The translations under genes were made by a program, and so were the position numbers. DNA of 64,000 nt from a virus, in IMG/VR virus record IMGVR_UViG_3300032291_001597, positions 68,625-132,624 of that record; one strand, given 5' to 3'. Positions 1-64,000 of the stretch are shown here, one piece after another. The notes beneath the pieces are model-generated. The model searched no databases, was not told the DNA's origin, and saw only the letters and a program-made list of their open reading frames with translations. How positions within the stretch are numbered: the first letter of the stretch is position 1; the number at the start of each line of letters is the position of its first letter.

Positions 1-17
1 AGGAAAAAGGAGTTGAA

Positions 18-251
18 ATGCCTGAGAACAAATCAAAGTGCTACTACTGCGATGCCGAAGACTTTAACGACAAAGAGTTGTGTGCCGAGACTTACAAGGG
101 CGAGTTAAATCACGCCGAGCAGAAGTGGTGTGAGTATTGCGAAGAGCAACCTGTCGACAATCAAGACGGGGACAACGACCACTGCGCTCAGTGCTACTAC
201 GAGTGGAAAGCCGAAGAGCGTGGTCGCAACTGGGATTACTACCACGCCTAA
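18..251 (+). CDS. Small Cys-rich hypothetical protein (possible Zn-binding)
   Basis: SD AGGAG upstream; three CxxC motifs (CYYC, CEYC, CAQC). Confidence 0.75.
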   Translation: MPENKSKCYYCDAEDFNDKELCAETYKGELNHAEQKWCEYCEEQPVDNQDGDNDHCAQCYYEWKAEERGRNWDYYHA

Positions 252-270
252 AAAATCTTTTACGACACGC

Positions 271-299
271 TTGACAAATGTCAATTAGTTCATAATAAT
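271..299 (+). promoter_or_regulatory. Putative sigma70-type promoter whose -35 is half of the palindrome TTGACA-AA-TGTCAA
   Basis: TTGACA 271-276; AT-rich but non-canonical -10 (AATAAT) at 17 bp spacing; intergenic. Confidence 0.45.
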
Positions 300-334
300 A
301 GTTATGTAGTCAAACAAACTACAAAGGAGAAGAA

Positions 335-553
335 ATGAAGTATGTAATCCGCCGAGCAATCGCGTCAGTAGTTCTATCACCTGTGGTGGTAATCGCTTAT
401 GTAATTTTCTATGCCGTTCTAGTTGGGCTTGGCGCTCAGCCGGGAAACAATGTCGAAGGCGTTATTGCTAATGGTTGGCTCATCGCTCTCGGAGTTGGAG
501 TGGTATTCACTTTCTGGACTCAGATACAGAAACTAGTTAGCGGGGTGAAGTAG
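335..553 (+). CDS. Small membrane protein (2 hydrophobic segments)
   Basis: SD AAAGGAG; hydrophobic stretches VVLSPVVVIAYVIFYAVLVGL and WLIALGVGVVFTFW. Confidence 0.8.
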   Translation: MKYVIRRAIASVVLSPVVVIAYVIFYAVLVGLGAQPGNNVEGVIANGWLIALGVGVVFTFWTQIQKLVSGVK

Positions 554-642
554 TGCGGGAGATTATCATCGCGCTCGCGGTCTTCAATGTAATCGCTGGT
601 GCCTACCTATTCGCTTGGTCAATCAAGCAAATCAAGAAATAG
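553..642 (+). CDS. 29-aa single-TM micro-protein (MREIIIALAVFNVIAGAYLFAWSIKQIKK), not in the ORF track
   Basis: GTG start overlaps the previous stop (TAGTG); one TM helix with a basic tail; fills the gap exactly. Confidence 0.6.
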   Translation: MREIIIALAVFNVIAGAYLFAWSIKQIKK

Positions 643-656
643 GATAGAATAAAACT

Positions 657-911
657 ATGACAAAGCCAATTTTTGAAATGGAATCTGACGAAGAAATCGT
701 TCAGTATCTCACCGAATCTCAGACAGATTGGGAAAATGGTCTTACCGACCTACAAAATCTCAACGAGTATCCAGACGATGAACTGCTAAACATCTATTCA
801 GCAATGGAGTATGTGCGAGAAGCAAAACTTGGTTCTGAAATCAATGGAGATTTTGAAAAGTCAATTCTTGGTGAAGCAAGTCGCCGACTTGGGTTTATCC
901 CGTTTAAATAG
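657..911 (+). CDS. Hypothetical acidic protein
   Basis: Open frame; TAGAAT 6 nt before ATG suggests a leaderless start. Confidence 0.75.
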   Translation: MTKPIFEMESDEEIVQYLTESQTDWENGLTDLQNLNEYPDDELLNIYSAMEYVREAKLGSEINGDFEKSILGEASRRLGFIPFK

Positions 912-939
912 AAACAAAAAGAAAAGGACAAAAGACAAA

Positions 940-1158
940 ATGAAACTTACAAAATCAGACTGGTCTGCTATTAGCGCCACGATTTATGCCTTAGTTGGGG
1001 TGTTCGCAATGCTCGCGCTAGGCAACATTCTTGGCACGCTCAATCCGCTCAATGTGTTTCTGTGCTTAGGCGCAATCATTATCTGTCTAGCACTGGCTAG
1101 TTTGGCAAAAGAAAAGTCACTAATTGAAGCCGAGTGGGAGTCAGAAGATGAAGTCTAA
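940..1158 (+). CDS. Small membrane protein (start moved from 811 to ATG 940)
   Basis: SD-like AAAGGA upstream of 940; two hydrophobic helices; avoids overlap with the previous gene. Confidence 0.75.
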   Translation: MKLTKSDWSAISATIYALVGVFAMLALGNILGTLNPLNVFLCLGAIIICLALASLAKEKSLIEAEWESEDEV

Positions 1159-1351
1159 GTGGTTCAAGTTCTGGTATAGAACTTTCAAAACTTGGAGCAA
1201 CTATCACTACCGAATGTTCCACGCTTTCTCTTGGCTGTCCTATAATGCTTATGATAAAGTCAAGCGAGACTTGCGGAGACACGAACGAGTCCGTGATGGG
1301 TTGCTTACAATATTCGCGCGATGGGTGCGGAAACTAGTCAGGAGAAGGTAA
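1148..1351 (+). CDS. Small basic Arg/Trp-rich hypothetical protein
   Basis: ATG 1148 overlapping the previous gene end; MKSKWFKFWYR... Confidence 0.6.
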   Translation: MKSKWFKFWYRTFKTWSNYHYRMFHAFSWLSYNAYDKVKRDLRRHERVRDGLLTIFARWVRKLVRRR

Positions 1352-1352
1352 G

Positions 1353-1493
1353 TTGGAAATCTTTTTTATAGTCTTAGGGGCAATAGCACTTACGCTGGGT
1401 ATTTTTGTCGTCGCCACGCTTGCGCTTGGTCTATCAATCATTAGAAATGCGCCGAAATGGTTCGAAAACGCAGAATATGGCGACGAAGACTAA
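1353..1493 (+). CDS. 46-aa single-TM protein (MEIFFIVLGAIALTLGIFVVATLALGLSIIRNAPKWFENAEYGDED), not in the ORF track
   Basis: TTG start 1 nt after the previous stop; GGAGAAGG SD; long hydrophobic helix. Confidence 0.65.
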   Translation: MEIFFIVLGAIALTLGIFVVATLALGLSIIRNAPKWFENAEYGDED

Positions 1494-1519
1494 AAATTAG
1501 ATGCCGATGGTCCCAGGGT

Positions 1520-1564
1520 AAAGGGGTAGTCGGTTATCCGAGCGAAATCGTCGATTCGCGCTCG
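1520..1564 (+). promoter_or_regulatory. Tripartite conserved motif, copy 1 (AAAGGGGT-N4-GGTTATCC-N15-TTCGCGCTCG)
   Basis: Same three boxes with identical spacing recur at 3825-3865 (+) and 7281-7325 (-). Confidence 0.6.
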
Positions 1565-1575
1565 CAAAACTCGAC

Positions 1576-1604
1576 TTGACAACACAATGGCTATTTGATA
1601 CAGT
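1576..1604 (+). promoter_or_regulatory. sigma70-type promoter of the deacetylase gene
   Basis: TTGACA-17 bp-TACAGT. Confidence 0.7.
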
Positions 1605-1639
1605 TATCAGGTAATCAGAAGACGAAAGGACAAAAACTT

Positions 1640-2629
1640 ATGACTACTCACCAACTAAAGGTCGCATATAGCCCCGACTACCTGAACTGGCAACTTGGCT
1701 CAGGCGATGGCAACCACCCTACTCAGCCGATTCGTGCGCGTATCGCGCTGGAGTGGCTGAAGGAAGACCTAGGCTCAGAAGTTGATGTTATCGACCCTGA
1801 TATCAAGCGAGCAGACAGACGCGAGTTGGAGACTATCCACCACCCTGCCTTTGTCAGTGAAGTTCTAGACCTTGGAGAGTGTGCCGACTGGACAGACTCA
1901 AAACCACAGATGGGACAGACTGCGCTAAAGATGTTTTCTGGAACTGCGCGACTAGTCGAGATGATTATTCGTAATCAGACAAAGATTGGCTTCAACCCAC
2001 AGGGAGCAAAGCACCACGCGCAATACCGAACTTCAGAAGGTTTCTGCGTGTTCAATGACTTCGCTTGGGCTGCCAAAGCCTTCAAGCGTGCTGGACTCAA
2101 GGTTGTTTACATCGACTGGGATGTAAACGCTGGTGATGGTGTTCAGAACTTGCTTGCCGATACAGACATTCCAACCTTCAGTATTCACGGGCACGGGATT
2201 TACCCAACTCATTCCGACACTTGGAATGGTGACTACGAAAACAAGAAGACCAAAGGAAACTACACTTGGCACAACGAAGAGAAGCACTGGTATAACTGGT
2301 GCTTGGTTCGTGGCGAAGGCGATGCTGGATTCAAGTGGGCTATCGACGAGATTGCCGAGAAGGTCGCCGAGTATCAGCCTGATGTGATTCTGCTTGCTAC
2401 TGGAGCAGATGGTCACGAAGGTGAGCGCTGGGGACTGAAATATACCTTCGATGGCTACGCCTATGCGTCAAAGGTCATCGCTGAACTAGCAAACAAGTAT
2501 GCCGATGGTCGCGTGTTGATTGGTGGCGCTGGTGGTTATCAGCCTTACACCCACACCCCGCGTATCTGGGCAAATGTCGTAAGGGACATCTATACTCAAA
2601 CTAATGAAGGAGATACTAATGCCAACTAA
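1640..2629 (+). CDS. HDAC/AcuC-family (class I/II-type) deacetylase
   Basis: Motifs GAKHHA, GFCVFND, YIDWDVNAGDG, SIHG, GADGH, GGAGGY; SD AAAGGA before ATG 1640. Confidence 0.92.
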   Translation: MTTHQLKVAYSPDYLNWQLGSGDGNHPTQPIRARIALEWLKEDLGSEVDVIDPDIKRADRRELETIHHPAFVSEVLDLGECADWTDSKPQMGQTALKMFSGTARLVEMIIRNQTKIGFNPQGAKHHAQYRTSEGFCVFNDFAWAAKAFKRAGLKVVYIDWDVNAGDGVQNLLADTDIPTFSIHGHGIYPTHSDTWNGDYENKKTKGNYTWHNEEKHWYNWCLVRGEGDAGFKWAIDEIAEKVAEYQPDVILLATGADGHEGERWGLKYTFDGYAYASKVIAELANKYADGRVLIGGAGGYQPYTHTPRIWANVVRDIYTQTNEGDTNAN

Positions 2630-2951
2630 TCAAGAGATTCGCGAACAAGGTATTGGGAGTAACTTCTCAGTGCTGAACCCCGAAGATGGTTACCGAAAGG
2701 ATAACTCTCTATGGTTTGGTAAGTGTAGCGAGTGCGGAGAGAAAGTAAGTCAGTCTCTACACCACAACTACTGGCAACACACCAAATTCTTGGAGAAGGG
2801 CTATGGCTCTAAGCAACAGTGGGAAGAGAACAGGTGGCACTCACAGGCCACTTCCACTGGCTTGGACTACTGCCCCGTCGCTAAGGGAGACCCCGACACC
2901 TGCGTAGTTTGGTACTATGACGAAAACAATGAGAAGGTTTTTGTATCATAG
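2619..2951 (+). CDS. Hypothetical protein with CxxC
   Basis: SD AAGGAG before ATG 2619; CSEC motif. Confidence 0.75.
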   Translation: MPTNQEIREQGIGSNFSVLNPEDGYRKDNSLWFGKCSECGEKVSQSLHHNYWQHTKFLEKGYGSKQQWEENRWHSQATSTGLDYCPVAKGDPDTCVVWYYDENNEKVFVS

Positions 2952-2960
2952 AATAGAACT

Positions 2961-3104
2961 ATGACCACAGAGTTACTGCCGATTCTAATATCAGTCCTAG
3001 TGCTGATATTAGTTTGGGCAGTTTTCTTTTTCAGCATTATGTATCTAATCACAGTTGTATTCGAAAAACTTGAAGAGCATAGAAATCAAAATAAGGAGCG
3101 ATGA
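2961..3104 (+). CDS. 47-aa single-TM protein (MTTELLPILISVLVLILVWAVFFFSIMYLITVVFEKLEEHRNQNKER), not in the ORF track
   Basis: TAGAAT 6 nt before ATG (leaderless-type); ~28-aa hydrophobic run and charged tail. Confidence 0.7.
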   Translation: MTTELLPILISVLVLILVWAVFFFSIMYLITVVFEKLEEHRNQNKER

Positions 3105-3105
3105 A

Positions 3106-3273
3106 ATGGGAGAAGTATTTTTTGTTCTAGTTATTGGACTAGCAGTTGTTGCCTCGATTACTTGGCTGCTCGATGGCTACAAGAAAGAACTAAGAGACCA
3201 ACAGAATAAGAGAGATGTATCCCCTATGCTGGGAGTCGTCTTACCGAACAAGAAGGACAAGAAAGATGAATAG
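3106..3273 (+). CDS. Small single-TM protein
   Basis: SD AAGGAG before ATG 3106; N-terminal TM helix and basic tail. Confidence 0.7.
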   Translation: MGEVFFVLVIGLAVVASITWLLDGYKKELRDQQNKRDVSPMLGVVLPNKKDKKDE

Positions 3274-3442
3274 TTGGATTGTTAGATTGAAAGATGTAGT
3301 TTGGACTGCTGTGTTTGCTGTCGCGCTCGCGGTAGTGGCTATTCTCGTATCACTGGTTGTGCCGAGTGCTATTTCGCTAGTGCTCGCGCTTGGGTTAGCC
3401 TCAGTTTCACTCGCCCTACTATCTTGGAGAGTCGCTAGATAG
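3266..3442 (+). CDS. Small 2-TM membrane protein
   Basis: ATG 3266 overlaps the previous gene end; almost entirely hydrophobic. Confidence 0.75.
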   Translation: MNSWIVRLKDVVWTAVFAVALAVVAILVSLVVPSAISLVLALGLASVSLALLSWRVAR

Positions 3443-3444
3443 TT

Positions 3445-3819
3445 ATGAGTGATAAGAGATACAAGGTTCCGATTCCCGTAAAGCCTGAAGACCTTTATGC
3501 CGTAAGGGAAAAGGTCAAGCCTGCTGGAGCGTTCGTCGTAGGCGGGGGAGTGGTTGATGAAGTCAGACTATCTGCTGTTGTGTATCGCAATTTGATGTCG
3601 CGCAAGTCTCTCACCATTCACCACTTACAACGCCGATTGAATGAACTTGGCTTCACTTCCGCCTATCTAGACAAAGATGGCTGGTTCGATGAAGGAACTA
3701 AGTCAGCAATTAGGTTATTTCAAGAAGCAAATGGACTAGCACCAACTGGGATGGTAGATGCCGATACTATAACTAAAATCTTCGATGGAGACCCGAACGT
3801 AGTAGTTGTTTTAGACTAA
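3445..3819 (+). CDS. Peptidoglycan-binding (PG_binding_1-like) domain protein with no recognisable catalytic domain
   Basis: LQRRLNELGF...DGWFDEGTKSAIRLFQEANGLAPTGMVDADT matches the three-helix PG-binding pattern. Confidence 0.85.
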   Translation: MSDKRYKVPIPVKPEDLYAVREKVKPAGAFVVGGGVVDEVRLSAVVYRNLMSRKSLTIHHLQRRLNELGFTSAYLDKDGWFDEGTKSAIRLFQEANGLAPTGMVDADTITKIFDGDPNVVVVLD

Positions 3820-3824
3820 AAATA

Positions 3825-3902
3825 AAAGGGGTGCCAGATTCTCTGTGCGATGTTTCCCACTCGCGAACACCTATTGCTTTTACCCCCGGCCTGAGTTATC
3901 TT
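3825..3902 (+). promoter_or_regulatory. Tripartite motif copy 2 (3825-3865) followed by a putative promoter TTGCTT-17-TATCTT (3874-3902)
   Basis: AAAGGGGT-N4-GATTCTCT-N15-CTCGCG; sigma70-like spacing upstream of the HTH gene. Confidence 0.55.
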
Positions 3903-3939
3903 TATTGACAGAAAGACTTACTAACAGAAAGAAGAAGAA

Positions 3940-4485
3940 ATGACAGAATTTCTCAAAAGAAATCAAAAATTACCACCGAACCTGATTGAAATAGTAGCAA
4001 CCATCTCGGATATGGAACTTCGCGATACCTACGTTCGTGCGCTTAGAAACAAGGGCTGGACCCTACAAAGTATTGCCGAAGCCTGCGATGTATCCCGCGA
4101 GCGCGTTCGCCAAATCTGCGAGATGCCTGAGTCCAAGTTGTTTGACTCAGTGGTAGTTCCTAGTCCGCCACTGAAGCAGATACGCGAGAAGGTTGTATAC
4201 GCAGAGCCAACAAAGGAAACTTTAGACAGGTTGCTGGAACTAAAGCCACTTGCTCAACAGGTGCGCTCTCACGCAACTCGTTATCGTGCCGAAGCAGAAG
4301 AATACACTCGCCTGCTGAACCACGCTCACAAGGTAGAAGGAGTATCGCTATACAACCTAGCCAGACATCTAGGAGTTACCTATCCCGCTATTCGATTCCG
4401 ATTGACTCGATACGGATATCTAGACGCTGGTAATGGAACTAGCAAGGTATACAACCCAATCCTTACTAAGAACCGTGCTCTCTAA
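3940..4485 (+). CDS. Tandem helix-turn-helix DNA-binding protein
   Basis: GWTLQSIAEACDVSRERVRQI (sigma70 region-4-like HTH) and GVSLYNLARHLGVTYPAIRFRL. Confidence 0.85.
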   Translation: MTEFLKRNQKLPPNLIEIVATISDMELRDTYVRALRNKGWTLQSIAEACDVSRERVRQICEMPESKLFDSVVVPSPPLKQIREKVVYAEPTKETLDRLLELKPLAQQVRSHATRYRAEAEEYTRLLNHAHKVEGVSLYNLARHLGVTYPAIRFRLTRYGYLDAGNGTSKVYNPILTKNRAL

Positions 4486-4493
4486 ATCAGAGC

Positions 4494-4534
4494 AAAAAGA
4501 AAACCCCTAGACCAAAATCTAGGGGTTTCTTTTT
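4494..4534. terminator. Bidirectional intrinsic terminator
   Basis: GAAAACCCCTAG-accaaaat-CTAGGGGTTTC hairpin flanked by A and T runs, between convergent genes. Confidence 0.9.
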
Positions 4535-4547
4535 AGTTTGCGGATAC

Positions 4548-4898
4548 TTACTTCAGAACCGAGAGCAGTTTGTCTTCCTGCTCTTTAGTTAGACCTAGAG
4601 TCTCGCCTTCGTCGTCTGCTCCACCAGTGATTACTATGTCGCCCATTATTAGGTCAGTCTTGCCGTAAGACAACTCCCACAAATATGTAGCAACAAAGTT
4701 GAATGGCAGACCATCGAGTTTGCCTTCTTCGTTACACCACATAGTTAGGTCATCTACTGGCTTCTCCAGTGGGACAGCCTGAATGTAGCCACCAACCGAT
4801 GACTTCAGGTATTGGTATTCTGCTTTGTCAGAACCTTCTGGTATCGTCTCAATAATTATTTCGCTATTAGTTGTAATGCGGATAGCCGTCTTTGACAT
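4548..4898 (-). CDS. DUF3846-like phage protein
   Basis: LKSSVGGYIQAV...MWCNEEGKLDGLPFNFVAT...IMGDIVITG pattern; SD AAGGAG upstream on the minus strand. Confidence 0.8.
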   Translation of the reverse strand: MSKTAIRITTNSEIIIETIPEGSDKAEYQYLKSSVGGYIQAVPLEKPVDDLTMWCNEEGKLDGLPFNFVATYLWELSYGKTDLIMGDIVITGGADDEGETLGLTKEQEDKLLSVLK

Positions 4899-4992
4899 CT
4901 TGTCTCCTTGTTCAATAAGCGATGATGCTTATGGAATAAGTAAACCATAATCTATCGCTCTTGTCAAGCGTGTCTTATGTAATAATAGACCT

Positions 4993-6390
4993 ATGGCTAA
5001 ATCTATTATGGAACAAATTGCGATGCTCCCCGATGATGAGCGAGCAGTCGTTCTTGCTGGAATGGATGCGGACACCCTTATGTGGGACTGGTCAGTTTGG
5101 GGAAGACCAGAGCAACAGGCTCCACAGGGGGACTGGAACATCTGGATGTATATGGCTGGTCGTGGTGCTGGTAAGACTAGGACTGCTGCTGAGTGGGTTA
5201 GAGAAGAAGCCAAATACACCAATACGGGTCAGAGAAGATTCGGACTAGTTGCTAGAACTGCTGCCGATGTTCGTGACGTTATCGTTGAAGGTGAGTCAGG
5301 AATTATGAATGTGTCTGCTCCAAGTGAGAAGCCACTCTATGAACCATCAAAGCGAAGACTCACTTGGCCCAATGGCAACACTGCCACTCTCTTCACAGCC
5401 GATGAACCAGACTCACTTCGTGGACCCCAGTTCACTCACGCTTGGGGAGATGAGATTGCTTCTTGGAGACAGACCCCAGATGGCGCTGGTATGACAGCCT
5501 TCGACAACCTTCGTGTTGGAACTCGTCTAGGCGCACACCCAAAGATTATGATTACCACTACGCCTAAGCGCGTGCCAGTTCTATATCAGTTGTTGGCTGA
5601 GAATACCAAAGACCCTAGCCGTGTAGTTATCACTCGCGGTTCAACACTCGACAACTCAGGTAACTTGTCTAACGCATACCTTGACGCAATCACTGGAGTG
5701 TATGCGGGCACTCGTCTTGCCCAACAGGAACTCTATGGTGAGATGCTGGACAATGTTGAAGGCGCACTATGGACCGATGAGTTACTGAGTAGGTATCGCG
5801 AAAACGTAATGCCACTTAGTGCTCCACTTCGCATCATAGGTGTAGACCCTTCAGTAGCAGAGAACCCAAGGGATGAATGTGGAATTGTTGTGTGTGCTTC
5901 AACTGCCGAGCGTGACTTGTATAAGCGCAATGCTTGGGTGTTAGAAGACGCAACCATCCACGGTTCACCTGAAGTGTGGGCGAACAAAGTAGTTCAGATG
6001 GCACGCAAGTGGGGTTGCCCAGTCGTAGCCGAAATCAACCAAGGTGGTGCCTTAGTTCGTAATGCCATCAATGCGATTGACCCGAACATCAAGGTGCTGG
6101 AAGTTCACTCTAAATATGGCAAAGCCCTACGTGCCGAGCCAGTAGTTCTTGGATATGAACAAGGTCGCGTTCACCACTTGGGATACCACGCAGACCTAGA
6201 GAGTCAGATGCTTGCTTGGATTCCAGGAGAAGGCAAATCACCAGACCGTGTAGACGCGTTAGTTCACGCGCTAACAGCACTGATGATTAAGCCACCTGCT
6301 GGATTCGTTGGGGGAAAACTTACTGCTAGGTCATTCGCATCTCGGAGAATTCCAGAAGCGAAGAGCACCTTCTTCAGACTTAGTAAGTAA
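4993..6390 (+). CDS. terL: Terminase large subunit
   Basis: Walker A AGRGAGKT, LRGPQFTHAWGDE (Walker B), nuclease GVDPS and PDRVDA motifs. Confidence 0.96.
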   Translation: MAKSIMEQIAMLPDDERAVVLAGMDADTLMWDWSVWGRPEQQAPQGDWNIWMYMAGRGAGKTRTAAEWVREEAKYTNTGQRRFGLVARTAADVRDVIVEGESGIMNVSAPSEKPLYEPSKRRLTWPNGNTATLFTADEPDSLRGPQFTHAWGDEIASWRQTPDGAGMTAFDNLRVGTRLGAHPKIMITTTPKRVPVLYQLLAENTKDPSRVVITRGSTLDNSGNLSNAYLDAITGVYAGTRLAQQELYGEMLDNVEGALWTDELLSRYRENVMPLSAPLRIIGVDPSVAENPRDECGIVVCASTAERDLYKRNAWVLEDATIHGSPEVWANKVVQMARKWGCPVVAEINQGGALVRNAINAIDPNIKVLEVHSKYGKALRAEPVVLGYEQGRVHHLGYHADLESQMLAWIPGEGKSPDRVDALVHALTALMIKPPAGFVGGKLTARSFASRRIPEAKSTFFRLSK

Positions 6391-6924
6391 TTACTTACGC
6401 CAGTCCTGCGGGTCGATAGATAGCAACCACTCGTTAAAGTTTTCGTTAGTTAGGGATGCGCTTCCGCGATTGTCCTTCACCAACTGGATTGCTTCTTCTG
6501 CCGAGTAGCCTTCGCGAATTAGAACCAATGCGGTTACTATCCCTGAGCGGTTCAGTCCTGCTTGGCATCTAACTAGGACTCGTTTACCACGCTTCCAATT
6601 AGAGTGCGCTACTAGAACTATGTCCCGTAGGTCTTCGACATCGAAGTCAGTCATATCGCCGTCATAGATGCCGAACCTAATCTCCTTCACCCACCAGTCC
6701 ACAGGTTGTGCCGATGAATACATCGTCACTACTAAGTCGAAGTCTTCAGGGGTAATGAAAGCACCAGAGCCGAACCTTTGTGTGCGGACAGTGTCAGTTG
6801 AGTCAGTGCCACCTTGCCACAGACCCGGAGCAATCTCATCCCAGAGTCTCATAGGCATACGGTGACCCTTGTAGGTCTCGTTAGTCAATGCCGATAGGCT
6901 TGTGTTAGTTAGGTTAGTTGTCAA
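6391..6924 (-). CDS. Dual-specificity/PTP-like (CX5R) phosphatase
   Basis: P-loop VLVRCQAGLNRSG; LWQGG N-terminal motif; TTG start at 6924 with SD GAAAGGA (alternative leaderless ATG at 6951). Confidence 0.9.
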   Translation of the reverse strand: MTTNLTNTSLSALTNETYKGHRMPMRLWDEIAPGLWQGGTDSTDTVRTQRFGSGAFITPEDFDLVVTMYSSAQPVDWWVKEIRFGIYDGDMTDFDVEDLRDIVLVAHSNWKRGKRVLVRCQAGLNRSGIVTALVLIREGYSAEEAIQLVKDNRGSASLTNENFNEWLLSIDPQDWRK

Positions 6925-6957
6925 TTCAGATTTCCTTTCGTAATTTCTCATAACCCA

Positions 6958-6986
6958 ATGTTATCGAGTCATATCTCGTCTGTCAA
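6958..6986 (-). promoter_or_regulatory. sigma70-type promoter of the phosphatase gene
   Basis: On the minus strand TTGACA-17 bp-TAACAT. Confidence 0.7.
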
Positions 6987-7280
6987 GTCAATGCCGATAC
7001 TTATTTTGGCTTCGGCACGTCTTATGCCGATAGCCCCTTCTTATGCCGTTGATGATTTTCAATACTTGTCTCCCAACCAATTCGCAAGCAGAGTTGATGA
7101 CTGGCCCGATGACTTTGTTATTTCATAAGCAATAAACAACCAGTTGGAAGCCCTTGCTTCTCCCCCAAAACTTGTAGACATCCTAGGAACCAGTTATCTA
7201 CTAGCAATCACATAGCAATAAGCCCAGTTGTCTTCTAGTTTCAGCCCATAACCAGAGAACCAGAAGCCAAAAAGAAAGGT

Positions 7281-7325
7281 CGAGCGCGAACGACGGGTGG
7301 TTACTGGAAAACCATAGACCCCTTT
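7281..7325 (-). promoter_or_regulatory. Tripartite motif copy 3
   Basis: Minus strand AAAGGGGT-CTAT-GGTTTTCC-N15-TTCGCGCTCG. Confidence 0.6.
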
Positions 7326-7336
7326 TTATCTCACCT

Positions 7337-7416
7337 GAGGCAGCCAGGGAGGCAGCCAGGGAGGCGGCCAGGAGGCTATTTTTAGGCTATTTTTAGGCTT
7401 GTTTTGGGCTTCTTCT
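7337..7416 (+). repeat. Short tandem repeats: 12-bp GAGGCAGCCAGG x~3, then 11-bp AGGCTATTTTT-like x~4
   Basis: Read directly from the sequence. Confidence 0.85.
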
Positions 7417-7443
7417 AGTCTTCTTAGGCTAGTCAAGGGCTAC

Positions 7444-7472
7444 TTGACTTGTTTTTTGGCTACTTTTATGAT
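7444..7472 (+). promoter_or_regulatory. sigma70-type promoter; -35 inside the palindrome AGTCAAG-N5-CTTGACT
   Basis: TTGACT-17 bp-TATGAT. Confidence 0.65.
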
Positions 7473-7500
7473 AGATTAGACATCTCAAAAGGCTCACTCG

Positions 7501-7610
7501 AAGCCCAAACCAGCCAAAACCCAACAAAACAATCCAAAACGACCATTTTTGGAGTCAAAATCGGCACTCAAAACGGCATTTTGACGGCATTTTTATGGCA
7601 TTAGGAAACA
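7501..7610. other. Helically phased A/T tracts (predicted intrinsically curved DNA)
   Basis: CAAAC/CAAAAC/TTTTT tracts recurring about every 10 bp. Confidence 0.65.
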
Positions 7611-7765
7611 ATTTCGGTTTGGCTTAAACCCCACGATACCCAACTCGCACGCCAAAGCCAAAATACGATAATGTATCATTTTTCTAATCAGTCCCATTAT
7701 GAAAAACGCCCCTCCCGGATTTTTAGAAAAATTCGTCCCAATACAGATGCTAAAATAGATACATT

Positions 7766-8275
7766 ATGGACCGCCAATACGCACGTGAGCAAAAACTACC
7801 TCCCGAAGAGGCAAAAACTCTCCAAGAGATGAGCAAGAAGCAACGAGCCGAGCGTGCTAAGCAGTTGTTCGAGCGTGGATGGACCCTCCAAGCGATTGGG
7901 GATGCCTTCACTCCTCCGATTCGACGCTCCACCATTCAGTATTGGGTCAAAAATGCAAAATCGTCGACGCCCCTATTTCCAGTGCCATCACCTTGGGGTG
8001 ACGAACCAGATTCTGAGGCTAGACCTCGTGGTTATTTACGTAAAACCGCTATTTCGCCTGGTATCTCGCCTGAAAACCAAGAACGTCTAGCACATTTGGC
8101 TCCGCTCGCACGTTTGTATCGAAGTGGGATGTCGTCGACGTCCCTATCGGCTCAAGCAAACGAGGAATTCAACCAATTGATACAGGACCTATACAATGAG
8201 GATGTAAAGATTGCTGAAATCGCAAAAGCATCGAACGTTACGAACCGAGCGATTGCTCGCAGATTGGGAAAATAG
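7766..8275 (+). CDS. Tandem HTH DNA-binding protein, paralogue of 3940-4485
   Basis: GWTLQAIGDAF...RRSTIQYW and VKIAEIAKASNVTNRAIARRL; extended -10 TGcTAAAAT at 7748-7756. Confidence 0.8.
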   Translation: MDRQYAREQKLPPEEAKTLQEMSKKQRAERAKQLFERGWTLQAIGDAFTPPIRRSTIQYWVKNAKSSTPLFPVPSPWGDEPDSEARPRGYLRKTAISPGISPENQERLAHLAPLARLYRSGMSSTSLSAQANEEFNQLIQDLYNEDVKIAEIAKASNVTNRAIARRLGK

Positions 8276-8278
8276 CAA

Positions 8279-8641
8279 ATGAAGATAGAACACGACATAT
8301 TTCCTGCCCACGCTTCGGTTGCTTCCGCCTCTTACGTCGGTGAACTCAAAGCGCATCCGCCAGTTGACGGAACTGCCTACATTCAGACGTCCAGAGTTAT
8401 AGTTTTCGCAACAGAGGACGCTCAGGTTCTGATGATTGCCCAAGACACGCCCGATGGTGCTCAGGTTGTTTTCCAAGAACGTATTGCCGAGTTTGATATC
8501 GACGACGTCCAGTATTTTGGAACTACCGATTCTGGCAAACGCTTTGCTTTCAAGAAGGACACGAACTGCGGTTGTGGTTCACGTTTACGTTCTTGGAATC
8601 CCTACAAAACTCTTTCATCTATTAAGGACCCGACTTTCTAA
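8279..8641 (+). CDS. Hypothetical protein with C-terminal NCGCGSRL motif
   Basis: Tightly packed ORF in the operon. Confidence 0.75.
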   Translation: MKIEHDIFPAHASVASASYVGELKAHPPVDGTAYIQTSRVIVFATEDAQVLMIAQDTPDGAQVVFQERIAEFDIDDVQYFGTTDSGKRFAFKKDTNCGCGSRLRSWNPYKTLSSIKDPTF

Positions 8642-8931
8642 TGCCTATTGACTTATTTACGTTTACGATTCTTGCTCTGGCGACGTTCAGAATCTCGCGC
8701 CTGTTCACTACCGACGTCATTTTTGAGGGATTGCGTGAGCGGGTGTGGAAGAAGTATCCACCAAGCACGAAACTCGGTTACTTGTTTACCTGTAACTGGT
8801 GCATGAGCATTTGGGTGGCATCACTGCTCACTATTTGCTATACAATAATAACTACAGCAACTGTGGTCGTTGCCATACCTTTCGCATTATCCGCGGTTGC
8901 TGGCCTCATAGCCGCACGTTTAGACCACTAA
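8641..8931 (+). CDS. DUF1360-like membrane protein
   Basis: LATFRISRLFTTDVIF...LFTCNWCMSIWVA pattern; located just before the portal. Confidence 0.8.
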   Translation: MPIDLFTFTILALATFRISRLFTTDVIFEGLRERVWKKYPPSTKLGYLFTCNWCMSIWVASLLTICYTIITTATVVVAIPFALSAVAGLIAARLDH

Positions 8932-8959
8932 CGTTCCGTTAGACGACAGGAGACCCACG

Positions 8960-10723
8960 TTGGGCATCTTTAGGCGAGAAGACCAGTCTTCTTCAAATCC
9001 GAAGCCTTCTCAAGGTATTCGCGCATCTGCCCCGAAGTCTTCGAGCGCACCCAGTTCTTCTACTCCAGTTTTTCTTCCTGCCAACGTCAACGCGGCTTCG
9101 CCTGTTGCGTATAACGCTCCCCGACCTATCACCGCTGCTGCTACTCAGGTAAAGATGGGCGACCGCGCTGAAGCGGATATGTTCAAGCAACGTCGCAACG
9201 CTGGCTCTTCTATGTGGCAGAGCGAGGCGTGGGAGTATTACGACGCAATCGGTGAAATCAAATACGCTTTCAACCTTGTAGCGTCTGTTGTTTCGCGTAT
9301 TCGTCTTTATCCAGCGGTTGTCTCTGACCCTTCCGAGGCTCCTAGTCCTATTCGTAACGTTGAAGAGTATGACCAGCGTTTAGTTGCCGCAGCCGAGCGT
9401 GCGATTGCTCGTTTGGACAGCGCGTATGGTGGTCAGGCAGGTCTGCTCAAGGACGCTGCTCTGAACCTTCAGGTTACTGGCGAGTGCTATTTGACTCAGG
9501 TGCCTGAGCGTATCGGCTCTGGACTTCCAGAGTCTTGGGACATCCGTTCGGTTGATGAAATCAACACTGACGCTAAGGGTAACTACATCATCACTCCACG
9601 TCGCGAGTTAAAGATTGGTGCTGCTACTTCGGGTAAGCCTGGAGTTATCGGTCTACCTAAGGGCGCTTTCATTGGTCGCATTTGGCGTGCCCACCCACGC
9701 TTTTCTGAAGAGGCGGATTCGTCACTACGTGGTGTTCTCGACCTCTGCTCTGAGTTGCTACTTCTAAACCGCACTTTCCGTGCTACCGCACGTTCACGTC
9801 TAAACGCTGGTGCTCTTTACTTGCCAGATGGTTTGTCTGTTGCTGCGACGCCTGACCCAGACTATCCGTATGATGACGCCGATGGCATCTATTCGGAACC
9901 TACTCCAGAGGAAGTAGAAGACGAGTTTGAGGACCAACTAATCGACGCGATGACTACTCCTATCAAGGATGAGGATTCTGCGAGCGCCGTTGTTCCACTT
10001 ATCATTCGTGGTCCTGCCGAACTTGGTGACAAGATTAAGCAGTTCAAGTTTGAGCGTTCATTCGACCCTGCCCTTGCCGCGCGTTCTGACCGTGTGCTTG
10101 AGCGCATTATGCAGGGCATCGACGTCCCTAAGGACATCGTTACTGGTTTGGCTAACGTCAAGTATTCGAACGCACTTCAGATTGACGAGTCGCTTTACAA
10201 GGCACACATCGAGCCAATGATGTTGCTAATTGCTGACGCTCTTACTGTTGTTTACTTGCGCCCTTACCTTTTGGCTAATGGCTTCACCGAGGCAGACGTC
10301 GACCGCATTGTTGTTTGGTATGACCCGTCTCTAGTTGCTACTCGTAACGACCGCGCAGCAGATGCTGACTCTGGTTTCGAGAAGATGGCTATTTCGTTCG
10401 AGACTTGGAGACGTGCTCACGGCTTTGCCGAGGCAGAGGCTCCTAGCCCGACCGAAGTTGCTCTACGTCTGCTCGTAGAGAAGGGAATGATTACCCCAGA
10501 ACTAACTGAGGCAATGCTTGGCGTTGTTGCCCCAGATGTTATGGAGAAGATTCGTAGCGCTGCTCAGGCTGCGAATCCCGCTCCGCTTCCTGAAGGTCTA
10601 GACCAGATGCTTCAGGGTGCTCCAGTAGGTGGCGAGGCCCCAGCCCCAGCACCAGAAGCGCCAGTTGAAGAGGCTCCTCCAGTATTGGCAGAGCCAACCC
10701 CGCCAACCGAGACTGAAATCTAA
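8960..10723 (+). CDS. Portal protein
   Basis: WQSEAWEYYDAIGEIKY...SRIRLY motif typical of actinophage portals; size; position before head genes; Pro/Glu-rich tail; SD AGGAG with TTG start. Confidence 0.85.
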   Translation: MGIFRREDQSSSNPKPSQGIRASAPKSSSAPSSSTPVFLPANVNAASPVAYNAPRPITAAATQVKMGDRAEADMFKQRRNAGSSMWQSEAWEYYDAIGEIKYAFNLVASVVSRIRLYPAVVSDPSEAPSPIRNVEEYDQRLVAAAERAIARLDSAYGGQAGLLKDAALNLQVTGECYLTQVPERIGSGLPESWDIRSVDEINTDAKGNYIITPRRELKIGAATSGKPGVIGLPKGAFIGRIWRAHPRFSEEADSSLRGVLDLCSELLLLNRTFRATARSRLNAGALYLPDGLSVAATPDPDYPYDDADGIYSEPTPEEVEDEFEDQLIDAMTTPIKDEDSASAVVPLIIRGPAELGDKIKQFKFERSFDPALAARSDRVLERIMQGIDVPKDIVTGLANVKYSNALQIDESLYKAHIEPMMLLIADALTVVYLRPYLLANGFTEADVDRIVVWYDPSLVATRNDRAADADSGFEKMAISFETWRRAHGFAEAEAPSPTEVALRLLVEKGMITPELTEAMLGVVAPDVMEKIRSAAQAANPAPLPEGLDQMLQGAPVGGEAPAPAPEAPVEEAPPVLAEPTPPTETEI

Positions 10724-10731
10724 GGAAGAAA

Positions 10732-11229
10732 ATGTATAATCACTCACACGGCACCTCTGGAAAGCAGGAACTGGCAATGAAGTTGTCAGTTATTTTGGCT
10801 GACGTTGTTGCTTATCGCGCACTGGCTCACGGATTCCACTGGAACGTCAAAGGACCTGAGTTTATTCAGTTCCACGAGTTCTTTGCGACTCTTTATGAAG
10901 ATGCTGACTCAAGCATTGACCCGCTAGCGGAGAACATTCGCAAGTTGGGCTACGACGCTCCAGTTACTCTTGAAGACTTCGTAAGTCTGTCTTGCGTTCA
11001 GGGCAAAACTTCTACTGGTAGCCCTATGGAGATGTCTACCATTCTTTACGAAGTCAATCAGCACATCCGTGGCTGCTTGCTAGACGGTTTCCGTTTGGCA
11101 GACGAGTGTGACCAGCAGGGTATCGCTGATTTCCTAGCAGGTCGTATTGACATGCACGACAAGTGGATTTGGCAGTTGGGCACCACCATTGGAGCAGACG
11201 CCACCACTATTCAAACTCTGATTCAGTAG
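10732..11229 (+). CDS. dps: Dps/ferritin-like DNA-protecting protein
   Basis: HGFHWNVKGPEFIQFHEFF...IDPLAENIRKLG with ferroxidase H/H/D/E residues. Confidence 0.92.
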   Translation: MYNHSHGTSGKQELAMKLSVILADVVAYRALAHGFHWNVKGPEFIQFHEFFATLYEDADSSIDPLAENIRKLGYDAPVTLEDFVSLSCVQGKTSTGSPMEMSTILYEVNQHIRGCLLDGFRLADECDQQGIADFLAGRIDMHDKWIWQLGTTIGADATTIQTLIQ

Positions 11230-11236
11230 GAGCATC

Positions 11237-11821
11237 ATGGAACACCAAGAGCCTAGGGAGTTCATTAACGAGATGATTGAGTCTGGTAATGAACCAGCCA
11301 TTCCATCTATTTACACTGACAAGCCTACTTTCTCTATTGGTGACGAGATTCAGTCGCTAGTTGCTTCTGTCAACAGGACTATTCCTATTCGACGTCAGGT
11401 CCCTATTTACGATGCTCTAGCCGTTGCTGGGCGCTCGCTGGCTAGGACCGTTAGGGAATTCACTAACCCCAGCAAGCGTGCTTTCGCTGCTCTGCGCGAG
11501 GTCTCGGACTTTGTGAACACCGCTGTCAGTGGCAAACCTACTCGCATCGGCATCGAGCACTATGACTTGTTGCCTATCGGTCACCCACTCTCTACTAAAG
11601 AGGTAGAGATTTCTGCTCAGGATAGGCGAGAGTTTGAGGCAGATTGGTTTGCTGCTGACCCTAGAATTTCTGAAGAATACAGACCTGTTGTTGCTTCGGC
11701 TTATTTATCCGCACCAGATAGCGTAGAAAGAAAATACGCATTGGCTCACTTAGAGGCTTTAGGCTATGAAGACATTCCTATGGAAGTAGTTGTGGCATTA
11801 CTCGACGACAATGAAATCTAA
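11237..11821 (+). CDS. Hypothetical head-module protein
   Basis: SD AGGAG; between dps and the giant ORF; contains LVAS and VVAS motifs. Confidence 0.8.
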   Translation: MEHQEPREFINEMIESGNEPAIPSIYTDKPTFSIGDEIQSLVASVNRTIPIRRQVPIYDALAVAGRSLARTVREFTNPSKRAFAALREVSDFVNTAVSGKPTRIGIEHYDLLPIGHPLSTKEVEISAQDRREFEADWFAADPRISEEYRPVVASAYLSAPDSVERKYALAHLEALGYEDIPMEVVVALLDDNEI

Positions 11822-11824
11822 TAT

Positions 11825-14800
11825 ATGGCAATCAATCCGTACGCAGGAGAGAACTCGTTTCTTGCTCGTTCTGCAAGAGCGAAACGTCAGCGACGCGACC
11901 GCAAGGGTCGCTTTGCTTGGATGGGTGGCGCTGCCCGCTTCTTTCTAGCGGTCGAGGGTGTTGGCAAGGGTTTATCTATTCCAAGTCGCTTTGCTGGCTA
12001 TGACAAAAAATCTGACTCTTTTGATTTGGAACTTCAGGATGCTGAAGATATTGCCAAGTACGGAAAACTTGTCCGCGTTCCTGCCTCCAAGGTAGAGGGT
12101 CTCAAGGCTTATCTAAATCTTCCTAGCCTCGGCAAGCGAACCCCCACTAACGTTGAGAGCGACGTTCTTGTTAGCCCAGATGAAATAAAAAAGATTGATG
12201 CCCCTTCTGGTTGGAACCTTACTAAGACCGAAAATGGCGTCGAGTTTTATGAGTCTGAAGATGGTTGGATAGCAGAAAAGTATTCGAATTTAGATGCTTA
12301 CAAAAAGTCTGGAAAGTCCCCCAACAAGTTCAAGGGTTCTGGCGTAAACGGCGTTCCGCAATCTAGTCAGCCCGTTTATCACGTTTATCGCAATCCTAAG
12401 GCAGATGCCTTGATGTATGACGATTCTGTAAGGTTCGGAGACGTTTCTGTCGCTGCTCAGACTTGGGGCGACACTCAAGCCGTTGTCGAGAAGTTGGCTA
12501 GAAGAAAGTCCGACTCTTTCAAGTCTAATTTGTCTTCTCTGCGTGCTTTGCCTTCGGCTTGGACTGACTATGACCCCTCTAGTCGTGGCTTGTTTAGTGA
12601 CACTAAGTGGACGCTGTACAAGTATGAGTCTGGTAAGACCCCGACCCCCGCAAGAATTATGAAGATGTCTTCAATTCAGCGTAATAATTTATATAAGAAA
12701 CTTAGCGAAAACCTTCGCAATCCCGAAGCGACCGCTAATTGGTATAAAGATGACCGAACCCTGAGAACCTCTTTCCAAGTACGTCAGATGCCCGTGAATA
12801 GCGCAGATGCTAGGACGGCTTTGAACAAGGCTCGCGTTGAAGGCAAGAAAATACAGACTTTTGATGGGACCAGTAAGTTGGACCCGAAGGAAGACGTTCT
12901 AGAACTTAGTTACTACAAGACAGATGGCAGTGAACCGATTGCTTACTTCCAAGACTGGGAAGATTTAGAGGATTGGATTGAGGAAGAACGCTTTTCCGCT
13001 AAGGAAAAACTTAAAAAAGAGCAAGAAGCCGCTAAAAATCTAGAGCCTATGCCCAGAAGGGCTATGGAACTCCCAGATAGAAGCGATAGCGACATAATTC
13101 AGGACTTGGAGCCTGTTTCTACGCCTGCTATCTCTAAATCTTCTTTCTTCAAGACTGAAAATTCAGATTTTGAAGGCGTTGCCAGTGAAAAAGCAGATAA
13201 TCCTCGCTCTAGTAAATACATTGACGGTCCAGATGTTGTAAACGAGATAATGAATGAGGCTGCCAAGGTTGCTTTTGAGCAGGGCAGGTTCCCGATTCCT
13301 AGAAAAGGAGGTATCTCCACCTCCGCAGACGGCAAGTTTTTGGCTCCCGACGTCAAGATTGCGTTACAACGCCAATACAAGCGTGTTTTTGACTATTTGA
13401 AGGAGTCAAATCCAGACTTTATGGCGAACTATGACACTTTTGATAAGTTTTGGGCTGATGTAGATAAAAATAGCGTTAGTACGTCTACTCCTTTTGGCGA
13501 TGGACCAGAAAGTGAGTTCCGTCAGACTGTAAATAAGGCATACGCTAAAGAAATACTTGGGCTAGATGAAGACGGATTCATTGAAGTTTATCGAAACTCG
13601 ATTCGTGGTGGTAGTAGAGAAGGTCAGTCTGAAGTAGACGCGGCCGCAGGATACTCGTCGCTCGACAAAAATATGGCTTGGGACTACCAAAGCCAAGCCA
13701 CTGGAGATGGCCCGTTCTCTGGACGTTACTCAATCAAGGTAAAGCCTGAAGAGTATGGCGGAATGATTGGTCATAGCGGTGGTTTGGATGAATTTGGCGT
13801 AGTTCTAGGTAAAAACGTGACCAGTATCGATGGTCGCATAGAAAAGCACGGAAAATTAGAGACTTTACCGATTTTAGATGGAGTAACTTTCGGTGCTAGG
13901 GGCACTGGCGGCGGCCCATACAGATTTTTCAATGAAGGTTTTAGGTTTATTAAGCCAGCGGGCGAGTTTGATTACACAAGTTTTGACGACCTTATTGCCC
14001 GCGCTGGTGGAAAAGACAAAGTTAGAGCCAAGATTTCTGAATTCTGGCCTAATACCACTTTTGACAGAGTAGAAAAAGATTCTTTTGGTTTGAATGGCAG
14101 TTCTTTCGAGAAATACATAACAAAACTTCCTAACGGCAAGGCTATTTTTAATCCAGCATCCTTGACTTTGACCGAGTCTGGTTTCGGCGCTGAAGGTATT
14201 GACCAGAGGGGTGACCGAATGGACAACGTTCTAAAGGGAGCGTTGGCTTTCCAAGAATTAACTGGTCAAAAAATTATTGAGTGGCGTCGCGGTGGGAATC
14301 CATTTACCGATAAGAAGGCTTCTACAGCCCCAGAGACGACTGCAACTACCGAGAGGGCAGGAATTAGAGACCTATCTGGTTTCAAGCCCACAGGAGGTCC
14401 TCTAGGGTCTAATGAAGGTGGCACCTACGAAGATGCTAACGGCAACAAAATCTATGTCAAGAAGCCGAGAACAAAACTTCACGGAGAGAACGAAGTTCTT
14501 GCTTCGATGCTTTATGAACGCTTAGGTGTCAACACAGCGAAAATTCGTTTTGGACGTTTAGAAGATGGCACTGAGGTAACTTACTCAGAGTGGATTGACT
14601 CTAAGAAAGATTTGCGACAAAGGCTGAGCGACCCAGAGTATGTCCAGAAGATTCAAGAAGGCTTCGGTGTGGATGCTTGGCTTGCCAACTGGGACGTCGC
14701 TGGTGGCGCGTTAGACAACATCGTCACTGACAATAACGGTGACCCTGTTCGCGTTGACCCAGGTGGTGCTCTTTGGTTCCGCGCTCGCGGTGAAGCGAAG

Positions 14801-17800
14801 GGTGATGCTTTCGGCGAAAAGGTTGGAGAACTAGACACTCTTACTGACGGAAGCAATCCTCAGTCGAAGTTAGTTTTTGGAAGTATGACTAACGACGAGA
14901 AGCGCGACGCTGTCTCGGACCTTATAAATATTTCTCCTGACGAAATCGAGAGACTAGTAAATCAAAATATCTCTGACCGTGGCGTTGCCCAGAAAATGTC
15001 AGAGACTCTTATTGCTAGAAGAAAGAACGCTCTAGATAGATTTGGTATATCTGATTCAGTTCCTTTGGCTACCCCTAGACAAGCACCTTTGTTTGGTCCG
15101 AGAAGAGAGCCGAGACATCGCAAGCGTAGAATCAGTGGATACAAATACTTAGTTGACCGCCGTGGCGTCCACTACCCAAGCAAGCCTCTAAGTGCTCAGG
15201 ACTATTCTGACCTTAGGGCAGGTAGAGCGATGCCTAAGCATCTGCCTTTTGCTTTTGCTCCTACTAAAAATGGAAACGTTCACTACCTAGATAGCAACGG
15301 CAAACTCCACTGGGGGCAGTACGGCGCTGCTGGCGCTTTGCTACGTCGCAAGAACCCTGAAGGTGACTACGAGTATCTGATGATTCAGAGAGGTAGAACT
15401 TCTACTGGACCTGGTAGGTGGTCATCGCCCGGCGGAGCACACGACAGTTTTGACGATTCTCAGAACCCAGAAATTACGGCGAAGCGAGAATTGCAAGAGG
15501 AAGTCGGGTTGAACCTCGAAGACAGAATTCCTTCTTTTGTTTTGAGAAAAGAAGACGCCCCCGACTGGGCCTACAACATGATTGTTTATGACGTTGAGTT
15601 TGGAGAGTTTGACAGAATTGCGTTGGAGCGCGACAAAAAAGGCAGGTTAGTTGGAGATGCCATCGACGCTACTTGGCTAGACATTGATGAAATCAGATAC
15701 ATGAAAGACCGCGGGATGCTTCACGATGGCTTCTCTTCTGACTTGATAGAACAAATCAACGAAGACAACGTCGGGGCTGGAACGATTGAGTTGATTTCTC
15801 CTATTCGTTATGCAAGAAGTAGAGTTCCTCAAGATTTGGGCGTTGAGTTAGTTCCAGCAACTATGGACAACAACAGAGTAAAAGCGCCTTCTAAGCCTTT
15901 TACTGGTTCTGTAGAGCGCGAGTTGGACGGGCTTACTAAGCAGGAAGCCATCGAAAAACTTAGAGGTATGGAAATATCTTTCATCGACTTCGAAACCAAC
16001 GGTATCGACGACTTCGATGGTGACTTGAATGGAAACAGACCAGTTCAGGTAGGTATAGTAAAAGTCAAAGACGGCAAAGTCATAGACAGACTAAACGTTT
16101 ATATGAATCCAGGTGCTCCGCTTGGAGAGTGGTCTAGTAAAAACTTGCAGAGAGATGTAGTTGCCCCTGATGGCAGTAGAACTCCCACTTTAGTTACTGA
16201 CGCATGGTTGAAGAAACAAATTAGCCAAGATGATGCTCTAAAGCAGATAACTGATTTTATGGGCGAGAACCCTATCGTTGGCGGTCAAAACGTTTTGTTT
16301 GACTTAGAGATTCTTGACCGAATGGCTGGCAACGCTGGTTCCGATTACAAGGTTTCTGGAACTGTTGATTCAATGACTTTGGCTGAATATTTATTGCCTA
16401 GATACGACTCGACTAAGGGAGTGGACGGACCTAAAAAGAAGAACGCCGACGGCACTTTTACTCCAAGTTATAGTTTGGGCACAATCACTCAGTTCCTAGG
16501 ATTTGAACCAACTAAATGGCACAGCGCAGACGGCGACGCCGAAGACTCGGCTTCTATGCTTTCTAAGATGCTCGAGCGAGCCGAGAATGACGACTCGATT
16601 GGTAATGACGCTTTCAACTCGGATTTGAATACAGAACGTTATCGCGATGGACTAGAGAAATATAAAGCCGCCACTGACCCAGCCAGTCCTTCTACTATAA
16701 AGCAGAACGAGGGTTTGGAAAAGATTTTGGCTAAGTACCCAGCCTCTCCAGAAAAAACAGAAGCACTTAGAGCAGACGTAGGGATTGCCACTAGAGGTGG
16801 CGCTACTGAAATTATGCAGGAGTATGTAGAGGCTGAAGAGGCAAAGAGAAGGCGCTACGATAACGACCCAGAACTAGACCAGATTAAGAGGGAAGTGTTT
16901 GGCTTGGCTGTAGGTCTGCCGACTGACACCAATGACTCGTCTAATCCTTATCTGCAGGGTCCTATACGTGACTTAGGTATTGAACTCTTTCCTAACCTAA
17001 GCCCATCAGAGAGACCAGAACTAGTTCAGGCAACACCCGAGTGGAAAGAACTGAATAAAAAAGTCACGGCTGCTGGCGCTGTACTAGGCAAAAAAGTCAG
17101 GGATGCTGTAACTGCCGAGCACAAAGAAAACTACGGAACTGACCCGTATCAAGAACTCGAGTCGTTAGATAAAAAAGTTTTAGATGCTAAAGACTTTTAC
17201 TATAAGAAACTAAAAAACTCTAAAGCAATCTTTGCTAGATGGCGTAGTGGCTGGTTGGCTAGAAATCGCAATAACGTTGAAACCGTGTCTGCCCAACTGC
17301 TTGCTGAAATGAATAGAAACGAAACACCAAACGACACTAATGCATTGGGACGTTCACCTGAAATTTATGATGAACTACTAAACATCAAGGCTAGTTCTGC
17401 CAATGACCAAGAGGCGTTAGCCAAAATTTTTGAAGTTTTTGTTCAGAGCAAGGTCTCTGATGAAAAAATATTTCTTTCGCTAAGGCAGGGGGCTAGAAGT
17501 GGAGGTATTAGACCTGGAACCCCAGACCACAACGATTGGCTGGCTCTTTCTGAGGTCTCTATGGCTAGGAACAAACTGGATGGACTAAAAACAAAGCAGT
17601 CAGATTTGGCAACTAGGGTATCGACTTTACAGGCTATAGAGACTAGAAGACTACTGAGCGCGTTGGGCGTGGAGTTCAATCACGGTGTCCAGATAGAAGC
17701 CCAGTTCGGAAGACCCGGTCAGGTTTTGGCTACTTTCAATCCAGCCACTGAAAAGTGGGAAAAAACATTTTCTCCACTGGATGAAGATAGACAAGAGATG

Positions 17801-18595
17801 CTTGTCGAAGAATATGGTTTTGAAATACTTGAAGAAAAAAGTGCTAGGGATGCTTTGAATTTTGGAACCGATTCTCTTCCTAAATCTTTGGTCTCTTTGA
17901 TTAGTAGGAGAGTATCTAAAAATGGAAACAAACTTCAGTTAAGTGTAAATTCAAGAGGCGGAACTGTAGTTATTAGAAACGACAGTTCTACTGGAAAAGC
18001 CTCTAGAAACCCTTTTCTGGAAGAAATTAGTGCTGACTCGGTTGTTTCTCTGTCGGTAAGTCCTAGTTCGACTGGTATGCCTAATGCTGGAGAGATGGGT
18101 GGGGCCGCTCTGCACGAACTAACGCACTTGATGGCAGAGACTGTAAAAATGGCTTCTTTCCTAGAGTGGGCAAAATTAAGCGAATTAGGTTTAGAGAAAA
18201 CGAAGCCAGATGGCTCACCTGATGTCCCCCTGATTAGGGCAGACTCGGTTGACAAGTCGGAGGCTGGCTCTTCTATTCCTGCCGAATTGATGGACAGAGC
18301 AAAAATTATGGCACTAGAAGCGGGCATACCGCTCAGCACTATTCTGAGATACGCTGGAAAGTTCAATACCGACTCCACAGGAATGAGGGTTGGCTTTGGG
18401 CCTAACAGCAACGGAGAACTTTTGACGACAGTTTTGGAGAGCCTATTGAGTGGTACTACTGGAAACTTGATTAGGAACCACGAAACAGAGAGGTTCGAGA
18501 GAGACTCGAATTCTCCAGTAGTAGACACTGGCCTAATGGACTGGGGCTTGGCTTCGCTACTATTATTAGACGCATACGCTAAGGGACAACTCTAG
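11825..18595 (+). CDS. Giant polyvalent protein 1 (2256 aa): QRRDRKGRF tag, ART-like, kinase-like, NUDIX, DEDDh exonuclease, HExxH peptidase-like
   Basis: YR..SSLD..DE (~13570-13810); YVK..NEVLA..WLANWDV..DNI..RVDPGG (~14370-15045); GG..RELQEEVGL (~15300-15750); DFE..QNVLFD..HSADGD (~15970-16580); HELTH 18113-18127. Confidence 0.85.
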   Translation: MAINPYAGENSFLARSARAKRQRRDRKGRFAWMGGAARFFLAVEGVGKGLSIPSRFAGYDKKSDSFDLELQDAEDIAKYGKLVRVPASKVEGLKAYLNLPSLGKRTPTNVESDVLVSPDEIKKIDAPSGWNLTKTENGVEFYESEDGWIAEKYSNLDAYKKSGKSPNKFKGSGVNGVPQSSQPVYHVYRNPKADALMYDDSVRFGDVSVAAQTWGDTQAVVEKLARRKSDSFKSNLSSLRALPSAWTDYDPSSRGLFSDTKWTLYKYESGKTPTPARIMKMSSIQRNNLYKKLSENLRNPEATANWYKDDRTLRTSFQVRQMPVNSADARTALNKARVEGKKIQTFDGTSKLDPKEDVLELSYYKTDGSEPIAYFQDWEDLEDWIEEERFSAKEKLKKEQEAAKNLEPMPRRAMELPDRSDSDIIQDLEPVSTPAISKSSFFKTENSDFEGVASEKADNPRSSKYIDGPDVVNEIMNEAAKVAFEQGRFPIPRKGGISTSADGKFLAPDVKIALQRQYKRVFDYLKESNPDFMANYDTFDKFWADVDKNSVSTSTPFGDGPESEFRQTVNKAYAKEILGLDEDGFIEVYRNSIRGGSREGQSEVDAAAGYSSLDKNMAWDYQSQATGDGPFSGRYSIKVKPEEYGGMIGHSGGLDEFGVVLGKNVTSIDGRIEKHGKLETLPILDGVTFGARGTGGGPYRFFNEGFRFIKPAGEFDYTSFDDLIARAGGKDKVRAKISEFWPNTTFDRVEKDSFGLNGSSFEKYITKLPNGKAIFNPASLTLTESGFGAEGIDQRGDRMDNVLKGALAFQELTGQKIIEWRRGGNPFTDKKASTAPETTATTERAGIRDLSGFKPTGGPLGSNEGGTYEDANGNKIYVKKPRTKLHGENEVLASMLYERLGVNTAKIRFGRLEDGTEVTYSEWIDSKKDLRQRLSDPEYVQKIQEGFGVDAWLANWDVAGGALDNIVTDNNGDPVRVDPGGALWFRARGEAKGDAFGEKVGELDTLTDGSNPQSKLVFGSMTNDEKRDAVSDLINISPDEIERLVNQNISDRGVAQKMSETLIARRKNALDRFGISDSVPLATPRQAPLFGPRREPRHRKRRISGYKYLVDRRGVHYPSKPLSAQDYSDLRAGRAMPKHLPFAFAPTKNGNVHYLDSNGKLHWGQYGAAGALLRRKNPEGDYEYLMIQRGRTSTGPGRWSSPGGAHDSFDDSQNPEITAKRELQEEVGLNLEDRIPSFVLRKEDAPDWAYNMIVYDVEFGEFDRIALERDKKGRLVGDAIDATWLDIDEIRYMKDRGMLHDGFSSDLIEQINEDNVGAGTIELISPIRYARSRVPQDLGVELVPATMDNNRVKAPSKPFTGSVERELDGLTKQEAIEKLRGMEISFIDFETNGIDDFDGDLNGNRPVQVGIVKVKDGKVIDRLNVYMNPGAPLGEWSSKNLQRDVVAPDGSRTPTLVTDAWLKKQISQDDALKQITDFMGENPIVGGQNVLFDLEILDRMAGNAGSDYKVSGTVDSMTLAEYLLPRYDSTKGVDGPKKKNADGTFTPSYSLGTITQFLGFEPTKWHSADGDAEDSASMLSKMLERAENDDSIGNDAFNSDLNTERYRDGLEKYKAATDPASPSTIKQNEGLEKILAKYPASPEKTEALRADVGIATRGGATEIMQEYVEAEEAKRRRYDNDPELDQIKREVFGLAVGLPTDTNDSSNPYLQGPIRDLGIELFPNLSPSERPELVQATPEWKELNKKVTAAGAVLGKKVRDAVTAEHKENYGTDPYQELESLDKKVLDAKDFYYKKLKNSKAIFARWRSGWLARNRNNVETVSAQLLAEMNRNETPNDTNALGRSPEIYDELLNIKASSANDQEALAKIFEVFVQSKVSDEKIFLSLRQGARSGGIRPGTPDHNDWLALSEVSMARNKLDGLKTKQSDLATRVSTLQAIETRRLLSALGVEFNHGVQIEAQFGRPGQVLATFNPATEKWEKTFSPLDEDRQEMLVEEYGFEILEEKSARDALNFGTDSLPKSLVSLISRRVSKNGNKLQLSVNSRGGTVVIRNDSSTGKASRNPFLEEISADSVVSLSVSPSSTGMPNAGEMGGAALHELTHLMAETVKMASFLEWAKLSELGLEKTKPDGSPDVPLIRADSVDKSEAGSSIPAELMDRAKIMALEAGIPLSTILRYAGKFNTDSTGMRVGFGPNSNGELLTTVLESLLSGTTGNLIRNHETERFERDSNSPVVDTGLMDWGLASLLLLDAYAKGQL

Positions 18596-18603
18596 GGAAA
18601 ATA

Positions 18604-18942
18604 ATGAATGAAATCGCTTATTACAGCATCACTTTGAAAGACGGTAGTGAACTCTACTGGACTAAATCATTTGGGCTAAACGTCTTCGTAAACTACTTGG
18701 AAAATAAGGAGTTAGACGAAACTAGCGACGCTTTTCAGTTGGCGCTTGATGTCGAGGTCTTTATGACATCTGGTGGGGACTCTTTTTCATTCAAGTATCT
18801 TGACGCTAGTATAAAGAAAGACATAAAAGACCCCGTAGCAGTGAAATTAGCAATTCTAAAGTTTTACCCTGACGCAGTGTTTTCTAGCACCGCGCCTAAC
18901 ACAGATGGTTTCACTAAAAAATCAGGAAACGTAGTCAACTAA
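18604..18942 (+). CDS. Small hypothetical protein directly after giant 1 (possible partner or immunity)
   Basis: SD-like AGGGA; 8 nt after the giant's stop codon. Confidence 0.75.
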   Translation: MNEIAYYSITLKDGSELYWTKSFGLNVFVNYLENKELDETSDAFQLALDVEVFMTSGGDSFSFKYLDASIKKDIKDPVAVKLAILKFYPDAVFSSTAPNTDGFTKKSGNVVN

Positions 18943-18973
18943 AGGCAAGCAGTCAATAGCAATACAATAAAGT

Positions 18974-18982
18974 TGCTATACT
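18974..18982 (+). promoter_or_regulatory. Extended -10 promoter of giant 2
   Basis: TGcTATACT, followed by SD AGGAG at ~19020 and ATG 19035. Confidence 0.55.
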
Positions 18983-19034
18983 GTTTTTTATACAGATTGA
19001 CGCTGACTGTAGTCGTTTTAGGAGAAATTTTCAT

Positions 19035-22000
19035 ATGACTGACGCTTTCGGGCTGTCCCACCCTGACGACTCGCCAATTGTCGCAGCAAGCAATGCTTAC
19101 TCTGGTAAGAACTCGGCAGCAGCGAGACGTCTTAGAGTAAAACTTCAGCGCCGTGACCGTTATGGCCGCTGGGTCGAGATGGGTGGCGTACTCAGTTTCA
19201 AGGTGCGCGTCAATGGCGAAGTTCAGACCAAGATTGGTCGAGCAGTTGGTGGCTCCCAGCGTGACGGATATATTCGCGTCGTAATTCCAGAAGGTCAGGG
19301 CATTAGACCCGGCACTTACCACATCTCTGAAAAGGTATCCCGCACTGCTAAGGCGATGCTTGGCGAAGAATACCTAGAAGAAAAGGGCGTCAAGGTCGAT
19401 GCTAACGGAAACAGTATTGGCGAAGTACTTGACCGTGATATTGAAGATGTTAAGGACCTGTTTAGAGAAGACACTTCTGACCTAGACCGCGCGCTGCTTG
19501 ACGGAGTTCTGAGCGAGGACGAAAAGTCTGCCCTAGAAAAGTCACGCAAGACTGCCCCTACCCACAAGTCTTACAACGTTGTGGACGAATCTGGTAAGCG
19601 CGTCGACGAGGACGAGGTCGGTGGACTGGACTTCACTGACATCGCAGACTCTAGGAACTGGCGTCTACGTAAAAACAGGGATGGCTCAATCAAGTCTGGT
19701 AAGTACCTTTCTCCAGACAAGAAACTAAGAGCAGAAATCTACCAGACCGAGTCTGGCAAGACCTACATGAAGGTGTCTTACCCTTCAGATAAGAACCTAA
19801 TTGAGAACGAAGAGGTTGGTGCTCTTACCGAGGACGACCTACTTGGTGACTCTCGCAACCTAAGCACTGGCTACGGACGTTCGCTAGATAGCGTCGACAA
19901 GACCGTGAAGGGCGCTAAAGCCGTTCTACCTGCTCCAGATAAAGAAGAGCAGAAGAAGATTGACGCAGAGCGCAAGGCTATGGAGGACTTGGTAAAGGCT
20001 TCGCCAGTGCGCGAGTCTTACGCTATGCCAGAACTTTACATGGCTGAAGCAACTGACGACGAACTCTTTGCTCGACTAAAGTCCTTGGAAGAACGAGACA
20101 CCAACAATGACTCGCTATTTATTAAGGATGGAGAAATCCGCAACCTTAGGGCCGAGCGCGAGAGCGTAATTATTGACGACATCCGTCGTGAACTAAAGGG
20201 CCGTGGCTTGGCTATTCCTAAGTCAGTAAAGCCTGCTAAGCGTCCACTAAAGAAGCCAGCAAAACCTTCGGAGCAACCAGACAACTGGCTAAGCGCCCCT
20301 AGCCTCCGCGTTGGAGACCAGATTGTTGACGCTGACGGCAAGCGTAAGAAGATTGCTTCCATCACCCCTGAGCCAGAAGGCGACCGCGCACTAATCAAGT
20401 TCGCTGATGGTAGCGAAAGAATGTACGAGGGTGAAGAACTTGTACAGATTGCTAGCAAGAGCCTAATCAAGGAAGACGTTCCAGTAGAGCCAGTTGCACC
20501 TAAGTTCCCTGACGCTAACCGCTCTAACGTTTACGACAACGCTGCCAAGGCTCTTGGCATTACGCCAGAAGAACTCAAGGCTGACGAAAGAATCTTTGAC
20601 GCTGTAGAGCACACTTCGGACCTTATCGACAAGCGCCAAGAAGACGCTTTGCCAGAGTTTATGGGCGAAGACGGGACCACCAGACTCTACAGTTCTTTGA
20701 CTGATGCTATTGCTAAGCACTACGCACTGACTAAAAACGGCGAACTTTATGAGCCAGAGCCTTTGGGCAGAGATAACAAGGATTTGCTGGAGAAGGCTCG
20801 CGCTGGCGGGGCAACCATCAATCCGCTCAGCCGACGCAACAGGCTTCAGGGCTGGGCCGTCGCTGTTAGAGGCAACAACGACGAGATTATTGACACCGTG
20901 GCTCTTGAGGACGGTATCGGCGACCTACTTATGAATGACTATGTCAATAGAAACATTGACAAGTTTGGCGGAAACAAGTATCTTGGTCTTTGGCACGATA
21001 AAAAGAACCACGAATTGGTATTTGACGTCAGCGAAGTTTTCAAGGAGACTGATGTTGAGGCAGCAACCAAGGCTGGGCAAGATAGAAACCAAAAAGCCAT
21101 CTTCAACCTAAGAACTTGGGATGAGATTGAAACAGGAGGAACTGGAGACAATGGAAGAGCAAGAGAAGAGCGTGAATCAGCGCGTCTGGGCGGAGATAAG
21201 CCCAGAGGAGTGGAAGAACCTGAGCCAGCGAGAGCAGATTCTGCGGATGAAGAGCGCACGCCTGTCTCTGATTCAGGAGTCGACGGAGCAAGAGCCGAGG
21301 ACGAGCAAGGACTAAGCGATAATCTTCGCGAACTTCCTTCTTATCTTCGAGACAACCTATTAGAACTCTTACCTACTGGCATTTATGAGTCAGACAAGAA
21401 ATCTATTGGGGAGAACATTGACAGGCTAGAGAACTCTCTTGATAAGGGTAGTTCTGCAATTACTCAGGCTTTGAAGGCACTAAGCCGTTCTTTGGCTAAA
21501 GCAGAGAAAAAGCAAAACGAAAAAGACGCCGACAACCGAGAGGTCGCTGACCTACTCGACGAAACTATTATGCAGGTCTCTCTTGCACACAACTACGCTA
21601 AGTCAATTACCGTAGCACCTTCGGCACCTGGTCAACCAGAAGGTAAACTAACTCAACCGGGTAGCGCAAGTAGCAGAAGGATTAGCCCTTCTAGCGACGG
21701 TAGCGAATTCATAGCAGTTCCTAGGATGGCTAGGGATTCTGGTGGAGGCACTGACGACTCGATTTCTGATTTGTCAGATATCGTTGACGACACTGACCCA
21801 GAGATTGTTCGCCAACTTAGGGCGATGGATTTGGCTGTTGATTATGACAGTCTTAGTGATTCTCAAAAAAATACTTACAACAACCTAAAAACTTTCCAAG
21901 AGAAGGCGGTTAGGGCTTTAACTATTTCTGCCGTCTCAGACAATATGGAAAAGTACAAGCGCCAGCGCACGATTGCCCTGAGTGTTACTAGGGCACTTAA

Positions 22001-25000
22001 TGGATTTATTACTGCCATCAACACTGGTAATCCAAGAGAAGATTATATTTCTAGCGGTTCTCTGGAAAACAGAACTAGAAACCTGACTTTTATCGAAGAC
22101 TCGATAACTACTAAAACTGGTAGAGACACTAGAACTACGATTATTAATAAAGCAAAGGCAATTTTTGTTGCTCGCGATGGCGGGGTATATGAAATTAGCA
22201 TAGACAGTCACAACGCTGACATTGTGGCAAGACAACTTGATGCTAGCGGAAATTATGTGACTCTTCGCAGTGGTACGGAACGAGCAGCATTCTTAAATCA
22301 ATACGGCGGTAGTGGAGACGGGTTCCACTCCGAGGACGATGGATATTTAGACCCGTATAGCCCTAATTCCGATAAAATTAGGCCCGTTACTCCAGGAATG
22401 ATTAGAACAGACGACTCTGTTCAATCAAGTGGATTGGGAGGAGCGCTTTACGCTTTCCTAGGCTATCTACACGACCAAAATGGTCGTGGATTTATGCACA
22501 GTGCTCATTTGCTAGGACCTGGCAATATGGCAAGCAAACTTGTAAATAAAAACCTAAAGTATCACAACCCATCCCAGAGGGAAAAAGCCCTTACAGTAAT
22601 AAATCCTAATTCCGACATTATTCAGTCAATGAGTGACGCTGGCTGGTTTGGTCGCAGTTACAATGCTTTCACTACTTTGACTCTGTATCCTGGTAGCCAC
22701 AGTTCGCTGGACATTGCTGGAAAGATGACGTTCCAAAACTTCCTAAAGCCTTTGGACGGTAGCCTCGGCGGTGGGAACAACATCGGTCCACTTTGGAATA
22801 TGGACAAATCTATCCACGAACTTGCAGACCTGCTTCACGACTCGATTTCTATGGAGTCACCTGACGTGGCTGACTACTTTAAAGAGTATTTCGATGGCAA
22901 CAGGGAAGACTGGGAACTAATAAGCATCCAAGGCACTCTTCTTGACACTGCCTTCTTGGGCGGAGCGACCAAAGAAGATGCTCTTACTAAGTTACGTAAC
23001 CTAAAAAAGGTTACAGATTCACTCTTGTCCCCCGATGCTCGCATACCTGCTAGGGGGAACGTCAAGAAGATTGCTACTGGTCTATCTGAGGCTCTAAATC
23101 AACTAATTCCTGCTATCGATGCTAGAAGTTTTGATGACAGCACTAGGGTAGAGCGTCCTAAAGACATGGACTTCAAGTCGTTTAGCAAGGTCTTCGCTGA
23201 CCCGTTTGAATCTAAGAATGGCTATGAGCCGTTTAGAACCGACTTTATTATGCCAGAGGGCGTTCCTCCTATTGACTCTTCTGATTCATATATGCCAAAG
23301 AGAAATTACCCTAGTGAGTGGATAAACTCAGACGTTCCTGCCCCTAGTTCTTGGAGCGACGAAGGCGGAACCCTAGAACTACAGTCAGAGGAAAGATTGG
23401 TTGGTGCTTTAAGAAAGAGCATACAAAATAAATCTGACTTGGCAGTTATGGATTTTGATGGCGTAGACCGAAACATCCAAGCACGCTCTATTTATGATGC
23501 GCTACGTCGCAAGAGCCTAGACCACAATATGATTCTCGCCAAACTTTACGACGAGGTTTTGGGCGGGAACGAGAACCAAACAAGACTAGAAGAGTTTAGA
23601 AGAACCGCCCCGTCTCTTAAGAGCGAGGCTGCCGAACTAATCGAGTCCGTTGGAATCGTAGTTCCGCCAGCAGACTTTGAGTTTGGTGGTATGTACGACG
23701 AGGATGCCCATAAACTTTCCGCTGGCTCCGCAGTCTATGATGATGAAGTCACTGGAGAGGGTTTCGGTCTCCAACTAACCAAACTTTCGGAGAACGAGAA
23801 CCTACGTACACCTAACTACGCGACGTTGGACCGTAAGCCCTACGTTAGCGTAGATGAAGCGGACAACTGGTCCCGCTTGGGAACAAGTGACAATCCTAGA
23901 ATTATTGCTAGAAACTTCTCTCGCTCTGGGCTGTCTCAGGGGCTTGTTAGTGCTCTAAAGAGAAACAGTAGTTATGTGAACCTACAGTTTGCTAATGGCA
24001 CAGAGAGAAGAATCTCAATTCTTGCAATTAGAGATGCGCTTCAGCACCAAGGCGTAGACACTAACGCGCTTCTAAAGTCCGCTGGGGCGACTAGGGTTCG
24101 CGAGTACATCAGGTCTGTGAACGTGGCAGATAACGGTGAAAGAGTGACCAACACTTTCAAGGTCGGAGAAAAGCCAGGCTTTATAAGAACTAACACTTAC
24201 GCTAACCCAGAGGCAGAGTCTAACGGGCGAGCAACTGTTCTTATCGATGACCCTAATGCAACTTCTTATGATTCTTTGGGTTCTGGTTCTAAGGTTATCG
24301 GTCTCACTCGTTTAGACACTACGGCAGACCCGTTGCGACCTTACGCTGTAGTTTGGTTCGGTAAAAAAGATGCTGTCGCACTAAGCAGATTCAATGTTGA
24401 GGACCACGGCAGTAGAGTTGTAGAGCGCTATGAGACAAGAGCAGAGGCAGACGCCGTGCTTGGCGATTTGGCTAGAGACGATATGTTCTTTGTCGACCAG
24501 ATTATGCAGGACTCGGCAATCCTGCCTCCACTAAAAGTTACAAAGAGACTTCCTTCTACTTTGCCTATGACGGAGAGACTTCTGGGTTCTAGGACAATCA
24601 GCCACCAAATTGGAATTATTGACCCTAGAGTTGTCCACTTTTCCGACAACAGCGGGGTGCCTGGGGAAGGCGGTAAGGACGACCTGTTCCGTGATGACAA
24701 TGGCAACATACTTGCAACCGTAACTGCTAACGAAGACGGACAGTTCCAAGCCAAAGTAGACTCGCTCACCGAAACTTTTACTGACAGACAAATTGCTCAG
24801 CGGTGGGCTGGCGAAGAGTTGGCAAGAAAATTAGAAGCAAATCTAAACCTTGCTGATAGTAGTAAAGTCCCTGCGGAACGACCTAAGAGAGTTTTGTCTG
24901 GCTACGAAGAGTCAGAAACTCTAAAGACTGACCTAACTCTTTCTACTTATGGAGTTCTTTACTACAACGAAGGCTCTGTAGTAAGAGCCATTAAGGTTAC

Positions 25001-28000
25001 TGGTCAGCGGGCTAAGGCTTCTCCTTACAGAAGAGCCGAACCTGATTACCGACTTTTGTCTGTTAGCGTCACTGACCCGTCCAATCCTACTGTTAGTAAG
25101 TTTAACTTAGGGATTAGTAGAACTGGTAGAAGCGAATGGTACCTAACTGCTAGTGGTGGTGAAGTAGCGGTCGGCGAGCCTATGAATGTATCTAAAGTCT
25201 TTACCTCGCCAGAGGCAGCGATAAAGCAGGCAAGAAAACTTTCCGAGGACCGTCTAGGAAAAGACATGGTCCCTGACTTTGGTCCTATTGGATACAAGTC
25301 TTTGCCAGATGAAGTAATTCCTAGCCTCCCTAACGCCAAGGACTTGGATGAAGTGCTTACCCACGCTTCAACCGTTATTGACTCGACAGATGCGGTCGAA
25401 TTATCTAGTTTGAGTGGCGTGAATGGTGCCAAAAAAATTCAACTACCAGACGGAAGAATATTTAAGCGTAAAGGTGGTGGCATTACTTCTGGTCCTGCGG
25501 GCATTAGAAACGCAGAGAACAAGAGAAGAGTAGATGCTGAAGTATTTGCTCACGCTGTCTATAACTTTGCTGGAATCCAAGCAACTAACGCACAAAAGGG
25601 TAAAAACGGCTCCGCTCCTGTAGTCATGGACCCTTGGGTGGATGTTGACGGTAGCAAAAATTGGATGAAAATCACCGAACGTTCTGGGTCTGGCACCCAA
25701 ATTGGTGAAGACGTTCAGCGCGGTTTTGTGCTCGATGCTCTATTTGACAATCGTGATGTTGCTACTAACTCTGGAAACATTATTGTCGGAACCGATGGTC
25801 GCGCTCGCCGTTGCGACATGGGTGGTGCTGGTCTGTTTAAGGCTGGTGGAGACCGCGGTGTTAGGGCAACTACCTTCCAGGCTGATAGAGGAGAATCTTC
25901 TGTAGATTTTTATATGGGCAACTATATGGACTGGAGCCGTTCTACTGTCTACAAAGGTTTTAGTGAAGAGAAGCGTAAGCAATACGCTATCGACCACCTA
26001 GCCCCTCTTACTGACGAGGCGCTAGACAAACTTGGTGCTCTTATCGAAAACGAAGAAGACAGGAAGAAAACTCTTGACACTCTAAAGGCTCGCAGAGACG
26101 GTATTCTCCGCAAGTTGGGAATTGACATCGAGGAAGAACGAAGAAAGCGTGCTGGTTCATCTGCCGCCGAGCCTGAGTCTGAAGATGTTGTAGAAGTTCC
26201 AGACACTTCAGAAGAAACCATCGATGAGCCATTATTGTTGGAAGAACCCGTACGCGTACCCGTACCTTCTGGTCCTAAGAGGGTAAGTATGGCTGACCGT
26301 CTGCCTTTGAAGAGAACTCCTGATGGAGTTTATTACCCAGAACGTCACTCAGACCTATTCCCCTACACTCAGAAGATAAGAAACGGCGAGATTGTTCCTG
26401 AAGAACTTCCTTTCGCTTTCAAGCAACCTATACCTGTCATAGACGCTGGTGGATTCTATATGAGTACCCCACCGAGTTACGTTGACGCTAACGGAATCTA
26501 CAGAACTTCTGCTTTCGGAACTTTCAATACTTTTATTAGAAGAAAGAACGCTGACGGAAGTTACTCAATCCTTGGATTTGGCAGAGGCATAGGCGACAGA
26601 GAAGTTCTCGGTGGATTGATTGAAGATAGAGGTGCTTACAGCCACGACGCTGACGCTGAACACCTACGTCAAGTTTTGGATTCTAAAACTCACGGACTTG
26701 AGGGCAAAACTCCTGTGACGCACGAAGTGGAGTTGGCTCCTGGTTACAAGTCACGAGTTTCTATCTACGACTTGTCAGAAGATGAGGCTAGAGACTTGAA
26801 CTTAGCCAATGAACGACTCCTCCCTACCGACGATGGTGGAAAATACAGAAACAGGGAGTGGATGCCCCTGAACGATTTCTTAGAACGAATCTCTGACCCT
26901 GAGTGGATTGCCAACCCAGACAACCTTCAAGGACTTAGAGGCATCTTCTCTATGCCTACAATGCCACACCCACGGTCAAAGCCTCTAGGCGTGCCTCGTT
27001 CTGAAGATGAAGACATTGAAGTTGGAACTATCGAGTGGTCAAGAACCTCTGAGGTACTAGGTAAGTCTTATACAGTATCTAAACTAACCAACGGAACTTA
27101 CTCTATTAATGATTCGTCTGGTAAGACAATTGCTGAAGTGAGACCTGCTAAGGGGCTTTACAAGTTTGAAGCGTATATTCTTCCAAACAACATTGGCACT
27201 CCGGGCAACCCTGGAGCAAGACTAGCGTTCTTTGACAATGACAGACAAGCCACCGCTTGGGCTGGAGACTTAGCCACAGAAATGATTGGCGGAGACAAAA
27301 ACCTATTCAACGAATTAGGTGTTGGCGAAGTTGACTTAGGTCCTATTAGCCCAGTAGTTCACAAGGGCGGACACCTAGACAAGGCAACTGAAGACCAAAT
27401 CGCTACGCTAACTAGATTGGTCAACACTAAAGAAATGGTCGGTGCTACTCGCGCTCAGTACAGAGAGCACCTAAGAAAGCCAAACCTTGTAAAGGGTGAG
27501 GTTGGTTCTTTGATTAGGCAACTATCTAGAACTCCAGACCGTAGCGATGATGTTACTGCTTCGGAGCGAGATGGCGAATCAGTAACTCCTTCGAAGCCAA
27601 CCGATGGTGGCATTGTTCCACCTAAGGGTCCTTCGGGCGACGAAGATATGACCACTAGTCCTTTCATTAGAAAGAAGGCTTCCGAACTCGCACCTGGTGA
27701 CAAGATTGTCAATGCTAAGGGTGAATACATCGGCAAGGTAGCAATTACCTACGTCGACAAGGAAAACGGCAAAGTTACCGTTGCGATGATTGATAAGACT
27801 GGTGCTTCTGTAAACCTAGAAGAAGCCCTGATGGACGACTCTTACCTAGTCGACCCTAGAGTTCCAGCCGCTGTTGCCGTGCCTGAAGGTAAGGACAAGG
27901 AAGAGGGCGCTGGAGGCGCTGGTGGCGGAGACACCACTGCTCTACCTGGCGGACTAAGAGCGTTTAGGGCACGTAGCAGTTACATTATTGACCAAGTCAA

Positions 28001-31000
28001 GGCTGCCTACCCTGCTGCTGTTCAGTTGCCAAACGGTGACCTAGTTATTGCTGAGCGTCAATACACCGAGCGTTCAAGACTAAGAAGAACTTTCAAGTAT
28101 CAGGTGGTGGTTCACCGCCTACCAAACGAGCGTTTTGTTGCTTACGCTCGAGAAGTATTGCTTAAGCCAGATGGTTCGATTGACCCTGACTACACTCCTC
28201 GCGCAGGTAGAGTAACTCCTCAGACCCACTCTCCTTTGGCGTTGCTAAACGACATTCCACCACTGCTAAGTGGCGATGGTCCAGAGCAGGGTATTTTGAA
28301 GCGCAACCCTAGACAGTGGCTGTCTAATAGTGGTGACTTGCAGAACGAGGTAGTGAACCCTGCTACTGGTCAGTTGTTGCCTGAAACTCTTTCCCCTAGG
28401 GTTGGGGAAAAGTTTATTGGGGACACTGGTATCAAGACCACTGGCGACGGTGTGAAGGATGCTCTAATCGGATACATCGCTGAGTTGGTAGATAGAGGCG
28501 TTCTCGATAGAGACATTATTTCTCGTATGACTTCTGGTCGTCAGACTGCCCTAAACAAAGAGCAGGTAATTGACCTAGTAGAACGTATCGAGGCTAACCG
28601 AAACTTCCCTGGCGTGAACGCTATTCCTTATGTTGCTAGAGACAATGCTTCTATTGTTCGAATTGGTGACAAGGTCAGACACTACTCACCTAGTGGTCGA
28701 ATCAAGGAAGGTGTGGTCATGGACCGCATCCAGTTGGTTATCAACAGGAAGCCTTCTGGACAATACGAGTACACCGATAAGGTTTGGGTTCAATTCCCTG
28801 GACGCGCTGGTTGGACTGAGATTACTACTCGTAACCTTGAGATTTTGAAGCGTAAGGACGGTAGCGACCCGCTACCAGCAATTGATGCTGAAACCAAGAG
28901 ACCTATTTCTCCAATTCCCCCTGCTGCCCCTGAGACCGACAGAACTCCTATTCCTACGAGAGACGGCTCTGGAACTCCAGAGGCTTCCGATGAGTTCCTA
29001 AATGGACTAGATGAGTTCGGTGATGCTCACGTAGATGCTATGAATGGCGGACACTCTAAGTACGGTCTACCTGAAGGCTATAAGGCCAGCGTTCGAGCAG
29101 GCGGAGGAATGCAAGTCACTCAAGCCTCTGGTTACACGTCAGGACTATTTGCACCTAATCCTGATGGCACAGTTTCGGTGTATTTTACGTATCCAGGTTT
29201 TGTTGGAATTAATAAGAGCAAGACGGTAGCCACTAAGACAGAGGCCATGAGGCTTGTGGCTGAGGCGATGAAAATTGATGCTGGATTAATTCCAGCCCCA
29301 ACTAATGTCCACAAAAAAGGCGAGGCAGTGTCCGTGGACGATGTTTATGATTACACAGGTGCCGAAGACAGTTCAGGTGTAGTTCACGAAATTACTAGAA
29401 CTGGGCTTAGCACTACTTTTTCTAATCCTGCTACTGGCGAGAAACATCCTATTAGTGTGAGCAATAACTTAGATGGCACGTGGAAAGTTACGGGGATATC
29501 TGGCATCGGAGAAACTCTCTACTCCCCTTCTTCTAGACAAGAAGCCGAAGCAGTCGCTATTAGCGCCCTTAGCAGGGGAGATAGTGCTCCTTCTGCACCT
29601 GCCGTAGATGAATCTTCAACCCCTGCCCCAGACTTTGATGCCGCGCTTGCTTCGCTTTCTAGAGACCCTGTATTTAATGACAAGCACGTAGAACTTATGT
29701 ACAGGGAAGATGCGCCAGAAGAGTTTAAGATTCCTATCGGATACAAAGCCACCCTCTCTGCGGCGGGTGAAGGTCTGAAACTGGAACACATTGACAGACC
29801 TTCAGATAATCTAAATGCCACTGCCTTTAGGAAAGATGACGGCAGTTGGGAAATCAGAGTCAATAGACCTGCTGGTCGTATGGTAACTATTCCGCCTATC
29901 TATAGGAACAGAACAGCATCTGACCCTATCGATGCCATCAAGATGCTGAATAGTGACTTGAAGAACGCTGTAAAGGGCGCCCCTCACGACGGTATGAGTT
30001 TGGAAGACCGTATGGTCGACCTAACTAACAATGACCGTTTCCTTGAGGACATGCACACTTACTTGTTCACTGACACTTCTCTTCCTACGGAACTGAGAAA
30101 CAGATACAAGTTGCCTGAGGGCTACTCAGCGGTGAGAAGAACTTCTAGCGGTAGTTATGGAAGCGTGTTTATTACCAAGAAAGATGCTGACGGAAATACC
30201 GACCCTGACTCCCCTATTGCTGAAATTTCTGGCGTTATAGACGGAAAGCGGACTATCACTGTTTGGGCAAACGATTCAGACAGAATGGCTAGTAGACCAG
30301 TATTTGAAGGTAGAACTGCCCTAGACCCAGAGCACGCTATTGCTATGGTTTCTTCTGACTTGCGCTCAGCAATTCAAGGTAGACCCCCTCGTGACATCAA
30401 GCAGTATTGGGACCTAGGTTTGTCACCTGCTCCTGCCCCTGCTAGCCCAGAGGCACCAGCAGTTCCAAGCACTCCTGCCTCCCCAGCAGTCCCTAGCGCA
30501 CCTTCTCTTCCAGAAGGTTACACGGTTCGTGGCGGAGAGGGCGATGCCCCTACCATTGTTCGTTCTAACGATATGTCTAAGCCATATATGCGTATCGAGA
30601 AGTCGACCGACGAGAACGGTAACGAAATCTTCAAGGGCAAGGTTTGGAACACTGGTAAGGATGCTTTGGACGACTTATCACCTGCTGAAGAAAAGAACTT
30701 TACTGACCGCGAGAAGGCTATGAAGTGGGCTACTCGTAGGGCAGAGGACCCTTCAAGAATTGGTAAGCCTGACGAGCCAGAGACTAAGTGGGACACAGAC
30801 GCCGATGGCAGAGAGATTCTTACCGTTACTGGCATTGAAGGTAGCGAAGATGACAACAACCCTGCCGCTCTTATTACCGACGTCCCCGGTGTAGGAACTC
30901 TTGCTGCTGTCTACAACAAGAAGTCTGGTATTGGTGGCACTCCTTACGAAGTTCGCACTTTCCGTAGCAGAGATGAAGCCAAGGAATGGGCTAATGGTCT

Positions 31001-32219
31001 AATCAACGGCGAGTTGCAGAAGTTCAATAATGGCGAAGAATCCGACTTGTTTAAGAAGCCTGTGGCTAATCGTGACCCTAATATGCCAGACGTGTCACCA
31101 GAAATGATTGACAGATATCTAAGTGCCCCCGGTGTCTTTAAGCGTTTTGGTGGATTTGCCAGAGTCACCGAAGCAGACATTGAAGTCTTAGAAAGAAACG
31201 ACCCGACTGGAGAGTTCGGTAGATTTAGGGATTATGACGCTGATGCTCTAAGAGAGTTAATAAAACAAGAAGCAGCCTCTATTCCTTTCGATACCACTAA
31301 ATTTGACGCTTCTACTATTCGTAAATTTAGAGAAGCATACGAAACCAGAAAGCGTAAGCAGATTGCCAACTATGTGACGCGAGTAAACGGTAGGGCACAA
31401 GCATTTATAAGCATTATTAACGGTAACAGAGACCCCGAAAAGAGGGCTAAAGAACTAGACGCTTTTAGATACGCTGAAAACAGAATTGTGGACAGAATGT
31501 CTAGAGCAAAACTGGGCTACAACATTAGTTTTGACGCTCTTAAGCAAGTTCTAACTGCCCCAGACCCAGCAGAAAGAAGATTTAAAAACCAGTTCGAAAC
31601 CAGAACTACTAGAGGGCACGACGCACACTATTCTGACCCACTAGGAATGAGCAGAAGAGGACCAGAACTTGAGTTTGGTAACGTTCCCATAGATACTGAC
31701 TCCAAAAATAGACCTAAGTACGGTTTCCCATTAAATAATGGAGTGAATGGCATTGGAGAGGTCACCGACTTTGATGGCCCAGAGGACGTTCTAGGTTTTA
31801 GAAAAGTCTCCTCCGAGTTTGCTAGAGACTTAGATAAAAACCTAAACCGCGCTATGGACAATAGCACCGCGTCTCACTACGGTGAAATTACTGTCGTGTT
31901 TAAGGACGAAGTAAAGTCTAGGACCACCCTAACTGCTTATGATTCTCTAGGCGCTAGCATATTGTCCGCTCCTATGGACAATATAACTAAAGAGAGCCTG
32001 TGGGCTGCTGGTATTAGAGATAACTTCCTTATGGTAGATAGCAACGGTAAAGTTAGTAGTGGTTACAGCAGTTACGCTGAAATTCAAATGCACGGTCTTT
32101 TGGGGCTAGATGATGTTGAGGTTATTTATGCCCCAAACGCCACTTCTCAGGAAAGATTAGAAAGCCTTTTACGTACCCTTGGTATAGGAATAGAAGTCAA
32201 AATTAAGGGTAGGAGATAG
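19035..32219 (+). CDS. Giant polyvalent protein 2 (4394 aa): QRRDRYGRW tag, SH3/KOW-like barrels, GNAT-like, kinase-like, degenerate NUDIX, small alpha/beta repeats, C-terminal DUF3626-like domain
   Basis: QSSGLGGALY..HS (~22400-22520); DALFDNRDV..GNI..RCDMGG (~25400-26120); FKNQFET..RPKYG..HYGE..RTTLTAYDS..YAEIQMHG (~31500-32219). Confidence 0.85.
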   Translation: MTDAFGLSHPDDSPIVAASNAYSGKNSAAARRLRVKLQRRDRYGRWVEMGGVLSFKVRVNGEVQTKIGRAVGGSQRDGYIRVVIPEGQGIRPGTYHISEKVSRTAKAMLGEEYLEEKGVKVDANGNSIGEVLDRDIEDVKDLFREDTSDLDRALLDGVLSEDEKSALEKSRKTAPTHKSYNVVDESGKRVDEDEVGGLDFTDIADSRNWRLRKNRDGSIKSGKYLSPDKKLRAEIYQTESGKTYMKVSYPSDKNLIENEEVGALTEDDLLGDSRNLSTGYGRSLDSVDKTVKGAKAVLPAPDKEEQKKIDAERKAMEDLVKASPVRESYAMPELYMAEATDDELFARLKSLEERDTNNDSLFIKDGEIRNLRAERESVIIDDIRRELKGRGLAIPKSVKPAKRPLKKPAKPSEQPDNWLSAPSLRVGDQIVDADGKRKKIASITPEPEGDRALIKFADGSERMYEGEELVQIASKSLIKEDVPVEPVAPKFPDANRSNVYDNAAKALGITPEELKADERIFDAVEHTSDLIDKRQEDALPEFMGEDGTTRLYSSLTDAIAKHYALTKNGELYEPEPLGRDNKDLLEKARAGGATINPLSRRNRLQGWAVAVRGNNDEIIDTVALEDGIGDLLMNDYVNRNIDKFGGNKYLGLWHDKKNHELVFDVSEVFKETDVEAATKAGQDRNQKAIFNLRTWDEIETGGTGDNGRAREERESARLGGDKPRGVEEPEPARADSADEERTPVSDSGVDGARAEDEQGLSDNLRELPSYLRDNLLELLPTGIYESDKKSIGENIDRLENSLDKGSSAITQALKALSRSLAKAEKKQNEKDADNREVADLLDETIMQVSLAHNYAKSITVAPSAPGQPEGKLTQPGSASSRRISPSSDGSEFIAVPRMARDSGGGTDDSISDLSDIVDDTDPEIVRQLRAMDLAVDYDSLSDSQKNTYNNLKTFQEKAVRALTISAVSDNMEKYKRQRTIALSVTRALNGFITAINTGNPREDYISSGSLENRTRNLTFIEDSITTKTGRDTRTTIINKAKAIFVARDGGVYEISIDSHNADIVARQLDASGNYVTLRSGTERAAFLNQYGGSGDGFHSEDDGYLDPYSPNSDKIRPVTPGMIRTDDSVQSSGLGGALYAFLGYLHDQNGRGFMHSAHLLGPGNMASKLVNKNLKYHNPSQREKALTVINPNSDIIQSMSDAGWFGRSYNAFTTLTLYPGSHSSLDIAGKMTFQNFLKPLDGSLGGGNNIGPLWNMDKSIHELADLLHDSISMESPDVADYFKEYFDGNREDWELISIQGTLLDTAFLGGATKEDALTKLRNLKKVTDSLLSPDARIPARGNVKKIATGLSEALNQLIPAIDARSFDDSTRVERPKDMDFKSFSKVFADPFESKNGYEPFRTDFIMPEGVPPIDSSDSYMPKRNYPSEWINSDVPAPSSWSDEGGTLELQSEERLVGALRKSIQNKSDLAVMDFDGVDRNIQARSIYDALRRKSLDHNMILAKLYDEVLGGNENQTRLEEFRRTAPSLKSEAAELIESVGIVVPPADFEFGGMYDEDAHKLSAGSAVYDDEVTGEGFGLQLTKLSENENLRTPNYATLDRKPYVSVDEADNWSRLGTSDNPRIIARNFSRSGLSQGLVSALKRNSSYVNLQFANGTERRISILAIRDALQHQGVDTNALLKSAGATRVREYIRSVNVADNGERVTNTFKVGEKPGFIRTNTYANPEAESNGRATVLIDDPNATSYDSLGSGSKVIGLTRLDTTADPLRPYAVVWFGKKDAVALSRFNVEDHGSRVVERYETRAEADAVLGDLARDDMFFVDQIMQDSAILPPLKVTKRLPSTLPMTERLLGSRTISHQIGIIDPRVVHFSDNSGVPGEGGKDDLFRDDNGNILATVTANEDGQFQAKVDSLTETFTDRQIAQRWAGEELARKLEANLNLADSSKVPAERPKRVLSGYEESETLKTDLTLSTYGVLYYNEGSVVRAIKVTGQRAKASPYRRAEPDYRLLSVSVTDPSNPTVSKFNLGISRTGRSEWYLTASGGEVAVGEPMNVSKVFTSPEAAIKQARKLSEDRLGKDMVPDFGPIGYKSLPDEVIPSLPNAKDLDEVLTHASTVIDSTDAVELSSLSGVNGAKKIQLPDGRIFKRKGGGITSGPAGIRNAENKRRVDAEVFAHAVYNFAGIQATNAQKGKNGSAPVVMDPWVDVDGSKNWMKITERSGSGTQIGEDVQRGFVLDALFDNRDVATNSGNIIVGTDGRARRCDMGGAGLFKAGGDRGVRATTFQADRGESSVDFYMGNYMDWSRSTVYKGFSEEKRKQYAIDHLAPLTDEALDKLGALIENEEDRKKTLDTLKARRDGILRKLGIDIEEERRKRAGSSAAEPESEDVVEVPDTSEETIDEPLLLEEPVRVPVPSGPKRVSMADRLPLKRTPDGVYYPERHSDLFPYTQKIRNGEIVPEELPFAFKQPIPVIDAGGFYMSTPPSYVDANGIYRTSAFGTFNTFIRRKNADGSYSILGFGRGIGDREVLGGLIEDRGAYSHDADAEHLRQVLDSKTHGLEGKTPVTHEVELAPGYKSRVSIYDLSEDEARDLNLANERLLPTDDGGKYRNREWMPLNDFLERISDPEWIANPDNLQGLRGIFSMPTMPHPRSKPLGVPRSEDEDIEVGTIEWSRTSEVLGKSYTVSKLTNGTYSINDSSGKTIAEVRPAKGLYKFEAYILPNNIGTPGNPGARLAFFDNDRQATAWAGDLATEMIGGDKNLFNELGVGEVDLGPISPVVHKGGHLDKATEDQIATLTRLVNTKEMVGATRAQYREHLRKPNLVKGEVGSLIRQLSRTPDRSDDVTASERDGESVTPSKPTDGGIVPPKGPSGDEDMTTSPFIRKKASELAPGDKIVNAKGEYIGKVAITYVDKENGKVTVAMIDKTGASVNLEEALMDDSYLVDPRVPAAVAVPEGKDKEEGAGGAGGGDTTALPGGLRAFRARSSYIIDQVKAAYPAAVQLPNGDLVIAERQYTERSRLRRTFKYQVVVHRLPNERFVAYAREVLLKPDGSIDPDYTPRAGRVTPQTHSPLALLNDIPPLLSGDGPEQGILKRNPRQWLSNSGDLQNEVVNPATGQLLPETLSPRVGEKFIGDTGIKTTGDGVKDALIGYIAELVDRGVLDRDIISRMTSGRQTALNKEQVIDLVERIEANRNFPGVNAIPYVARDNASIVRIGDKVRHYSPSGRIKEGVVMDRIQLVINRKPSGQYEYTDKVWVQFPGRAGWTEITTRNLEILKRKDGSDPLPAIDAETKRPISPIPPAAPETDRTPIPTRDGSGTPEASDEFLNGLDEFGDAHVDAMNGGHSKYGLPEGYKASVRAGGGMQVTQASGYTSGLFAPNPDGTVSVYFTYPGFVGINKSKTVATKTEAMRLVAEAMKIDAGLIPAPTNVHKKGEAVSVDDVYDYTGAEDSSGVVHEITRTGLSTTFSNPATGEKHPISVSNNLDGTWKVTGISGIGETLYSPSSRQEAEAVAISALSRGDSAPSAPAVDESSTPAPDFDAALASLSRDPVFNDKHVELMYREDAPEEFKIPIGYKATLSAAGEGLKLEHIDRPSDNLNATAFRKDDGSWEIRVNRPAGRMVTIPPIYRNRTASDPIDAIKMLNSDLKNAVKGAPHDGMSLEDRMVDLTNNDRFLEDMHTYLFTDTSLPTELRNRYKLPEGYSAVRRTSSGSYGSVFITKKDADGNTDPDSPIAEISGVIDGKRTITVWANDSDRMASRPVFEGRTALDPEHAIAMVSSDLRSAIQGRPPRDIKQYWDLGLSPAPAPASPEAPAVPSTPASPAVPSAPSLPEGYTVRGGEGDAPTIVRSNDMSKPYMRIEKSTDENGNEIFKGKVWNTGKDALDDLSPAEEKNFTDREKAMKWATRRAEDPSRIGKPDEPETKWDTDADGREILTVTGIEGSEDDNNPAALITDVPGVGTLAAVYNKKSGIGGTPYEVRTFRSRDEAKEWANGLINGELQKFNNGEESDLFKKPVANRDPNMPDVSPEMIDRYLSAPGVFKRFGGFARVTEADIEVLERNDPTGEFGRFRDYDADALRELIKQEAASIPFDTTKFDASTIRKFREAYETRKRKQIANYVTRVNGRAQAFISIINGNRDPEKRAKELDAFRYAENRIVDRMSRAKLGYNISFDALKQVLTAPDPAERRFKNQFETRTTRGHDAHYSDPLGMSRRGPELEFGNVPIDTDSKNRPKYGFPLNNGVNGIGEVTDFDGPEDVLGFRKVSSEFARDLDKNLNRAMDNSTASHYGEITVVFKDEVKSRTTLTAYDSLGASILSAPMDNITKESLWAAGIRDNFLMVDSNGKVSSGYSSYAEIQMHGLLGLDDVEVIYAPNATSQERLESLLRTLGIGIEVKIKGRR

Positions 32220-32224
32220 AGGAC

Positions 32225-32503
32225 ATGGATAACTTGGAGATTTATACTCTAAAAGACGATACTGACCTATCGATTGTTTATGATTTTTCGATTGGCGAAA
32301 TTTATTACGTCCACTTGGAAGATAAGAAAGACCCCGAGACTAAGTATCAGATAGTGCCGCTTGAATTTATTTTTCAAAAAATGCCTGGCGACTGGGAAAT
32401 AATTAATGAAGGTAAACTAGAAATCAAACAAATAAGCCAAGAACAAGCAGAAGAGCAGGGCCTAGACGTGAGATTTTTTATAAAAGATGAGGTGCAAGGC
32501 TAA
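32225..32503 (+). CDS. Small acidic hypothetical protein after giant 2 (possible partner or immunity)
   Basis: 5 nt after the giant's stop; AGGA SD-like. Confidence 0.75.
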   Translation: MDNLEIYTLKDDTDLSIVYDFSIGEIYYVHLEDKKDPETKYQIVPLEFIFQKMPGDWEIINEGKLEIKQISQEQAEEQGLDVRFFIKDEVQG

Positions 32504-33195
32504 TGCCAGAAAACAAAAACTTCACTTTAGATTCTGCAACACTGGGGACCCTATTCAAGACAGTTGGCGTTATCACCGCTCAGGGCAAGGAAAACTATAA
32601 CAGCACCATTCTAGGCGCTTATTACGACAGAGCCGAGGAAACTAGAGGTCTATACGTAGTTATGCCAAACGGTGAAATCAAGTATTTTGATGTCGAGGAC
32701 GTAAACATCAAGTCCGAGGGAACCGACGAACTAATTGGTTTTTCTTTAGATGAGACTGAGTACATTCTAAGAACTTTGATGGAAGATGATGGCGAGTGGA
32801 TTTCTTCCTACAAAATGCCAATTCCAGAACTCATTATAGAAAAAAAGATTATTGGCGAGTCTTTGCCAGCAATCAATAAACTTACTGGCTTTGAGTTACC
32901 TGAGTTGCCTCCGTTCTTTGAGGCGTTCTTTGTCTATAAGTCAGAGACTTCGGACTACTTGATGTCTATTAATTACCTAACAAACTATCGCAACTACGTA
33001 CGTTCAAACGCCCGATGGGTGTTTGAGGACATGTCTCAGGACTATTACGAAGACCTAGAGGTCTTTGAAGTGGATAAAGAACGGGCTAAGGCTTTTCTGT
33101 ATTTATATGACCGTCAAAAGGGTTATTTAAAGTTCTCAGAAGTCAAGACTTACTTATCGACCCCGTCTACATCTACTATAATCAATAATGACTAA
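32503..33195 (+). CDS. Acidic hypothetical protein
   Basis: TAATG coupling with the previous gene. Confidence 0.8.
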   Translation: MPENKNFTLDSATLGTLFKTVGVITAQGKENYNSTILGAYYDRAEETRGLYVVMPNGEIKYFDVEDVNIKSEGTDELIGFSLDETEYILRTLMEDDGEWISSYKMPIPELIIEKKIIGESLPAINKLTGFELPELPPFFEAFFVYKSETSDYLMSINYLTNYRNYVRSNARWVFEDMSQDYYEDLEVFEVDKERAKAFLYLYDRQKGYLKFSEVKTYLSTPSTSTIINND

Positions 33196-33218
33196 TAACC
33201 TTTGGTAAGGAACGGGTA

Positions 33219-36200
33219 ATGTCCCATTTTCTGGGTAGACACAACTCTTTATTGCTTTTTAGCAATGAGACGCACTCCGTGGTTATTGATGAAACCGTCG
33301 GGCTTGTAGTTGAAATCGGGGAGACCCCGTCGCTAATCGCGTCCGCTGACTGGATTTTGTCAGAGGAAACTTACGATGAGGCATCGATTGTTGACTTGGC
33401 TGAAGTGGCTTTGAGCCGCGTAAAAATTGATTCTTTAACGGCTTCGGCACGTTTATACACTATACCTTCAGGCGTACAGTCAGAGGCAAAAAAGGCTTTG
33501 GAATGGCGTAAGGAAGAGAAGCGCGGTGGCACCCCTGTAGGTCTGAACACTGCACGCACTCTTGCTAAGGGCGGACAGATTGGTATCGAGAAGGTTCGCC
33601 ACATTGCCAAGTATTTCCCTCGTCACGAAGTTGACAAAAAGGGTAAGGGCTGGAGACCGGGCGAGGACAACTTCCCTAGCAACGGGCGTATCGCTTGGGC
33701 GCTTTGGGGTGGTGACGCTGGTTGGCGTTGGGCTAAGGCTATCGTCGAGCGCGAAGACAAGAAGAGTCTTAGGGCAGATGCTTACCCTATGCCTGAATTA
33801 GAAGACTTTAAAGTTTCTTATGAATTAGATGAGTCAGTTGCTCCAGAGTTTATGGCTCGCGTTCGACTAGATGGCTCTGGAATTGACCGTATCTACAAAG
33901 TAGATATTGATGGACACGTTTTTGCTTGGGACGACGGAACTTGGGACGACCTAGGTCACGCCGATGGAGACATTTGGACTTACGACCGTGCTCTAGACGA
34001 TGCCTACGACACCGTTCCTAAGGAACACATTCTTATTGACCCAGAGTCTGCTCTAATTATTTGCGCCAAGTTACAGGCTAAGCCTTTCGACAAGGTAACC
34101 ATTTTAGAAATCGATGAAGAAGAGGCGATGCTTGCTGCTGGCGCTGTTGCTGGCGAAGACTGGGACTTTATTGACTACGCAGTGACTGCTGCTGGCGAGG
34201 ACCCTATTGGCGCTACGGTTCAGAATCCTAACAACTTGCCTGCCGATGGAACCGCTGGATACACTCCAGCGGACCGTAGTAAGAACGCAGCCAAGCAGGT
34301 CAGAGATGCTCGCGGTCTATTCGCTGCCCAAGGAAACAAGGTTTCGGTAGTTGGTAGACCAAATGGTGTCATCACCGCAATCAACGCTGCCAACAAGACT
34401 GTTACCGTAAAGCACGACGACGGAACTAGTTCTACAGTTCCAGCAACCGATACCCGCAAGTTGGAAGAGCCTAAGGCTCAGGTCACAGGTCGCTCTGACT
34501 TTGAGCCAGACCCTAATGAAATTGCTCCGATGGATACGAGGGGAATCCTCGGAGAGCCTAGAACTCCAATCAATCAGCCTAAGGCTCACTTGCCTGGAAC
34601 TCTTCCGCCTCTGACCAGAAACGACTTGGCTTCTATTTTGGCTGACTATCCAGCGTGGGTAGCAAGTCAGAGAAACTCGTTCAAGCCTCTTGGAACTGGA
34701 ACTGGAACTGGAACTGGAACTGGAACTGGAACTGGAACTGGAACTGGAACTGGAACTGGAATCAACACGGGCGGGGCACCTACTGGAACTCCTACTTCAA
34801 ACCTAAGAAGTGGTGAGAAGCCTTACTTCAACCCTAAAACCCCTTACGACACTGCTCCTCGCTCACGTCTTGACACAGGTGAGACTGGCAAGTTTTTGGA
34901 AAATCTTACTGGCATCAAACAAAAGCCTGGTGATTACGACGCCTACAAGCACCCTCTTCTAAAAGACTGGCTAAACAAGACCGTCAAGAAGGACGGAAAA
35001 ACTTACACCCCAAACGCTCTTTGGTATCAGCCAATTACCTCTGCTGCTGAAGCAGAAGTGAAAGAGGCAGTAAAAGAAGAGACCGCTGAAGAGCGTCCAG
35101 TTGGAGAGAAAAAAGTATCTGACGTTCAGCCTTTGTATTTAGCAATTGTTGCGCCAGATGACCCTCGCGCGGTTTTGGATTTGGTAAGCATTGTTCCAGC
35201 AGGCGTCACCTCTAACCAGCCTATGACTTATGTTCGTAAAGATAAGAAGTGGGTTCGTGACGCTAAATACTTGGACGACCTACGTTCGGCTACCCCACCG
35301 CCAGTAGTCCCTATGGACAACGAAACTCTTAACGATGTCTTGACCCAGATTGATGGCTTGGTTGCTAGTGCCTATAGCCAAGCCTTGATGGTTTTGTTTG
35401 GACCCAACCCCGCTGTTATGGAAGCCTTTGAAAATGACTATTTAGAGGAAATTTTCCCTGATTTCGAATCACTTTTAGCAGCGGGTGGGTTGGACCGAAA
35501 CAGGGGAGGCGCTGAGGCTCTACGACGTTATTGGACCACTGGTAAGGGAGCGACAAAGATTCGCTGGGGGACTCCGGGCGACTGGAAGCGCTGCGTTCGT
35601 TACTTAGGAAAATATCTTGGTGTCCGCTCTAAGGGCTATTGCCAACTCCGTCACAAGGAAGCCACTGGTGTTTACACTGGCTCGCGTCTAAATCCAGGTA
35701 ATGAAAACTCTTCTCAGGAATTCTTGATGGAAGAAGTTTGGGGCGAGAACATTGGCGAGCCTACAAAGATTACCGAAAAAGATTTGCTTATGCCTCTGCC
35801 AGAAATTATGGGAGAGAAGGATGACATCTATGACCACCACTGGGAGCCAGAAGAAGAAATTGTTGCTGGTCTAAAGACGCTCAATGATTTCTCAGACGAA
35901 GAGTTCGAAGTTTTGGTTGCTGGTGCTAGACCGCCTAGTGGCTACAACATTGACCGCAACCGTAGAAGTGCTGAAAAGTTACGTCGCTACTGGACCAAGG
36001 GTAGAGGCGCTGCCAAGATTCGTTGGAACACTGGTGGCGACTGGACCAGATGTGTCCGCTATTTGTCTAAGTACATCGGACCTCGCGCTAGAGGTTACTG
36101 CGCCTTGCGTCACAAAGAAGTCACTGGTCTTTGGACTGGGGATAAGGCCCACCTAAAGATGTATGGCGGTCGTACCCGTGGCGGTAGAAACGTATTTAGC

Positions 36201-38549
36201 AATGAAGTAATCAATAGCGAAGAAAAAGTTTTGGAACTTGTGAACCTACAAGCAACTGCTAACGCTCTGAAAGAGAGAGTTGGCCTTATTGCGGGTGGAG
36301 CGGAGTCTGGCTCTAGATTCAGCATTCCTCTAGTCATACCAGAAGACCACGAGTCTGGCGATGGTCGTAAGTTCAAGAAGGGCGCTATTAGTTGGCGCGA
36401 ACTTCCACTACCTCTTATGTGGCAAATTCAGACTGCTGACGGTCACCAAGGTTCTGTAGTTGTCGGTCGAATCGACAGTATGGAAAGAACTGAAAAAGGT
36501 ATCGGAAACTGCTACGGAGTATTCGACACTGGGTCTCACGCTAGAGAAGTAGAGAGACTAATTCGCAATGGTTTCGTTCGTGGAGTGTCTGCCGACATGG
36601 ACCAATTTGAGGCAACCGAACACAGCGAAAAGGAAGATGAAGACACCGCTTCCAAAAACTCAAAGTCCGTGGGCAAGGGTAAAATTATTATAGATAAGGC
36701 TCGCATTATGGGCATAACTATTGTTGCCAAGCCTGCCTTCCAAGAGTGCAAGATTCTTTTGCTAAACGAAGCAGAAGATACCACCGATAATCAACAGGAG
36801 GAAAACGTGATTCCACAAGACGGAATCTACGCGGACGACGCTGATTTCAACGATGCCGAAAGCCTAGTGGCTTGCGGTTTTGTTGCAGGCGCTATCCCCG
36901 TATCACCGCCTGCTAATTGGTTCAAAAACCCAAAACTGACCAAAGCGACGCCTCTCACTGTTGATGACACTGGTAGGGTCTATGGTCACATTGCTTCATG
37001 GGACACGAACCACATTGGTATGGCTTATGGCACCCGTCCGCCACGTAGCAAGAGTGGATATGCTTACTTCCACACTGGCGTGGTCAGGACTGAAGATGGT
37101 GCTGACATTCCAGTAGGACAACTAACTCTTGCTGGAGGACACGCTTCGCTAGAAGCAAGCGCAATGGAAGCAGTCAAGCACTATGACGACACCGCTTCGT
37201 CTGTGGCAGACGTTCACGCTGGAGAGGACTCATACGGCATTTGGGTTGCTGGTGCTCTCCGCCCTGGAACTCAGCCTGAGCAGATTCGCGCTCTCCGTGC
37301 GTCCGCACCTTCGGGTGACTGGCGTCCAATTCGTGGCTCGCTAGAACTTGTTGCCGTATGTCAGGTCAATGTTCCAGGCTTCCCGATTGCCCGTGCTCGC
37401 GTTGCGTCTGGTGCTGTTATGGCATTGGTTGCGGCAGGTGCTGCTACTTTGGCAAGGATGAAGGGTAGCCCTGTAGACGAGTTATCTGACCGTCTAAACG
37501 CTATCGAGCAACTAGTTGCTGGGCAGAAGAATGAAGAGTTGTCGGCTAAGGTCGCAGAACTTTCTGCTCGCGTAAAGTCCGAAGAAGAGTTCCAGTATGA
37601 CGACCAGTTCGCTTTTATTTCTCGCAAAACGAGAGAGAAGTTGGCTGAAGAAGGTAAGGCACTGCCAGACGGCTCTTACCCGATTCGTAACGTCGCTGAC
37701 TTGAAGAACGCTATTCAGGCTTACGGTCGCGCTAAGAACAAGTCGGCTGCTAGAAAGCACATCGAAAAGCGTGCTCGCGCTCTAAAAAAGGGTGACCTCA
37801 TTCCGCAAGAGTGGAGCACCGCTTCTATCGACGAAGAGGCTTTGGTCTCTAGCGCAGATGACTTGAGAGCAAGAATTGCCAGTGCTCAGGGCCGCTTGGG
37901 AAAAGCATTAGCGGTTGAGTCTCCTAAACAGGGAGATGAGTTTATTCCTTACACCGACGAACAGGGCGAAGTTCTACCAGAAGTGGTAGATGGAGTCCCA
38001 GAAAACGCTCCTACTGTAAAGAGCGGAAGTCGCGCTAAAGGCGTATACACTCCCCAGACTCAACCGCGTGACGAGGCTGGTAAGTTCCGCAAGGTTCTTG
38101 CTCGCCTAAAGCAAGACCTAGGTGTTGCTGGTCTTCAAAAAGTTGTGGAAGAAGCCAAGTATATTGACAAACTACATGAAGTAGGTAACTACGCTGAGGC
38201 CGCTGGCGCAGGCGTCAAGTTACTGGACATTGTGGACCGTCTAGATGCTGGTGCCCTAAACAAAATTTCGTTGGAGAACGTCCGTTCTTCAGCGGCAGAA
38301 CTTGGAAAAGTTATTGCTAACCTACCTCTGGGATTTAACAACCAGAATGAAAAGGTTCGTTACAGCGACTTGCCACCTGCACTTCGCGATTTGATGGATT
38401 CAATGGTCGAACGTGTAGAAGCCAAGATTGGTAAGAAAGACGCGGATATCGCTACTAAGGCTCTTATGAGTTTTAAGAGCGGTTCTGACGTTTTCAGTCA
38501 AGGTGAGATTTCGGCAGAAATGTCAAAACTCCTGAGATTGCTTACTTAA
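33219..38549 (+). CDS. Capsid maturation protease polyprotein (1776 aa) with many accessory head domains including a DUF6582-like domain
   Basis: Prohead protease motifs GHQGSVVVGRI and GVSAD (~36310-36760); second conserved domain GRVYGH..HYDDT..GEDSYGIWVAG..SGDWR..PGFP; ALPDGSYPIRNVADLKNAIQAYGR; immediately upstream of the capsid gene. Confidence 0.85.
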   Translation: MSHFLGRHNSLLLFSNETHSVVIDETVGLVVEIGETPSLIASADWILSEETYDEASIVDLAEVALSRVKIDSLTASARLYTIPSGVQSEAKKALEWRKEEKRGGTPVGLNTARTLAKGGQIGIEKVRHIAKYFPRHEVDKKGKGWRPGEDNFPSNGRIAWALWGGDAGWRWAKAIVEREDKKSLRADAYPMPELEDFKVSYELDESVAPEFMARVRLDGSGIDRIYKVDIDGHVFAWDDGTWDDLGHADGDIWTYDRALDDAYDTVPKEHILIDPESALIICAKLQAKPFDKVTILEIDEEEAMLAAGAVAGEDWDFIDYAVTAAGEDPIGATVQNPNNLPADGTAGYTPADRSKNAAKQVRDARGLFAAQGNKVSVVGRPNGVITAINAANKTVTVKHDDGTSSTVPATDTRKLEEPKAQVTGRSDFEPDPNEIAPMDTRGILGEPRTPINQPKAHLPGTLPPLTRNDLASILADYPAWVASQRNSFKPLGTGTGTGTGTGTGTGTGTGTGTGINTGGAPTGTPTSNLRSGEKPYFNPKTPYDTAPRSRLDTGETGKFLENLTGIKQKPGDYDAYKHPLLKDWLNKTVKKDGKTYTPNALWYQPITSAAEAEVKEAVKEETAEERPVGEKKVSDVQPLYLAIVAPDDPRAVLDLVSIVPAGVTSNQPMTYVRKDKKWVRDAKYLDDLRSATPPPVVPMDNETLNDVLTQIDGLVASAYSQALMVLFGPNPAVMEAFENDYLEEIFPDFESLLAAGGLDRNRGGAEALRRYWTTGKGATKIRWGTPGDWKRCVRYLGKYLGVRSKGYCQLRHKEATGVYTGSRLNPGNENSSQEFLMEEVWGENIGEPTKITEKDLLMPLPEIMGEKDDIYDHHWEPEEEIVAGLKTLNDFSDEEFEVLVAGARPPSGYNIDRNRRSAEKLRRYWTKGRGAAKIRWNTGGDWTRCVRYLSKYIGPRARGYCALRHKEVTGLWTGDKAHLKMYGGRTRGGRNVFSNEVINSEEKVLELVNLQATANALKERVGLIAGGAESGSRFSIPLVIPEDHESGDGRKFKKGAISWRELPLPLMWQIQTADGHQGSVVVGRIDSMERTEKGIGNCYGVFDTGSHAREVERLIRNGFVRGVSADMDQFEATEHSEKEDEDTASKNSKSVGKGKIIIDKARIMGITIVAKPAFQECKILLLNEAEDTTDNQQEENVIPQDGIYADDADFNDAESLVACGFVAGAIPVSPPANWFKNPKLTKATPLTVDDTGRVYGHIASWDTNHIGMAYGTRPPRSKSGYAYFHTGVVRTEDGADIPVGQLTLAGGHASLEASAMEAVKHYDDTASSVADVHAGEDSYGIWVAGALRPGTQPEQIRALRASAPSGDWRPIRGSLELVAVCQVNVPGFPIARARVASGAVMALVAAGAATLARMKGSPVDELSDRLNAIEQLVAGQKNEELSAKVAELSARVKSEEEFQYDDQFAFISRKTREKLAEEGKALPDGSYPIRNVADLKNAIQAYGRAKNKSAARKHIEKRARALKKGDLIPQEWSTASIDEEALVSSADDLRARIASAQGRLGKALAVESPKQGDEFIPYTDEQGEVLPEVVDGVPENAPTVKSGSRAKGVYTPQTQPRDEAGKFRKVLARLKQDLGVAGLQKVVEEAKYIDKLHEVGNYAEAAGAGVKLLDIVDRLDAGALNKISLENVRSSAAELGKVIANLPLGFNNQNEKVRYSDLPPALRDLMDSMVERVEAKIGKKDADIATKALMSFKSGSDVFSQGEISAEMSKLLRLLT
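34692..34760 (+). repeat. Perfect in-frame hexamer repeat (GGAACT)x11.5 encoding (Gly-Thr)11-Gly
   Basis: Counted directly: 69 nt. Confidence 0.97.
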
Positions 38550-38573
38550 ATAATAACCAATAGAAATCTATTG

Positions 38574-38692
38574 TAAAATAAAGACTAGGTGGAGTGCCTC
38601 CACGCCCAGTTGCGTGCGTAGTCCCTTTTCACCTTGTACCGAAAGCGAATGAGTGAAATCCGCTCATTTACAACTGTCCTTAGGAGGCACAG
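38574..38692 (+). promoter_or_regulatory. -10 box (TAAAAT 38574-38579) and structured 5' leader of the capsid gene
   Basis: Helices GACTA/TAGTC, GTGGAG/CTCCAC, AATGAGTG/CGCTCATT and an SD-occluding CTGTCCT/AGGcACAG. Confidence 0.55.
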
Positions 38693-40746
38693 TGGACCAG
38701 ATTAAATCGCAAGTAGATAATCTGTCTGAACTCAGCGACGAGCAAGTCGCCGAACTACAGCAGGCTATCGTTAGCGAATTTGAATCGGTTGAGGGTCAAG
38801 ACCCTACTCCAGAGTCAGTTGACGCTATGACCGCTCTTGCAGACATGCTAGACACCGTTCGCGGTGAAGGCGTACGTCGCGAAGCAGCAGCCGAGGAACT
38901 CGCATCGCGAGCAGCCGAAGCCGCTATGCGCGTGCGTGGCGAGGGCGAGGAGAAAGCAGGAGAAGAAGAGATGATTCCAACCGAAGGTGAAATGCCAGTT
39001 ATGGGAGAGGACGCAGTTCCTATGCCAGTCGACGAGGTAGCACCACTAGAAGAGGAAACACCTGTTGTTCCTGCGGAAGATGACAAGCCAGAAGAGGCAA
39101 TGGGCGATATGCCAGTTGTCGACGAGGACAAGGAAGAAATTTCCGCTGTCACTACTCCTGAGGAAGAGGACAAGGGGAAGCACGCTGGTGCTTATGCCGC
39201 TGACTCAACCGAAGCGTCTGCTACTACTGACGAGAATACTGAATTCTCAACCGACACACAGGGCGAGGTCGTTGTTTCGACTGAGTCTGAGCAACCAACT
39301 GAAGCAGTAACTGCTTCGACCGAAGCCGTAGAAGAGTTCTCGGCAGAGGAAATTTCAACCCCAATCGCTCAAGCAGAGCAGGAAGAGCAGGCACCCGTGA
39401 CCGCCGCAGCCGATGAGACTCCAGTAGTCCCCGCTGACCGCCAGCCTGTAATCGAAGTTTCAGAGTCTTATGCAAAGGTGGCAATCACCGCAGGCGCTGA
39501 CATCCCAGGTTACACCGCAGGTAGCACAATTGACAGCGTCTCAGACGTCGCTGTCGCAATGGAGAAGAGAATTCACTCTCTTCGCCGTGTAAACGGAGGA
39601 GATGGAGAGCAGCACATCGTTGCATCTTTCACCACCTCTTACCCAGAGGAGAGAACCCTCACCACCGACGCCGAGTCGAACCAACTAAAGATTAGCGCTG
39701 TTGCAGGCCCTGAGGCACTTGTTGCTTCTGGTGGTCACGCTACGCCATTCGAGGTTAAGTACGACATTTTCGGTCTAGGTTCTACCACTGACCGTCCAGT
39801 TCGTGACGCTCTACCGAAGTTCCAGGCTGACCGTGGCGGTATCCGCTTCGTGACTCCTCCTTCGCTAGTCACCTACTCAAGCGGCACTGTCTACAACTAT
39901 GACAGCGCAGTTGGAGTATGGACCGCAGCGAATGACTCGGCTGAGACCCCAAGCCCAGCAGCCAAGGCTAGCCTAACCGTAACAGCAGCAGCAGAGAACA
40001 CCGTCTCAACCGACGCTGTTACCCTACAGTTGCAGTTCGGTAACCTAATGACCCGTGCTTACCCAGAGTTGATTGCTCGTCACAACGAGTTGGCTCTAGT
40101 TCAGCACGCTCGTGAGGCTGAGTTGAACCTAATCAGCAAGATTGGCACCGCTTCGACTGCTGTCAACGCACACGTTGCCACCACTGAGGCTGCTAGCCTG
40201 ATTGGTTTCGCTCGTGACTTCCTAGTACAGGTTCGTAAGGCAGCAGTTGCTTACCGTTCACGTCACCGCATCGACGCTGGAACTCGCCTAAAGGCAATCG
40301 TTCCTGCGTGGATTTTTGACGCAATGGCAGCAGACCTTGCTCTAAACATGCCTGGCGACAACACCCTAGGTGCAGGAAAGGCTGAAATCGAGGGTTACCT
40401 AGCAGGTTCAGCAGTGGACATGGTTCCATCGCTTGACCTCAACTCATTCGGTGCTCAGCAGGGTTCAGCAGCCAAGTTGCTTGAATTCCCTGACCAAATC
40501 ACTTGGTACCTCTTCGCAGAGGGCACCTTCTTGTTCCTCGATGGTGGAACTCTCGACCTAGGTATCATCCGTGACTCATCTCTAGTCGGCACCAACGACT
40601 ACAAGATGTTCATCGAAACCTTCGAGAACGTAGCAAAGGTTGGTATCGAGTCTCTCGCTATCACTTCTTCGCTAAGCATCAACGGTGTAGCCGCAGCACT
40701 GCGCGACACCACTGGTGGCGCAACCGCTGCCGCAATCGAGGAGTAA
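38692..40746 (+). CDS. Major capsid protein with a long acidic N-terminal scaffold/delta region (start likely GTG 38692)
   Basis: SD TAGGAGG; Glu/Pro-rich first ~300 aa; ALVASGG at 39715-39735; C-terminal GTFLFLDGGTLDLGIIRDSSL..ND..F.ETFE motif of actinophage HK97-type capsids. Confidence 0.9.
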   Translation: MDQIKSQVDNLSELSDEQVAELQQAIVSEFESVEGQDPTPESVDAMTALADMLDTVRGEGVRREAAAEELASRAAEAAMRVRGEGEEKAGEEEMIPTEGEMPVMGEDAVPMPVDEVAPLEEETPVVPAEDDKPEEAMGDMPVVDEDKEEISAVTTPEEEDKGKHAGAYAADSTEASATTDENTEFSTDTQGEVVVSTESEQPTEAVTASTEAVEEFSAEEISTPIAQAEQEEQAPVTAAADETPVVPADRQPVIEVSESYAKVAITAGADIPGYTAGSTIDSVSDVAVAMEKRIHSLRRVNGGDGEQHIVASFTTSYPEERTLTTDAESNQLKISAVAGPEALVASGGHATPFEVKYDIFGLGSTTDRPVRDALPKFQADRGGIRFVTPPSLVTYSSGTVYNYDSAVGVWTAANDSAETPSPAAKASLTVTAAAENTVSTDAVTLQLQFGNLMTRAYPELIARHNELALVQHAREAELNLISKIGTASTAVNAHVATTEAASLIGFARDFLVQVRKAAVAYRSRHRIDAGTRLKAIVPAWIFDAMAADLALNMPGDNTLGAGKAEIEGYLAGSAVDMVPSLDLNSFGAQQGSAAKLLEFPDQITWYLFAEGTFLFLDGGTLDLGIIRDSSLVGTNDYKMFIETFENVAKVGIESLAITSSLSINGVAAALRDTTGGATAAAIEE

Positions 40747-40762
40747 AAACTCCCCTTAGGTT

Positions 40763-40792
40763 GGGGTGGGGCTTATTCGTAAGCCTCACCCC
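40763..40792 (+). terminator. GC-rich hairpin with a UUCG loop after the capsid gene (terminator or attenuator)
   Basis: GGGGTGGGGCTTA-TTCG-TAAGCCTCACCCC; no immediate U-tract. Confidence 0.7.
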
Positions 40793-40820
40793 CACCCCCT
40801 AATTTTAGATAAGGAATGAA

Positions 40821-41912
40821 ATGGCTTTCCCAAAGAATGGCGTTGTAGAGGCACCGAAGATTGTGCCCTCCGCTTTTGGCCTACTTGCCGTAGTCAAGCC
40901 TGAGAACTCTAACGATGAAGACCAATGGATTCGTGGCTTTTCGCAAGAATACGAGACTGAACTTTACTCAGCAAAAAACTGGGACGACACTGACACTACT
41001 AGTGGTGTAGTTGTAGCCACAGGTGTCCCTAACTACTTCACTAAAATTGACCCTTTCTTTATTGAAGCAGAAGAATACCGCTCGACTCTAGGCTTCCTAG
41101 GACTAGACAGAATTGCTCGTCTAAAGCGCCAACTCGAAGGCGTCACTCAGCACGCTTTAGAAGCAGAACTTTGGGATGGAACTATCCGAATTAGCGAAAG
41201 CCACCCTAACCGTGCTCTAGTTTCTTCTGGTGTTACTGTGCTCGACGGTACAGGGCTTGCATCAAAGCGTGCTTTGGCAGTGCTAGAAAACGGTATTGGT
41301 TCAGCATCAGATGCTGGCGAGCAGGGAATTATTCACGCTACTCGCGACGTAGTTGCTCTTCTTTCAAGCAACTCAAATATGCTCTTCCACGAAACTGAAA
41401 AAGACCACCTACAAACTATGGGTGGAACTCCTGTCGTCGTTGGTGGCGGCTATAGCGGTAACGGTCCTCGCATTGCTGTCGCTACTGCAACTATTAGCAG
41501 TAACACTACGCTGACTATCAACACGTCGGGCGACCACTACCTGCTTGCAGGCGACACTGTTCGCTACTCTGTTGTCGGAGCAAACATCAACCAGTCTTCT
41601 ACTTCTACAGCAGTCGTCACTAAAGTCGACGCTGACACAGTAACAATTACTATTGCAAGCGCCACTAACCGTGCTCAAGAAGCGGTAACTGGCTATATTC
41701 AGCAGTTGGGAACCAACTCTGCAAAATGGATTTACGGCACAGGGACCGCCCGAGTTTACTTGGGCGATATTGATGTCGTAAACGACAATCTGGCTCAGGC
41801 TTATGATGTGTCGGGTAACGCGAATGACATGAGGCTAAAAGCAATCCGCCCTGCTGCGGTTTACTTCGATACCTCCATCCACCTTGCTGTCAGGGTCGAC
41901 CTAACAGCCTAA
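40821..41912 (+). CDS. Putative head decoration/minor capsid protein with an inserted beta-barrel
   Basis: Position after the capsid gene; insertion GDHYLLAGDTVRYS. Confidence 0.7.
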   Translation: MAFPKNGVVEAPKIVPSAFGLLAVVKPENSNDEDQWIRGFSQEYETELYSAKNWDDTDTTSGVVVATGVPNYFTKIDPFFIEAEEYRSTLGFLGLDRIARLKRQLEGVTQHALEAELWDGTIRISESHPNRALVSSGVTVLDGTGLASKRALAVLENGIGSASDAGEQGIIHATRDVVALLSSNSNMLFHETEKDHLQTMGGTPVVVGGGYSGNGPRIAVATATISSNTTLTINTSGDHYLLAGDTVRYSVVGANINQSSTSTAVVTKVDADTVTITIASATNRAQEAVTGYIQQLGTNSAKWIYGTGTARVYLGDIDVVNDNLAQAYDVSGNANDMRLKAIRPAAVYFDTSIHLAVRVDLTA

Positions 41913-41933
41913 ACCAAAGGAGAATAGTCCTAA

Positions 41934-43061
41934 ATGGCTACTCAAGAATATGCTGCTAGCATCCAGGGTGTGTCAATTCGTGTCACCCGCCTAGACGCTA
42001 ACGGTAACTTACTAAACGGCGCTGGTGATTCATACACCACGTCAGCATTTATGCGTGTTTCGTTCACTCCAGAATATGAAGAGGGCGACGAAATCACCGA
42101 GAAGAACGCTAACGGCGTTGTTTGTGTGACCTACAAGTCTCCAGACACCCTAAAGCGTATTACTATGGAACTTGCCATCTGTGAGCCAGACCCAGAAATC
42201 TCTGCTCTAATTTCAGGTGGTTTGTTGCTTCGCAAGAACCTAGGAACCTTTGCTAACCCAGACCTAAAGTCTGTCGGTTGGGCATCTCCTGGTGTTGGTG
42301 ACGACCCTGCTGGTAACGGTGTTGCGATTGAGGCTTGGTCTCACGCAATCGCTAACGGTAAGAAGGCTTCTAACCTTCCTTACTTCCACTGGGTATTCCC
42401 ATACGCTAAGTTGCGTCAGTCGGGTGACCGTGTAATTGAGAATGGTATGCTCGCTACCACTTTCGAAGGCTACGGTCTTGGAAACACTCAGTTCCTATCT
42501 GGTCCAGACGGACGCTGGGAGTTCCCAGTTGCCGCAGAGCGTCCATACTCTTATGCACGTACTGATTGGGCACCTACTGGCTTGAAGGGCTTCTACACTT
42601 GGTCTGACAATGCCACCAACCCAATGTACTTCACTAAGGCTGGCGTAATTGACGCATCAACTATCACCATCTCTGGCGCTACTATTACCGCCAACACTAC
42701 TAACGCAGTTGTCACCTTCTCTGGTGCACACGCTCTAGTTGCTAGCGATGTTGTGAAGGTTGAGAACCTTGGCGTTGACTTCAACACTGACAGTGTCGTT
42801 TTGACTTCTGTAAACGCTGCTGCCAACACCATCACTTACACCATCCCTGGTAGCGCTCCAGCAGCAAACGTAACCGCTACCGTAGGAAACACTGCTCGAA
42901 TCGTTGTTATCAACAGCGTGACCGAAGTGCCTTCATACAACGTAGTTACTACCTTGCCTAACTCAAACACCACTGGTTACAACGTCCCTGGTAACGTCGC
43001 CTTCAATGCTGATGCTGCTATCGACCGTGTAATCACCTCTAACGAGGACCCAACCGCTTAG
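41934..43061 (+). CDS. Major tail (tube) protein with a C-terminal accessory domain
   Basis: EYEEGDEITEKNANG..C, LAICEPDPE, YFHWVFP motifs; SD AAAGGAG. Confidence 0.85.
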   Translation: MATQEYAASIQGVSIRVTRLDANGNLLNGAGDSYTTSAFMRVSFTPEYEEGDEITEKNANGVVCVTYKSPDTLKRITMELAICEPDPEISALISGGLLLRKNLGTFANPDLKSVGWASPGVGDDPAGNGVAIEAWSHAIANGKKASNLPYFHWVFPYAKLRQSGDRVIENGMLATTFEGYGLGNTQFLSGPDGRWEFPVAAERPYSYARTDWAPTGLKGFYTWSDNATNPMYFTKAGVIDASTITISGATITANTTNAVVTFSGAHALVASDVVKVENLGVDFNTDSVVLTSVNAAANTITYTIPGSAPAANVTATVGNTARIVVINSVTEVPSYNVVTTLPNSNTTGYNVPGNVAFNADAAIDRVITSNEDPTA

Positions 43062-43072
43062 TAGTTGGTTGA

Positions 43073-43116
43073 TACGGGCGGCACGAGTTGTAGAAATACA
43101 AAGCGTGTCGCCCGTA
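43073..43116 (+). terminator. Long hairpin with a GAAA loop after the tail tube gene
   Basis: TACGGGCGGCACG..TTGTA-GAAA-TACAA..CGTGTCGCCCGTA. Confidence 0.75.
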
Positions 43117-43141
43117 ACACTAGTGAGAGATATAGATATTT

Positions 43142-44248
43142 ATGACTGCATTATGGGTACAACCTAGTGACCTAGGTGACTACGAACTAACCGAGTATGC
43201 CCAAGAAGCCTGCGAAACCGCATCATTTTTGATGTGGGCTTTGTCTGGTCGTAAATACACTGGAACCACCACCGTTACCGAGCGTTACGTTTGCGCTAAG
43301 CGTGCCTACCGTCTTGGCGCATCTTCTCGCAACTACGGCGGTATTTTGGTTGGTGGCGAGGTCTACAACATCCCAATCAATGACTTTGATAACTATGCCG
43401 AACTAGTCGCCGATGGCCTAGCCCCTGAATCTAGAATTCGTCTACGCGGTAAAAATGTTACAAAAATCCACGCTGTTAGAGACAGAACTGGAAACATTCT
43501 CGACCCTTCTACTTACTACTTAGTAGACCATTCGGTCCTACAGGCAACCGCTGGAGTTCCTTGGACTCCTTGTAACGTAGAAATTACTTACACTTATGGC
43601 TCTCCAGTCCCTGCTGCTGGTCGTATGGCTGCTAGAACTTTGGCTTTAGAATTCGCTCGACTATGGTCTGGCGACGACGACTGTGCTCTCCCGCAACGCG
43701 TTACTTCTATCTCACGTCAGGGAGTTTCCTACACGCTTTTAGACAGTCAAGACTTTATTGACGATATGCGTACTGGCGTCTATGCCGTTGACCTATTCCT
43801 AAAGTCAGTAAACCCTGATGGAGCCAAGCGTCGCTCAAAAGTGTTTTCACCTGACGTGCCACGCGCTCGCAGATACACTCCTAAAGCACTCCCACTAACC
43901 GCAAACACCAAACTAGACCTTAGTGTTGTAAAGACCACTCCAGCAACTTGGAACTCTAATACCGCTACCGCAGATGTGACCATTTTCTTTGACGAAGTTG
44001 GTTGGACCCCACAACTGACCTTGTCTAACTATGGAGGCACTAAATCAGTGAATGTGTCTAGTTCAAATATCACGGTGAACAACGCTAGTGAAAGAATTAC
44101 TTTTTCAATCCCTTATGCGGACGCTTACAACGCACTAGGAATCATAGACCCTGGAACATGGACACTCTACGCCACAAAAACGGTGGGAAACGTAGATACT
44201 GTCTCCGAAGTAGTTACTGGGAACTTAACCATCAAGTTATACAACTAA
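43142..44248 (+). CDS. Head-to-tail adaptor with an extra C-terminal beta-rich domain
   Basis: AS..MWALSGRKY, CALPQRVTSISRQGVSY, TGVYAVDLFL..VNP, SPD motifs. Confidence 0.8.
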   Translation: MTALWVQPSDLGDYELTEYAQEACETASFLMWALSGRKYTGTTTVTERYVCAKRAYRLGASSRNYGGILVGGEVYNIPINDFDNYAELVADGLAPESRIRLRGKNVTKIHAVRDRTGNILDPSTYYLVDHSVLQATAGVPWTPCNVEITYTYGSPVPAAGRMAARTLALEFARLWSGDDDCALPQRVTSISRQGVSYTLLDSQDFIDDMRTGVYAVDLFLKSVNPDGAKRRSKVFSPDVPRARRYTPKALPLTANTKLDLSVVKTTPATWNSNTATADVTIFFDEVGWTPQLTLSNYGGTKSVNVSSSNITVNNASERITFSIPYADAYNALGIIDPGTWTLYATKTVGNVDTVSEVVTGNLTIKLYN

Positions 44249-44265
44249 TAAAGAAAGAGGAAAAA

Positions 44266-44469
44266 ATGGCAGGATTTATGACTAACTTCCGCGCTGAAGA
44301 CATGCCAGGTCGACCAAAGAAGACCGTAGCAAAGAAGCCAGCAGCGAAGAAGCCAGAACCAAAGCCCGTTGTAGTTGAGCCAGTGGTAGAAGCAGAAGTA
44401 AAGACTGCTAAGCCAGAGGTTAAGCGCACAACTGGTGGTGGCGGAACCACCGCATTGGTAGCGGAGTAA
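44266..44469 (+). CDS. 67-aa low-complexity Lys/Pro/Val-rich protein
   Basis: SD AAAGAGG before ATG 44266. Confidence 0.7.
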   Translation: MAGFMTNFRAEDMPGRPKKTVAKKPAAKKPEPKPVVVEPVVEAEVKTAKPEVKRTTGGGGTTALVAE

Positions 44470-44476
44470 CAAAAAA

Positions 44477-44983
44477 ATGGCGACTGAAATCGATAACTGG
44501 GGTGTCTCTGCTGACGCCATGAACCTCAAGGAATTCTTAGAAGGAGTCCTTGAGCGCGTTGTCAACACTTTTCAGTCTTACAATGTCAACTTACCAGCGC
44601 GTCAGTATTGGAATATGGGACAGCCAGCCGTGGATTGTGAGCAGTTGGTTGTTTCGTATCTCCAAATGTATCTAGGAACACCCGGTGCCGAAATCTCTCA
44701 GCCTATGAGGTGTCACGTTCCTAGAAGCGCAACTTTAAATATTTCTATCTCTAGAGCCACTCCCGTAGTTAGCCAGAACGGTAGACCTCCTTCGGCAGAC
44801 AAAGTCGAAGCAGCCTCTACAATGCTGGCAATCGACTCTTGGGTTTTGATGCAGTCAATCAATGAGTTAGACCAGTGGGATGACACTGGATTTGGTATTG
44901 GGGTAATTGCTACTTCTGAAGTTGGAGAGCCTCAGGGTGGATTCCAAACCGTTTCCCTAAACATCACTATGGCGGTCCCATAA
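44477..44983 (+). CDS. Putative tail terminator/completion protein
   Basis: Position; DCEQLVVS..GEPQGG pattern. Confidence 0.65.
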   Translation: MATEIDNWGVSADAMNLKEFLEGVLERVVNTFQSYNVNLPARQYWNMGQPAVDCEQLVVSYLQMYLGTPGAEISQPMRCHVPRSATLNISISRATPVVSQNGRPPSADKVEAASTMLAIDSWVLMQSINELDQWDDTGFGIGVIATSEVGEPQGGFQTVSLNITMAVP

Positions 44984-44984
44984 A

Positions 44985-45518
44985 ATGCCTGCTGGTGGTT
45001 TAATTCCAGATAGCCCGTGGATTTATGGGGCACAAAGAATCCTTAGAGGTAGTCGTAAGGCTGCTAAAAAGGGCGTTTTTGCTGGCGGTGGCAAGTTTAG
45101 TTACACCGTTGCAAGGGTCATTATCTACGACGCTAAATTAAACTCTTTCCTTAACACTCGCTCTGGACCGCTTTGGTGGTATCTAGAAAAGCGCCTCGAG
45201 AAGGCTATGAAAGGCGCAAGAGTTGCCGCTAAGGGTAGAAAAGGTTATGGAACTGGAGCACTTAGTAACTCTCTTAGTAGTTATCACTTAGGAAACGCTA
45301 AAGGCCAGTTTCTAGGGATTAAAGCAGAAAAACCTTACGCTGCTGCCGTTCACGAGGGCGCTCTACCACACGTAATAAGACCTAAAGACCCTAACGGAAA
45401 ACTAGTGTTTTTTAGGAAGGGAAGATTGATTGTTACTAGGCAGGTAAATCACCCCGGAATACAGCAAAGAAGCACCACTAAGTACCTCTCCAGTCAACTC
45501 AGGCACTTCCTGGACTAG
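44985..45518 (+). CDS. HK97 gp10-like neck/tail completion protein
   Basis: TGAL..S, YAAAVHEG..PHVIRPK..L.F..VNHPG pattern. Confidence 0.7.
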   Translation: MPAGGLIPDSPWIYGAQRILRGSRKAAKKGVFAGGGKFSYTVARVIIYDAKLNSFLNTRSGPLWWYLEKRLEKAMKGARVAAKGRKGYGTGALSNSLSSYHLGNAKGQFLGIKAEKPYAAAVHEGALPHVIRPKDPNGKLVFFRKGRLIVTRQVNHPGIQQRSTTKYLSSQLRHFLD

Positions 45519-45587
45519 TAAAATAATAAAGAGGAAATACTTATTTTCTACATAAGACAACGCATATAGCGAGAAAGAGAAACAAAA

Positions 45588-45929
45588 ATGACTGATAACA
45601 AATTCAAAGATTTTGGTGTTGGACCAGACACATCCTCACTACCAAAAATTTCTTTCAAAATTCACGGTGAAGATTTTTCTGCCGTTCCAGCGGTTCAGGG
45701 AAAACTTCTCATTGACCTAGTTAGAGACGCGAACTCGGACGACCCTGTAAAGCAGAGCGCAAGCATCGAGATGTTCTTTAATTCGGTTTTGGAAGACGAA
45801 AGCCTAGTTAGATTCAATGCTCTTCTTACCGACAAGCACAGAATTGTTACTACCGAGACTTTGGGAGAAGTTGTTGGATGGCTAGTGGAGCAGTATGGTG
45901 ACCGCCCGGAAGCGCAGCCAGGGGCTTAG
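45588..45929 (+). CDS. Tail assembly chaperone (gpG-like)
   Basis: Size and position before the tape measure gene; a -1 frame ORF overlaps its end. Confidence 0.8.
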   Translation: MTDNKFKDFGVGPDTSSLPKISFKIHGEDFSAVPAVQGKLLIDLVRDANSDDPVKQSASIEMFFNSVLEDESLVRFNALLTDKHRIVTTETLGEVVGWLVEQYGDRPEAQPGA

Positions 45930-46336
45930 CGATTTGGGCGCTTGACCTCTGGCCTTATGTGAATGGTAAAGCGTTGATGAATGGATTACGACTAAATCAG
46001 ATGGAAATGTCTGAGATGTTAGATGTAATCCATTACATCTTCGAAGAAGATATGACGTTCAGCACTGGAGAGCAGGCTGACGCCCAAACTGATATTAGAA
46101 AATCTTTGTATAAAGAGTTGTATCACAAAGACTACAAATACAACAGAAGTTCTGGAAAAAAGAATAGAGCAAGCGGATTTGACGACATCGATGGATTGAT
46201 GGAGGAAGAACAGCCTGTAGTTCCTGTTGACCCCGTTAAGGAGTCTCAGAAAGTGAAGGCTTACACCCCTCCAACAAACTTGAACGCTGACAGTCCATTA
46301 CCGTTTGGAAATGTGCTAGACGCGCCTATCGGCTAG
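45902..46336 (+). CDS. Tail assembly chaperone second frame (gpT-like), probably reached by -1 frameshift
   Basis: -1 frame open from 45902 (PPGSAARGLAIWALDLWPYVNGKAL...); no SD before the GTG at 45959. Confidence 0.65.
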   Translation, partial: PPGSAARGLAIWALDLWPYVNGKALMNGLRLNQMEMSEMLDVIHYIFEEDMTFSTGEQADAQTDIRKSLYKELYHKDYKYNRSSGKKNRASGFDDIDGLMEEEQPVVPVDPVKESQKVKAYTPPTNLNADSPLPFGNVLDAPIG

Positions 46337-46368
46337 CACTATTTGTATTTGCGAAGGAGGTGAGATAG

Positions 46369-49300
46369 TTGGCAGTAGTCGGTGAAGCGCACATTATTGT
46401 TCGCGCCATAACTGATGGCGTGAAGGATGACATAAAGCGCGGCTTCAGTGGTGGAGGCACTTCTGGTAGACGTGCTGGTGAGAGCATCGGTCAAGCCTTC
46501 AAACGCGGATTTAACGACGGTGCTTATAAAGATAAAAGCATGTTCGGTAAATTAGCGGCTGGTCTTCGCACTGCTTTTCCTCAAGCGCAAGCAACTGCCA
46601 AAGCATTTACTCGACTGACTAGGGTCAGTTTCGCACTAGGACCAATTCTAAGCATTTTGGGACAATCCATATATAGTGTTGTTGGTGGATTAGTTGCTTT
46701 AGGTGGTTCCGTTCTCGCCGCCGTGCCGTCTTTGATGACCCTAGTAAGCGCATTTGTTGCGATAAAAGTTGCAAGCGCTATTGCTAAATTTGCTTTAGGT
46801 GGAATTGGCAAGGCTGTATCTCAGGCGGCGGCGGCTTCATCAAAAGCAGCAGAACGCGAGAAAGCAATTAATGATGCTAAAAAGCGCCTCACCAGAGTCA
46901 TTGAAGGCAACATCGAGCGTTTGGCTCAGGCCACTAAGCGTCTAACAAAGGCAGAATTAGATTTAGCCAAGGCAACTAGACAAGCATATGAAGAATTCCA
47001 GCAACTCGGCTTTGATGCCGAAGACGCAGCGATTGCTGAAAAGCGTGCCGCTATGGAACTCGAAGATGCTAGGGCCGCTCTAGCCAGAGTACAGGACCTA
47101 CCGCCTAACTCACGTGCTCGAAAAGAAGCAGAACTCGCTTTTGCTGAGGCTGAATTAAACTTACGTAAAGCCAAGGACAGAGTCAGCGACTTGTCAGAGG
47201 AGCAAGACAAGTACGCTCAAAATGGAATTATGGCTAATGAGGGCCTACAGTCTGCTACTGAAGCGTATGCGGAGGCTCAGGATGGCGTTGCCGATGCAGT
47301 AATTCAGAATCAGAGAGATTTAGTAGAAGCGGAAGAAGGCGTAGCCGAGGCTAAAAAAGACTCCGCTGGGGTCGACCCATATGCTGGTTTGACTGCATCT
47401 CAAAAATCGTTTGCTAAGTACTTATTCGGTATTAGAGGCAAACTAGACGAACTGAAAGAAGCCGCGGCCAAGGGATTCTTGCCAGTTCTCCAAGAACAAA
47501 TGGACCGTCTTATGAAGAACGGTTTTTATGATGTTCTAAAGCAAGGCTTCGCTGATGCTGGCGTTGCGTTAGGTGGCTTCGTTACCAAACTGGCTGACGC
47601 TTTTTCTGAGCCAAAATCTCAGCAGGACCTAGCCGCGTTTTTTGCTTCCCTAAAAACTATTCTTCCAATTGTTGGAGAAATCCTAGGCAACGTTTTCAAG
47701 AGTTTCTTGTCTCTCCTCAAGGCTTCTGGACCAGCCACTGAGCGCTTTCTAAACTTCATCAATAAAAACACTGGTGCGTTCGCTGACTTCTTGGGCGCGT
47801 CTGAGGCAGATGGTACTCTGCAAACATTCTTTGACAAATCAGAATTAATGGCTGAAAAGATTCTTGGAGTCTTTGGCAATGTCTTCAAGGGCATCGGTGG
47901 AATCATTATGACCAACTTGGACATAGATTCGCCGGGTGGAAGAATTATTAGTTATCTAGATGAGATAACTGGCAAGTTTGCCACCTTCGCTGAGCAACCA
48001 GGCTTCACCGAAAGCATGGACGCTATGGCTACCAACTTCATAGCCATAAGCGACTTTGTTTTAGGTTTGATTGACTCCCTAGGTGGACTAGCCGTAGACA
48101 CTAACGTCGCCGAGTTCTTCAATACTCTTACTTCAGAGGGTCTACCTATTTTTGAGTCCATCGTCACGGAACTTGGTGCCGTAGGTCCGTCGCTGGCTGA
48201 CTTTATCGTAAATATGCTTGAGTTGATTGCTATATTTACGGACTCCGAGGCTCCTAGCACATTCTTTGACACTCTGAATGGCGCTCTAGAATTTCTAAAC
48301 CCGATTCTAAAAAATGACACGGTTAAGGGTTTTATTGATGGCGCATCTCAGGTGTTTGCGTTTACAACTGCCATCTCCCTAATAGGTCAAGTTGGTGGAA
48401 AAGCCTTTGACGTAGTTATCGGAAACCTTGCCAATGTTTTTGAGAAGTTTGAAACGGTCAAGAACGTTGCTGGAAAGGTCGGAGAGGGCTTTAAGAAGGT
48501 TGGTGACGTTTGGAAGAGCGGCCCTTGGGGCAAGGTAGCGATTATTCTTGGTGTAATTATTGCCGCCTTTACTGCTCTTTACGCAACAAACGAAGAATTT
48601 AGAACAGCAGTAGATGCCGCTTGGAAGACAATCCAAGATGCTTTCGGCGAGGCAATGAAAACAATTGGTCCAGTATTAGCAACTATCGGAACTGCTTTCG
48701 GAGACCTAATCAAGAGTTTGATGGGCGGTGGAGAAGGTGGTGGAGAAAGTTTCTTGACTGGCATCGTCACTTTCCTTGCCGAGGGAATTCAGAAACTTGC
48801 AGAGTTTATCGCTCCGCTTCTTCCTATGCTTGCCGATTTTGTTGCTGACGGACTAACTGCTCTATTTGACATCCTAAAAGACCTCGCTCCAGTCTTTATG
48901 GACATGATTAATAACCTTCTACCAATCTTCAAGGACTTGTTCGCTACTCTTGCTCCTATCTTTGCTGACCTAATGAGGACTCTTGCCCCGTTGGTTGTAC
49001 AAATTATCAAGTCTTTGATGCCAGCGTTCAAGGGAATAATGGATGCCATTATGCCTTTGATTCCTATTCTTATTCAGTCGCTAGTCCCAATTATCAAAGT
49101 TTTGGCAGACGTATTCAAGGCTGTGGTTCCTTTTATTGTTGACATAGTTAAGCAGTTGGCTAAGTTCCTAGCGCCGATTCTGGTCACAGTTGGCGAGTTT
49201 ATTGGTGAGATTGCTAAGCAACTCCCAGGTATGTTCAAACTCTTTATGGAAGGATTCAAGAAGGTAATTGACTTCATCAAGCCAATTATCAATGGAATCC

Positions 49301-49737
49301 TCGGAGGTATTGAGGGATTCGTAAACGGAATTATTGACGGTCTAAACTTCCTAATCAAGGGAGTAAACAAGATTAAGTTCAAGGTCCCAGACTGGGTGCC
49401 TTTCATTGGTGGAAATGAAATCAAGTTCACCATCCCAGAGGTTGGCAAAATCAAACTTCCTAGACTTGCTCAGGGTGGAACTGTAATGCCAAGCCCAGGC
49501 GGAACCATTGCTCAGATTGCCGAGGCTGGACGTCCAGAGCGTGTAGAGCCACTAGACCCTAGCGGGCTATCTAAGCGTGACCGCGCAATGATTGAACTAT
49601 TGGCTGGTCGCAATGTGGGGGGCGGTCAGGGTGTAACTGTAAACGTCTATCCAAGTGCTGGAATGGATGAAAGAGACTTGGCAGAAAAGGTCTCTAGACA
49701 ACTACAACTTATGATGCGTAAAGGTGCTACAACATAA
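46369..49737 (+). CDS. Tape measure protein
   Basis: 1122 aa, Ala/Gly-rich helical; coiled-coil then amphipathic repeats; C-terminal LAQGG..AEAGRPE motif; SD AGGAGG. Confidence 0.93.
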   Translation: MAVVGEAHIIVRAITDGVKDDIKRGFSGGGTSGRRAGESIGQAFKRGFNDGAYKDKSMFGKLAAGLRTAFPQAQATAKAFTRLTRVSFALGPILSILGQSIYSVVGGLVALGGSVLAAVPSLMTLVSAFVAIKVASAIAKFALGGIGKAVSQAAAASSKAAEREKAINDAKKRLTRVIEGNIERLAQATKRLTKAELDLAKATRQAYEEFQQLGFDAEDAAIAEKRAAMELEDARAALARVQDLPPNSRARKEAELAFAEAELNLRKAKDRVSDLSEEQDKYAQNGIMANEGLQSATEAYAEAQDGVADAVIQNQRDLVEAEEGVAEAKKDSAGVDPYAGLTASQKSFAKYLFGIRGKLDELKEAAAKGFLPVLQEQMDRLMKNGFYDVLKQGFADAGVALGGFVTKLADAFSEPKSQQDLAAFFASLKTILPIVGEILGNVFKSFLSLLKASGPATERFLNFINKNTGAFADFLGASEADGTLQTFFDKSELMAEKILGVFGNVFKGIGGIIMTNLDIDSPGGRIISYLDEITGKFATFAEQPGFTESMDAMATNFIAISDFVLGLIDSLGGLAVDTNVAEFFNTLTSEGLPIFESIVTELGAVGPSLADFIVNMLELIAIFTDSEAPSTFFDTLNGALEFLNPILKNDTVKGFIDGASQVFAFTTAISLIGQVGGKAFDVVIGNLANVFEKFETVKNVAGKVGEGFKKVGDVWKSGPWGKVAIILGVIIAAFTALYATNEEFRTAVDAAWKTIQDAFGEAMKTIGPVLATIGTAFGDLIKSLMGGGEGGGESFLTGIVTFLAEGIQKLAEFIAPLLPMLADFVADGLTALFDILKDLAPVFMDMINNLLPIFKDLFATLAPIFADLMRTLAPLVVQIIKSLMPAFKGIMDAIMPLIPILIQSLVPIIKVLADVFKAVVPFIVDIVKQLAKFLAPILVTVGEFIGEIAKQLPGMFKLFMEGFKKVIDFIKPIINGILGGIEGFVNGIIDGLNFLIKGVNKIKFKVPDWVPFIGGNEIKFTIPEVGKIKLPRLAQGGTVMPSPGGTIAQIAEAGRPERVEPLDPSGLSKRDRAMIELLAGRNVGGGQGVTVNVYPSAGMDERDLAEKVSRQLQLMMRKGATT

Positions 49738-51614
49738 TGACTCGTATAAATCTCGTACCTAATCCGTCATTCAAGAACGGGGACACTACCAGGTGGGCTG
49801 TAGTAGGTGGCTCGACCATTGCTGCTAGCACGGCTGAATACTTTATCGGCTCGCACTCGCTATTCGTTACTACCGCTTCTTCTGCCAACACAGGTGCGGC
49901 AACTTCTACTACCCAAGTGCCAGTATCACCGTCTCGTCAATATATGGTGTCCGCTCACGTCAAACTGCCTGCCGATGCTGACCCTGCCAACCTGAAACTG
50001 CTAATTGCTTGGTACACAGACGTCAGCGGTGTGACTCAGGTTGGCTCTACTTCTTATTCTGAAATATTTACTGTTTATGCTGTAGATGGCTGGCTTAGGC
50101 TTTCTTATTTAGCAACTGCCCCCTCTGGTGCTAACGGTCTAAAAGTTGGCGTTGTAAACCAAGACGCTATATCAGTTGAGTTTTATCTAGACGCCGTTAT
50201 GGTAGAACAAGACATATATCTAAACGGTTACACAGATGACTTAACTCAAGAGCAAGAAAACAAGTTTGTAAACGACGCCCTAAGACCAACGCCAAATCCA
50301 TACATCACTGGTATGCAACTCAATGCGGACGTCATACTAAACGGTCTGGTATTGAACACGGTGGATGAAGACAATGTGCTTTGGGTGTGTACTGGAATCG
50401 ACGGTTGGTGGACTATGCCAGACGTTGAAATGCAGGACATTCCTCGAGGACTGGGCGACGGTTCATACGATGTCAACGGCAGATACGCTCACAGAAACAT
50501 CACTCTAACTGGTTCGATTATCCCTCCAAGCCCGTCATACGTCTCTGCTGCTAGAGACAAACTAGTGCGTACTTTAGATTTGGTAAGAAAGAGTGGCTGG
50601 TTGCTTACCGACGAAAAACCAGTTCGTGGCTCAAAAGTCAGACTTAATGGTGCTCCGTCTATTGAAGTAGTAAACCCTAGAGGTCGTATCGACTTCAACA
50701 TATCTCTCAAGGCAGTAGACCCAGTGAAGTATGAGTGGGTTGTTGGAGACCCTGAGGGCTACCAAGTAAACACTGTAAACGTTGGTAGTAACGTGATTCT
50801 AACTAATAACGGAAACACTAACGTCAGTATGTACTTGACCGTGAATGGATTTATAAATGGTGGAACTGTTATTAGAAATAACACCACTAATCAAGAAATT
50901 GAAATTATCAATGACATTAATGGTGAATACTCTTACGTCGGAGACATCACTCAGGTCTCACGAACTGGAAACGTAGCCACTATTATTGCTGACAGCACGT
51001 ATCCGTTTGTTGCTGGAGACTTAATACAGGTGCTTCACGTAAACACCGCTGGGTTCAACACAAACACGGTAGCAACTATTATTTCTGTGGCAGACGTAGA
51101 TGCTGACACTATATCTATAAGTTACGCAAACTCTGGCACCAACGTTGCCAACACCGTTCCATCGCCTACTGGCGTGTTGGCTCTAGGCCAGAATGAGTTT
51201 ATAGAAGTAGATACTTATGAACGTTCAGTAGCGTTTATTGGTCTTAGCGGTTACCGCTCTAAGTTGGCTACGCTGGTTGATTGGATAGTTCTACAGCCGG
51301 GCGAGAACGAAATTCAGTTGGTAGAGAGTACTTCTCCTACCTCGGCGGTTGTGACTAATAAGGCTCTGACCAATAACGTTGCTACTCTGACTTTTAGTGC
51401 TTATCCCGATTTTCCAGTAGGTGCTTCTATAGTCGTGTCTGACGTGGATGCCACGTTCAATGGGACTTATACTGTTGCTAGCGCCCCGACCAAGACAACT
51501 ATTACTTATGCAAAAACTGCTAGCAACGTTGCTTCTTCTGTCTCTACTGGAAGTGTGTATAGGGTCGGGGACGGTAATTTAGAGATTTTGTTTAAGTCGG
51601 GTTGGCTCGCGTAA
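49737..51614 (+). CDS. Distal tail (Dit-like) protein with an N-terminal carbohydrate-binding-like module
   Basis: Directly after the tape measure gene; NLVPNPSF..W (CBM_4_9-like); GIDGWW..P..RG..DG..R.ITL.G Dit core. Confidence 0.8.
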   Translation: MTRINLVPNPSFKNGDTTRWAVVGGSTIAASTAEYFIGSHSLFVTTASSANTGAATSTTQVPVSPSRQYMVSAHVKLPADADPANLKLLIAWYTDVSGVTQVGSTSYSEIFTVYAVDGWLRLSYLATAPSGANGLKVGVVNQDAISVEFYLDAVMVEQDIYLNGYTDDLTQEQENKFVNDALRPTPNPYITGMQLNADVILNGLVLNTVDEDNVLWVCTGIDGWWTMPDVEMQDIPRGLGDGSYDVNGRYAHRNITLTGSIIPPSPSYVSAARDKLVRTLDLVRKSGWLLTDEKPVRGSKVRLNGAPSIEVVNPRGRIDFNISLKAVDPVKYEWVVGDPEGYQVNTVNVGSNVILTNNGNTNVSMYLTVNGFINGGTVIRNNTTNQEIEIINDINGEYSYVGDITQVSRTGNVATIIADSTYPFVAGDLIQVLHVNTAGFNTNTVATIISVADVDADTISISYANSGTNVANTVPSPTGVLALGQNEFIEVDTYERSVAFIGLSGYRSKLATLVDWIVLQPGENEIQLVESTSPTSAVVTNKALTNNVATLTFSAYPDFPVGASIVVSDVDATFNGTYTVASAPTKTTITYAKTASNVASSVSTGSVYRVGDGNLEILFKSGWLA

Positions 51615-51657
51615 TTTATAATGGTTTATAGAGACAACAGACAGAAGGTCGTAGATT

Positions 51658-54600
51658 ATGGCAGATAACCTAATTCAGTATCGCTACTTCACTACTGACC
51701 TGCTTACCAACCAAGTTTTGGCAGAAATACCTTTTAAAAGTGTCTCGTACGAACGTGCTCTAAAGGCTGCTGGAGGTTTCTCTGGCAGTGTGCCAGTTAT
51801 TTCTGAGACTGACACTTACGATTTGTATGACTCTACTATGCCAGGTAACACTGGTCTTTATGTAGTTAGAGACGGAGTTTGCGTATGGGGAGGCATTATT
51901 TGGTCTCGCTCTTACAACGTAATTACCAGAACTCTTTCGGTCACTGCCAACGAATTTCCTAGTTATTTCCAGCACAGAAAAATTTGGAAAACTTGGGCGC
52001 ACGATTTTGAGGCATCACTAGCAGTGGCAAACAATATTTGCACTGGAACTTTGGCTTTAGGTTCTACTTACGAATTTGCCGTTGGCTCTAAAGTAAAAAT
52101 TGATTTTGTGGACGCTCAGGCCGTTAGCGGTTTTTACTATGAAATTACCTCTTTCAATAGCAACAACGACACTTATACGTTCACAACCAGTAGTACTTCA
52201 AAACCAAATGCTAGTGGAACTACTTACACTATACCTAACGGTGATTATCAGGTCGCTCAGGTAACGGTTCGAGTAGATACCTATGACTATTTTAGGAGCC
52301 TAGTTTCTGCGGTCTCTTCTGACTTTTCTGGCATCTCTTTTGCTAATGATGAAATAAATCCTGAACTTCGAATAGAAGACTACATAGTCTCTAAATCTAA
52401 AACTAATAACATCGTTACGCTTTCGGTGTCTGACACTCACGAACTAATTCCAGGTCAAGAAATTCTTGTAGAAAACGTTGGACCAGAGTTTGATGGAACC
52501 TACAACGTGATTGACGTCACGTCTAGCACTTTTACTTATAGCGCACCTGGCGCGAACGTCGCGGTGGCCGCGGTTGCTAACTCGACTGTAGTCATTAACA
52601 CCGCTTCTGCTATTCAGGCTAGCGCGACCCTTACCACAAACGTGGCACACAACTTCTATGACGGTCAAGTCCTGTCTATCAGTGGTGTAGACCAAACAGG
52701 GTCTCAGGTGTTTGACGTGGCTTCGGTGATTGACGTCACATCTAATACTGCCTTTAAGTACTCAGTAGGCACTCCTAGCGAATACCCGACCATCAACTTG
52801 GTTCCGGGCACGGCAACCGTTGGTGCTAGTACTAAATTTGTGGTGGTTAGGGATGTCTACGCAAATGCTGTGACGCTCACTACTGCTGATACTCACGGCT
52901 TTAGCGTAGGCAACACCGTCAACGTTACTAATATATTTGACACCGCTGAGATAACTTTTAGGGAAGTAAATAACGGAAAGATTACTTACACCACTTCGGG
53001 TGCTCACGGATTTACTGCAAACAATCAAGTTATTGTTTCTGGAATTCTAGACTTCTCGAATGTTATTTCTAAGTCTTTGACCGTAACTGGCGCTGGCGTC
53101 GGTAATCTAACGGTCTCTACTAGCGTCCCTCACGGGCTATCTGTGGGTAGCGCGTTGACAATTGCTGAAATGTATGACACCTATGCCGTAAGCAATTATT
53201 CATACAATAAGACTTCAGATACTCTTACTATAACTACAACAACTGACCACAACATGGCTCCAGATGCTCAGGCGGTCTTTACGCTAACTGGAATCCCCAT
53301 TCTTAGTTACCCTGTGGCAAACGTTGCTGTAACTAACGGAATAGTAAATCTTAGTATCTCTTCCGTTGGTCACAACATTAGAAATAATGACTCGATTACA
53401 GTCACTGGTTATCCGTCTACTTCTGGTGCTAAACAATTCAATGCCATTGTCAGGGAAGATTACGTAACTACTGTAAGTATGGCCCAACCGCATGGAATAC
53501 CTCAGAGCCTGTTTGATGCGAGACGCATAACCGCAACTATTGATGTTACTAATAACAGCGCGATACCTAACGAACCGCCGAGTTTTGACAGGTCTTCTTT
53601 TGAACGAGACAACGTAATTTGCTCATACCTGACCCCTACGGCTTTTACTTTTACTTCTTTCCAAGGAGCGCAGACTACCAACCCTTATCAAAATAGTTCT
53701 TCTGGACTAGGTACAGTTGTGTTTGGTGGCGCTGTTGGTGGTGGAATCAACGGAACCCACAAGGTGTCCAACGTCTCTGCAAACACGGTTACCTTTATTC
53801 CTACCGAGGCTGTGTCTGATGTTGCCGCTGTTGTCATTGCTGGAATGACGGTCCAGCAAGACGTCAACCCGCTAAATAAGTCTTACACTGGCATTGCCTC
53901 TGTCACTGCTAATACTGTTTCTGTAACGTTTGATGGCTTTGAAAATGACATAACCACAACCTCAGCGCCTAGTGCTAGCATAAACACCACAAGTATTTTT
54001 AATTCATCTGCTGCCACCGTTACCGCCGTCCCTAGTAGCACCAGCATCACTTATTCTAAGAGCGCCGAGGGCGTTCGAGCAAATGTTTCAGCGACCGCTT
54101 CTAATAGCGGTCAAGTCACGGTTCTAAGCCCCGTGATGAACGGTACGTTTACTATCAATGCCGTGCCTGCCACTAACGCATTTATTGTGAACACAAACAG
54201 CACGTCTGCCGTAGGTTACGGAAAAGCGTCTCCATCTAGCGTTGCTAAGTCTTTGGCTGATGTCACTGGTAACAACCTGACTATTACTGCTGTCAATGTC
54301 ACGGCAAAAACATTTACCTACTCTAAATCAGCAAATAATTTCATTAGAGCAAATGTTTCTGGATACGCTACCGCGGTCTCTACACCTAGAGTTATTTATG
54401 GAACTTACGGAGGATTCACATCTAACTCAGACGTAGGTAACTTCGGATTTAGCACCAGTGGCTACTCTGGCAACAACGTAAACGCTGCTGACTTTTTGTA
54501 TCGCGGATTTTCTCTCACCAACGTCGGCGAGGCTTTAGATAAGTACTCAGACGGTCTTACTGGATTTGACTATCGAATCGACTGCGGTATTGACCCAGAG

Positions 54601-55248
54601 ACTGGCGTTTTTACGAGAACTTTTGTGCTGATTCCTATCGACACAATTGCTGCTAATCCACCAGCCCCTGGTCAACCAGCATCGATACAAGCATTTGGCG
54701 CGGACGAATTTGTATTTGAATTTCCGGGCAACATTAGCGACATTCAACTAGAAGAGAGTGCTGAAAACTCGGCTACAAGATTCTTTATGGTTGGAAGTTT
54801 GGAAGGCGGAGGAAGCGACCCTAGCCAACCTTATGCCGTGGCTTCTGCTAAGGACCTGCTATATCCAACAAAGCGCGGTCAGAGAGCGTGGCCTCTTCTA
54901 GACGAAGATGCTAACGATAGCAATATCTACGATGAAACAACTCTTTATTCTTACGCTGAAAGATACCTAAAAGAAAACAGACCACCAGACGGCAGAATCA
55001 GCGTTTCTGTAAATGGCTCGGTTGAGCCGATAGTCGGAACTTACTATCCTGGCGACTGGTGTAGCCTAGTTATAAATGATTCTTTTTTCCAACTACGTCT
55101 ATCAAGCGACCTTGAGCCAAGAGACGACGTTTTAGTTAGAAAAATCGAGTCTTACTCTGTCTCTGTTCCAGACAGCATTACTTTCCCCGAGAAAGTTACT
55201 TTGAACCTATTAGCAGATTGGCAGGTGGACCGAATTGGCGAGTCGTAG
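51658..55248 (+). CDS. Tail hub/Tal-like minor tail protein with a large inserted beta-domain array
   Basis: N-terminal YERALKAAGGFSG..VVRDGVCVWGGIIW hub motif; C-terminal YYPGDWCSL; repeats of T-x-x-H-G/N-x-x-x-G between them. Confidence 0.85.
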   Translation: MADNLIQYRYFTTDLLTNQVLAEIPFKSVSYERALKAAGGFSGSVPVISETDTYDLYDSTMPGNTGLYVVRDGVCVWGGIIWSRSYNVITRTLSVTANEFPSYFQHRKIWKTWAHDFEASLAVANNICTGTLALGSTYEFAVGSKVKIDFVDAQAVSGFYYEITSFNSNNDTYTFTTSSTSKPNASGTTYTIPNGDYQVAQVTVRVDTYDYFRSLVSAVSSDFSGISFANDEINPELRIEDYIVSKSKTNNIVTLSVSDTHELIPGQEILVENVGPEFDGTYNVIDVTSSTFTYSAPGANVAVAAVANSTVVINTASAIQASATLTTNVAHNFYDGQVLSISGVDQTGSQVFDVASVIDVTSNTAFKYSVGTPSEYPTINLVPGTATVGASTKFVVVRDVYANAVTLTTADTHGFSVGNTVNVTNIFDTAEITFREVNNGKITYTTSGAHGFTANNQVIVSGILDFSNVISKSLTVTGAGVGNLTVSTSVPHGLSVGSALTIAEMYDTYAVSNYSYNKTSDTLTITTTTDHNMAPDAQAVFTLTGIPILSYPVANVAVTNGIVNLSISSVGHNIRNNDSITVTGYPSTSGAKQFNAIVREDYVTTVSMAQPHGIPQSLFDARRITATIDVTNNSAIPNEPPSFDRSSFERDNVICSYLTPTAFTFTSFQGAQTTNPYQNSSSGLGTVVFGGAVGGGINGTHKVSNVSANTVTFIPTEAVSDVAAVVIAGMTVQQDVNPLNKSYTGIASVTANTVSVTFDGFENDITTTSAPSASINTTSIFNSSAATVTAVPSSTSITYSKSAEGVRANVSATASNSGQVTVLSPVMNGTFTINAVPATNAFIVNTNSTSAVGYGKASPSSVAKSLADVTGNNLTITAVNVTAKTFTYSKSANNFIRANVSGYATAVSTPRVIYGTYGGFTSNSDVGNFGFSTSGYSGNNVNAADFLYRGFSLTNVGEALDKYSDGLTGFDYRIDCGIDPETGVFTRTFVLIPIDTIAANPPAPGQPASIQAFGADEFVFEFPGNISDIQLEESAENSATRFFMVGSLEGGGSDPSQPYAVASAKDLLYPTKRGQRAWPLLDEDANDSNIYDETTLYSYAERYLKENRPPDGRISVSVNGSVEPIVGTYYPGDWCSLVINDSFFQLRLSSDLEPRDDVLVRKIESYSVSVPDSITFPEKVTLNLLADWQVDRIGES

Positions 55249-55762
55249 ATATAGAAGCAAGAACTCTCTGAATGGAAATATCGTTCACGTAAACAATCGT
55301 TTAGCAGACGTAGAAAAGCGCAAAACTATCAGCACCTTGGGAGAGGGTGTGGTTGATTCTGTCGTAATTGGAAACGAGGCAGTTGGCACAGGTTCTATCC
55401 AAAAGCAGTCAATTACTTCTGACTTGATTGCTTCAGATGCTGTCGGAACTAGTGCTATTCAAAACTACGCGGTCACTGACCAAAAAATCTTTAGCGTGGA
55501 CGGCAGTAAAATAACTGGAACTATTTCTGGTGCCAGAATTGGTAGCGGTGTAAATGCTAACAACATTAGCGTAGGCACTCTCTCTGTCAGCGTTTTCCCC
55601 ACCACTGGCGTAAGCGCAAACATTATTACTGTCGGAACTATTGGTGCTAACGTCATCGTTTCTAACTCGGTTAGGTGGGGTGGCTACAGACTTATTGCGG
55701 TCGCAAATACCAACCCTGTTGGTGGGTCAAACGGCGACGTTTGGATTAAGATAGCGGACTAG
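55235..55762 (+). CDS. Minor tail/fibre protein
   Basis: Coiled-coil then short A.G.V.T..I repeats; ends with P.GGSNGDVWIK, typical of fibres. Confidence 0.7.
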   Translation: MASRRYRSKNSLNGNIVHVNNRLADVEKRKTISTLGEGVVDSVVIGNEAVGTGSIQKQSITSDLIASDAVGTSAIQNYAVTDQKIFSVDGSKITGTISGARIGSGVNANNISVGTLSVSVFPTTGVSANIITVGTIGANVIVSNSVRWGGYRLIAVANTNPVGGSNGDVWIKIAD

Positions 55763-55763
55763 T

Positions 55764-57947
55764 ATGGCAATTACTGGTTCCATAAGTTTTGTTAGTGCTA
55801 CCACTAGTAGCATTACTGTTTCTTGGTTTATAAATACCAATACCTCTGGCTTTATTGAGGCTGGTGGCTCTGGTGCTGGGCAGACACTTTTTGATTACCC
55901 TTTTGGTGCCAGTAAGCCAATCAGTGGCACTGCAACAGTTTCTGGACTAAGCCCTGGCACTTCTTATAGTTTCTCTTGGTTTGCCATTGACAGTGGCAAC
56001 AGTTTTGGTGGCGATTCTTACAGTTTTAGTACCGAGGCTGGTGCGCCCCCTTTCTTTCCACCGATTTTTATTGCACCCCCTGTTTGGACAGACAACACAG
56101 TATTCGGGTTTGCCGCCAAAAACGGTTCGTACTCTGACGGAGTATCAGCAACTAACTCGCCGACTTTCTCAGTAATATCTGGGTCCCTACCTCCAGGCAT
56201 ATCACTCAATACTTCTACTGGTGCTATTACGGGCACCGCCACCACGCTAGGAACTTATAACTTTACTGTTCAGGCGGCCAATGGTGGTGGCTCCATTACA
56301 GCCGCCTTGTCTATTCAAGTAATAGTTCCATTCAGTATTGGCTTTGGAAACATTACTAACGTCACCGAAAATAGTTTTTCTTTTGGATATATCGCTAGCA
56401 ACGAAGATAACGGCAGTTCCGCGACCGTATCTTTCTCTATTTCGCCTGCTGGAACTATAGGCGCTCCAACTTCCTTTACTGTCGCTGCTGGCGCGGTCGC
56501 AAATGGCACTAGAAATGTTACTGGTCTATCTGCGGGCACAACTTATACCTTAACTGCCAGTATGTCATCTGGTGGCGACACCATCACTGATACAGAATTT
56601 GTCACCACCACTACTCCAGCCCCGAGTTTTACAGATAGTTCTGTAACTTTTTCTGCAACTATTACTAGAAACTACAGCGACGGGGTTTCTGCCACTTTTA
56701 CTACGTCTTATTCTGTGGTTTCTGGCTCGTTACCTGCTGGTATAAACCTAAATACCTCTACAGGCACGCTGACTGGCACACCTACTACACCTGGAACTTA
56801 CAACTTTGTAATTAGAGCGACTGGTGCTGGCGGTACTGCTGACACTGGCACGCTCACAATTGTTGTCTATGGTGACCTAACTACCTTGATGAGCGTTTCG
56901 CTATTCAATCTGACAAACTTTTTAGATGACCCTTTTCAGGCTCAGTCTTGTAACTTTAGTTATTATGCGTCTAACGACACTACCATTACTGCCACTCTCA
57001 CGCTATCCGTCTCCCCCGGTGCGTCAATAAGCGGGGCTACCACATATTCTGTCGCATCTGGTGGCGGGGAAGTTGGACCAGACTTCAAAACTCTTGGCGG
57101 AATGGACCACGGTAGGCGTTATACAATAACTGCCACGCTAACTTTGTCTGGTGACTTAGGTACTGTAACTGACACCCTTGTGGTTGAGAGAATGAATTAC
57201 GTATTCAGCACTCCAAACCCCGGCATCAAAGACTGTCCTTACGATGATTTTGCTTTTGAAATTCTGTCATACACGCCAATTACTTACAGCATTGTAAGCG
57301 GGTCTTTGCCGCCAGGATTGAGTTTAGGCTCGCCAGTTCAGGATACCGAACTTTATTACACTCCGTCATACTCGGCAACTGTCTCTGGGACTCCAACAAC
57401 GGTCGGAACTTATAACTTCACGGTGAGAGCCACAAATTCTCAGTTCTATTCCGAAGTCTCTAGGCAAATCGTTGTCACTACCAGCGTGGACTCTGGACTA
57501 TTTTTGTCTATGTATAGTCCGTCTCAGCCAGAGGAAAATCCGCCAGCATCTGGCCTCTATTCTGCAAACTTTATTTTAGAAATTGATGCTACAGAGGTGT
57601 CTCAAAGTGGTTCGGGCGGACTATTAGAAGTTGTGGGAAACCCCTCTATTACTTTCAGCGATGACTCATTTGAGACAAGTCCTGGGCAGTTTCAGCAAAG
57701 AAATATAACTGTATCTGGTATGTCAAATAACAACGTCTACACCATCACCGCCACTATCACTATTGCCTGTTTTGAAACCACCGCTACTTTAGACATAGTG
57801 GTTGGGGTCCTGCCAGACGGCGTAGTCCACGTAAAAGTAAATGATGACTGGAAAGTCGGAACTATATTTGTCAACCAAAGTGGTACTTGGAAACAAGGCA
57901 ATCTTTATGTAAAAAGTGGTGATGTATGGAAAATATCTCGGGGCTAG
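55764..57947 (+). CDS. Tail fibre/adhesin with putative Ig (He_PIG-like) and FN3-like repeats
   Basis: Three SGSLP.G..L...G.TP...GTYNF repeats alternating with Thr/Ser-rich beta domains; C-terminal WK.G..YVK..D.WK. Confidence 0.8.
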   Translation: MAITGSISFVSATTSSITVSWFINTNTSGFIEAGGSGAGQTLFDYPFGASKPISGTATVSGLSPGTSYSFSWFAIDSGNSFGGDSYSFSTEAGAPPFFPPIFIAPPVWTDNTVFGFAAKNGSYSDGVSATNSPTFSVISGSLPPGISLNTSTGAITGTATTLGTYNFTVQAANGGGSITAALSIQVIVPFSIGFGNITNVTENSFSFGYIASNEDNGSSATVSFSISPAGTIGAPTSFTVAAGAVANGTRNVTGLSAGTTYTLTASMSSGGDTITDTEFVTTTTPAPSFTDSSVTFSATITRNYSDGVSATFTTSYSVVSGSLPAGINLNTSTGTLTGTPTTPGTYNFVIRATGAGGTADTGTLTIVVYGDLTTLMSVSLFNLTNFLDDPFQAQSCNFSYYASNDTTITATLTLSVSPGASISGATTYSVASGGGEVGPDFKTLGGMDHGRRYTITATLTLSGDLGTVTDTLVVERMNYVFSTPNPGIKDCPYDDFAFEILSYTPITYSIVSGSLPPGLSLGSPVQDTELYYTPSYSATVSGTPTTVGTYNFTVRATNSQFYSEVSRQIVVTTSVDSGLFLSMYSPSQPEENPPASGLYSANFILEIDATEVSQSGSGGLLEVVGNPSITFSDDSFETSPGQFQQRNITVSGMSNNNVYTITATITIACFETTATLDIVVGVLPDGVVHVKVNDDWKVGTIFVNQSGTWKQGNLYVKSGDVWKISRG

Positions 57948-57996
57948 GAAAAGATGCTAGGATTTTCTTAGCGACAATTATGGAGAGAAAGTATAA

Positions 57997-58467
57997 ATGC
58001 ATGAAGTAAAAGATGGGTCAAGAACCCTACAGTTTAATGGCGAATTACTTGGAAACTCTTCTTCTTGGAGGCGTGGCTCTACTCGCTGGATTGAATTTGA
58101 GTTGTATAAAACCGAAAGCGGTTCTTACATTCTTTCTAGGGTAGGTATATCTCTTATTTACCACGGGGCTGCCTGCCCTCTGGTAAAAAGATACGGACTA
58201 CAGGAGTTGTCGTTTTCTAAAATAATCAAGGATTCCATTCCTTGTGAGCAATGCCAACCTTCTGAAGAAGCAGATTTAGTATTTCCAGAAAAGCAAAGAT
58301 ACTGGGCGCAAGTAAGCGAAGAACCTGTCGCCGTTCTTGAGGCTCTATACAAATATGACGATGGCGGAGCACGCTATTTGACCAATGTTGCTCAGCGTTT
58401 GCTAGAAATGGCTTCAGAGAAGGACTCAGACATAGAGGCTGTTTATAGGATAGAATTAATACCTTAG
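57997..58467 (+). CDS. Hypothetical protein with a His/Cys cluster
   Basis: GGAG SD-like upstream; extended -10 TGcTAGGAT at 57955-57963; HGAAC..PCEQC. Confidence 0.8.
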   Translation: MHEVKDGSRTLQFNGELLGNSSSWRRGSTRWIEFELYKTESGSYILSRVGISLIYHGAACPLVKRYGLQELSFSKIIKDSIPCEQCQPSEEADLVFPEKQRYWAQVSEEPVAVLEALYKYDDGGARYLTNVAQRLLEMASEKDSDIEAVYRIELIP

Positions 58468-58478
58468 ATGTAGAAAGA

Positions 58479-58757
58479 GTGGCTATGTCAGAAACGCCAG
58501 AATCTCCAGTAGAGATAGATTTTAACGGAGACATCAGCCAGTTAGATGGTCAAGCAATTCATGCGTATGAAATATTTTCTTCTCTACAGAGAAGTGGATT
58601 TACTAGCCAAGACGCTCTAACCTTAGTAGGACATCTAATATCCTCTGGATTTATGGAACTATATAGACCAAACTTGTCTGACCCTAGAGTGCATTTAGAA
58701 CTAGAAGACGAAGATTATTTGGGTCCAGAAGACTTAGATGACGAAGATTTTATGTAA
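58479..58757 (+). CDS. Small acidic hypothetical protein
   Basis: Open frame between genes; SLQRSGFTSQDAL. Confidence 0.7.
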   Translation: MAMSETPESPVEIDFNGDISQLDGQAIHAYEIFSSLQRSGFTSQDALTLVGHLISSGFMELYRPNLSDPRVHLELEDEDYLGPEDLDDEDFM

Positions 58758-58794
58758 CAAATGAGTTATACTCAAAAAGACGATTGGACAAAGA

Positions 58795-60618
58795 ATGACA
58801 TCTGGTGGCTTAGAAAACGTTCAACTACATTTAGTTGACAACGTAGAAAAGGCTCAGAATTTCTTGCGCTGGCTAGGGGAGCGCAGACCGCACGAGGCAA
58901 TAGCAGTAGACATAGAAACTGGCGAACTTCCAGGTAATCCTCGCAAGGACGCTTTTTCTCCTTGGCACGGTCGTATGCGTTTGGTTCAAGTCGGAGACGG
59001 TGAGCAGGGCTGGTCTATTCCTTGGGAAGATTGGTCTGGAGTTTTTTATGAGGCAATGGACCGATTTGATGGTCAGATTGTTTGCCACAACATCGCGTTC
59101 GAGGCTAGGTGGTTTGAAGTTCAATCCCGCTGGTCTATTCCTTGGCACCGTGCCCACGACACAATGCTTATGTCTCAAATTATTGACCCGCTGGGTTCCG
59201 CGGCACTAAAGAAACTAACTTCCCAGTATGTCGACCCTAAGGCTGCTGCCTTACAAACTCATTTAGACAACTCGCTTGCCGAAAACGGTTGGACTTGGGG
59301 TACTGTTCCTACCAACTTTGAGCCTTACTGGGCTTATGGCGCTTTGGATACTGTTCTTACTATGAGATTGTTTGAGCAGTTTTGGAAGCAGTGCGGACCA
59401 AACACTCCTTACTCTATTCCTTACGAACTTGAGATGGCTACGCGCAAGATTGTCACTCGTATGGAACTTAATGGTGCTCGCGTTGACCTTGATTATTCTC
59501 AAAAGAAGTTTGATGAACTAAACGCTTATGGTGAGAGCGTTCGTCAGTGGGGGTTTGACACTTACGGAACATCAATCACTAGCAACATTCAGTTGGTTAG
59601 GTTGATGGAAAAACTTGGCGCTGAGATTACCGAAACGACTCCAAGTGGGCAGAAGTCAGCATCTAAAGACCAACTGAAAATGTTGTTGCGCGATGGTAAT
59701 GACGAAGTCAAGCAGTTGGCAGACATCGTGCTTAAGCAAAGAAAAGCAGACAAGTTGGCTAACACCTACTTTAAGAATTTTCTTGAGGGCAACATTGACG
59801 GAATTATGCACCCTTCTGTTAGAACTATGGGCGCTCGCACGGGTCGTATGTCTATCACAGACCCTGCGCTCCAAACCTTGCCTTCTGGCGACGCAACGGT
59901 TCGTCGTGCCTTCATTCCAAAAGATGAAGACCACGTAATTGTCTCTAGCGACCTTGACCAAGTTGAGTTTCGTCTGACTGCTAATTTGAGTCAAGACCCT
60001 GACCTAATCAATCTGTTCAACGAATCTGACAGAACTGGTGGAGACGTATTTACTGAGATTATGCGTCAGGTCTATCAAGACCCAACTGCCCAGAAATCAG
60101 ACAACCGACGCAAACTTATCAAGGGTGTCGTCTATGGAAAATTATATGGCGCTGGCGTTGCAACTATGGCGCTTACCGCTGGCGTTTCTGACGCGCAAAT
60201 GAAATCAGTAGTAGACGCATTTGATGGTAGTTATCCAGGTGTAAAACTTATGGCTCAGGCTATCGAGGACATCGGTATGAAACGCCTACGTGCTGAAGGC
60301 GCTGGATATGTAAAGACTAAGACTGGACGTCGACTGCCTTGCGACGACGACCGAGTTTACTCTTTGACTAACTATTTGATTCAGGCTAGTGCCGCTGAAA
60401 TCTTTAAGCAGAACTTAGTAAAACTAGACAATGCCGATTTGACTGAACTTTTGATTGTACCTGTTCACGATGAAATTGTTTTGAACGTTCCTAAAGACAA
60501 TGTGAAAGAAGTTATGGAAACTGTTCGTGAGTGTATGACAACTCGCGAAGGCTGGTCAGTCCCTCTGACTGCTGGTGTAGATGGTCCGTTCGAGAACTGG
60601 GGACAAAAATATGAATAA
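58795..60618 (+). CDS. polA: Family A DNA polymerase (3'-5' exo + pol, no 5'-3' exo domain)
   Basis: ExoI VDIET, HNIAFE; TGRMS..P.LQ; motif A SDLDQVEFR; motif B RRKLIKGVVYGKLYG; motif C VHDEI. Confidence 0.96.
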   Translation: MTSGGLENVQLHLVDNVEKAQNFLRWLGERRPHEAIAVDIETGELPGNPRKDAFSPWHGRMRLVQVGDGEQGWSIPWEDWSGVFYEAMDRFDGQIVCHNIAFEARWFEVQSRWSIPWHRAHDTMLMSQIIDPLGSAALKKLTSQYVDPKAAALQTHLDNSLAENGWTWGTVPTNFEPYWAYGALDTVLTMRLFEQFWKQCGPNTPYSIPYELEMATRKIVTRMELNGARVDLDYSQKKFDELNAYGESVRQWGFDTYGTSITSNIQLVRLMEKLGAEITETTPSGQKSASKDQLKMLLRDGNDEVKQLADIVLKQRKADKLANTYFKNFLEGNIDGIMHPSVRTMGARTGRMSITDPALQTLPSGDATVRRAFIPKDEDHVIVSSDLDQVEFRLTANLSQDPDLINLFNESDRTGGDVFTEIMRQVYQDPTAQKSDNRRKLIKGVVYGKLYGAGVATMALTAGVSDAQMKSVVDAFDGSYPGVKLMAQAIEDIGMKRLRAEGAGYVKTKTGRRLPCDDDRVYSLTNYLIQASAAEIFKQNLVKLDNADLTELLIVPVHDEIVLNVPKDNVKEVMETVRECMTTREGWSVPLTAGVDGPFENWGQKYE

Positions 60619-61081
60619 AAGAATGATTCTGGCTGTGGACCCTGGCAAGGCTAGCGGTATCTGCCTCTTTGAGTGGGATGAAGGTGAAGAGCCTAAGTTG
60701 ACTTGGAGCGGTGAGTATTTACAGCACCAGTATGCTCAGGCTATTCGTCTGGCTATTCACGCCTCGCAATCCTCTGGTGTAAAAATAGAGGTGGTATGCG
60801 AACGATTTACTATTAATGCCCAAACCGTGAGGAACTCTCAAGCGCCCTACTCGTTAGAGCAGATTGGTATTTTGAGACAATGCTTGCTTGATGCTGGCTA
60901 TCCTATGGACGACATTTCTTTTCAATCTCCAGCCGATGCTAAGGCTATGTTCTCTAACGAAAAAATTAGAAAATTAGAATATTGGCATAAGGGTGGCGAA
61001 GGACACGCACTAGATGCTATCCGACACGGTTTACTATACCTAGTAAAAAAAGGTTGGAATCCGACTAGACTTTTAAGGTAG
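60611..61081 (+). CDS. RuvC-like Holliday junction resolvase
   Basis: ILAVDPG, VVCERF, HALDAIRH catalytic pattern; ATG 60611. Confidence 0.8.
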   Translation: MNKRMILAVDPGKASGICLFEWDEGEEPKLTWSGEYLQHQYAQAIRLAIHASQSSGVKIEVVCERFTINAQTVRNSQAPYSLEQIGILRQCLLDAGYPMDDISFQSPADAKAMFSNEKIRKLEYWHKGGEGHALDAIRHGLLYLVKKGWNPTRLLR

Positions 61082-61151
61082 TTAGAGATACTATTGAAAA
61101 AAGTGAATAATCTTTTACTTTTTCTGATAGTATGTATGTAATGACGAAAGG

Positions 61152-62972
61152 ATGGCACCAGTGCCAGTAAATGTAGAACTTGCCCAAGATGGCGAGCGCA
61201 TTGTTATCAGTGCCGATTGGCGCTTCAAAGAATTATGTAAGAGTCTGCCAGGCTCTTCCTACGATGGACCTACCCAGTCGTGGTCTGTTCCTGCTTCTTG
61301 GTCTTCCTGCCTAGCCCTGCGCTCTACTTTTAAGAGCGACCTAGAACTAGGCGAATCCTTAAAGCAGTGGGCTGGCGAATTGAAGATAAATTTTGTAGAA
61401 CCTGCAATGGCGCTTCGCGATGTAGAGCACTTGCCAGACGGCGAAGGCGACGAAGACTTGTTCCCTCACCAGCGTGCTGGCGTAAAGTTTTTAGCAACTG
61501 CTAAGCGTGCTCTTTTAGCAGACGAGCCGGGTCTAGGTAAAACTGCTCAGGCTATTCGAGGCATCAAAGCAATCAAAGAGGCTGGAGAAGACGTTTTCCC
61601 TGTTCTAATTGTTTGCCCCAACACTCTAAAGAAGAACTGGCAACGTGAGTTCAATAAGTGGTGGCCTGAAGTAAACGTCAAGGTAATCAAAGGCACTCCT
61701 ATTCAGCGTCGCAAGCAGTTCGAAGAAGAAGGCGTAGATGTCTACGTAATCAACTGGGAGTCGCTACGCACTCACTCACGTTTAGCACCTTACGGCTCTA
61801 TCGCTTTGGCGCGTTGCCCTGAATGTAAAGGCCACGACGAGCGCGTCACTATCAACAAGTGTGAAGTGCACGAGCGTGAACTGAACAAGATTGATTTCAA
61901 GGCTGTAGTTGCTGACGAGATGCACCGCTCAAAGGACCCAAAGTCGAAGCAGACTCGCGCTCTATGGGCTGCGTCAGGTGACGCTGGAATTAGATTTGCC
62001 CTAACTGGGACTCCAATCGCTAATAACGTGCTGGACCTATGGGCAATTCTTCACTGGATTTCTCCAAAGAACTGGCCTAGCAAAACTAAGTGGATTGACC
62101 GAATGGTCAGCACGATGCTAAATGCTTTTGGCGGAATGATGGTTCTTGGTCTCAAGCCAGAGATGGAAGCCGAATTCCACGCTACGGTTGACCCGCACAT
62201 GAGACGTATGCTCAAGGCAAATGTTCTGCCTTGGTTACCTCCTGTAATCAACGAGCGTCGCGACGTAGAGATGTCTACTAAGCAAAAGAAGGCTTATGAC
62301 CAGATGCGTGACCACATGATTGCTGAACTCGAGGGAAGCGGTCCAGTAGTAGCGCCTAGCGTTCTTACTCAAACCACTCGCCTACACCAATTCGCTAGTT
62401 CATATGCGGAAATGGTTGTCGATGAATCGACTGGTGACCAAAAGGCTATTTTGTCAGACCCCTCTTGTAAAATCGATGCTCTTATGGATGATATCGATAA
62501 CGGCGACTTCGGTGACGACTCGGTAGCGGTTTGCGCTGTGTCTCGCCAGTTGCTTGAACTTCTAAGTGCTCGACTTGAGAAAGCCAAGATTCCTCACGGA
62601 ATGATTACTGGTGCTCAGAACGAAGACGAGCGCCAGAAGGCTATCGATGATTTCCAGTCTGGTCGTATCAAGTGGATTCTATTCACTGACAAGGCTGGTG
62701 GTGTTGGTGTCACTCTGACAGCAGCGCGTCAATTGGTGATGCTACAGCGCCCTTGGTCTCTTGTTGACCACAAACAAGCACTGGACCGCGTCCACCGCAT
62801 TGGCTCTGAGATTCACGACTCTATTCTTATTCTTGACTACGTAACTGAGGGAACTATCGAAGAGCGCGTGATTCAAGTATTGGAAACTAAGGCAGAAAAC
62901 TTCGAGCAGATTGTTAACGATAAATCTCGTTTGCTCCAGTTGCTAAAAGACGACAAGGCAGGTAATCTGTAA
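61152..62972 (+). CDS. SNF2-family helicase/translocase
   Basis: LLADEPGLGKT, VVADEMH, ALTGTP.N, GGVGVTLTAA, QALDRVHRIG. Confidence 0.95.
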   Translation: MAPVPVNVELAQDGERIVISADWRFKELCKSLPGSSYDGPTQSWSVPASWSSCLALRSTFKSDLELGESLKQWAGELKINFVEPAMALRDVEHLPDGEGDEDLFPHQRAGVKFLATAKRALLADEPGLGKTAQAIRGIKAIKEAGEDVFPVLIVCPNTLKKNWQREFNKWWPEVNVKVIKGTPIQRRKQFEEEGVDVYVINWESLRTHSRLAPYGSIALARCPECKGHDERVTINKCEVHERELNKIDFKAVVADEMHRSKDPKSKQTRALWAASGDAGIRFALTGTPIANNVLDLWAILHWISPKNWPSKTKWIDRMVSTMLNAFGGMMVLGLKPEMEAEFHATVDPHMRRMLKANVLPWLPPVINERRDVEMSTKQKKAYDQMRDHMIAELEGSGPVVAPSVLTQTTRLHQFASSYAEMVVDESTGDQKAILSDPSCKIDALMDDIDNGDFGDDSVAVCAVSRQLLELLSARLEKAKIPHGMITGAQNEDERQKAIDDFQSGRIKWILFTDKAGGVGVTLTAARQLVMLQRPWSLVDHKQALDRVHRIGSEIHDSILILDYVTEGTIEERVIQVLETKAENFEQIVNDKSRLLQLLKDDKAGNL

Positions 62973-62974
62973 TT

Positions 62975-63949
62975 ATGAATGACGTAACTACTACACCAGA
63001 GGTTGAGGCAGAACGCCCATACACTCTGTCTAACTCAGAGATTCAGGTATTCAAGGACTGCCGTCGCAAGTGGTGGCTCAACTATTACCGACGTCTACAG
63101 CCACGCACTAAGCAGTTCACTGGAGCGTTGGCACTTGGTTCTCGTATCCACGAGGCTCTTGACCAGTACTACTCTTCTGACATGACTAAGGACTTGCTAG
63201 AGGTCCACTCTCAGTTGGTTGCCATCGATATGGCAAAGATGATGGCTGAGTTCCGTGACACTCACGACCTTGAGGCTGAGGCTGAACTTGGTCGCATTAT
63301 GCTCGAAGGCTATCTACAGTGGATGGATGAAGAAGGTATCGACTCTAACCTAGAGAAGATTTCTAACGAAGAGATTATCTCTATGCCATTGTTTGATGGC
63401 AAGGTAGTTCTCCAAGGAAAACTAGATATGCGTGTTCGTCGCAAGAACGATGGCGTGCGTATGTTCCGTGACTTCAAGACTGTTGGTGGTTCGTTCTCGG
63501 ACTTTGCTAATCAGGCTCAGATGAATGAGCAGATTATGACTTATATGCTTCTAGAGTCTGCTCAGAACAGCGTTCCTGGTGAACGCTCTGAGGGTGGCAT
63601 CTTTACTATGCTCAAAAAGGTAAAGCGCACGGCTAACGCTAAGCCTCCTTTTTATGAGCAGATTGAAGTTCGTCACAACATCTTTACAATGCGTTCTTTC
63701 TGGCAGCGAATCCACGGAACTATTTCGGATTTGCTTGCTGTGAAAAAAGGTCTCGACGAAGGTGGAGACCCTAACTTCCTTGCTTACCCAAGTCCGGGTA
63801 AAGACTGCAAATGGAAGTGCCAGTTCTACACTGTTTGCCCGCTAATTGACGACGGAAGCGCCGCCGAAGCAGCAATCAGTGAGATGTATGAGGTCGCCGA
63901 CCCATATGGATATTACGGAAAAGACGAAGAAAAGAAAGGTAGTGAGTAA
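62975..63949 (+). CDS. PD-(D/E)XK exonuclease, Cas4/AddB-like with 4 Cys
   Basis: SNSEIQVFKDCRRKW, GKLD..DFKT, Q..Y, CKWKCQFYTVC. Confidence 0.88.
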   Translation: MNDVTTTPEVEAERPYTLSNSEIQVFKDCRRKWWLNYYRRLQPRTKQFTGALALGSRIHEALDQYYSSDMTKDLLEVHSQLVAIDMAKMMAEFRDTHDLEAEAELGRIMLEGYLQWMDEEGIDSNLEKISNEEIISMPLFDGKVVLQGKLDMRVRRKNDGVRMFRDFKTVGGSFSDFANQAQMNEQIMTYMLLESAQNSVPGERSEGGIFTMLKKVKRTANAKPPFYEQIEVRHNIFTMRSFWQRIHGTISDLLAVKKGLDEGGDPNFLAYPSPGKDCKWKCQFYTVCPLIDDGSAAEAAISEMYEVADPYGYYGKDEEKKGSE

Positions 63950-63951
63950 GC

Positions 63952-64000
63952 ATGTCAGATGTACAGCGTTCACTAACTCTTATGGTCTATGGCGAGTCAA
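63952..64000 (+). CDS. 5' end of a probable AAA/Sak4-like ATPase (truncated by the window)
   Basis: MSDVQRSLTLMVYGES resembles the lead-in to a Walker A; typical neighbour of Cas4-like exonucleases. Confidence 0.5.
   Translation, partial: MSDVQRSLTLMVYGES

Follow-up and report, generated by a model that had tools for sequence, protein, structure and literature searches.

What are proteins of 2256 and 4394 residues doing between the portal and capsid genes of a phage? The window analyzed, a 64,000-nucleotide stretch of a 132.6-kb genome, comes from an uncultured actinobacteria-type phage of siphovirus type with an HK97-family protease. A single plus-strand block encodes the portal protein, a Dps protein, G1 (2256 aa), G2 (4394 aa), G3 (1776 aa), and the capsid protein, the gene order given by the initial annotation; three small ORFs that it left unnamed, o194, o112, and o230, are interspersed (Table 1). 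That annotation read the large proteins as packaged, protease-processed, ejected effectors. Of this interpretation we retain multi-enzyme giants in the head module that share a conserved tag, and set aside G3 as cargo, the ART and GNAT domains, and cutting into many pieces. G1 and G2 are a variant, defined by its tag, of the 'polyvalent protein' design already published, and we consider it reasonably probable that they are packaged and delivered to the host.

The portal-to-capsid block

G1 and G2 are genuine, functional genes, since dN/dS is 0.02–0.37 in every 250-codon window; it is 0.17 for G1 against the L007 ortholog (≤0.25 in every such window) and 0.19 for G2. Additionally, a 4386-aa protein 97% identical to G2 is present in independent metagenomes. 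Among related loci, 62 of 64 have a portal homolog that ends <4 kb before the first tag, a G3 homolog lies downstream wherever the sequence extends far enough, and a Dps homolog occurs in 38 of 79. The pro-domain copied by o194 is fused ahead of the tag in many relatives, and o230 invariably precedes the protease giant in the relatives compared; Pfam, PHROG, and relative-protein comparisons found no relatives of o112.

G3 is a fusion of modules encoded by separate genes in GMA2 and Forza, and its protease region also matches Pfam S78 and TIGR01543 weakly. The initial annotation counted G3 as cargo; it is instead conserved assembly machinery, a tagged protease/assembly protein retained from end to end in relatives (35–57% identity). 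The capsid protein probably starts at the GTG at 38692, a start found in 31 of 36 related loci, and comprises a conserved 85-residue N-terminal segment, an acidic linker, and a P-V-T-A-A-A island (39397–39408) kept in ~70 of 77 related capsid genes.

Table 1. Features of the portal-to-capsid block (positions in the window).
Feature	Residues	Position	Strand	Evidence or remark
Portal protein		8960..10723	+	phrog_776, E 9e-102; cassette's upstream boundary
Dps/ferritin-like protein, without tag		10732..11229	+	Pfam Ferritin, E 8.5e-17
o194, stand-alone copy of N-terminal pro-domain		11237..11821	+	39% identity to DSL-LC01 giant residues 22-181
G1, 2256-aa tagged giant		11825..18595	+	ORF; purifying selection
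G1 tag domain	3-131	11831..12217	+	Tag-domain HMM, E 2.8e-31; alignments A1, A9
G1 protein-kinase-like domain	847-1088	14363..15088	+	AF2 pLDDT 80-94; Foldseek PDB
G1 NUDIX domain	1169-1290	15329..15694	+	Pfam E 1.4e-8; PDB RenU E 5.5e-8
G1 DEDDh 3'-5' exonuclease domain	1386-1577	15980..16555	+	Pfam RNase_T E 4e-5; phrog_192 E 1.4e-22; NCBIfam PolC/DnaQ-type to E 4e-11
G1 conserved C-terminal domain, HExxH	1931-2256	17615..18592	+	Candidate zincin peptidase
o112, small ORF between G1 and G2		18604..18942	+	ORF call
G2, 4394-aa tagged giant		19035..32219	+	ORF; purifying selection
G2 tag domain	14-149	19074..19481	+	Tag-domain HMM E 2e-46; 52% identity to G1 tag
G2 block common to distant giants	522-732	20598..21230	+	40-51% identity to P0007, P0008
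G2 duplicated module with I-R-D-A-L-Q motif	1460-1681	23412..24077	+	In 71/167 proteins searched
G2 kinase-like domain, paralog of G1 domain	2123-2380	25401..26174	+	Kinase-like HMM E 1e-75
G2 helical bundles, KOW/EF-P-like and Tudor/SH3-like barrels	2781-3305	27375..28949	+	AF2 mean pLDDT 65
G2 DUF3626-like C-terminal region	4155-4364	31497..32126	+	26% identity, E 8e-10, to DSL-LC01 466-aa protein residues 245-393
o230, conserved small protein		32503..33195	+	Homologs Cece gp69, A3Wally gp86, Pumpernickel gp83
G3, 1776-aa protease/assembly protein		33219..38549	+	Head-maturation-protease PHROGs, E to 4e-96
Tag core inside G3	346-387	34254..34379	+	Tag-domain HMM E 2e-4; V-T-A-A-G ahead at residue 322
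G3 prohead protease region	1039-1455	36333..37583	+	phrog_859 E 4e-96; phrog_18402 E 5e-60
Second, degenerate tag-like motif in G3	~1615	38061..38087	+	Motif scan
Major capsid protein		38692..40746 (ORF 38653-40746)	+	phrog_777 E 1e-77

A tag domain common to G1, G2, and G3

The short tag proposed for the three large proteins is real, far beyond chance, and proves to be a domain of ~140 residues: the motif Q-x-R-D-x-x-G-[RKL]-[FW] occurs four times in the six-frame translation of the whole genome, always within G1, G2, or G3. The module opens with a helix of strongly basic character (G-G-N-S-x-A-A-R-x-x-R-A-x-L-Q-R-R-D-R-x-G-R-W-x-E-M-G-G) and continues as a small beta domain, has no Pfam match, and is preceded in G2 by a 14-residue leader terminating in I-V-A-A. 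Its HMM also matches the protease giants of four of four relatives (E 9e-9 to 2e-5) at the same position as in G3, where the second, degenerate motif is not conserved in DSL-LC01. The tag heads no fewer than 657 protein clusters, whose members reach 7004 aa; its profile recovers 657 representatives at E ≤ 1e-3 (117 at ≤ 1e-30) among 1.84 billion proteins, and the 147 newly retrieved among the best 150 hits have a median length of 2294 aa (the longest being the 7004-aa protein). It starts by residue 60 in 80 of 139 representatives and at 150–260 (around residue 200) in 57 of 139. An address-like module that the capsid protease protein also carries stands at the start of both giants, which are therefore probably loaded into the head and delivered to the host, a phage strategy already known; packaging, trimming, and ejection we infer.

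The nearest experimental support for packaging comes from virion mass spectrometry of Gordonia phage GMA2, a relative with a different basic motif (portal 39%, capsid 42%, and protease 54% identical). The 883-aa product of orf10, the gene directly after the portal, was detected in its virions at 29.4% coverage (PMC4524720, Table S5). It contains I-T-A-A-G and then the basic motif within residues 126–150; the first reported peptide begins at residue 141, and none of the six predicted tryptic peptides of residues 1–130 is reported (PMC4524720, Table S5). Its basic motif, V-R-T-x-x-G-x-x-K-Y-G-x-P-I-G, differs from the tag, and HMM search detected no domain in common with G1 or G2.

The giants might instead stay outside the head, as late cytoplasmic enzymes or as toxins freed at lysis. 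Dps is untagged in the same block, so position alone is no proof of packaging, which for the giants is something we infer; moreover, ADP-ribosyltransferases of freshwater actinophages have been proposed to target eukaryotic grazers, the 'Trojan horse' idea (Kavagutti et al. 2019, PMC6802176). However, this phage's giants contain no ART, and unpackaged giants would leave unexplained the conserved N-terminal module common to the head protease protein, the near-universal position between portal and protease, and the GMA2 virion data. We regard this as decidedly improbable.

The initial annotation also proposed protease sites shared by two of the large proteins and the capsid precursor. In 77 of 101 representatives, versus 2.1% of random windows, a hydrophobic-x-Ala-Ala/Gly/Ser motif does lie ≤20 residues ahead of the tag, and it recurs, strongly conserved, at the capsid protein's N-terminal junction; the o194/G1 gene boundary coincides exactly with the L-T-A-A position of fused relatives. 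The motif ahead of the tag is probably a site of head-protease trimming. Virions of GMA2 also yield peptides from the capsid N-terminal segment (residues 15–69; PMC4524720), so this segment is not just cut away, and the motif in common does not have to mark cleavage. Within the giants, [LIV]-x-A-[ASGC] stands at chance level (8 observed versus 7.8 expected in G1, 16 versus 16.9 in G2), so the sequences lend no support to domain-by-domain cutting. Polyproteins divided by the head protease at many such sites into separate enzymes would fit the ~2-fold enrichment in G3 (21 versus 9.4, Poisson p 8e-4), and the conserved C-terminal HExxH domain of G1 could be a processing peptidase, as passages of Iyer et al. 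2017 (PMC5512222) propose for MPTase domains. The chance-level counts in G1 and G2 nevertheless speak against such polyproteins, as does V-T-A-S at G2 residue 2840, the one linker site examined, which only some relatives retain; we find this arrangement distinctly unlikely.

Modules behind the tag

The two kinase-like domains of the initial annotation hold at the level of the fold, one in each giant. Foldseek matches of the G1 domain in the PDB include CtkA (E 4e-7), HipT, and actin-fragmin kinase; there are 108 at E ≤ 1e-3, and among the matches listed 50 of 50 are kinases or kinase complexes. The domain conserves the Gly-loop, Lys, Glu, D..N, and D-x-G motifs, and BLAST aligns G1 832–1271 with G2 2111–2594 (E 1e-16). 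Pfam and NCBIfam likewise confirm the NUDIX and DEDDh assignments in G1, with a R-E-L-Q-E-E-V-G-L helix found on motif inspection and DEDDh catalytic motifs visible by eye. The claimed HExxH motif does lie in a conserved domain, where H-E-x-x-H and a later G-E are invariant in six orthologs, but this domain has no PDB or Atlas match and is assigned to no family. By Pfam and PDB profiles, the ART-like and GNAT-like domains also claimed are absent from G1, G2, and close orthologs; both occur in orthologous giants of related phages. The DUF3626-like claim for G2 gains transitive support, through residues 257–351 of a 466-aa DSL-LC01 protein that match Pfam DUF3626 (E 7e-10).

Enzyme modules are present in the head module, but a large share of G2 is non-enzymatic barrels and helical bundles, and no fold is assigned to ~5,000 of the 6,650 residues that make up the two giants. 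Block 2781–3305 reaches Z 8.5 to EF-P domain I and 8.2 to Spt5 KOW in VIA comparison, matches a PRC-barrel weakly in Pfam in six of nine orthologs, gives nothing in Foldseek at E ≤ 1e-3, and shows no enzyme fold in the AF2 model. Block 1460–1681 has no Pfam or PDB match. These two are the most recurrent modules behind the tag, found in 54 and 71, respectively, of 167 proteins searched, mostly tagged representatives.

Such recurrent modules, not recognizable as enzymes and in one case folding as KOW, Tudor, and SH3-like barrels with helical bundles, would suit packaged giants that are mainly structural, an internal body, scaffold, or DNA-organizing mass held by the tag, with enzymes secondary; the tag's presence in the assembly protein G3 points the same way. 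Yet content behind the tag turns over fast among close relatives, as structural cores seldom do; catalytic motifs that look intact are retained under purifying selection; and relatives carry the toxin-type or anti-restriction-type domains ADPrib_exo_Tox, Zeta_toxin, and ArdcN. We therefore judge a mainly structural role unlikely.

As the initial annotation predicted, the N-terminal tag is constant in related genomes while domain content varies. The giants of Microbacterium phages A3Wally, Cece, and Pumpernickel and of DSL-LC01 keep the tag and differ in the remainder, and Pfam finds ADPrib_exo_Tox (E 3e-37), MPTase-PolyVal (2e-28), ArdcN, UvrD helicase, RNase_T, NUDIX, PI3_PI4_kinase, CotH, DRAT, and Sigma70_r4 among 24 tagged giants. 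Modules are shuffled behind a tag that is itself syntenic with the portal, and this domain set matches the repertoire in passages of Iyer et al. 2017 (PMC5512222).

In the delivery mechanism that we favor, the giants would be produced late, along with the head genes, and the tag would act as an address recruiting them into the assembling procapsid, by the contact used by G3, on the ground that G3 too has the core of this module. Trimming by the head protease would probably fall at the hydrophobic-x-Ala-Ala/Gly/Ser motif that closes either a short leader, as in G2, or a pro-domain, which is fused in some proteins and separate in others (o194 in the case of G1). Once mature, the giants would stay alongside the DNA inside the head and pass into the host during infection, where their modules could act ahead of any phage gene expression. 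Both giants would bring an atypical protein kinase; G1 would add a NUDIX hydrolase, a DEDDh exonuclease, and a candidate zinc peptidase, and G2 the DUF3626-like region. Phages would swap modules behind this constant address.

Comparison with known systems

Head packaging and injection have been predicted for phage-type polyvalent proteins (Iyer, Burroughs, Anand, de Souza, Aravind 2017, PMC5512222). As described in passages of that paper, they too are giant multi-domain proteins encoded beside portal/terminase and head genes, with a mix of kinases, nucleases, NUDIX, peptidases, ARTs, helicases, and ArdC-type domains, and tagged relatives carry their hallmark Pfam domains MPTase-PolyVal and ArdcN. 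In contrast, G1 and G2 match no Pfam family built from that work, their kinase-like domain, which resembles CtkA and HipT, keeps its C-terminal lobe, unlike the truncated kinase clade described there, and their family is set by an N-terminal tag domain of which we found no mention in those passages.

MuF polymorphic toxins (Jamet et al. 2017, PMC5576092) and SPP1 gp7/Mu F similarly join a constant N-terminal head-incorporation domain to a variable effector part, in a gene adjoining the portal gene. However, G1 and G2 have no Phage_Mu_F match in Pfam at E ≤ 10, Forza and GMA2 additionally encode a separate MuF-like protein, and in place of a single toxin domain the payload comprises many modules spanning thousands of residues.

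The internal proteins and Alt of T4 carry a capsid targeting sequence of ~10 residues, cleaved off by the gp21 prohead protease, and travel with the DNA. The giants likewise have an N-terminal address beside a candidate protease site, but theirs is a folded domain of ~140 residues lying downstream of the candidate cut, and maturation would therefore leave it attached. This phage, moreover, belongs to the siphovirus type and has an HK97-family protease.

Size is no obstacle to packaging and injection, as the N4 virion RNA polymerase (3500 aa) and P1 DarB show. G1 and G2 would resemble these giant encapsidated proteins, including the Dar system, but have no RNA polymerase, methyltransferase, or helicase domain, and the packaging determinants differ. 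Passages of Iyer et al. (PMC5512222) discuss both proteins. Finally, in the ejection bolus of phiKZ-like SPN3US (PMC7411985, PMC10052503), the prohead protease processes many proteins inside the head, which are also ejected, as we propose here; those phages are myoviruses with a different protease site, and their cargo is many separate proteins, whereas here one tag stands on giant mosaics.

Gene content of the head module

The window covers the half of a 132.6-kb phage genome that encodes the virion structure, with all genes on the + strand and tail genes lying 3' of the capsid gene. Between the portal and capsid genes stand three very large reading frames (G1, G2, and G3), interspersed with small ones (o194, o112, and o230).

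Features of the head module, in coordinates of the window
Feature	Coordinates	Strand
Large terminase	4993-6390	+
Portal	8960-10723	+
Dps/ferritin	10732-11229	+
o194	11237-11821	+
G1 (2256 aa)	11825-18595	+
o112	18604-18942	+
G2 (4394 aa)	19035-32219	+
o230	32503-33195	+
G3 (1776 aa)	33219-38549	+
Major capsid protein	38653-40746 (probable start GTG 38692)	+

The closest cultured or named relative is the Actinomycetia phage DSL-LC01, with 68% identity in the capsid protein. Capsid identities of 48-54% are found with the ~190-kb Microbacterium phages Zooman, Big4, A3Wally, Cece, and Pumpernickel and the Arthrobacter phages Mimi, Racecar, and Atuin, and the Gordonia phages Forza and GMA2 are more distant. 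All named relatives share one gene order, in which the portal is followed by one giant or two, then by a small conserved protein, the protease giant, and the capsid gene; the giants are flanked by terminase, portal, protease, and capsid genes, with the same synteny in 62 of 64 related loci. At the nucleotide level, a megablast search of 24 kb against cultured phages gave no match, and a promoter and terminator scan returned nothing informative. The capsid protein probably starts at the GTG (M-D-Q-I-K...) at 38692 rather than at 38653; of 36 related loci (37 rows with the window included), 31 have the conserved N-terminus beginning at the corresponding GTG. The Dps/ferritin gene directly after the portal lacks the N-terminal tag described below; a Dps homolog occurs in 38 of 79 related loci, making it a frequent passenger of the head module.

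G1 and G2 are genuine genes. Independent metagenomes yielded a 4386-aa protein 97% identical to G2, along with four more of its close relatives, and dN/dS against the orthologs in the IMG/VR locus L007 is 0.17 for G1 and 0.19 for G2, with values of 0.02-0.37 in each 250-codon window. Over 11825-32219, dS against L007, the closest relative, varies between 0.08 and 1.13 with position in the giants, and this spread suggests mosaic exchange, with recent recombination of segments. The o194/G1 junction (11237-11825) resembles a gene fission: relatives carry an o194-like domain fused ahead of the tag, and the gene boundary coincides exactly with the L-T-A-A of these fused proteins.

The initial annotation had counted G3, together with G1 and G2, as packaged and ejected cargo. 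G3 strongly matches PHROG head-maturation-protease families (E 5e-60; Pfam S78 at E 0.015 and TIGR01543 at E 0.04 both fall below cut-offs). It is conserved over its full length and joins in one protein modules that GMA2 and Forza encode as individual genes. We regard G3 as machinery rather than cargo.

A tag domain shared by the giants and the protease protein

The six frames of the genome contain four copies of Q-x-R-D-x-x-G-[RKL]-[FW], all within the three large proteins: at residue 22 of G1, residue 38 of G2, and residues 360 and 1615 of G3. The short tag that had been proposed as common to all three thus holds, and it proves to be the core of a ~140-residue N-terminal domain in G1 and G2. 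This domain has no Pfam match and is the only part of the proteins conserved with the giants of A3Wally, Cece, Pumpernickel, and DSL-LC01. It is encoded in 272 loci of IMG/VR, and some of the 79 loci fetched contain two or three tagged reading frames in tandem. A profile built from 44 diverse copies and searched against 1.84 billion proteins retrieved 657 representatives at E ≤ 1e-3; among the best 150 hits, 147 were newly retrieved, with a median length of 2294 aa, 16 of at least 4000 aa, and the longest of 7004 aa. The domain sits at the extreme N-terminus or near residue 200, behind an o194-homologous domain, and a portal homolog lies just upstream of the tagged gene in 62 of 64 loci. The profile also matches the protease giants of every relative, at a single conserved position. 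Both the domain and its sharing with the protease/assembly protein appear to be undescribed.

In related genomes the N-terminal tag is retained and the content behind it is mosaic, as the cargo hypothesis had anticipated. Among the modules that vary are ADPrib_exo_Tox, DRAT, MPTase-PolyVal, ArdcN, UvrD helicase, Zeta toxin, CotH, and GNAT. Across 167 proteins searched, mostly tagged representatives, the kinase-like domain of G1 and G2 recurs in 53, a block corresponding to G2 1460-1681 in 71, and a barrel block in 54. Some tagged relatives are far larger than G2 (P0125, 7004 aa; P0009, 5432 aa), and P0125 holds two kinase-like domains.

Inside G1 and G2, the generic motif of the candidate protease sites said to be shared with the capsid precursor occurs at chance frequency; it is enriched about twofold in G3. 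A narrower form, [LIVM][VTIAL]A[AGS], is found no more than 20 residues ahead of the tag in 77 of 101 representatives, versus 2.1% of random windows. G3 has V-T-A-A-G 24 residues ahead of its tag core, and in about 70 of 77 relatives the capsid protein keeps a P-V-T-A-[AS]-A island where a hypervariable acidic linker ends. These positions, together with the o194/G1 boundary, fit a candidate trimming site upstream of the tag, where cleavage would leave the tag on the mature protein. An internal V-T-A-S in G2 was also considered as a processing site; its conservation is ambiguous and we do not claim it.

Domains of G1 and G2

G1 carries several unrelated effector-type domains on one polypeptide, namely a kinase-like fold, NUDIX, DEDDh, and HExxH domains. 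The assignments of NUDIX and DEDDh made from motifs are confirmed by family matches. The NUDIX domain (G1 1169-1290; Pfam E 1.4e-8, above the curated cut-off) has an intact R-E-U-x-E-E-x-G-U helix, with unusual spacing in the upstream part of the box; the DEDDh nuclease (G1 1386-1577; Pfam RNase_T 24.6 bits, cut-off 24; phrog_192 E 1e-22) has its catalytic D-x-E, D, and H-x4-D residues.

Two kinase-like domains had been predicted, and both are borne out, at G1 847-1088 and in its paralog at G2 2123-2380, with a bilobal kinase fold. The AlphaFold2 model of the G1 domain is confident (pLDDT 80-94), and Foldseek returned 108 PDB matches at E ≤ 1e-3, the 50 listed being all kinases or kinase complexes. 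Helicobacter pylori CtkA (best match 3akl, E 4e-7, target TM-score 0.54), HipT-type kinases, and actin-fragmin kinase lead these matches, and an Atlas search gave leads in the same direction (LepB_N, PI3_PI4_kinase, HipA_2). Conserved in 11 sequences are G-S-N-x-G-G, Y-V-K, N-E, D-A-W-L-x-N-W-D...D-N, and V-D-x-G-G, which stand for the Gly-rich loop, beta-3 Lys, helix-C Glu, D-x-x-x-x-N loop, and metal-binding Asp. The domains thus keep the catalytic residues and are predicted kinases. Phage records label genes matching G1 808-1091 ‘ADP-ribosyltransferase’, yet the region has a kinase fold and kinase motifs, and we rejected the ART assignment for it. The kinase-like domain is also found, at 34-39% identity, in gp117 of Pseudomonas phage Dolphis (L166) and in other ~90-kb Proteobacteria phages, so the module crosses host phyla; the phages whose proteins bear the ‘ADP-ribosyltransferase’ name infect Pseudomonas, Yersinia, Escherichia, Aeromonas, and Morganella. 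Since Dolphis gp117 is a 1222-aa multi-domain protein, its label need not refer to the kinase-like domain.

The proposed HExxH domain stands as a motif without a family. The 330-residue C-terminal domain of G1, which G1-type orthologs conserve, has an invariant H-E-x-x-H and a later G-E, but no family match; an Atlas search gave nothing above 0.86, and a PDB profile search no match.

G2 has no match to Pfam, PHROG, or NCBIfam over its whole length. Besides the kinase-like domain, it contains a DUF3626-like domain, barrels, and further blocks. The DUF3626-like assignment is supported transitively only: G2 4155-4364 can be aligned with a 466-aa protein of DSL-LC01 that carries the tag, and the aligned part of this protein is Pfam DUF3626. 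A moderate-confidence model of G2 2781-3305 shows helical bundles with KOW/EF-P-like and Tudor/SH3-like barrels, and no enzyme fold was seen in it. Residues 1460-1681 are a duplicated module with no Pfam or PDB match, and residues 522-732 (20598-21230) share 40-51% identity with two distant giants, P0007 and P0008. The motif [LI]-P-[EI]-G-Y appears five times in G2 (residues 2084, 3346, 3567, 3694, and 3826), each copy directly before a new stretch and one immediately before the kinase-like domain, and it may mark module joints. A hint of an HD domain in G2 (E 0.15) weakened to E 1.5 with a profile and was dropped.

The ART-like and GNAT-like domains of the initial annotation were not recovered. 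Neither G1, G2, nor their close orthologs had an ART match with Pfam or PDB profiles. Searching the PDB by sequence and by profile with whole G1, G2, and G3 plus four blocks gave matches only to NUDIX, DnaQ, and a Vis ART derived from relatives; this last match (E 1e-3) stems from four related loci (L008, L011, L014, and L015) with a classical R-S-E ART, at whose alignment position G1 is unrelated and largely gapped, its kinase-like domain beginning at the end of the stretch. No Acetyltransf_1-type match at E ≤ 1 was found in G1 or in nine G2-type sequences; one G1-type relative has a GNAT match (E 3e-7). ART and GNAT domains are thus present in orthologous giants of related phages. Of the 6,650 residues in G1 and G2 together, some 5,000 have no assigned fold.

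Proposed head packaging and comparison with known systems

Mass spectrometry of purified GMA2 virions detected the portal (orf9), the capsid protein (orf16), and orf10, an 883-aa protein encoded immediately after the portal, with 29.4% coverage (Dyson et al., 2015; PMC4524720, Table S5). Residues 126-150 of orf10 contain I-T-A-A-G followed by a basic motif. Comparing peptides and sequence by eye, we found that the first reported peptide begins at residue 141, and that none of six predicted tryptic peptides of residues 1-130 was reported. The basic motif of orf10 differs from the tag, and the protein has no domain in common with G1 or G2, so it offers support by analogy of organisation only; by that analogy, G1 and G2 would be packaged in the virion and delivered along with the DNA. 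GMA2 virions also yielded three peptides from the N-terminal segment of the capsid protein (residues 15-69; PMC4524720), indicating that this segment stays with the virion, cut or uncut, which weakens a simple analogy to capsid precursor cleavage.

Three basic motifs can be distinguished: Q-x-R-D-x-x-G-R-W in the window's phage, H-P-R-G-x-D-G-R-F in Forza gp78, and V-R-T-x-x-G-x-x-K-Y-G-x-P-I-G in GMA2 orf10, GMA2 orf13, and Forza gp80. The motifs of the Gordonia relatives follow the same hydrophobic-x-A-A-G motif, and Forza gp78 also has a kinase-like domain (E 9e-81). Tentatively, and with somewhat less than even confidence, we propose that the tag is a portable encapsidation signal of an entire HK97-fold siphovirus lineage, used alike by the head protease/assembly protein and by cargo, and that at least three basic motifs, the tag's included, are interchangeable directly behind a hydrophobic-x-Ala-Ala-Gly trimming site. 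Complex prediction of the tag domain (G2 14-155) with the conserved N-terminal 90 residues of the capsid protein, both with alignments, scored 0.01 against a mark of 0.32, a value that neither favours nor disfavours binding.

Should the tag serve as a loading signal, it would identify several hundred clusters of proteins, many exceeding 3,000 residues, as injected on arrival by phages of actinobacteria. They would amount to a large reservoir, for the most part unannotated, of enzymes for host takeover and anti-defence; the tag is also present in cultured Microbacterium and Arthrobacter phages. One address for assembly protease and cargo would be a simple solution to how HK97-type capsids without a separate scaffold select internal proteins. 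A portable signal would also allow head-delivered proteins of actinobacteriophages to be found by a sequence rule, and would offer a means of loading chosen proteins into the capsids of these phages.

As the class is outlined by Iyer et al. (2017; PMC5512222), G1 and G2 fit the phage polyvalent proteins: they are multi-domain and are encoded among portal/terminase and late structural genes. No hallmark domain of that class, such as MPTase-PolyVal, ArdC-N, or the LPD families, was found in either; among 24 tagged relatives, MPTase-PolyVal and ArdcN occur in two each. The giants also fit the pattern of NUDIX and related domains fused to head proteins (PMC9503650). They differ from MuF polymorphic toxins in having no Pfam Phage_Mu_F match at E ≤ 10. 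A T4-type capsid targeting sequence consists of a short peptide at the N-terminus, which is lost on cleavage after L/I-x-E. The tag differs from it in sequence and size and lies on the opposite side of the candidate cut site, and the likeness between the two is functional only.

Follow-up and report, generated by a model that had tools for sequence, protein, structure and literature searches.

Giant 2, a phage protein of 4394 residues, is probably a virion-loaded polyvalent effector, as judged here from its sequence and from structure models. Its gene lies in the analysed window of 64,000 nucleotides (positions 68,625 to 132,624 of IMG/VR virus record IMGVR_UViG_3300032291_001597). The phage is uncultured; its host type is actinobacterial. 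The genome is 132.6 kb in size, has direct terminal repeats, is rated 100% complete and encodes WhiB. Gene order is terminase, portal, ferritin-like gene, giant 1, giant 2, 1776-aa protease polyprotein, major capsid, major tail, in keeping with the earlier placement of giant 2 in the head module.

Giant 2 would be made with the head proteins as one very long polypeptide, enter the procapsid by means of an Arg-rich N-terminal motif and be trimmed there. The ~480-kDa chain would exit through the tail unfolded or in pieces and reach the actinobacterial host alongside the DNA. Its enzyme modules would act before the expression of any phage gene; the kinase and the ADP-ribosyltransferase (ART)-like domain may modify host proteins or small molecules, leading to takeover or blunted defences, and KOW barrels and repeat modules would be binding or spacer parts. 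The earlier suggestion that such a head component requires processing or unfolding is plausible. T4 Alt ART, P1 DarB and N4 virion RNA polymerase are head-carried enzymes ejected with DNA. At 480 kDa the cargo would lie, to our knowledge, at the upper limit of documented passage through a tail, a point against the proposed delivery. If packaged, giant 2 would rank with the largest proteins proposed as cargo of a tailed phage, and would illustrate the arming of virions in advance, with a kinase and an ART-like enzyme, by phages that infect abundant freshwater Actinobacteria.

The open reading frame is real, single, intact and under selection, within the portal-to-capsid gene block. Its coordinates in the preliminary description are exact (Table 1). 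An assembly chimera or a non-translated frame was considered, the genome being a metagenome-assembled record and the length of the frame extreme. This is refuted for practical purposes: collinear homologues of full or nearly full length occur in at least five independent metagenome assemblies (identities of 97, 89, 85, 80 and 72%), dN/dS against the 85%-identical relative L004 is 0.04–0.43 in every 300-codon block over the whole length, the ribosome-binding site is canonical, and the genome is complete with terminal repeats. Promoter-like and terminator-like sites are not enriched inside the frame. The protein is strongly acidic, with a net charge of about −116. Mass of the chain, ~480 kDa.

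Table 1. Features of giant 2 and its gene (nucleotide positions in the window; residues of the protein).
Feature	Residues	Nucleotides	Strand	Basis
Whole giant 2 ORF (P0001), 4394 aa, stop codon included		19035..32219	+	homologues, dN/dS
Shine-Dalgarno-like AGGAG, 10 nt 5' of ATG		19020..19024	+	
Conserved N-terminal domain	1-200	19035..19634	+	40-50% identity in distant giants
IVAAS site, then ~60-aa Arg-rich motif	15-19, 16-75	19077..19259	+	
First proposed SH3-like segment (LRVGDQIV), candidate	412-482	20268..20480	+	
Optional module S2	520-740	20592..21254	+	37-51% identity with a subset of giants
Four-helix bundle, generic fold	747-866	21273..21632	+	model
Backbone module M3a: helices, five-stranded sheet, helical part	918-1300	21786..22934	+	
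Duplicated ~65-aa helix-hairpin-helix domain, copy A	~1450-1515	23382..23579	+	hhalign, model
Duplicated domain, copy B, invariant RDALQ..GVD	~1632-1697	23928..24125	+	hhalign
Atypical protein-kinase-like domain, CtkA/PI4KII-like (predicted)	~2105-2375	25347..26159	+	fold match
Homologue of giant 1 NUDIX linker/start	~2431-2620	26325..26894	+	low model confidence
Beta-rich module + C-terminal helix (pLDDT 80-90)	2666-2754	27030..27296	+	
KOW/SH3-like barrel, EF-P domain I-like	2878-2942	27666..27860	+	superposition
Family hallmark core	2972-3300	27948..28934	+	38-49% identity in distant giants
KOW barrel at core end, Spt5-KOW-like	3204-3276	28644..28862	+	superposition
Tandem repeat pair, each starting [LI]P.GY	3560-3657, 3687-3792	29712..30410	+	
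Pro/Ala/Ser linker	3797-3824	30423..30506	+	
DUF3626 (SopF-family, ART-like) module (putative)	~4180-4394	31572..32216	+	transitive Pfam matches

Annotation of the whole protein yielded nothing significant in Pfam, PHROGs, NCBIfam or PDB sequences; the Pfam result was confined to a sub-threshold PRC barrel at aa 2878–2942 (20.2 bits versus 21.2). Megablast found nothing similar in the phage collection. For N4-like virion RNA polymerase (vRNAP), neither PHROGs nor Pfam gave a family match at E 0.01 to 0.1. About two-thirds of the protein (N domain, S2, M3, core, repeats) is without functional assignment, which counts against the effector explanation.

Giant 2 is a member of a family of phage proteins, 1,000–4,900 aa in length, that comprises at least 35 clusters. 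The backbone follows the order N-terminal domain, M3 module, duplicated 65-aa domain and core ending in a KOW barrel; most of it matches nothing known. Optional effector modules are situated between and after the backbone pieces. Those of giant 2 are predicted to be a CtkA/PI4KII-like kinase, a degenerate NUDIX-like region and the C-terminal DUF3626 domain; those of relatives differ (Zeta_toxin, PI3_PI4_kinase, NUDIX, AAA_33). The portal-to-capsid slot is occupied by a giant of 3289 aa in DSL-LC01 and by one of 1654 aa in Cece; in Sixama it contains gp73 together with gp75, an ART. The conserved backbone with swappable effectors offers a natural system for the study of capsid loading and ejection of huge proteins. 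Of the mosaic reading in the preliminary description, the kinase fold, two of the KOW-type barrels, the internal duplication and a single repeat pair hold up; the GNAT element does not. Four elements were absent from that description: the DUF3626 effector at the C-terminus, the backbone conserved across the family, the N-terminal motif shared between proteins and the framework of polyvalent proteins.

The C-terminus is assigned to an ART-like DUF3626 module by transitive Pfam matches, not by a direct one. Giant 2's own C-terminus does not match Pfam DUF3626 (PF12294) at E 1. Three of the four aligned relatives do match (L004, L006 and the DSL-LC01 protein; best E 7e-11), among them the positional orthologue in L004, 51% identical. 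ESM Atlas returned DUF3626 clusters at 0.92–0.93. Invariant residues are Y4229, Y4282, Y4347, E4349 and Q4351. Synonymous divergence from L004 is 1.6–1.8 in the C-terminal block and 0.1–0.7 elsewhere; standing so much further from this close relative than the remaining protein does, the module appears to be a recombined cassette. SopF is a characterised DUF3626 protein, an ADP-ribosyltransferase (PMC6682159, PMC10333799). Salmonella SopF (PDB 7DN8/7DN9) shares the putative family with giant 2, but direct alignment is not significant: C-terminal profiles matched nothing significant in PDB, with SopF no better than E 1.9. The I-Y-E triad of SopF is not mappable on giant 2, as no reliable alignment of the two was obtained. 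SopF is a type III effector that acts on the eukaryotic V-ATPase and needs ARF GTPases; the target of giant 2 must therefore be different.

The kinase-like domain proposed earlier is borne out as a bilobal fold in the model (pLDDT 80–94). The best structural matches in VIA are Helicobacter pylori CtkA (PDB 3AKJ/3AKK; Z 15.9–17.4, the latter over 239 aa with rmsd 4.5 and well above the next matches) and PI4K type II alpha (4HND; Z 13.5), followed by CotH (13.0) and HipA (12.6). Foldseek gave a best E of 9e-5 and 55 PDB matches at E ≤ 1e-3. As in CtkA and PI4KII, the order is Gly-rich loop, Lys, Glu, D..N.D catalytic loop, D-x-G. The family alignment retains FKRK (Lys), DAEV (Glu), D2234-ALF-D-N2239-R-D2241 and R-x-D2261-M-G-G; in the second 'DN' of the family, Asp is replaced by Gly in giant 2. 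Unlike fold, sequence is remote from CtkA and PI4KII (13–15% identity, no sequence-level match), and the kinase profile has no significant match among PDB sequences. By fold and residues, the domain would be a member of the protein-kinase-like superfamily, with phosphotransfer as predicted activity. A paralogue is present in giant 1 (aa 853–1190). Smaller proteins with relatives of the kinase carry it fused to ADPrib_exo_Tox (9 of 26), Phage_Mu_F (4 of 26), and also NUDIX or DUF3626; P0052 combines MuF, kinase and DUF3626. Polyvalent and MuF effectors delivered by virions are described with fusion partners of this kind (PMC5512222), which supports the effector reading. CtkA-like kinases and DUF3626/SopF, domain families that are both poorly understood, thereby gain phage and bacterial contexts.

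Downstream of the kinase, a region can be aligned (E 2e-9) with the linker and the initial strands of the NUDIX domain in giant 1. The NUDIX box, judged by eye, reads ...LRQVLDSKTHGL, with the glutamates replaced; the consensus GX5EX7REUXEEXGU is not found in giant 2, and Pfam gives no match for the region.

A mainly structural role, as an internal-head or ejection-apparatus protein (inner body, scaffold, DNA conduit) with vestigial or accessory enzyme-like domains, is unlikely. In such a protein, length and repeats would matter physically, and repeats, linkers and the large negative charge are present. The non-enzymatic backbone and KOW barrels are the most conserved parts, the kinase and S2 modules are optional among relatives, the NUDIX-like region is degenerate, and the N-terminal motif is common to giant 2 and the protease polyprotein. 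The catalytic residues of the kinase and the invariant residues of DUF3626 are nevertheless kept under purifying selection, and the differing toxin-type domains of relatives, partly C-terminal, point to effector function. A structural role overlaps with that of a virion-loaded effector rather than opposing it outright.

The N-terminus carries the Arg-rich motif GxNS..ARR.RV..QRRDRYGRW.EMGG, common to giant 1, the protease polyprotein and all giant relatives. Matches are at E 1e-16 to 1e-25 in all giants and at 1e-10 to 1e-15 in every protease polyprotein. Within this genome, the motif is confined to giant 1, giant 2 and the protease polyprotein. It matches Cece gp68 and Pumpernickel gp82, and in DSL-LC01 stands at the head of a small stand-alone DUF3626 protein directly after the portal. 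An xAA site precedes the motif in 69 of 83 cases, against a background of 11.7%. No sequence match to the motif or to giant 2 modules was found in Gordonia phage Sixama, despite structural similarity per BFVD. From its distribution, the motif with its xAA site is a candidate processing and capsid-incorporation signal, directly testable as a capsid-targeting tag in actinophages, cultured Microbacterium phages included. More tentatively, motif and site may constitute an undescribed portable capsid-loading and processing tag for any head cargo (both giants, the protease polyprotein and small effectors that stand alone, as in DSL-LC01), with the strongly conserved M3 and core modules being new enzymes or a new protein-translocation device that would let the ~480-kDa chain enter the cell behind the DNA. 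Sites of the form [LIV]xA[ASGC] number 16 inside giant 2, with 16.9 expected, and the N-terminal one alone is kept in distant relatives. Multi-site cleavage of giant 2 at such sites is unsupported.

It is quite unlikely that giant 2 is a non-packaged cytoplasmic protein of the late block which, once synthesised, serves host takeover or anti-defence within the infected cell. Pfam and PHROGs revealed in giant 2 no MuF or portal domain and no other domain recognised as virion-anchoring, which counts against packaging; kinases and ARTs can also work from within the cell, and the adjoining ferritin-like gene indicates that the block is not purely structural. Takeover functions would, however, be badly timed if synthesis is late. 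The portal-to-protease/capsid position is kept across distant phages, the prohead protease polyprotein carries the N-terminal motif too and the motif is confined to these proteins, and relatives of giant 2 domains occur fused to MuF head proteins.

The proposed virion loading of a multi-effector chain has parallels in known systems. Polyvalent proteins, encoded by phages and by conjugative elements, were described by Iyer, Burroughs, Anand, de Souza and Aravind 2017 (PMC5512222). Like these, giant 2 is encoded in a mobile element beside packaging and head genes, has at least two predicted effector domains per chain (kinase, DUF3626, NUDIX-like remnant) plus uncharacterised linkers, and varies in domain content among orthologues, with the Zeta-toxin kinase in relatives. 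Unlike these, it is without detectable Pfam LPD, MuF, ArdC, SNF2, methylase or peptidase domains; its kinase is CtkA/PI4KII-like with a full C-lobe region, whereas a C-lobe-less clade is described in PMC5512222; and its backbone and N-terminal motif are absent from Pfam, PHROGs and NCBIfam. As in MuF-type polymorphic toxins, the predicted C-terminal effector is modular, and relatives of the kinase and DUF3626 are fused to Phage_Mu_F. Giant 2 differs from MuF toxins, T4 Alt, P1 DarB and N4 vRNAP in having no MuF, RNA-polymerase, helicase or methylase signature, and from the MuF type in that its proposed loading signal is the Arg-rich motif.

Microbacterium phages of cluster EK and phage Burro encode giant virion-associated proteins of >4,400 aa (Jacobs-Sera et al. 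2020, PMC7302621). In Burro virions, that study reported a protein of ~250 kDa, above the size of any other predicted product, and attributed it to gp27 or to a processed portion. Giant 2 resembles these as an actinobacteriophage protein of almost identical size (~13 kb genes) that diverges fast. The EK/Burro genomes are ~54 kb, the giant gene making up a quarter; the giant 2 phage has two giants and a giant protease gene in 132 kb. In tblastn of aa 1–2400 and aa 2401–4394 against 50,697 phage records, Cece, Pumpernickel and DSL-LC01 alone were matched, and EK/Burro phages were not.

In the N-terminal half, the S2 model is poor (pLDDT 30–50, mostly below 50). M3a has the family-conserved motifs HS..L..GN.YSK and Q.DK and is possibly an enzyme of unassigned type. 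The GNAT-like call made earlier on QSSGLGGALY is not upheld. The string is present (aa 1130–1139, nt 22422–22451) and its Q-x-x-G-L-G is partly kept in relatives; by itself it is no evidence of GNAT. Pfam has no GNAT match for aa 918–1300 even at E 5 and none in the whole protein or relatives, and the M3 family profile matched no GNAT, and nothing significant, among PDB sequences. The model of aa 520–1719 has no Foldseek PDB match at E ≤ 0.001, and GNAT is absent among its listed Foldseek and VIA matches; the region was modelled as one piece, and the generic four-helix bundle fills these lists and masks S2 and M3 (GNAT, SAM-lyase or other). No shorter proteins sharing aa 520–1719 were found. 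The internal duplication noted earlier is clear (copy A versus copy B, family profiles: hhalign probability 98.3%, E 1.9e-14). Both copies are kept across the giant family; copy B is the most widely shared backbone piece, present also in ~1900-aa relatives.

Two of the three SH3/KOW-like segments proposed in the preliminary description superpose on known barrels: that at nt ~27690 on EF-P/eIF5A domain I (Z 9.2, rmsd 2.1 Å, 63 aa), and that at nt ~28660 on Spt5 KOW (Z 8.2, rmsd 2.1 Å, 61 aa). The first segment (aa ~412–482) has no profile similarity to the other two, and mutual homology of the three candidates is not detectable. The core has many invariant polar residues (LPNGD, VVH, HS, IGxTGIxxTG..KD); its profile has no significant match in PDB, and ESM Atlas no usable match.

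The module at aa 2666–2754 is one of about ten look-alike modules ending F.s..eA..WA; a sister module (aa 2052–2072) has a partial DUF2188 (PF09954) match (E 0.027, 15.1 bits versus a cut-off of 22). Of the repeats described earlier, the tandem pair holds (BLAST E 5e-7, hhalign E 1.8e-5); the remaining beta-plus-helix modules form a pattern seen by eye, and HMM iteration from the pair did not recruit them. All-against-all hhalign of the modules supports R7–R8, and R5–R7 and R2–R6 weakly. Pro/Ala linkers are present as reported, for example after the tandem pair, the copy number of which varies among close relatives.

Giant 2, known here from its gene, has features matching what Iyer et al. describe as 'polyvalent proteins'. 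In phages and conjugative elements these are very large proteins with several effectors, whose genes accompany those for packaging and which are believed to reach the host along with the DNA; kinases, ARTs, Zeta-toxin kinases and GNATs are among their domains (PMC5512222). Its size is reminiscent of another group of giants, the virion-associated proteins of >4,400 aa in Microbacterium cluster EK phages (PMC7302621), to which no sequence relationship was found in a search of the phage collection. The organisation appears to follow familiar polyvalent logic; the backbone, the Arg-rich N-terminal motif of ~60 aa (N-motif) and the core are new parts, with no earlier description and no entry in Pfam, PHROGs or NCBIfam.

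The reading frame is uninterrupted. Promoter-like and terminator-like sites within it do not exceed shuffled-sequence frequency. Five collinear giants, each from a different assembly, were found among 5.8 billion proteins: 4386 aa (97% identity to giant 2), 4179 aa (89%), 4479 aa (85%) and, N-terminally cut, 3724 aa (72%) and 3200 aa (80%). Against the 85%-identical relative, L004, codon-level comparison gives dN/dS of 0.04–0.43 across all fifteen 300-codon blocks. Because of these independent homologues and the low dN/dS throughout, the two doubts raised in the preliminary description, an assembly chimera and a gene not expressed as one reading frame, are not borne out.

The source record in IMG/VR (132,624 bp, direct terminal repeats) is rated 100% complete; the window covers its right-hand 64 kb. 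Two WhiB-family proteins encoded outside the window (G000:C1:4101-4301 and 31722-31928) point to an actinobacterial host. Nearest named relative by major capsid protein is the lake metagenome phage DSL-LC01 (68%), then ~190-kb Microbacterium and Arthrobacter phages (48–53%); Gordonia and Mycobacterium phages are more distant. In DSL-LC01 the position between portal and protease/capsid is taken by a 3289-aa ORF, in Cece by one of 1654 aa (gp68). Giants are present in 29 of 29 related loci (IMG/VR and JGI metagenomes); where contigs are long enough, another giant adjoins, as does a protease gene of ~1750 aa. The three small ORFs flanking giant 2 have no Pfam or PHROG match and may be chaperones or immunity-like partners. 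The ferritin/Dps-like gene is an unusual member for a head-gene block. The (Gly-Thr)11 repeat of the protease polyprotein is perfect; it could serve as a flexible linker or be a tract prone to slippage.

Features of the window and segments of giant 2
Feature	Window position	Residues	Remarks
Large terminase	4993-6390		
Portal	8960-10723		
Ferritin/Dps-like gene	10732-11229		Between portal and giant 1; Pfam Ferritin E 8.5e-17
Giant 1	11825-18595	2256 aa	Pfam NUDIX and DEDD exonuclease
N-motif of giant 1	11825-12010	aa 1-62	Starts directly with motif, without leader
Small ORF	18604-18942	112 aa	Between giants 1 and 2
Shine-Dalgarno-like AGGAG	19020-19024 (+)		10 nt upstream of giant 2 ATG
Giant 2	19035-32219 (+)	4394 aa	
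N-terminal domain		aa 1-200	Backbone (mapping against distant giants)
S2		aa 520-740	Optional insert (same mapping)
M3a		aa 918-1300	Backbone (same mapping)
Next module		ending aa ~1700	Backbone (same mapping)
Kinase		aa 2100-2400	Optional insert (same mapping)
Core		aa 2972-3300	Backbone (same mapping)
Small ORF	32225-32503	92 aa	After giant 2; acidic, translationally coupled
Small ORF	32503-33195	230 aa	Before protease polyprotein; acidic, translationally coupled
Protease polyprotein	33219-38549	1776 aa	Head-maturation protease and MuF-type PHROGs
Weaker N-motif copy in it	34260-34430	aa 348-404	YTP.ERS.NA.KQVRD..G.FA.QG, just after TAAG-type site
(Gly-Thr)11 repeat in it	34692-34757	aa 492-513	
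Major capsid	38653-40746		After protease polyprotein; then major tail protein

Residues 18-61 of giant 2 and 2-45 of giant 1 are 52% identical. An iterated HMM of this motif (...GNS.AARR.RV..QRRDRYGRW.EMGG...; E-values scaled to 1e5 sequences) matches every giant relative at its N-terminus or close to it (E 1e-16 to 1e-25), and also Cece gp68 and two DSL-LC01 proteins, the giant and the small one with DUF3626. In each protease polyprotein a weaker variant is found at aa ~335-410 (E 1e-10 to 1e-15), after a TAAG-type site in every ~1750-aa protease gene of the related loci. Within this genome the motif is confined to giant 1, giant 2 and the protease gene. Of 83 unique cases, 69 have the tetrapeptide [LIVT][VTAI]A[AGS..] ≤45 residues upstream of the motif; among random windows the share is 11.7%. 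Such a distribution would be expected of a procapsid-incorporation signal adjoining a maturation cleavage site. That giant 2 is instead a non-packaged protein is considered less likely. The cleavage-like short motif is not enriched inside giant 2, and the sequence therefore gives no support for its being diced into many pieces.

For the whole protein, neither Pfam, PHROGs, NCBIfam nor PDB sequences give a significant match. With aa 2100-3299 as query, an exhaustive HMMER search gave 70 representative proteins, ~35 of them giants of 1000–4300 aa with the core in common; the C-terminal ~1000 residues vary among giants. The two paired segments previously read as an internal duplication are homologous (hhalign of family profiles, 98.3% probability, E 1.9e-14). 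Copy A (aa ~1450-1515) and copy B (aa ~1632-1697) model as helix, beta-hairpin and helices (pLDDT 75–90). No other piece is as widely shared as copy B (RDALQ..GVD), which is found in ~1900-aa relatives too. Two of the three proposed SH3/KOW-like barrels stand: aa 2878-2942 superposes on EF-P/eIF5A domain I (Z 9.2, rmsd 2.1 Å, 63 residues), with a PRC-barrel Pfam match slightly below threshold in six family members, and aa 3204-3276, at the core end, on an Spt5 KOW domain (Z 8.2, rmsd 2.1 Å, 61 residues). The third, aa 412-482, has no profile similarity to these. QSSGLGGALY, formerly taken as GNAT-like, is present at aa 1130-1139, but neither this region nor the giants match a GNAT sequence model, and no GNAT fold is among the matches listed for the aa 520-1719 model, lists filled by the four-helix bundle aa 747-866. 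Since Q/K-x-x-G-[LIV]-[GA] is partly conserved across the family, as are HS..L..GN.YSK and Q.DK, the region may well be an active site. Repeat domains were rightly recognised: aa 3560-3657 and 3687-3792 form a genuine tandem pair. Repeat content differs among close relatives. About ten modules share a look-alike pattern of beta-strands then a helix, the pattern ending F.s..eA..WA, with a single weak DUF2188 match.

Structures were modelled in 1200-residue blocks (aa 520-1719 and 2100-3299). The second (AlphaFold2, 25-row alignment) has mean pLDDT 69.6, with 80–94 in the kinase portion. The kinase-like fold suggested earlier is confirmed by Foldseek (protein kinases, E from 9e-5) and VIA-align, in which H. 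pylori CtkA is top (Z 17.4, 239 residues), clearly exceeding PI4KII-alpha (13.5), HipT (13.1), CotH (13.0), actin-fragmin kinase (12.6) and HipA. The family alignment has a Gly-rich loop, Lys, Glu, a D-x4-N-x-D loop and R-x-D-x-G-G, all retained in giant 2 bar one Asp-to-Gly change. The domain is paralogous to giant 1 aa 853-1190 (E 4e-13). Among 26 smaller homologues, fusion partners are ADPrib_exo_Tox (nine), Phage_Mu_F (four), NUDIX, DUF3626 or HD domains. BFVD matches include phage ADP-ribosyltransferase-annotated proteins, portal fusions and PI3K/PI4K-domain proteins; the best, Sixama gp73, is encoded immediately after the Sixama portal gene. A mainly structural role for giant 2 is regarded as less likely than that of a polyvalent protein. 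Residues 2431-2518 align to the linker and first strands of the giant 1 NUDIX domain (E 2e-9). Read by eye, the box downstream has lost its glutamates, whereas the giant 1 box is intact; the model has low confidence here. With reservations, the region is taken as a degenerate remnant.

At the C-terminus, aa ~3989-4198 matches a 466-aa protein encoded directly after the DSL-LC01 portal, itself a member of Pfam DUF3626 (E 7e-10). Relatives of aa 4156-4394 match DUF3626 in three of four aligned, the positional orthologue included (best E 7e-11); the giant 2 copy alone has no DUF3626 Pfam match. ESM Atlas search of the C-terminus gives DUF3626 clusters at 0.92–0.93. Salmonella SopF has DUF3626 as its domain (PMC6682159) and is an ADP-ribosyltransferase whose catalytic triad is I-Y-E (PMC10333799). 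After aa ~3920 (window 30800-32216, aa ~3920-4394) dS against L004 is 1.6–1.8, elsewhere 0.1–0.7, which suggests a recombination breakpoint just upstream of the module and would fit exchange of an effector cassette. In distant giants the domains are Zeta_toxin or PI3_PI4_kinase (C-terminal where located), and NUDIX elsewhere. The DSL-LC01 466-aa protein (L002 19269-20666) consists of an N-terminal Arg-rich motif and the DUF3626 domain, in effect the two ends of giant 2 as a stand-alone protein. On L006, a related contig, a 4896-aa frame is open from stop to stop (1197-15884) and includes DUF3626-like segments at aa ~2429-2563 and at ~4679-4834; a second giant, 3540 aa long, comes after it.
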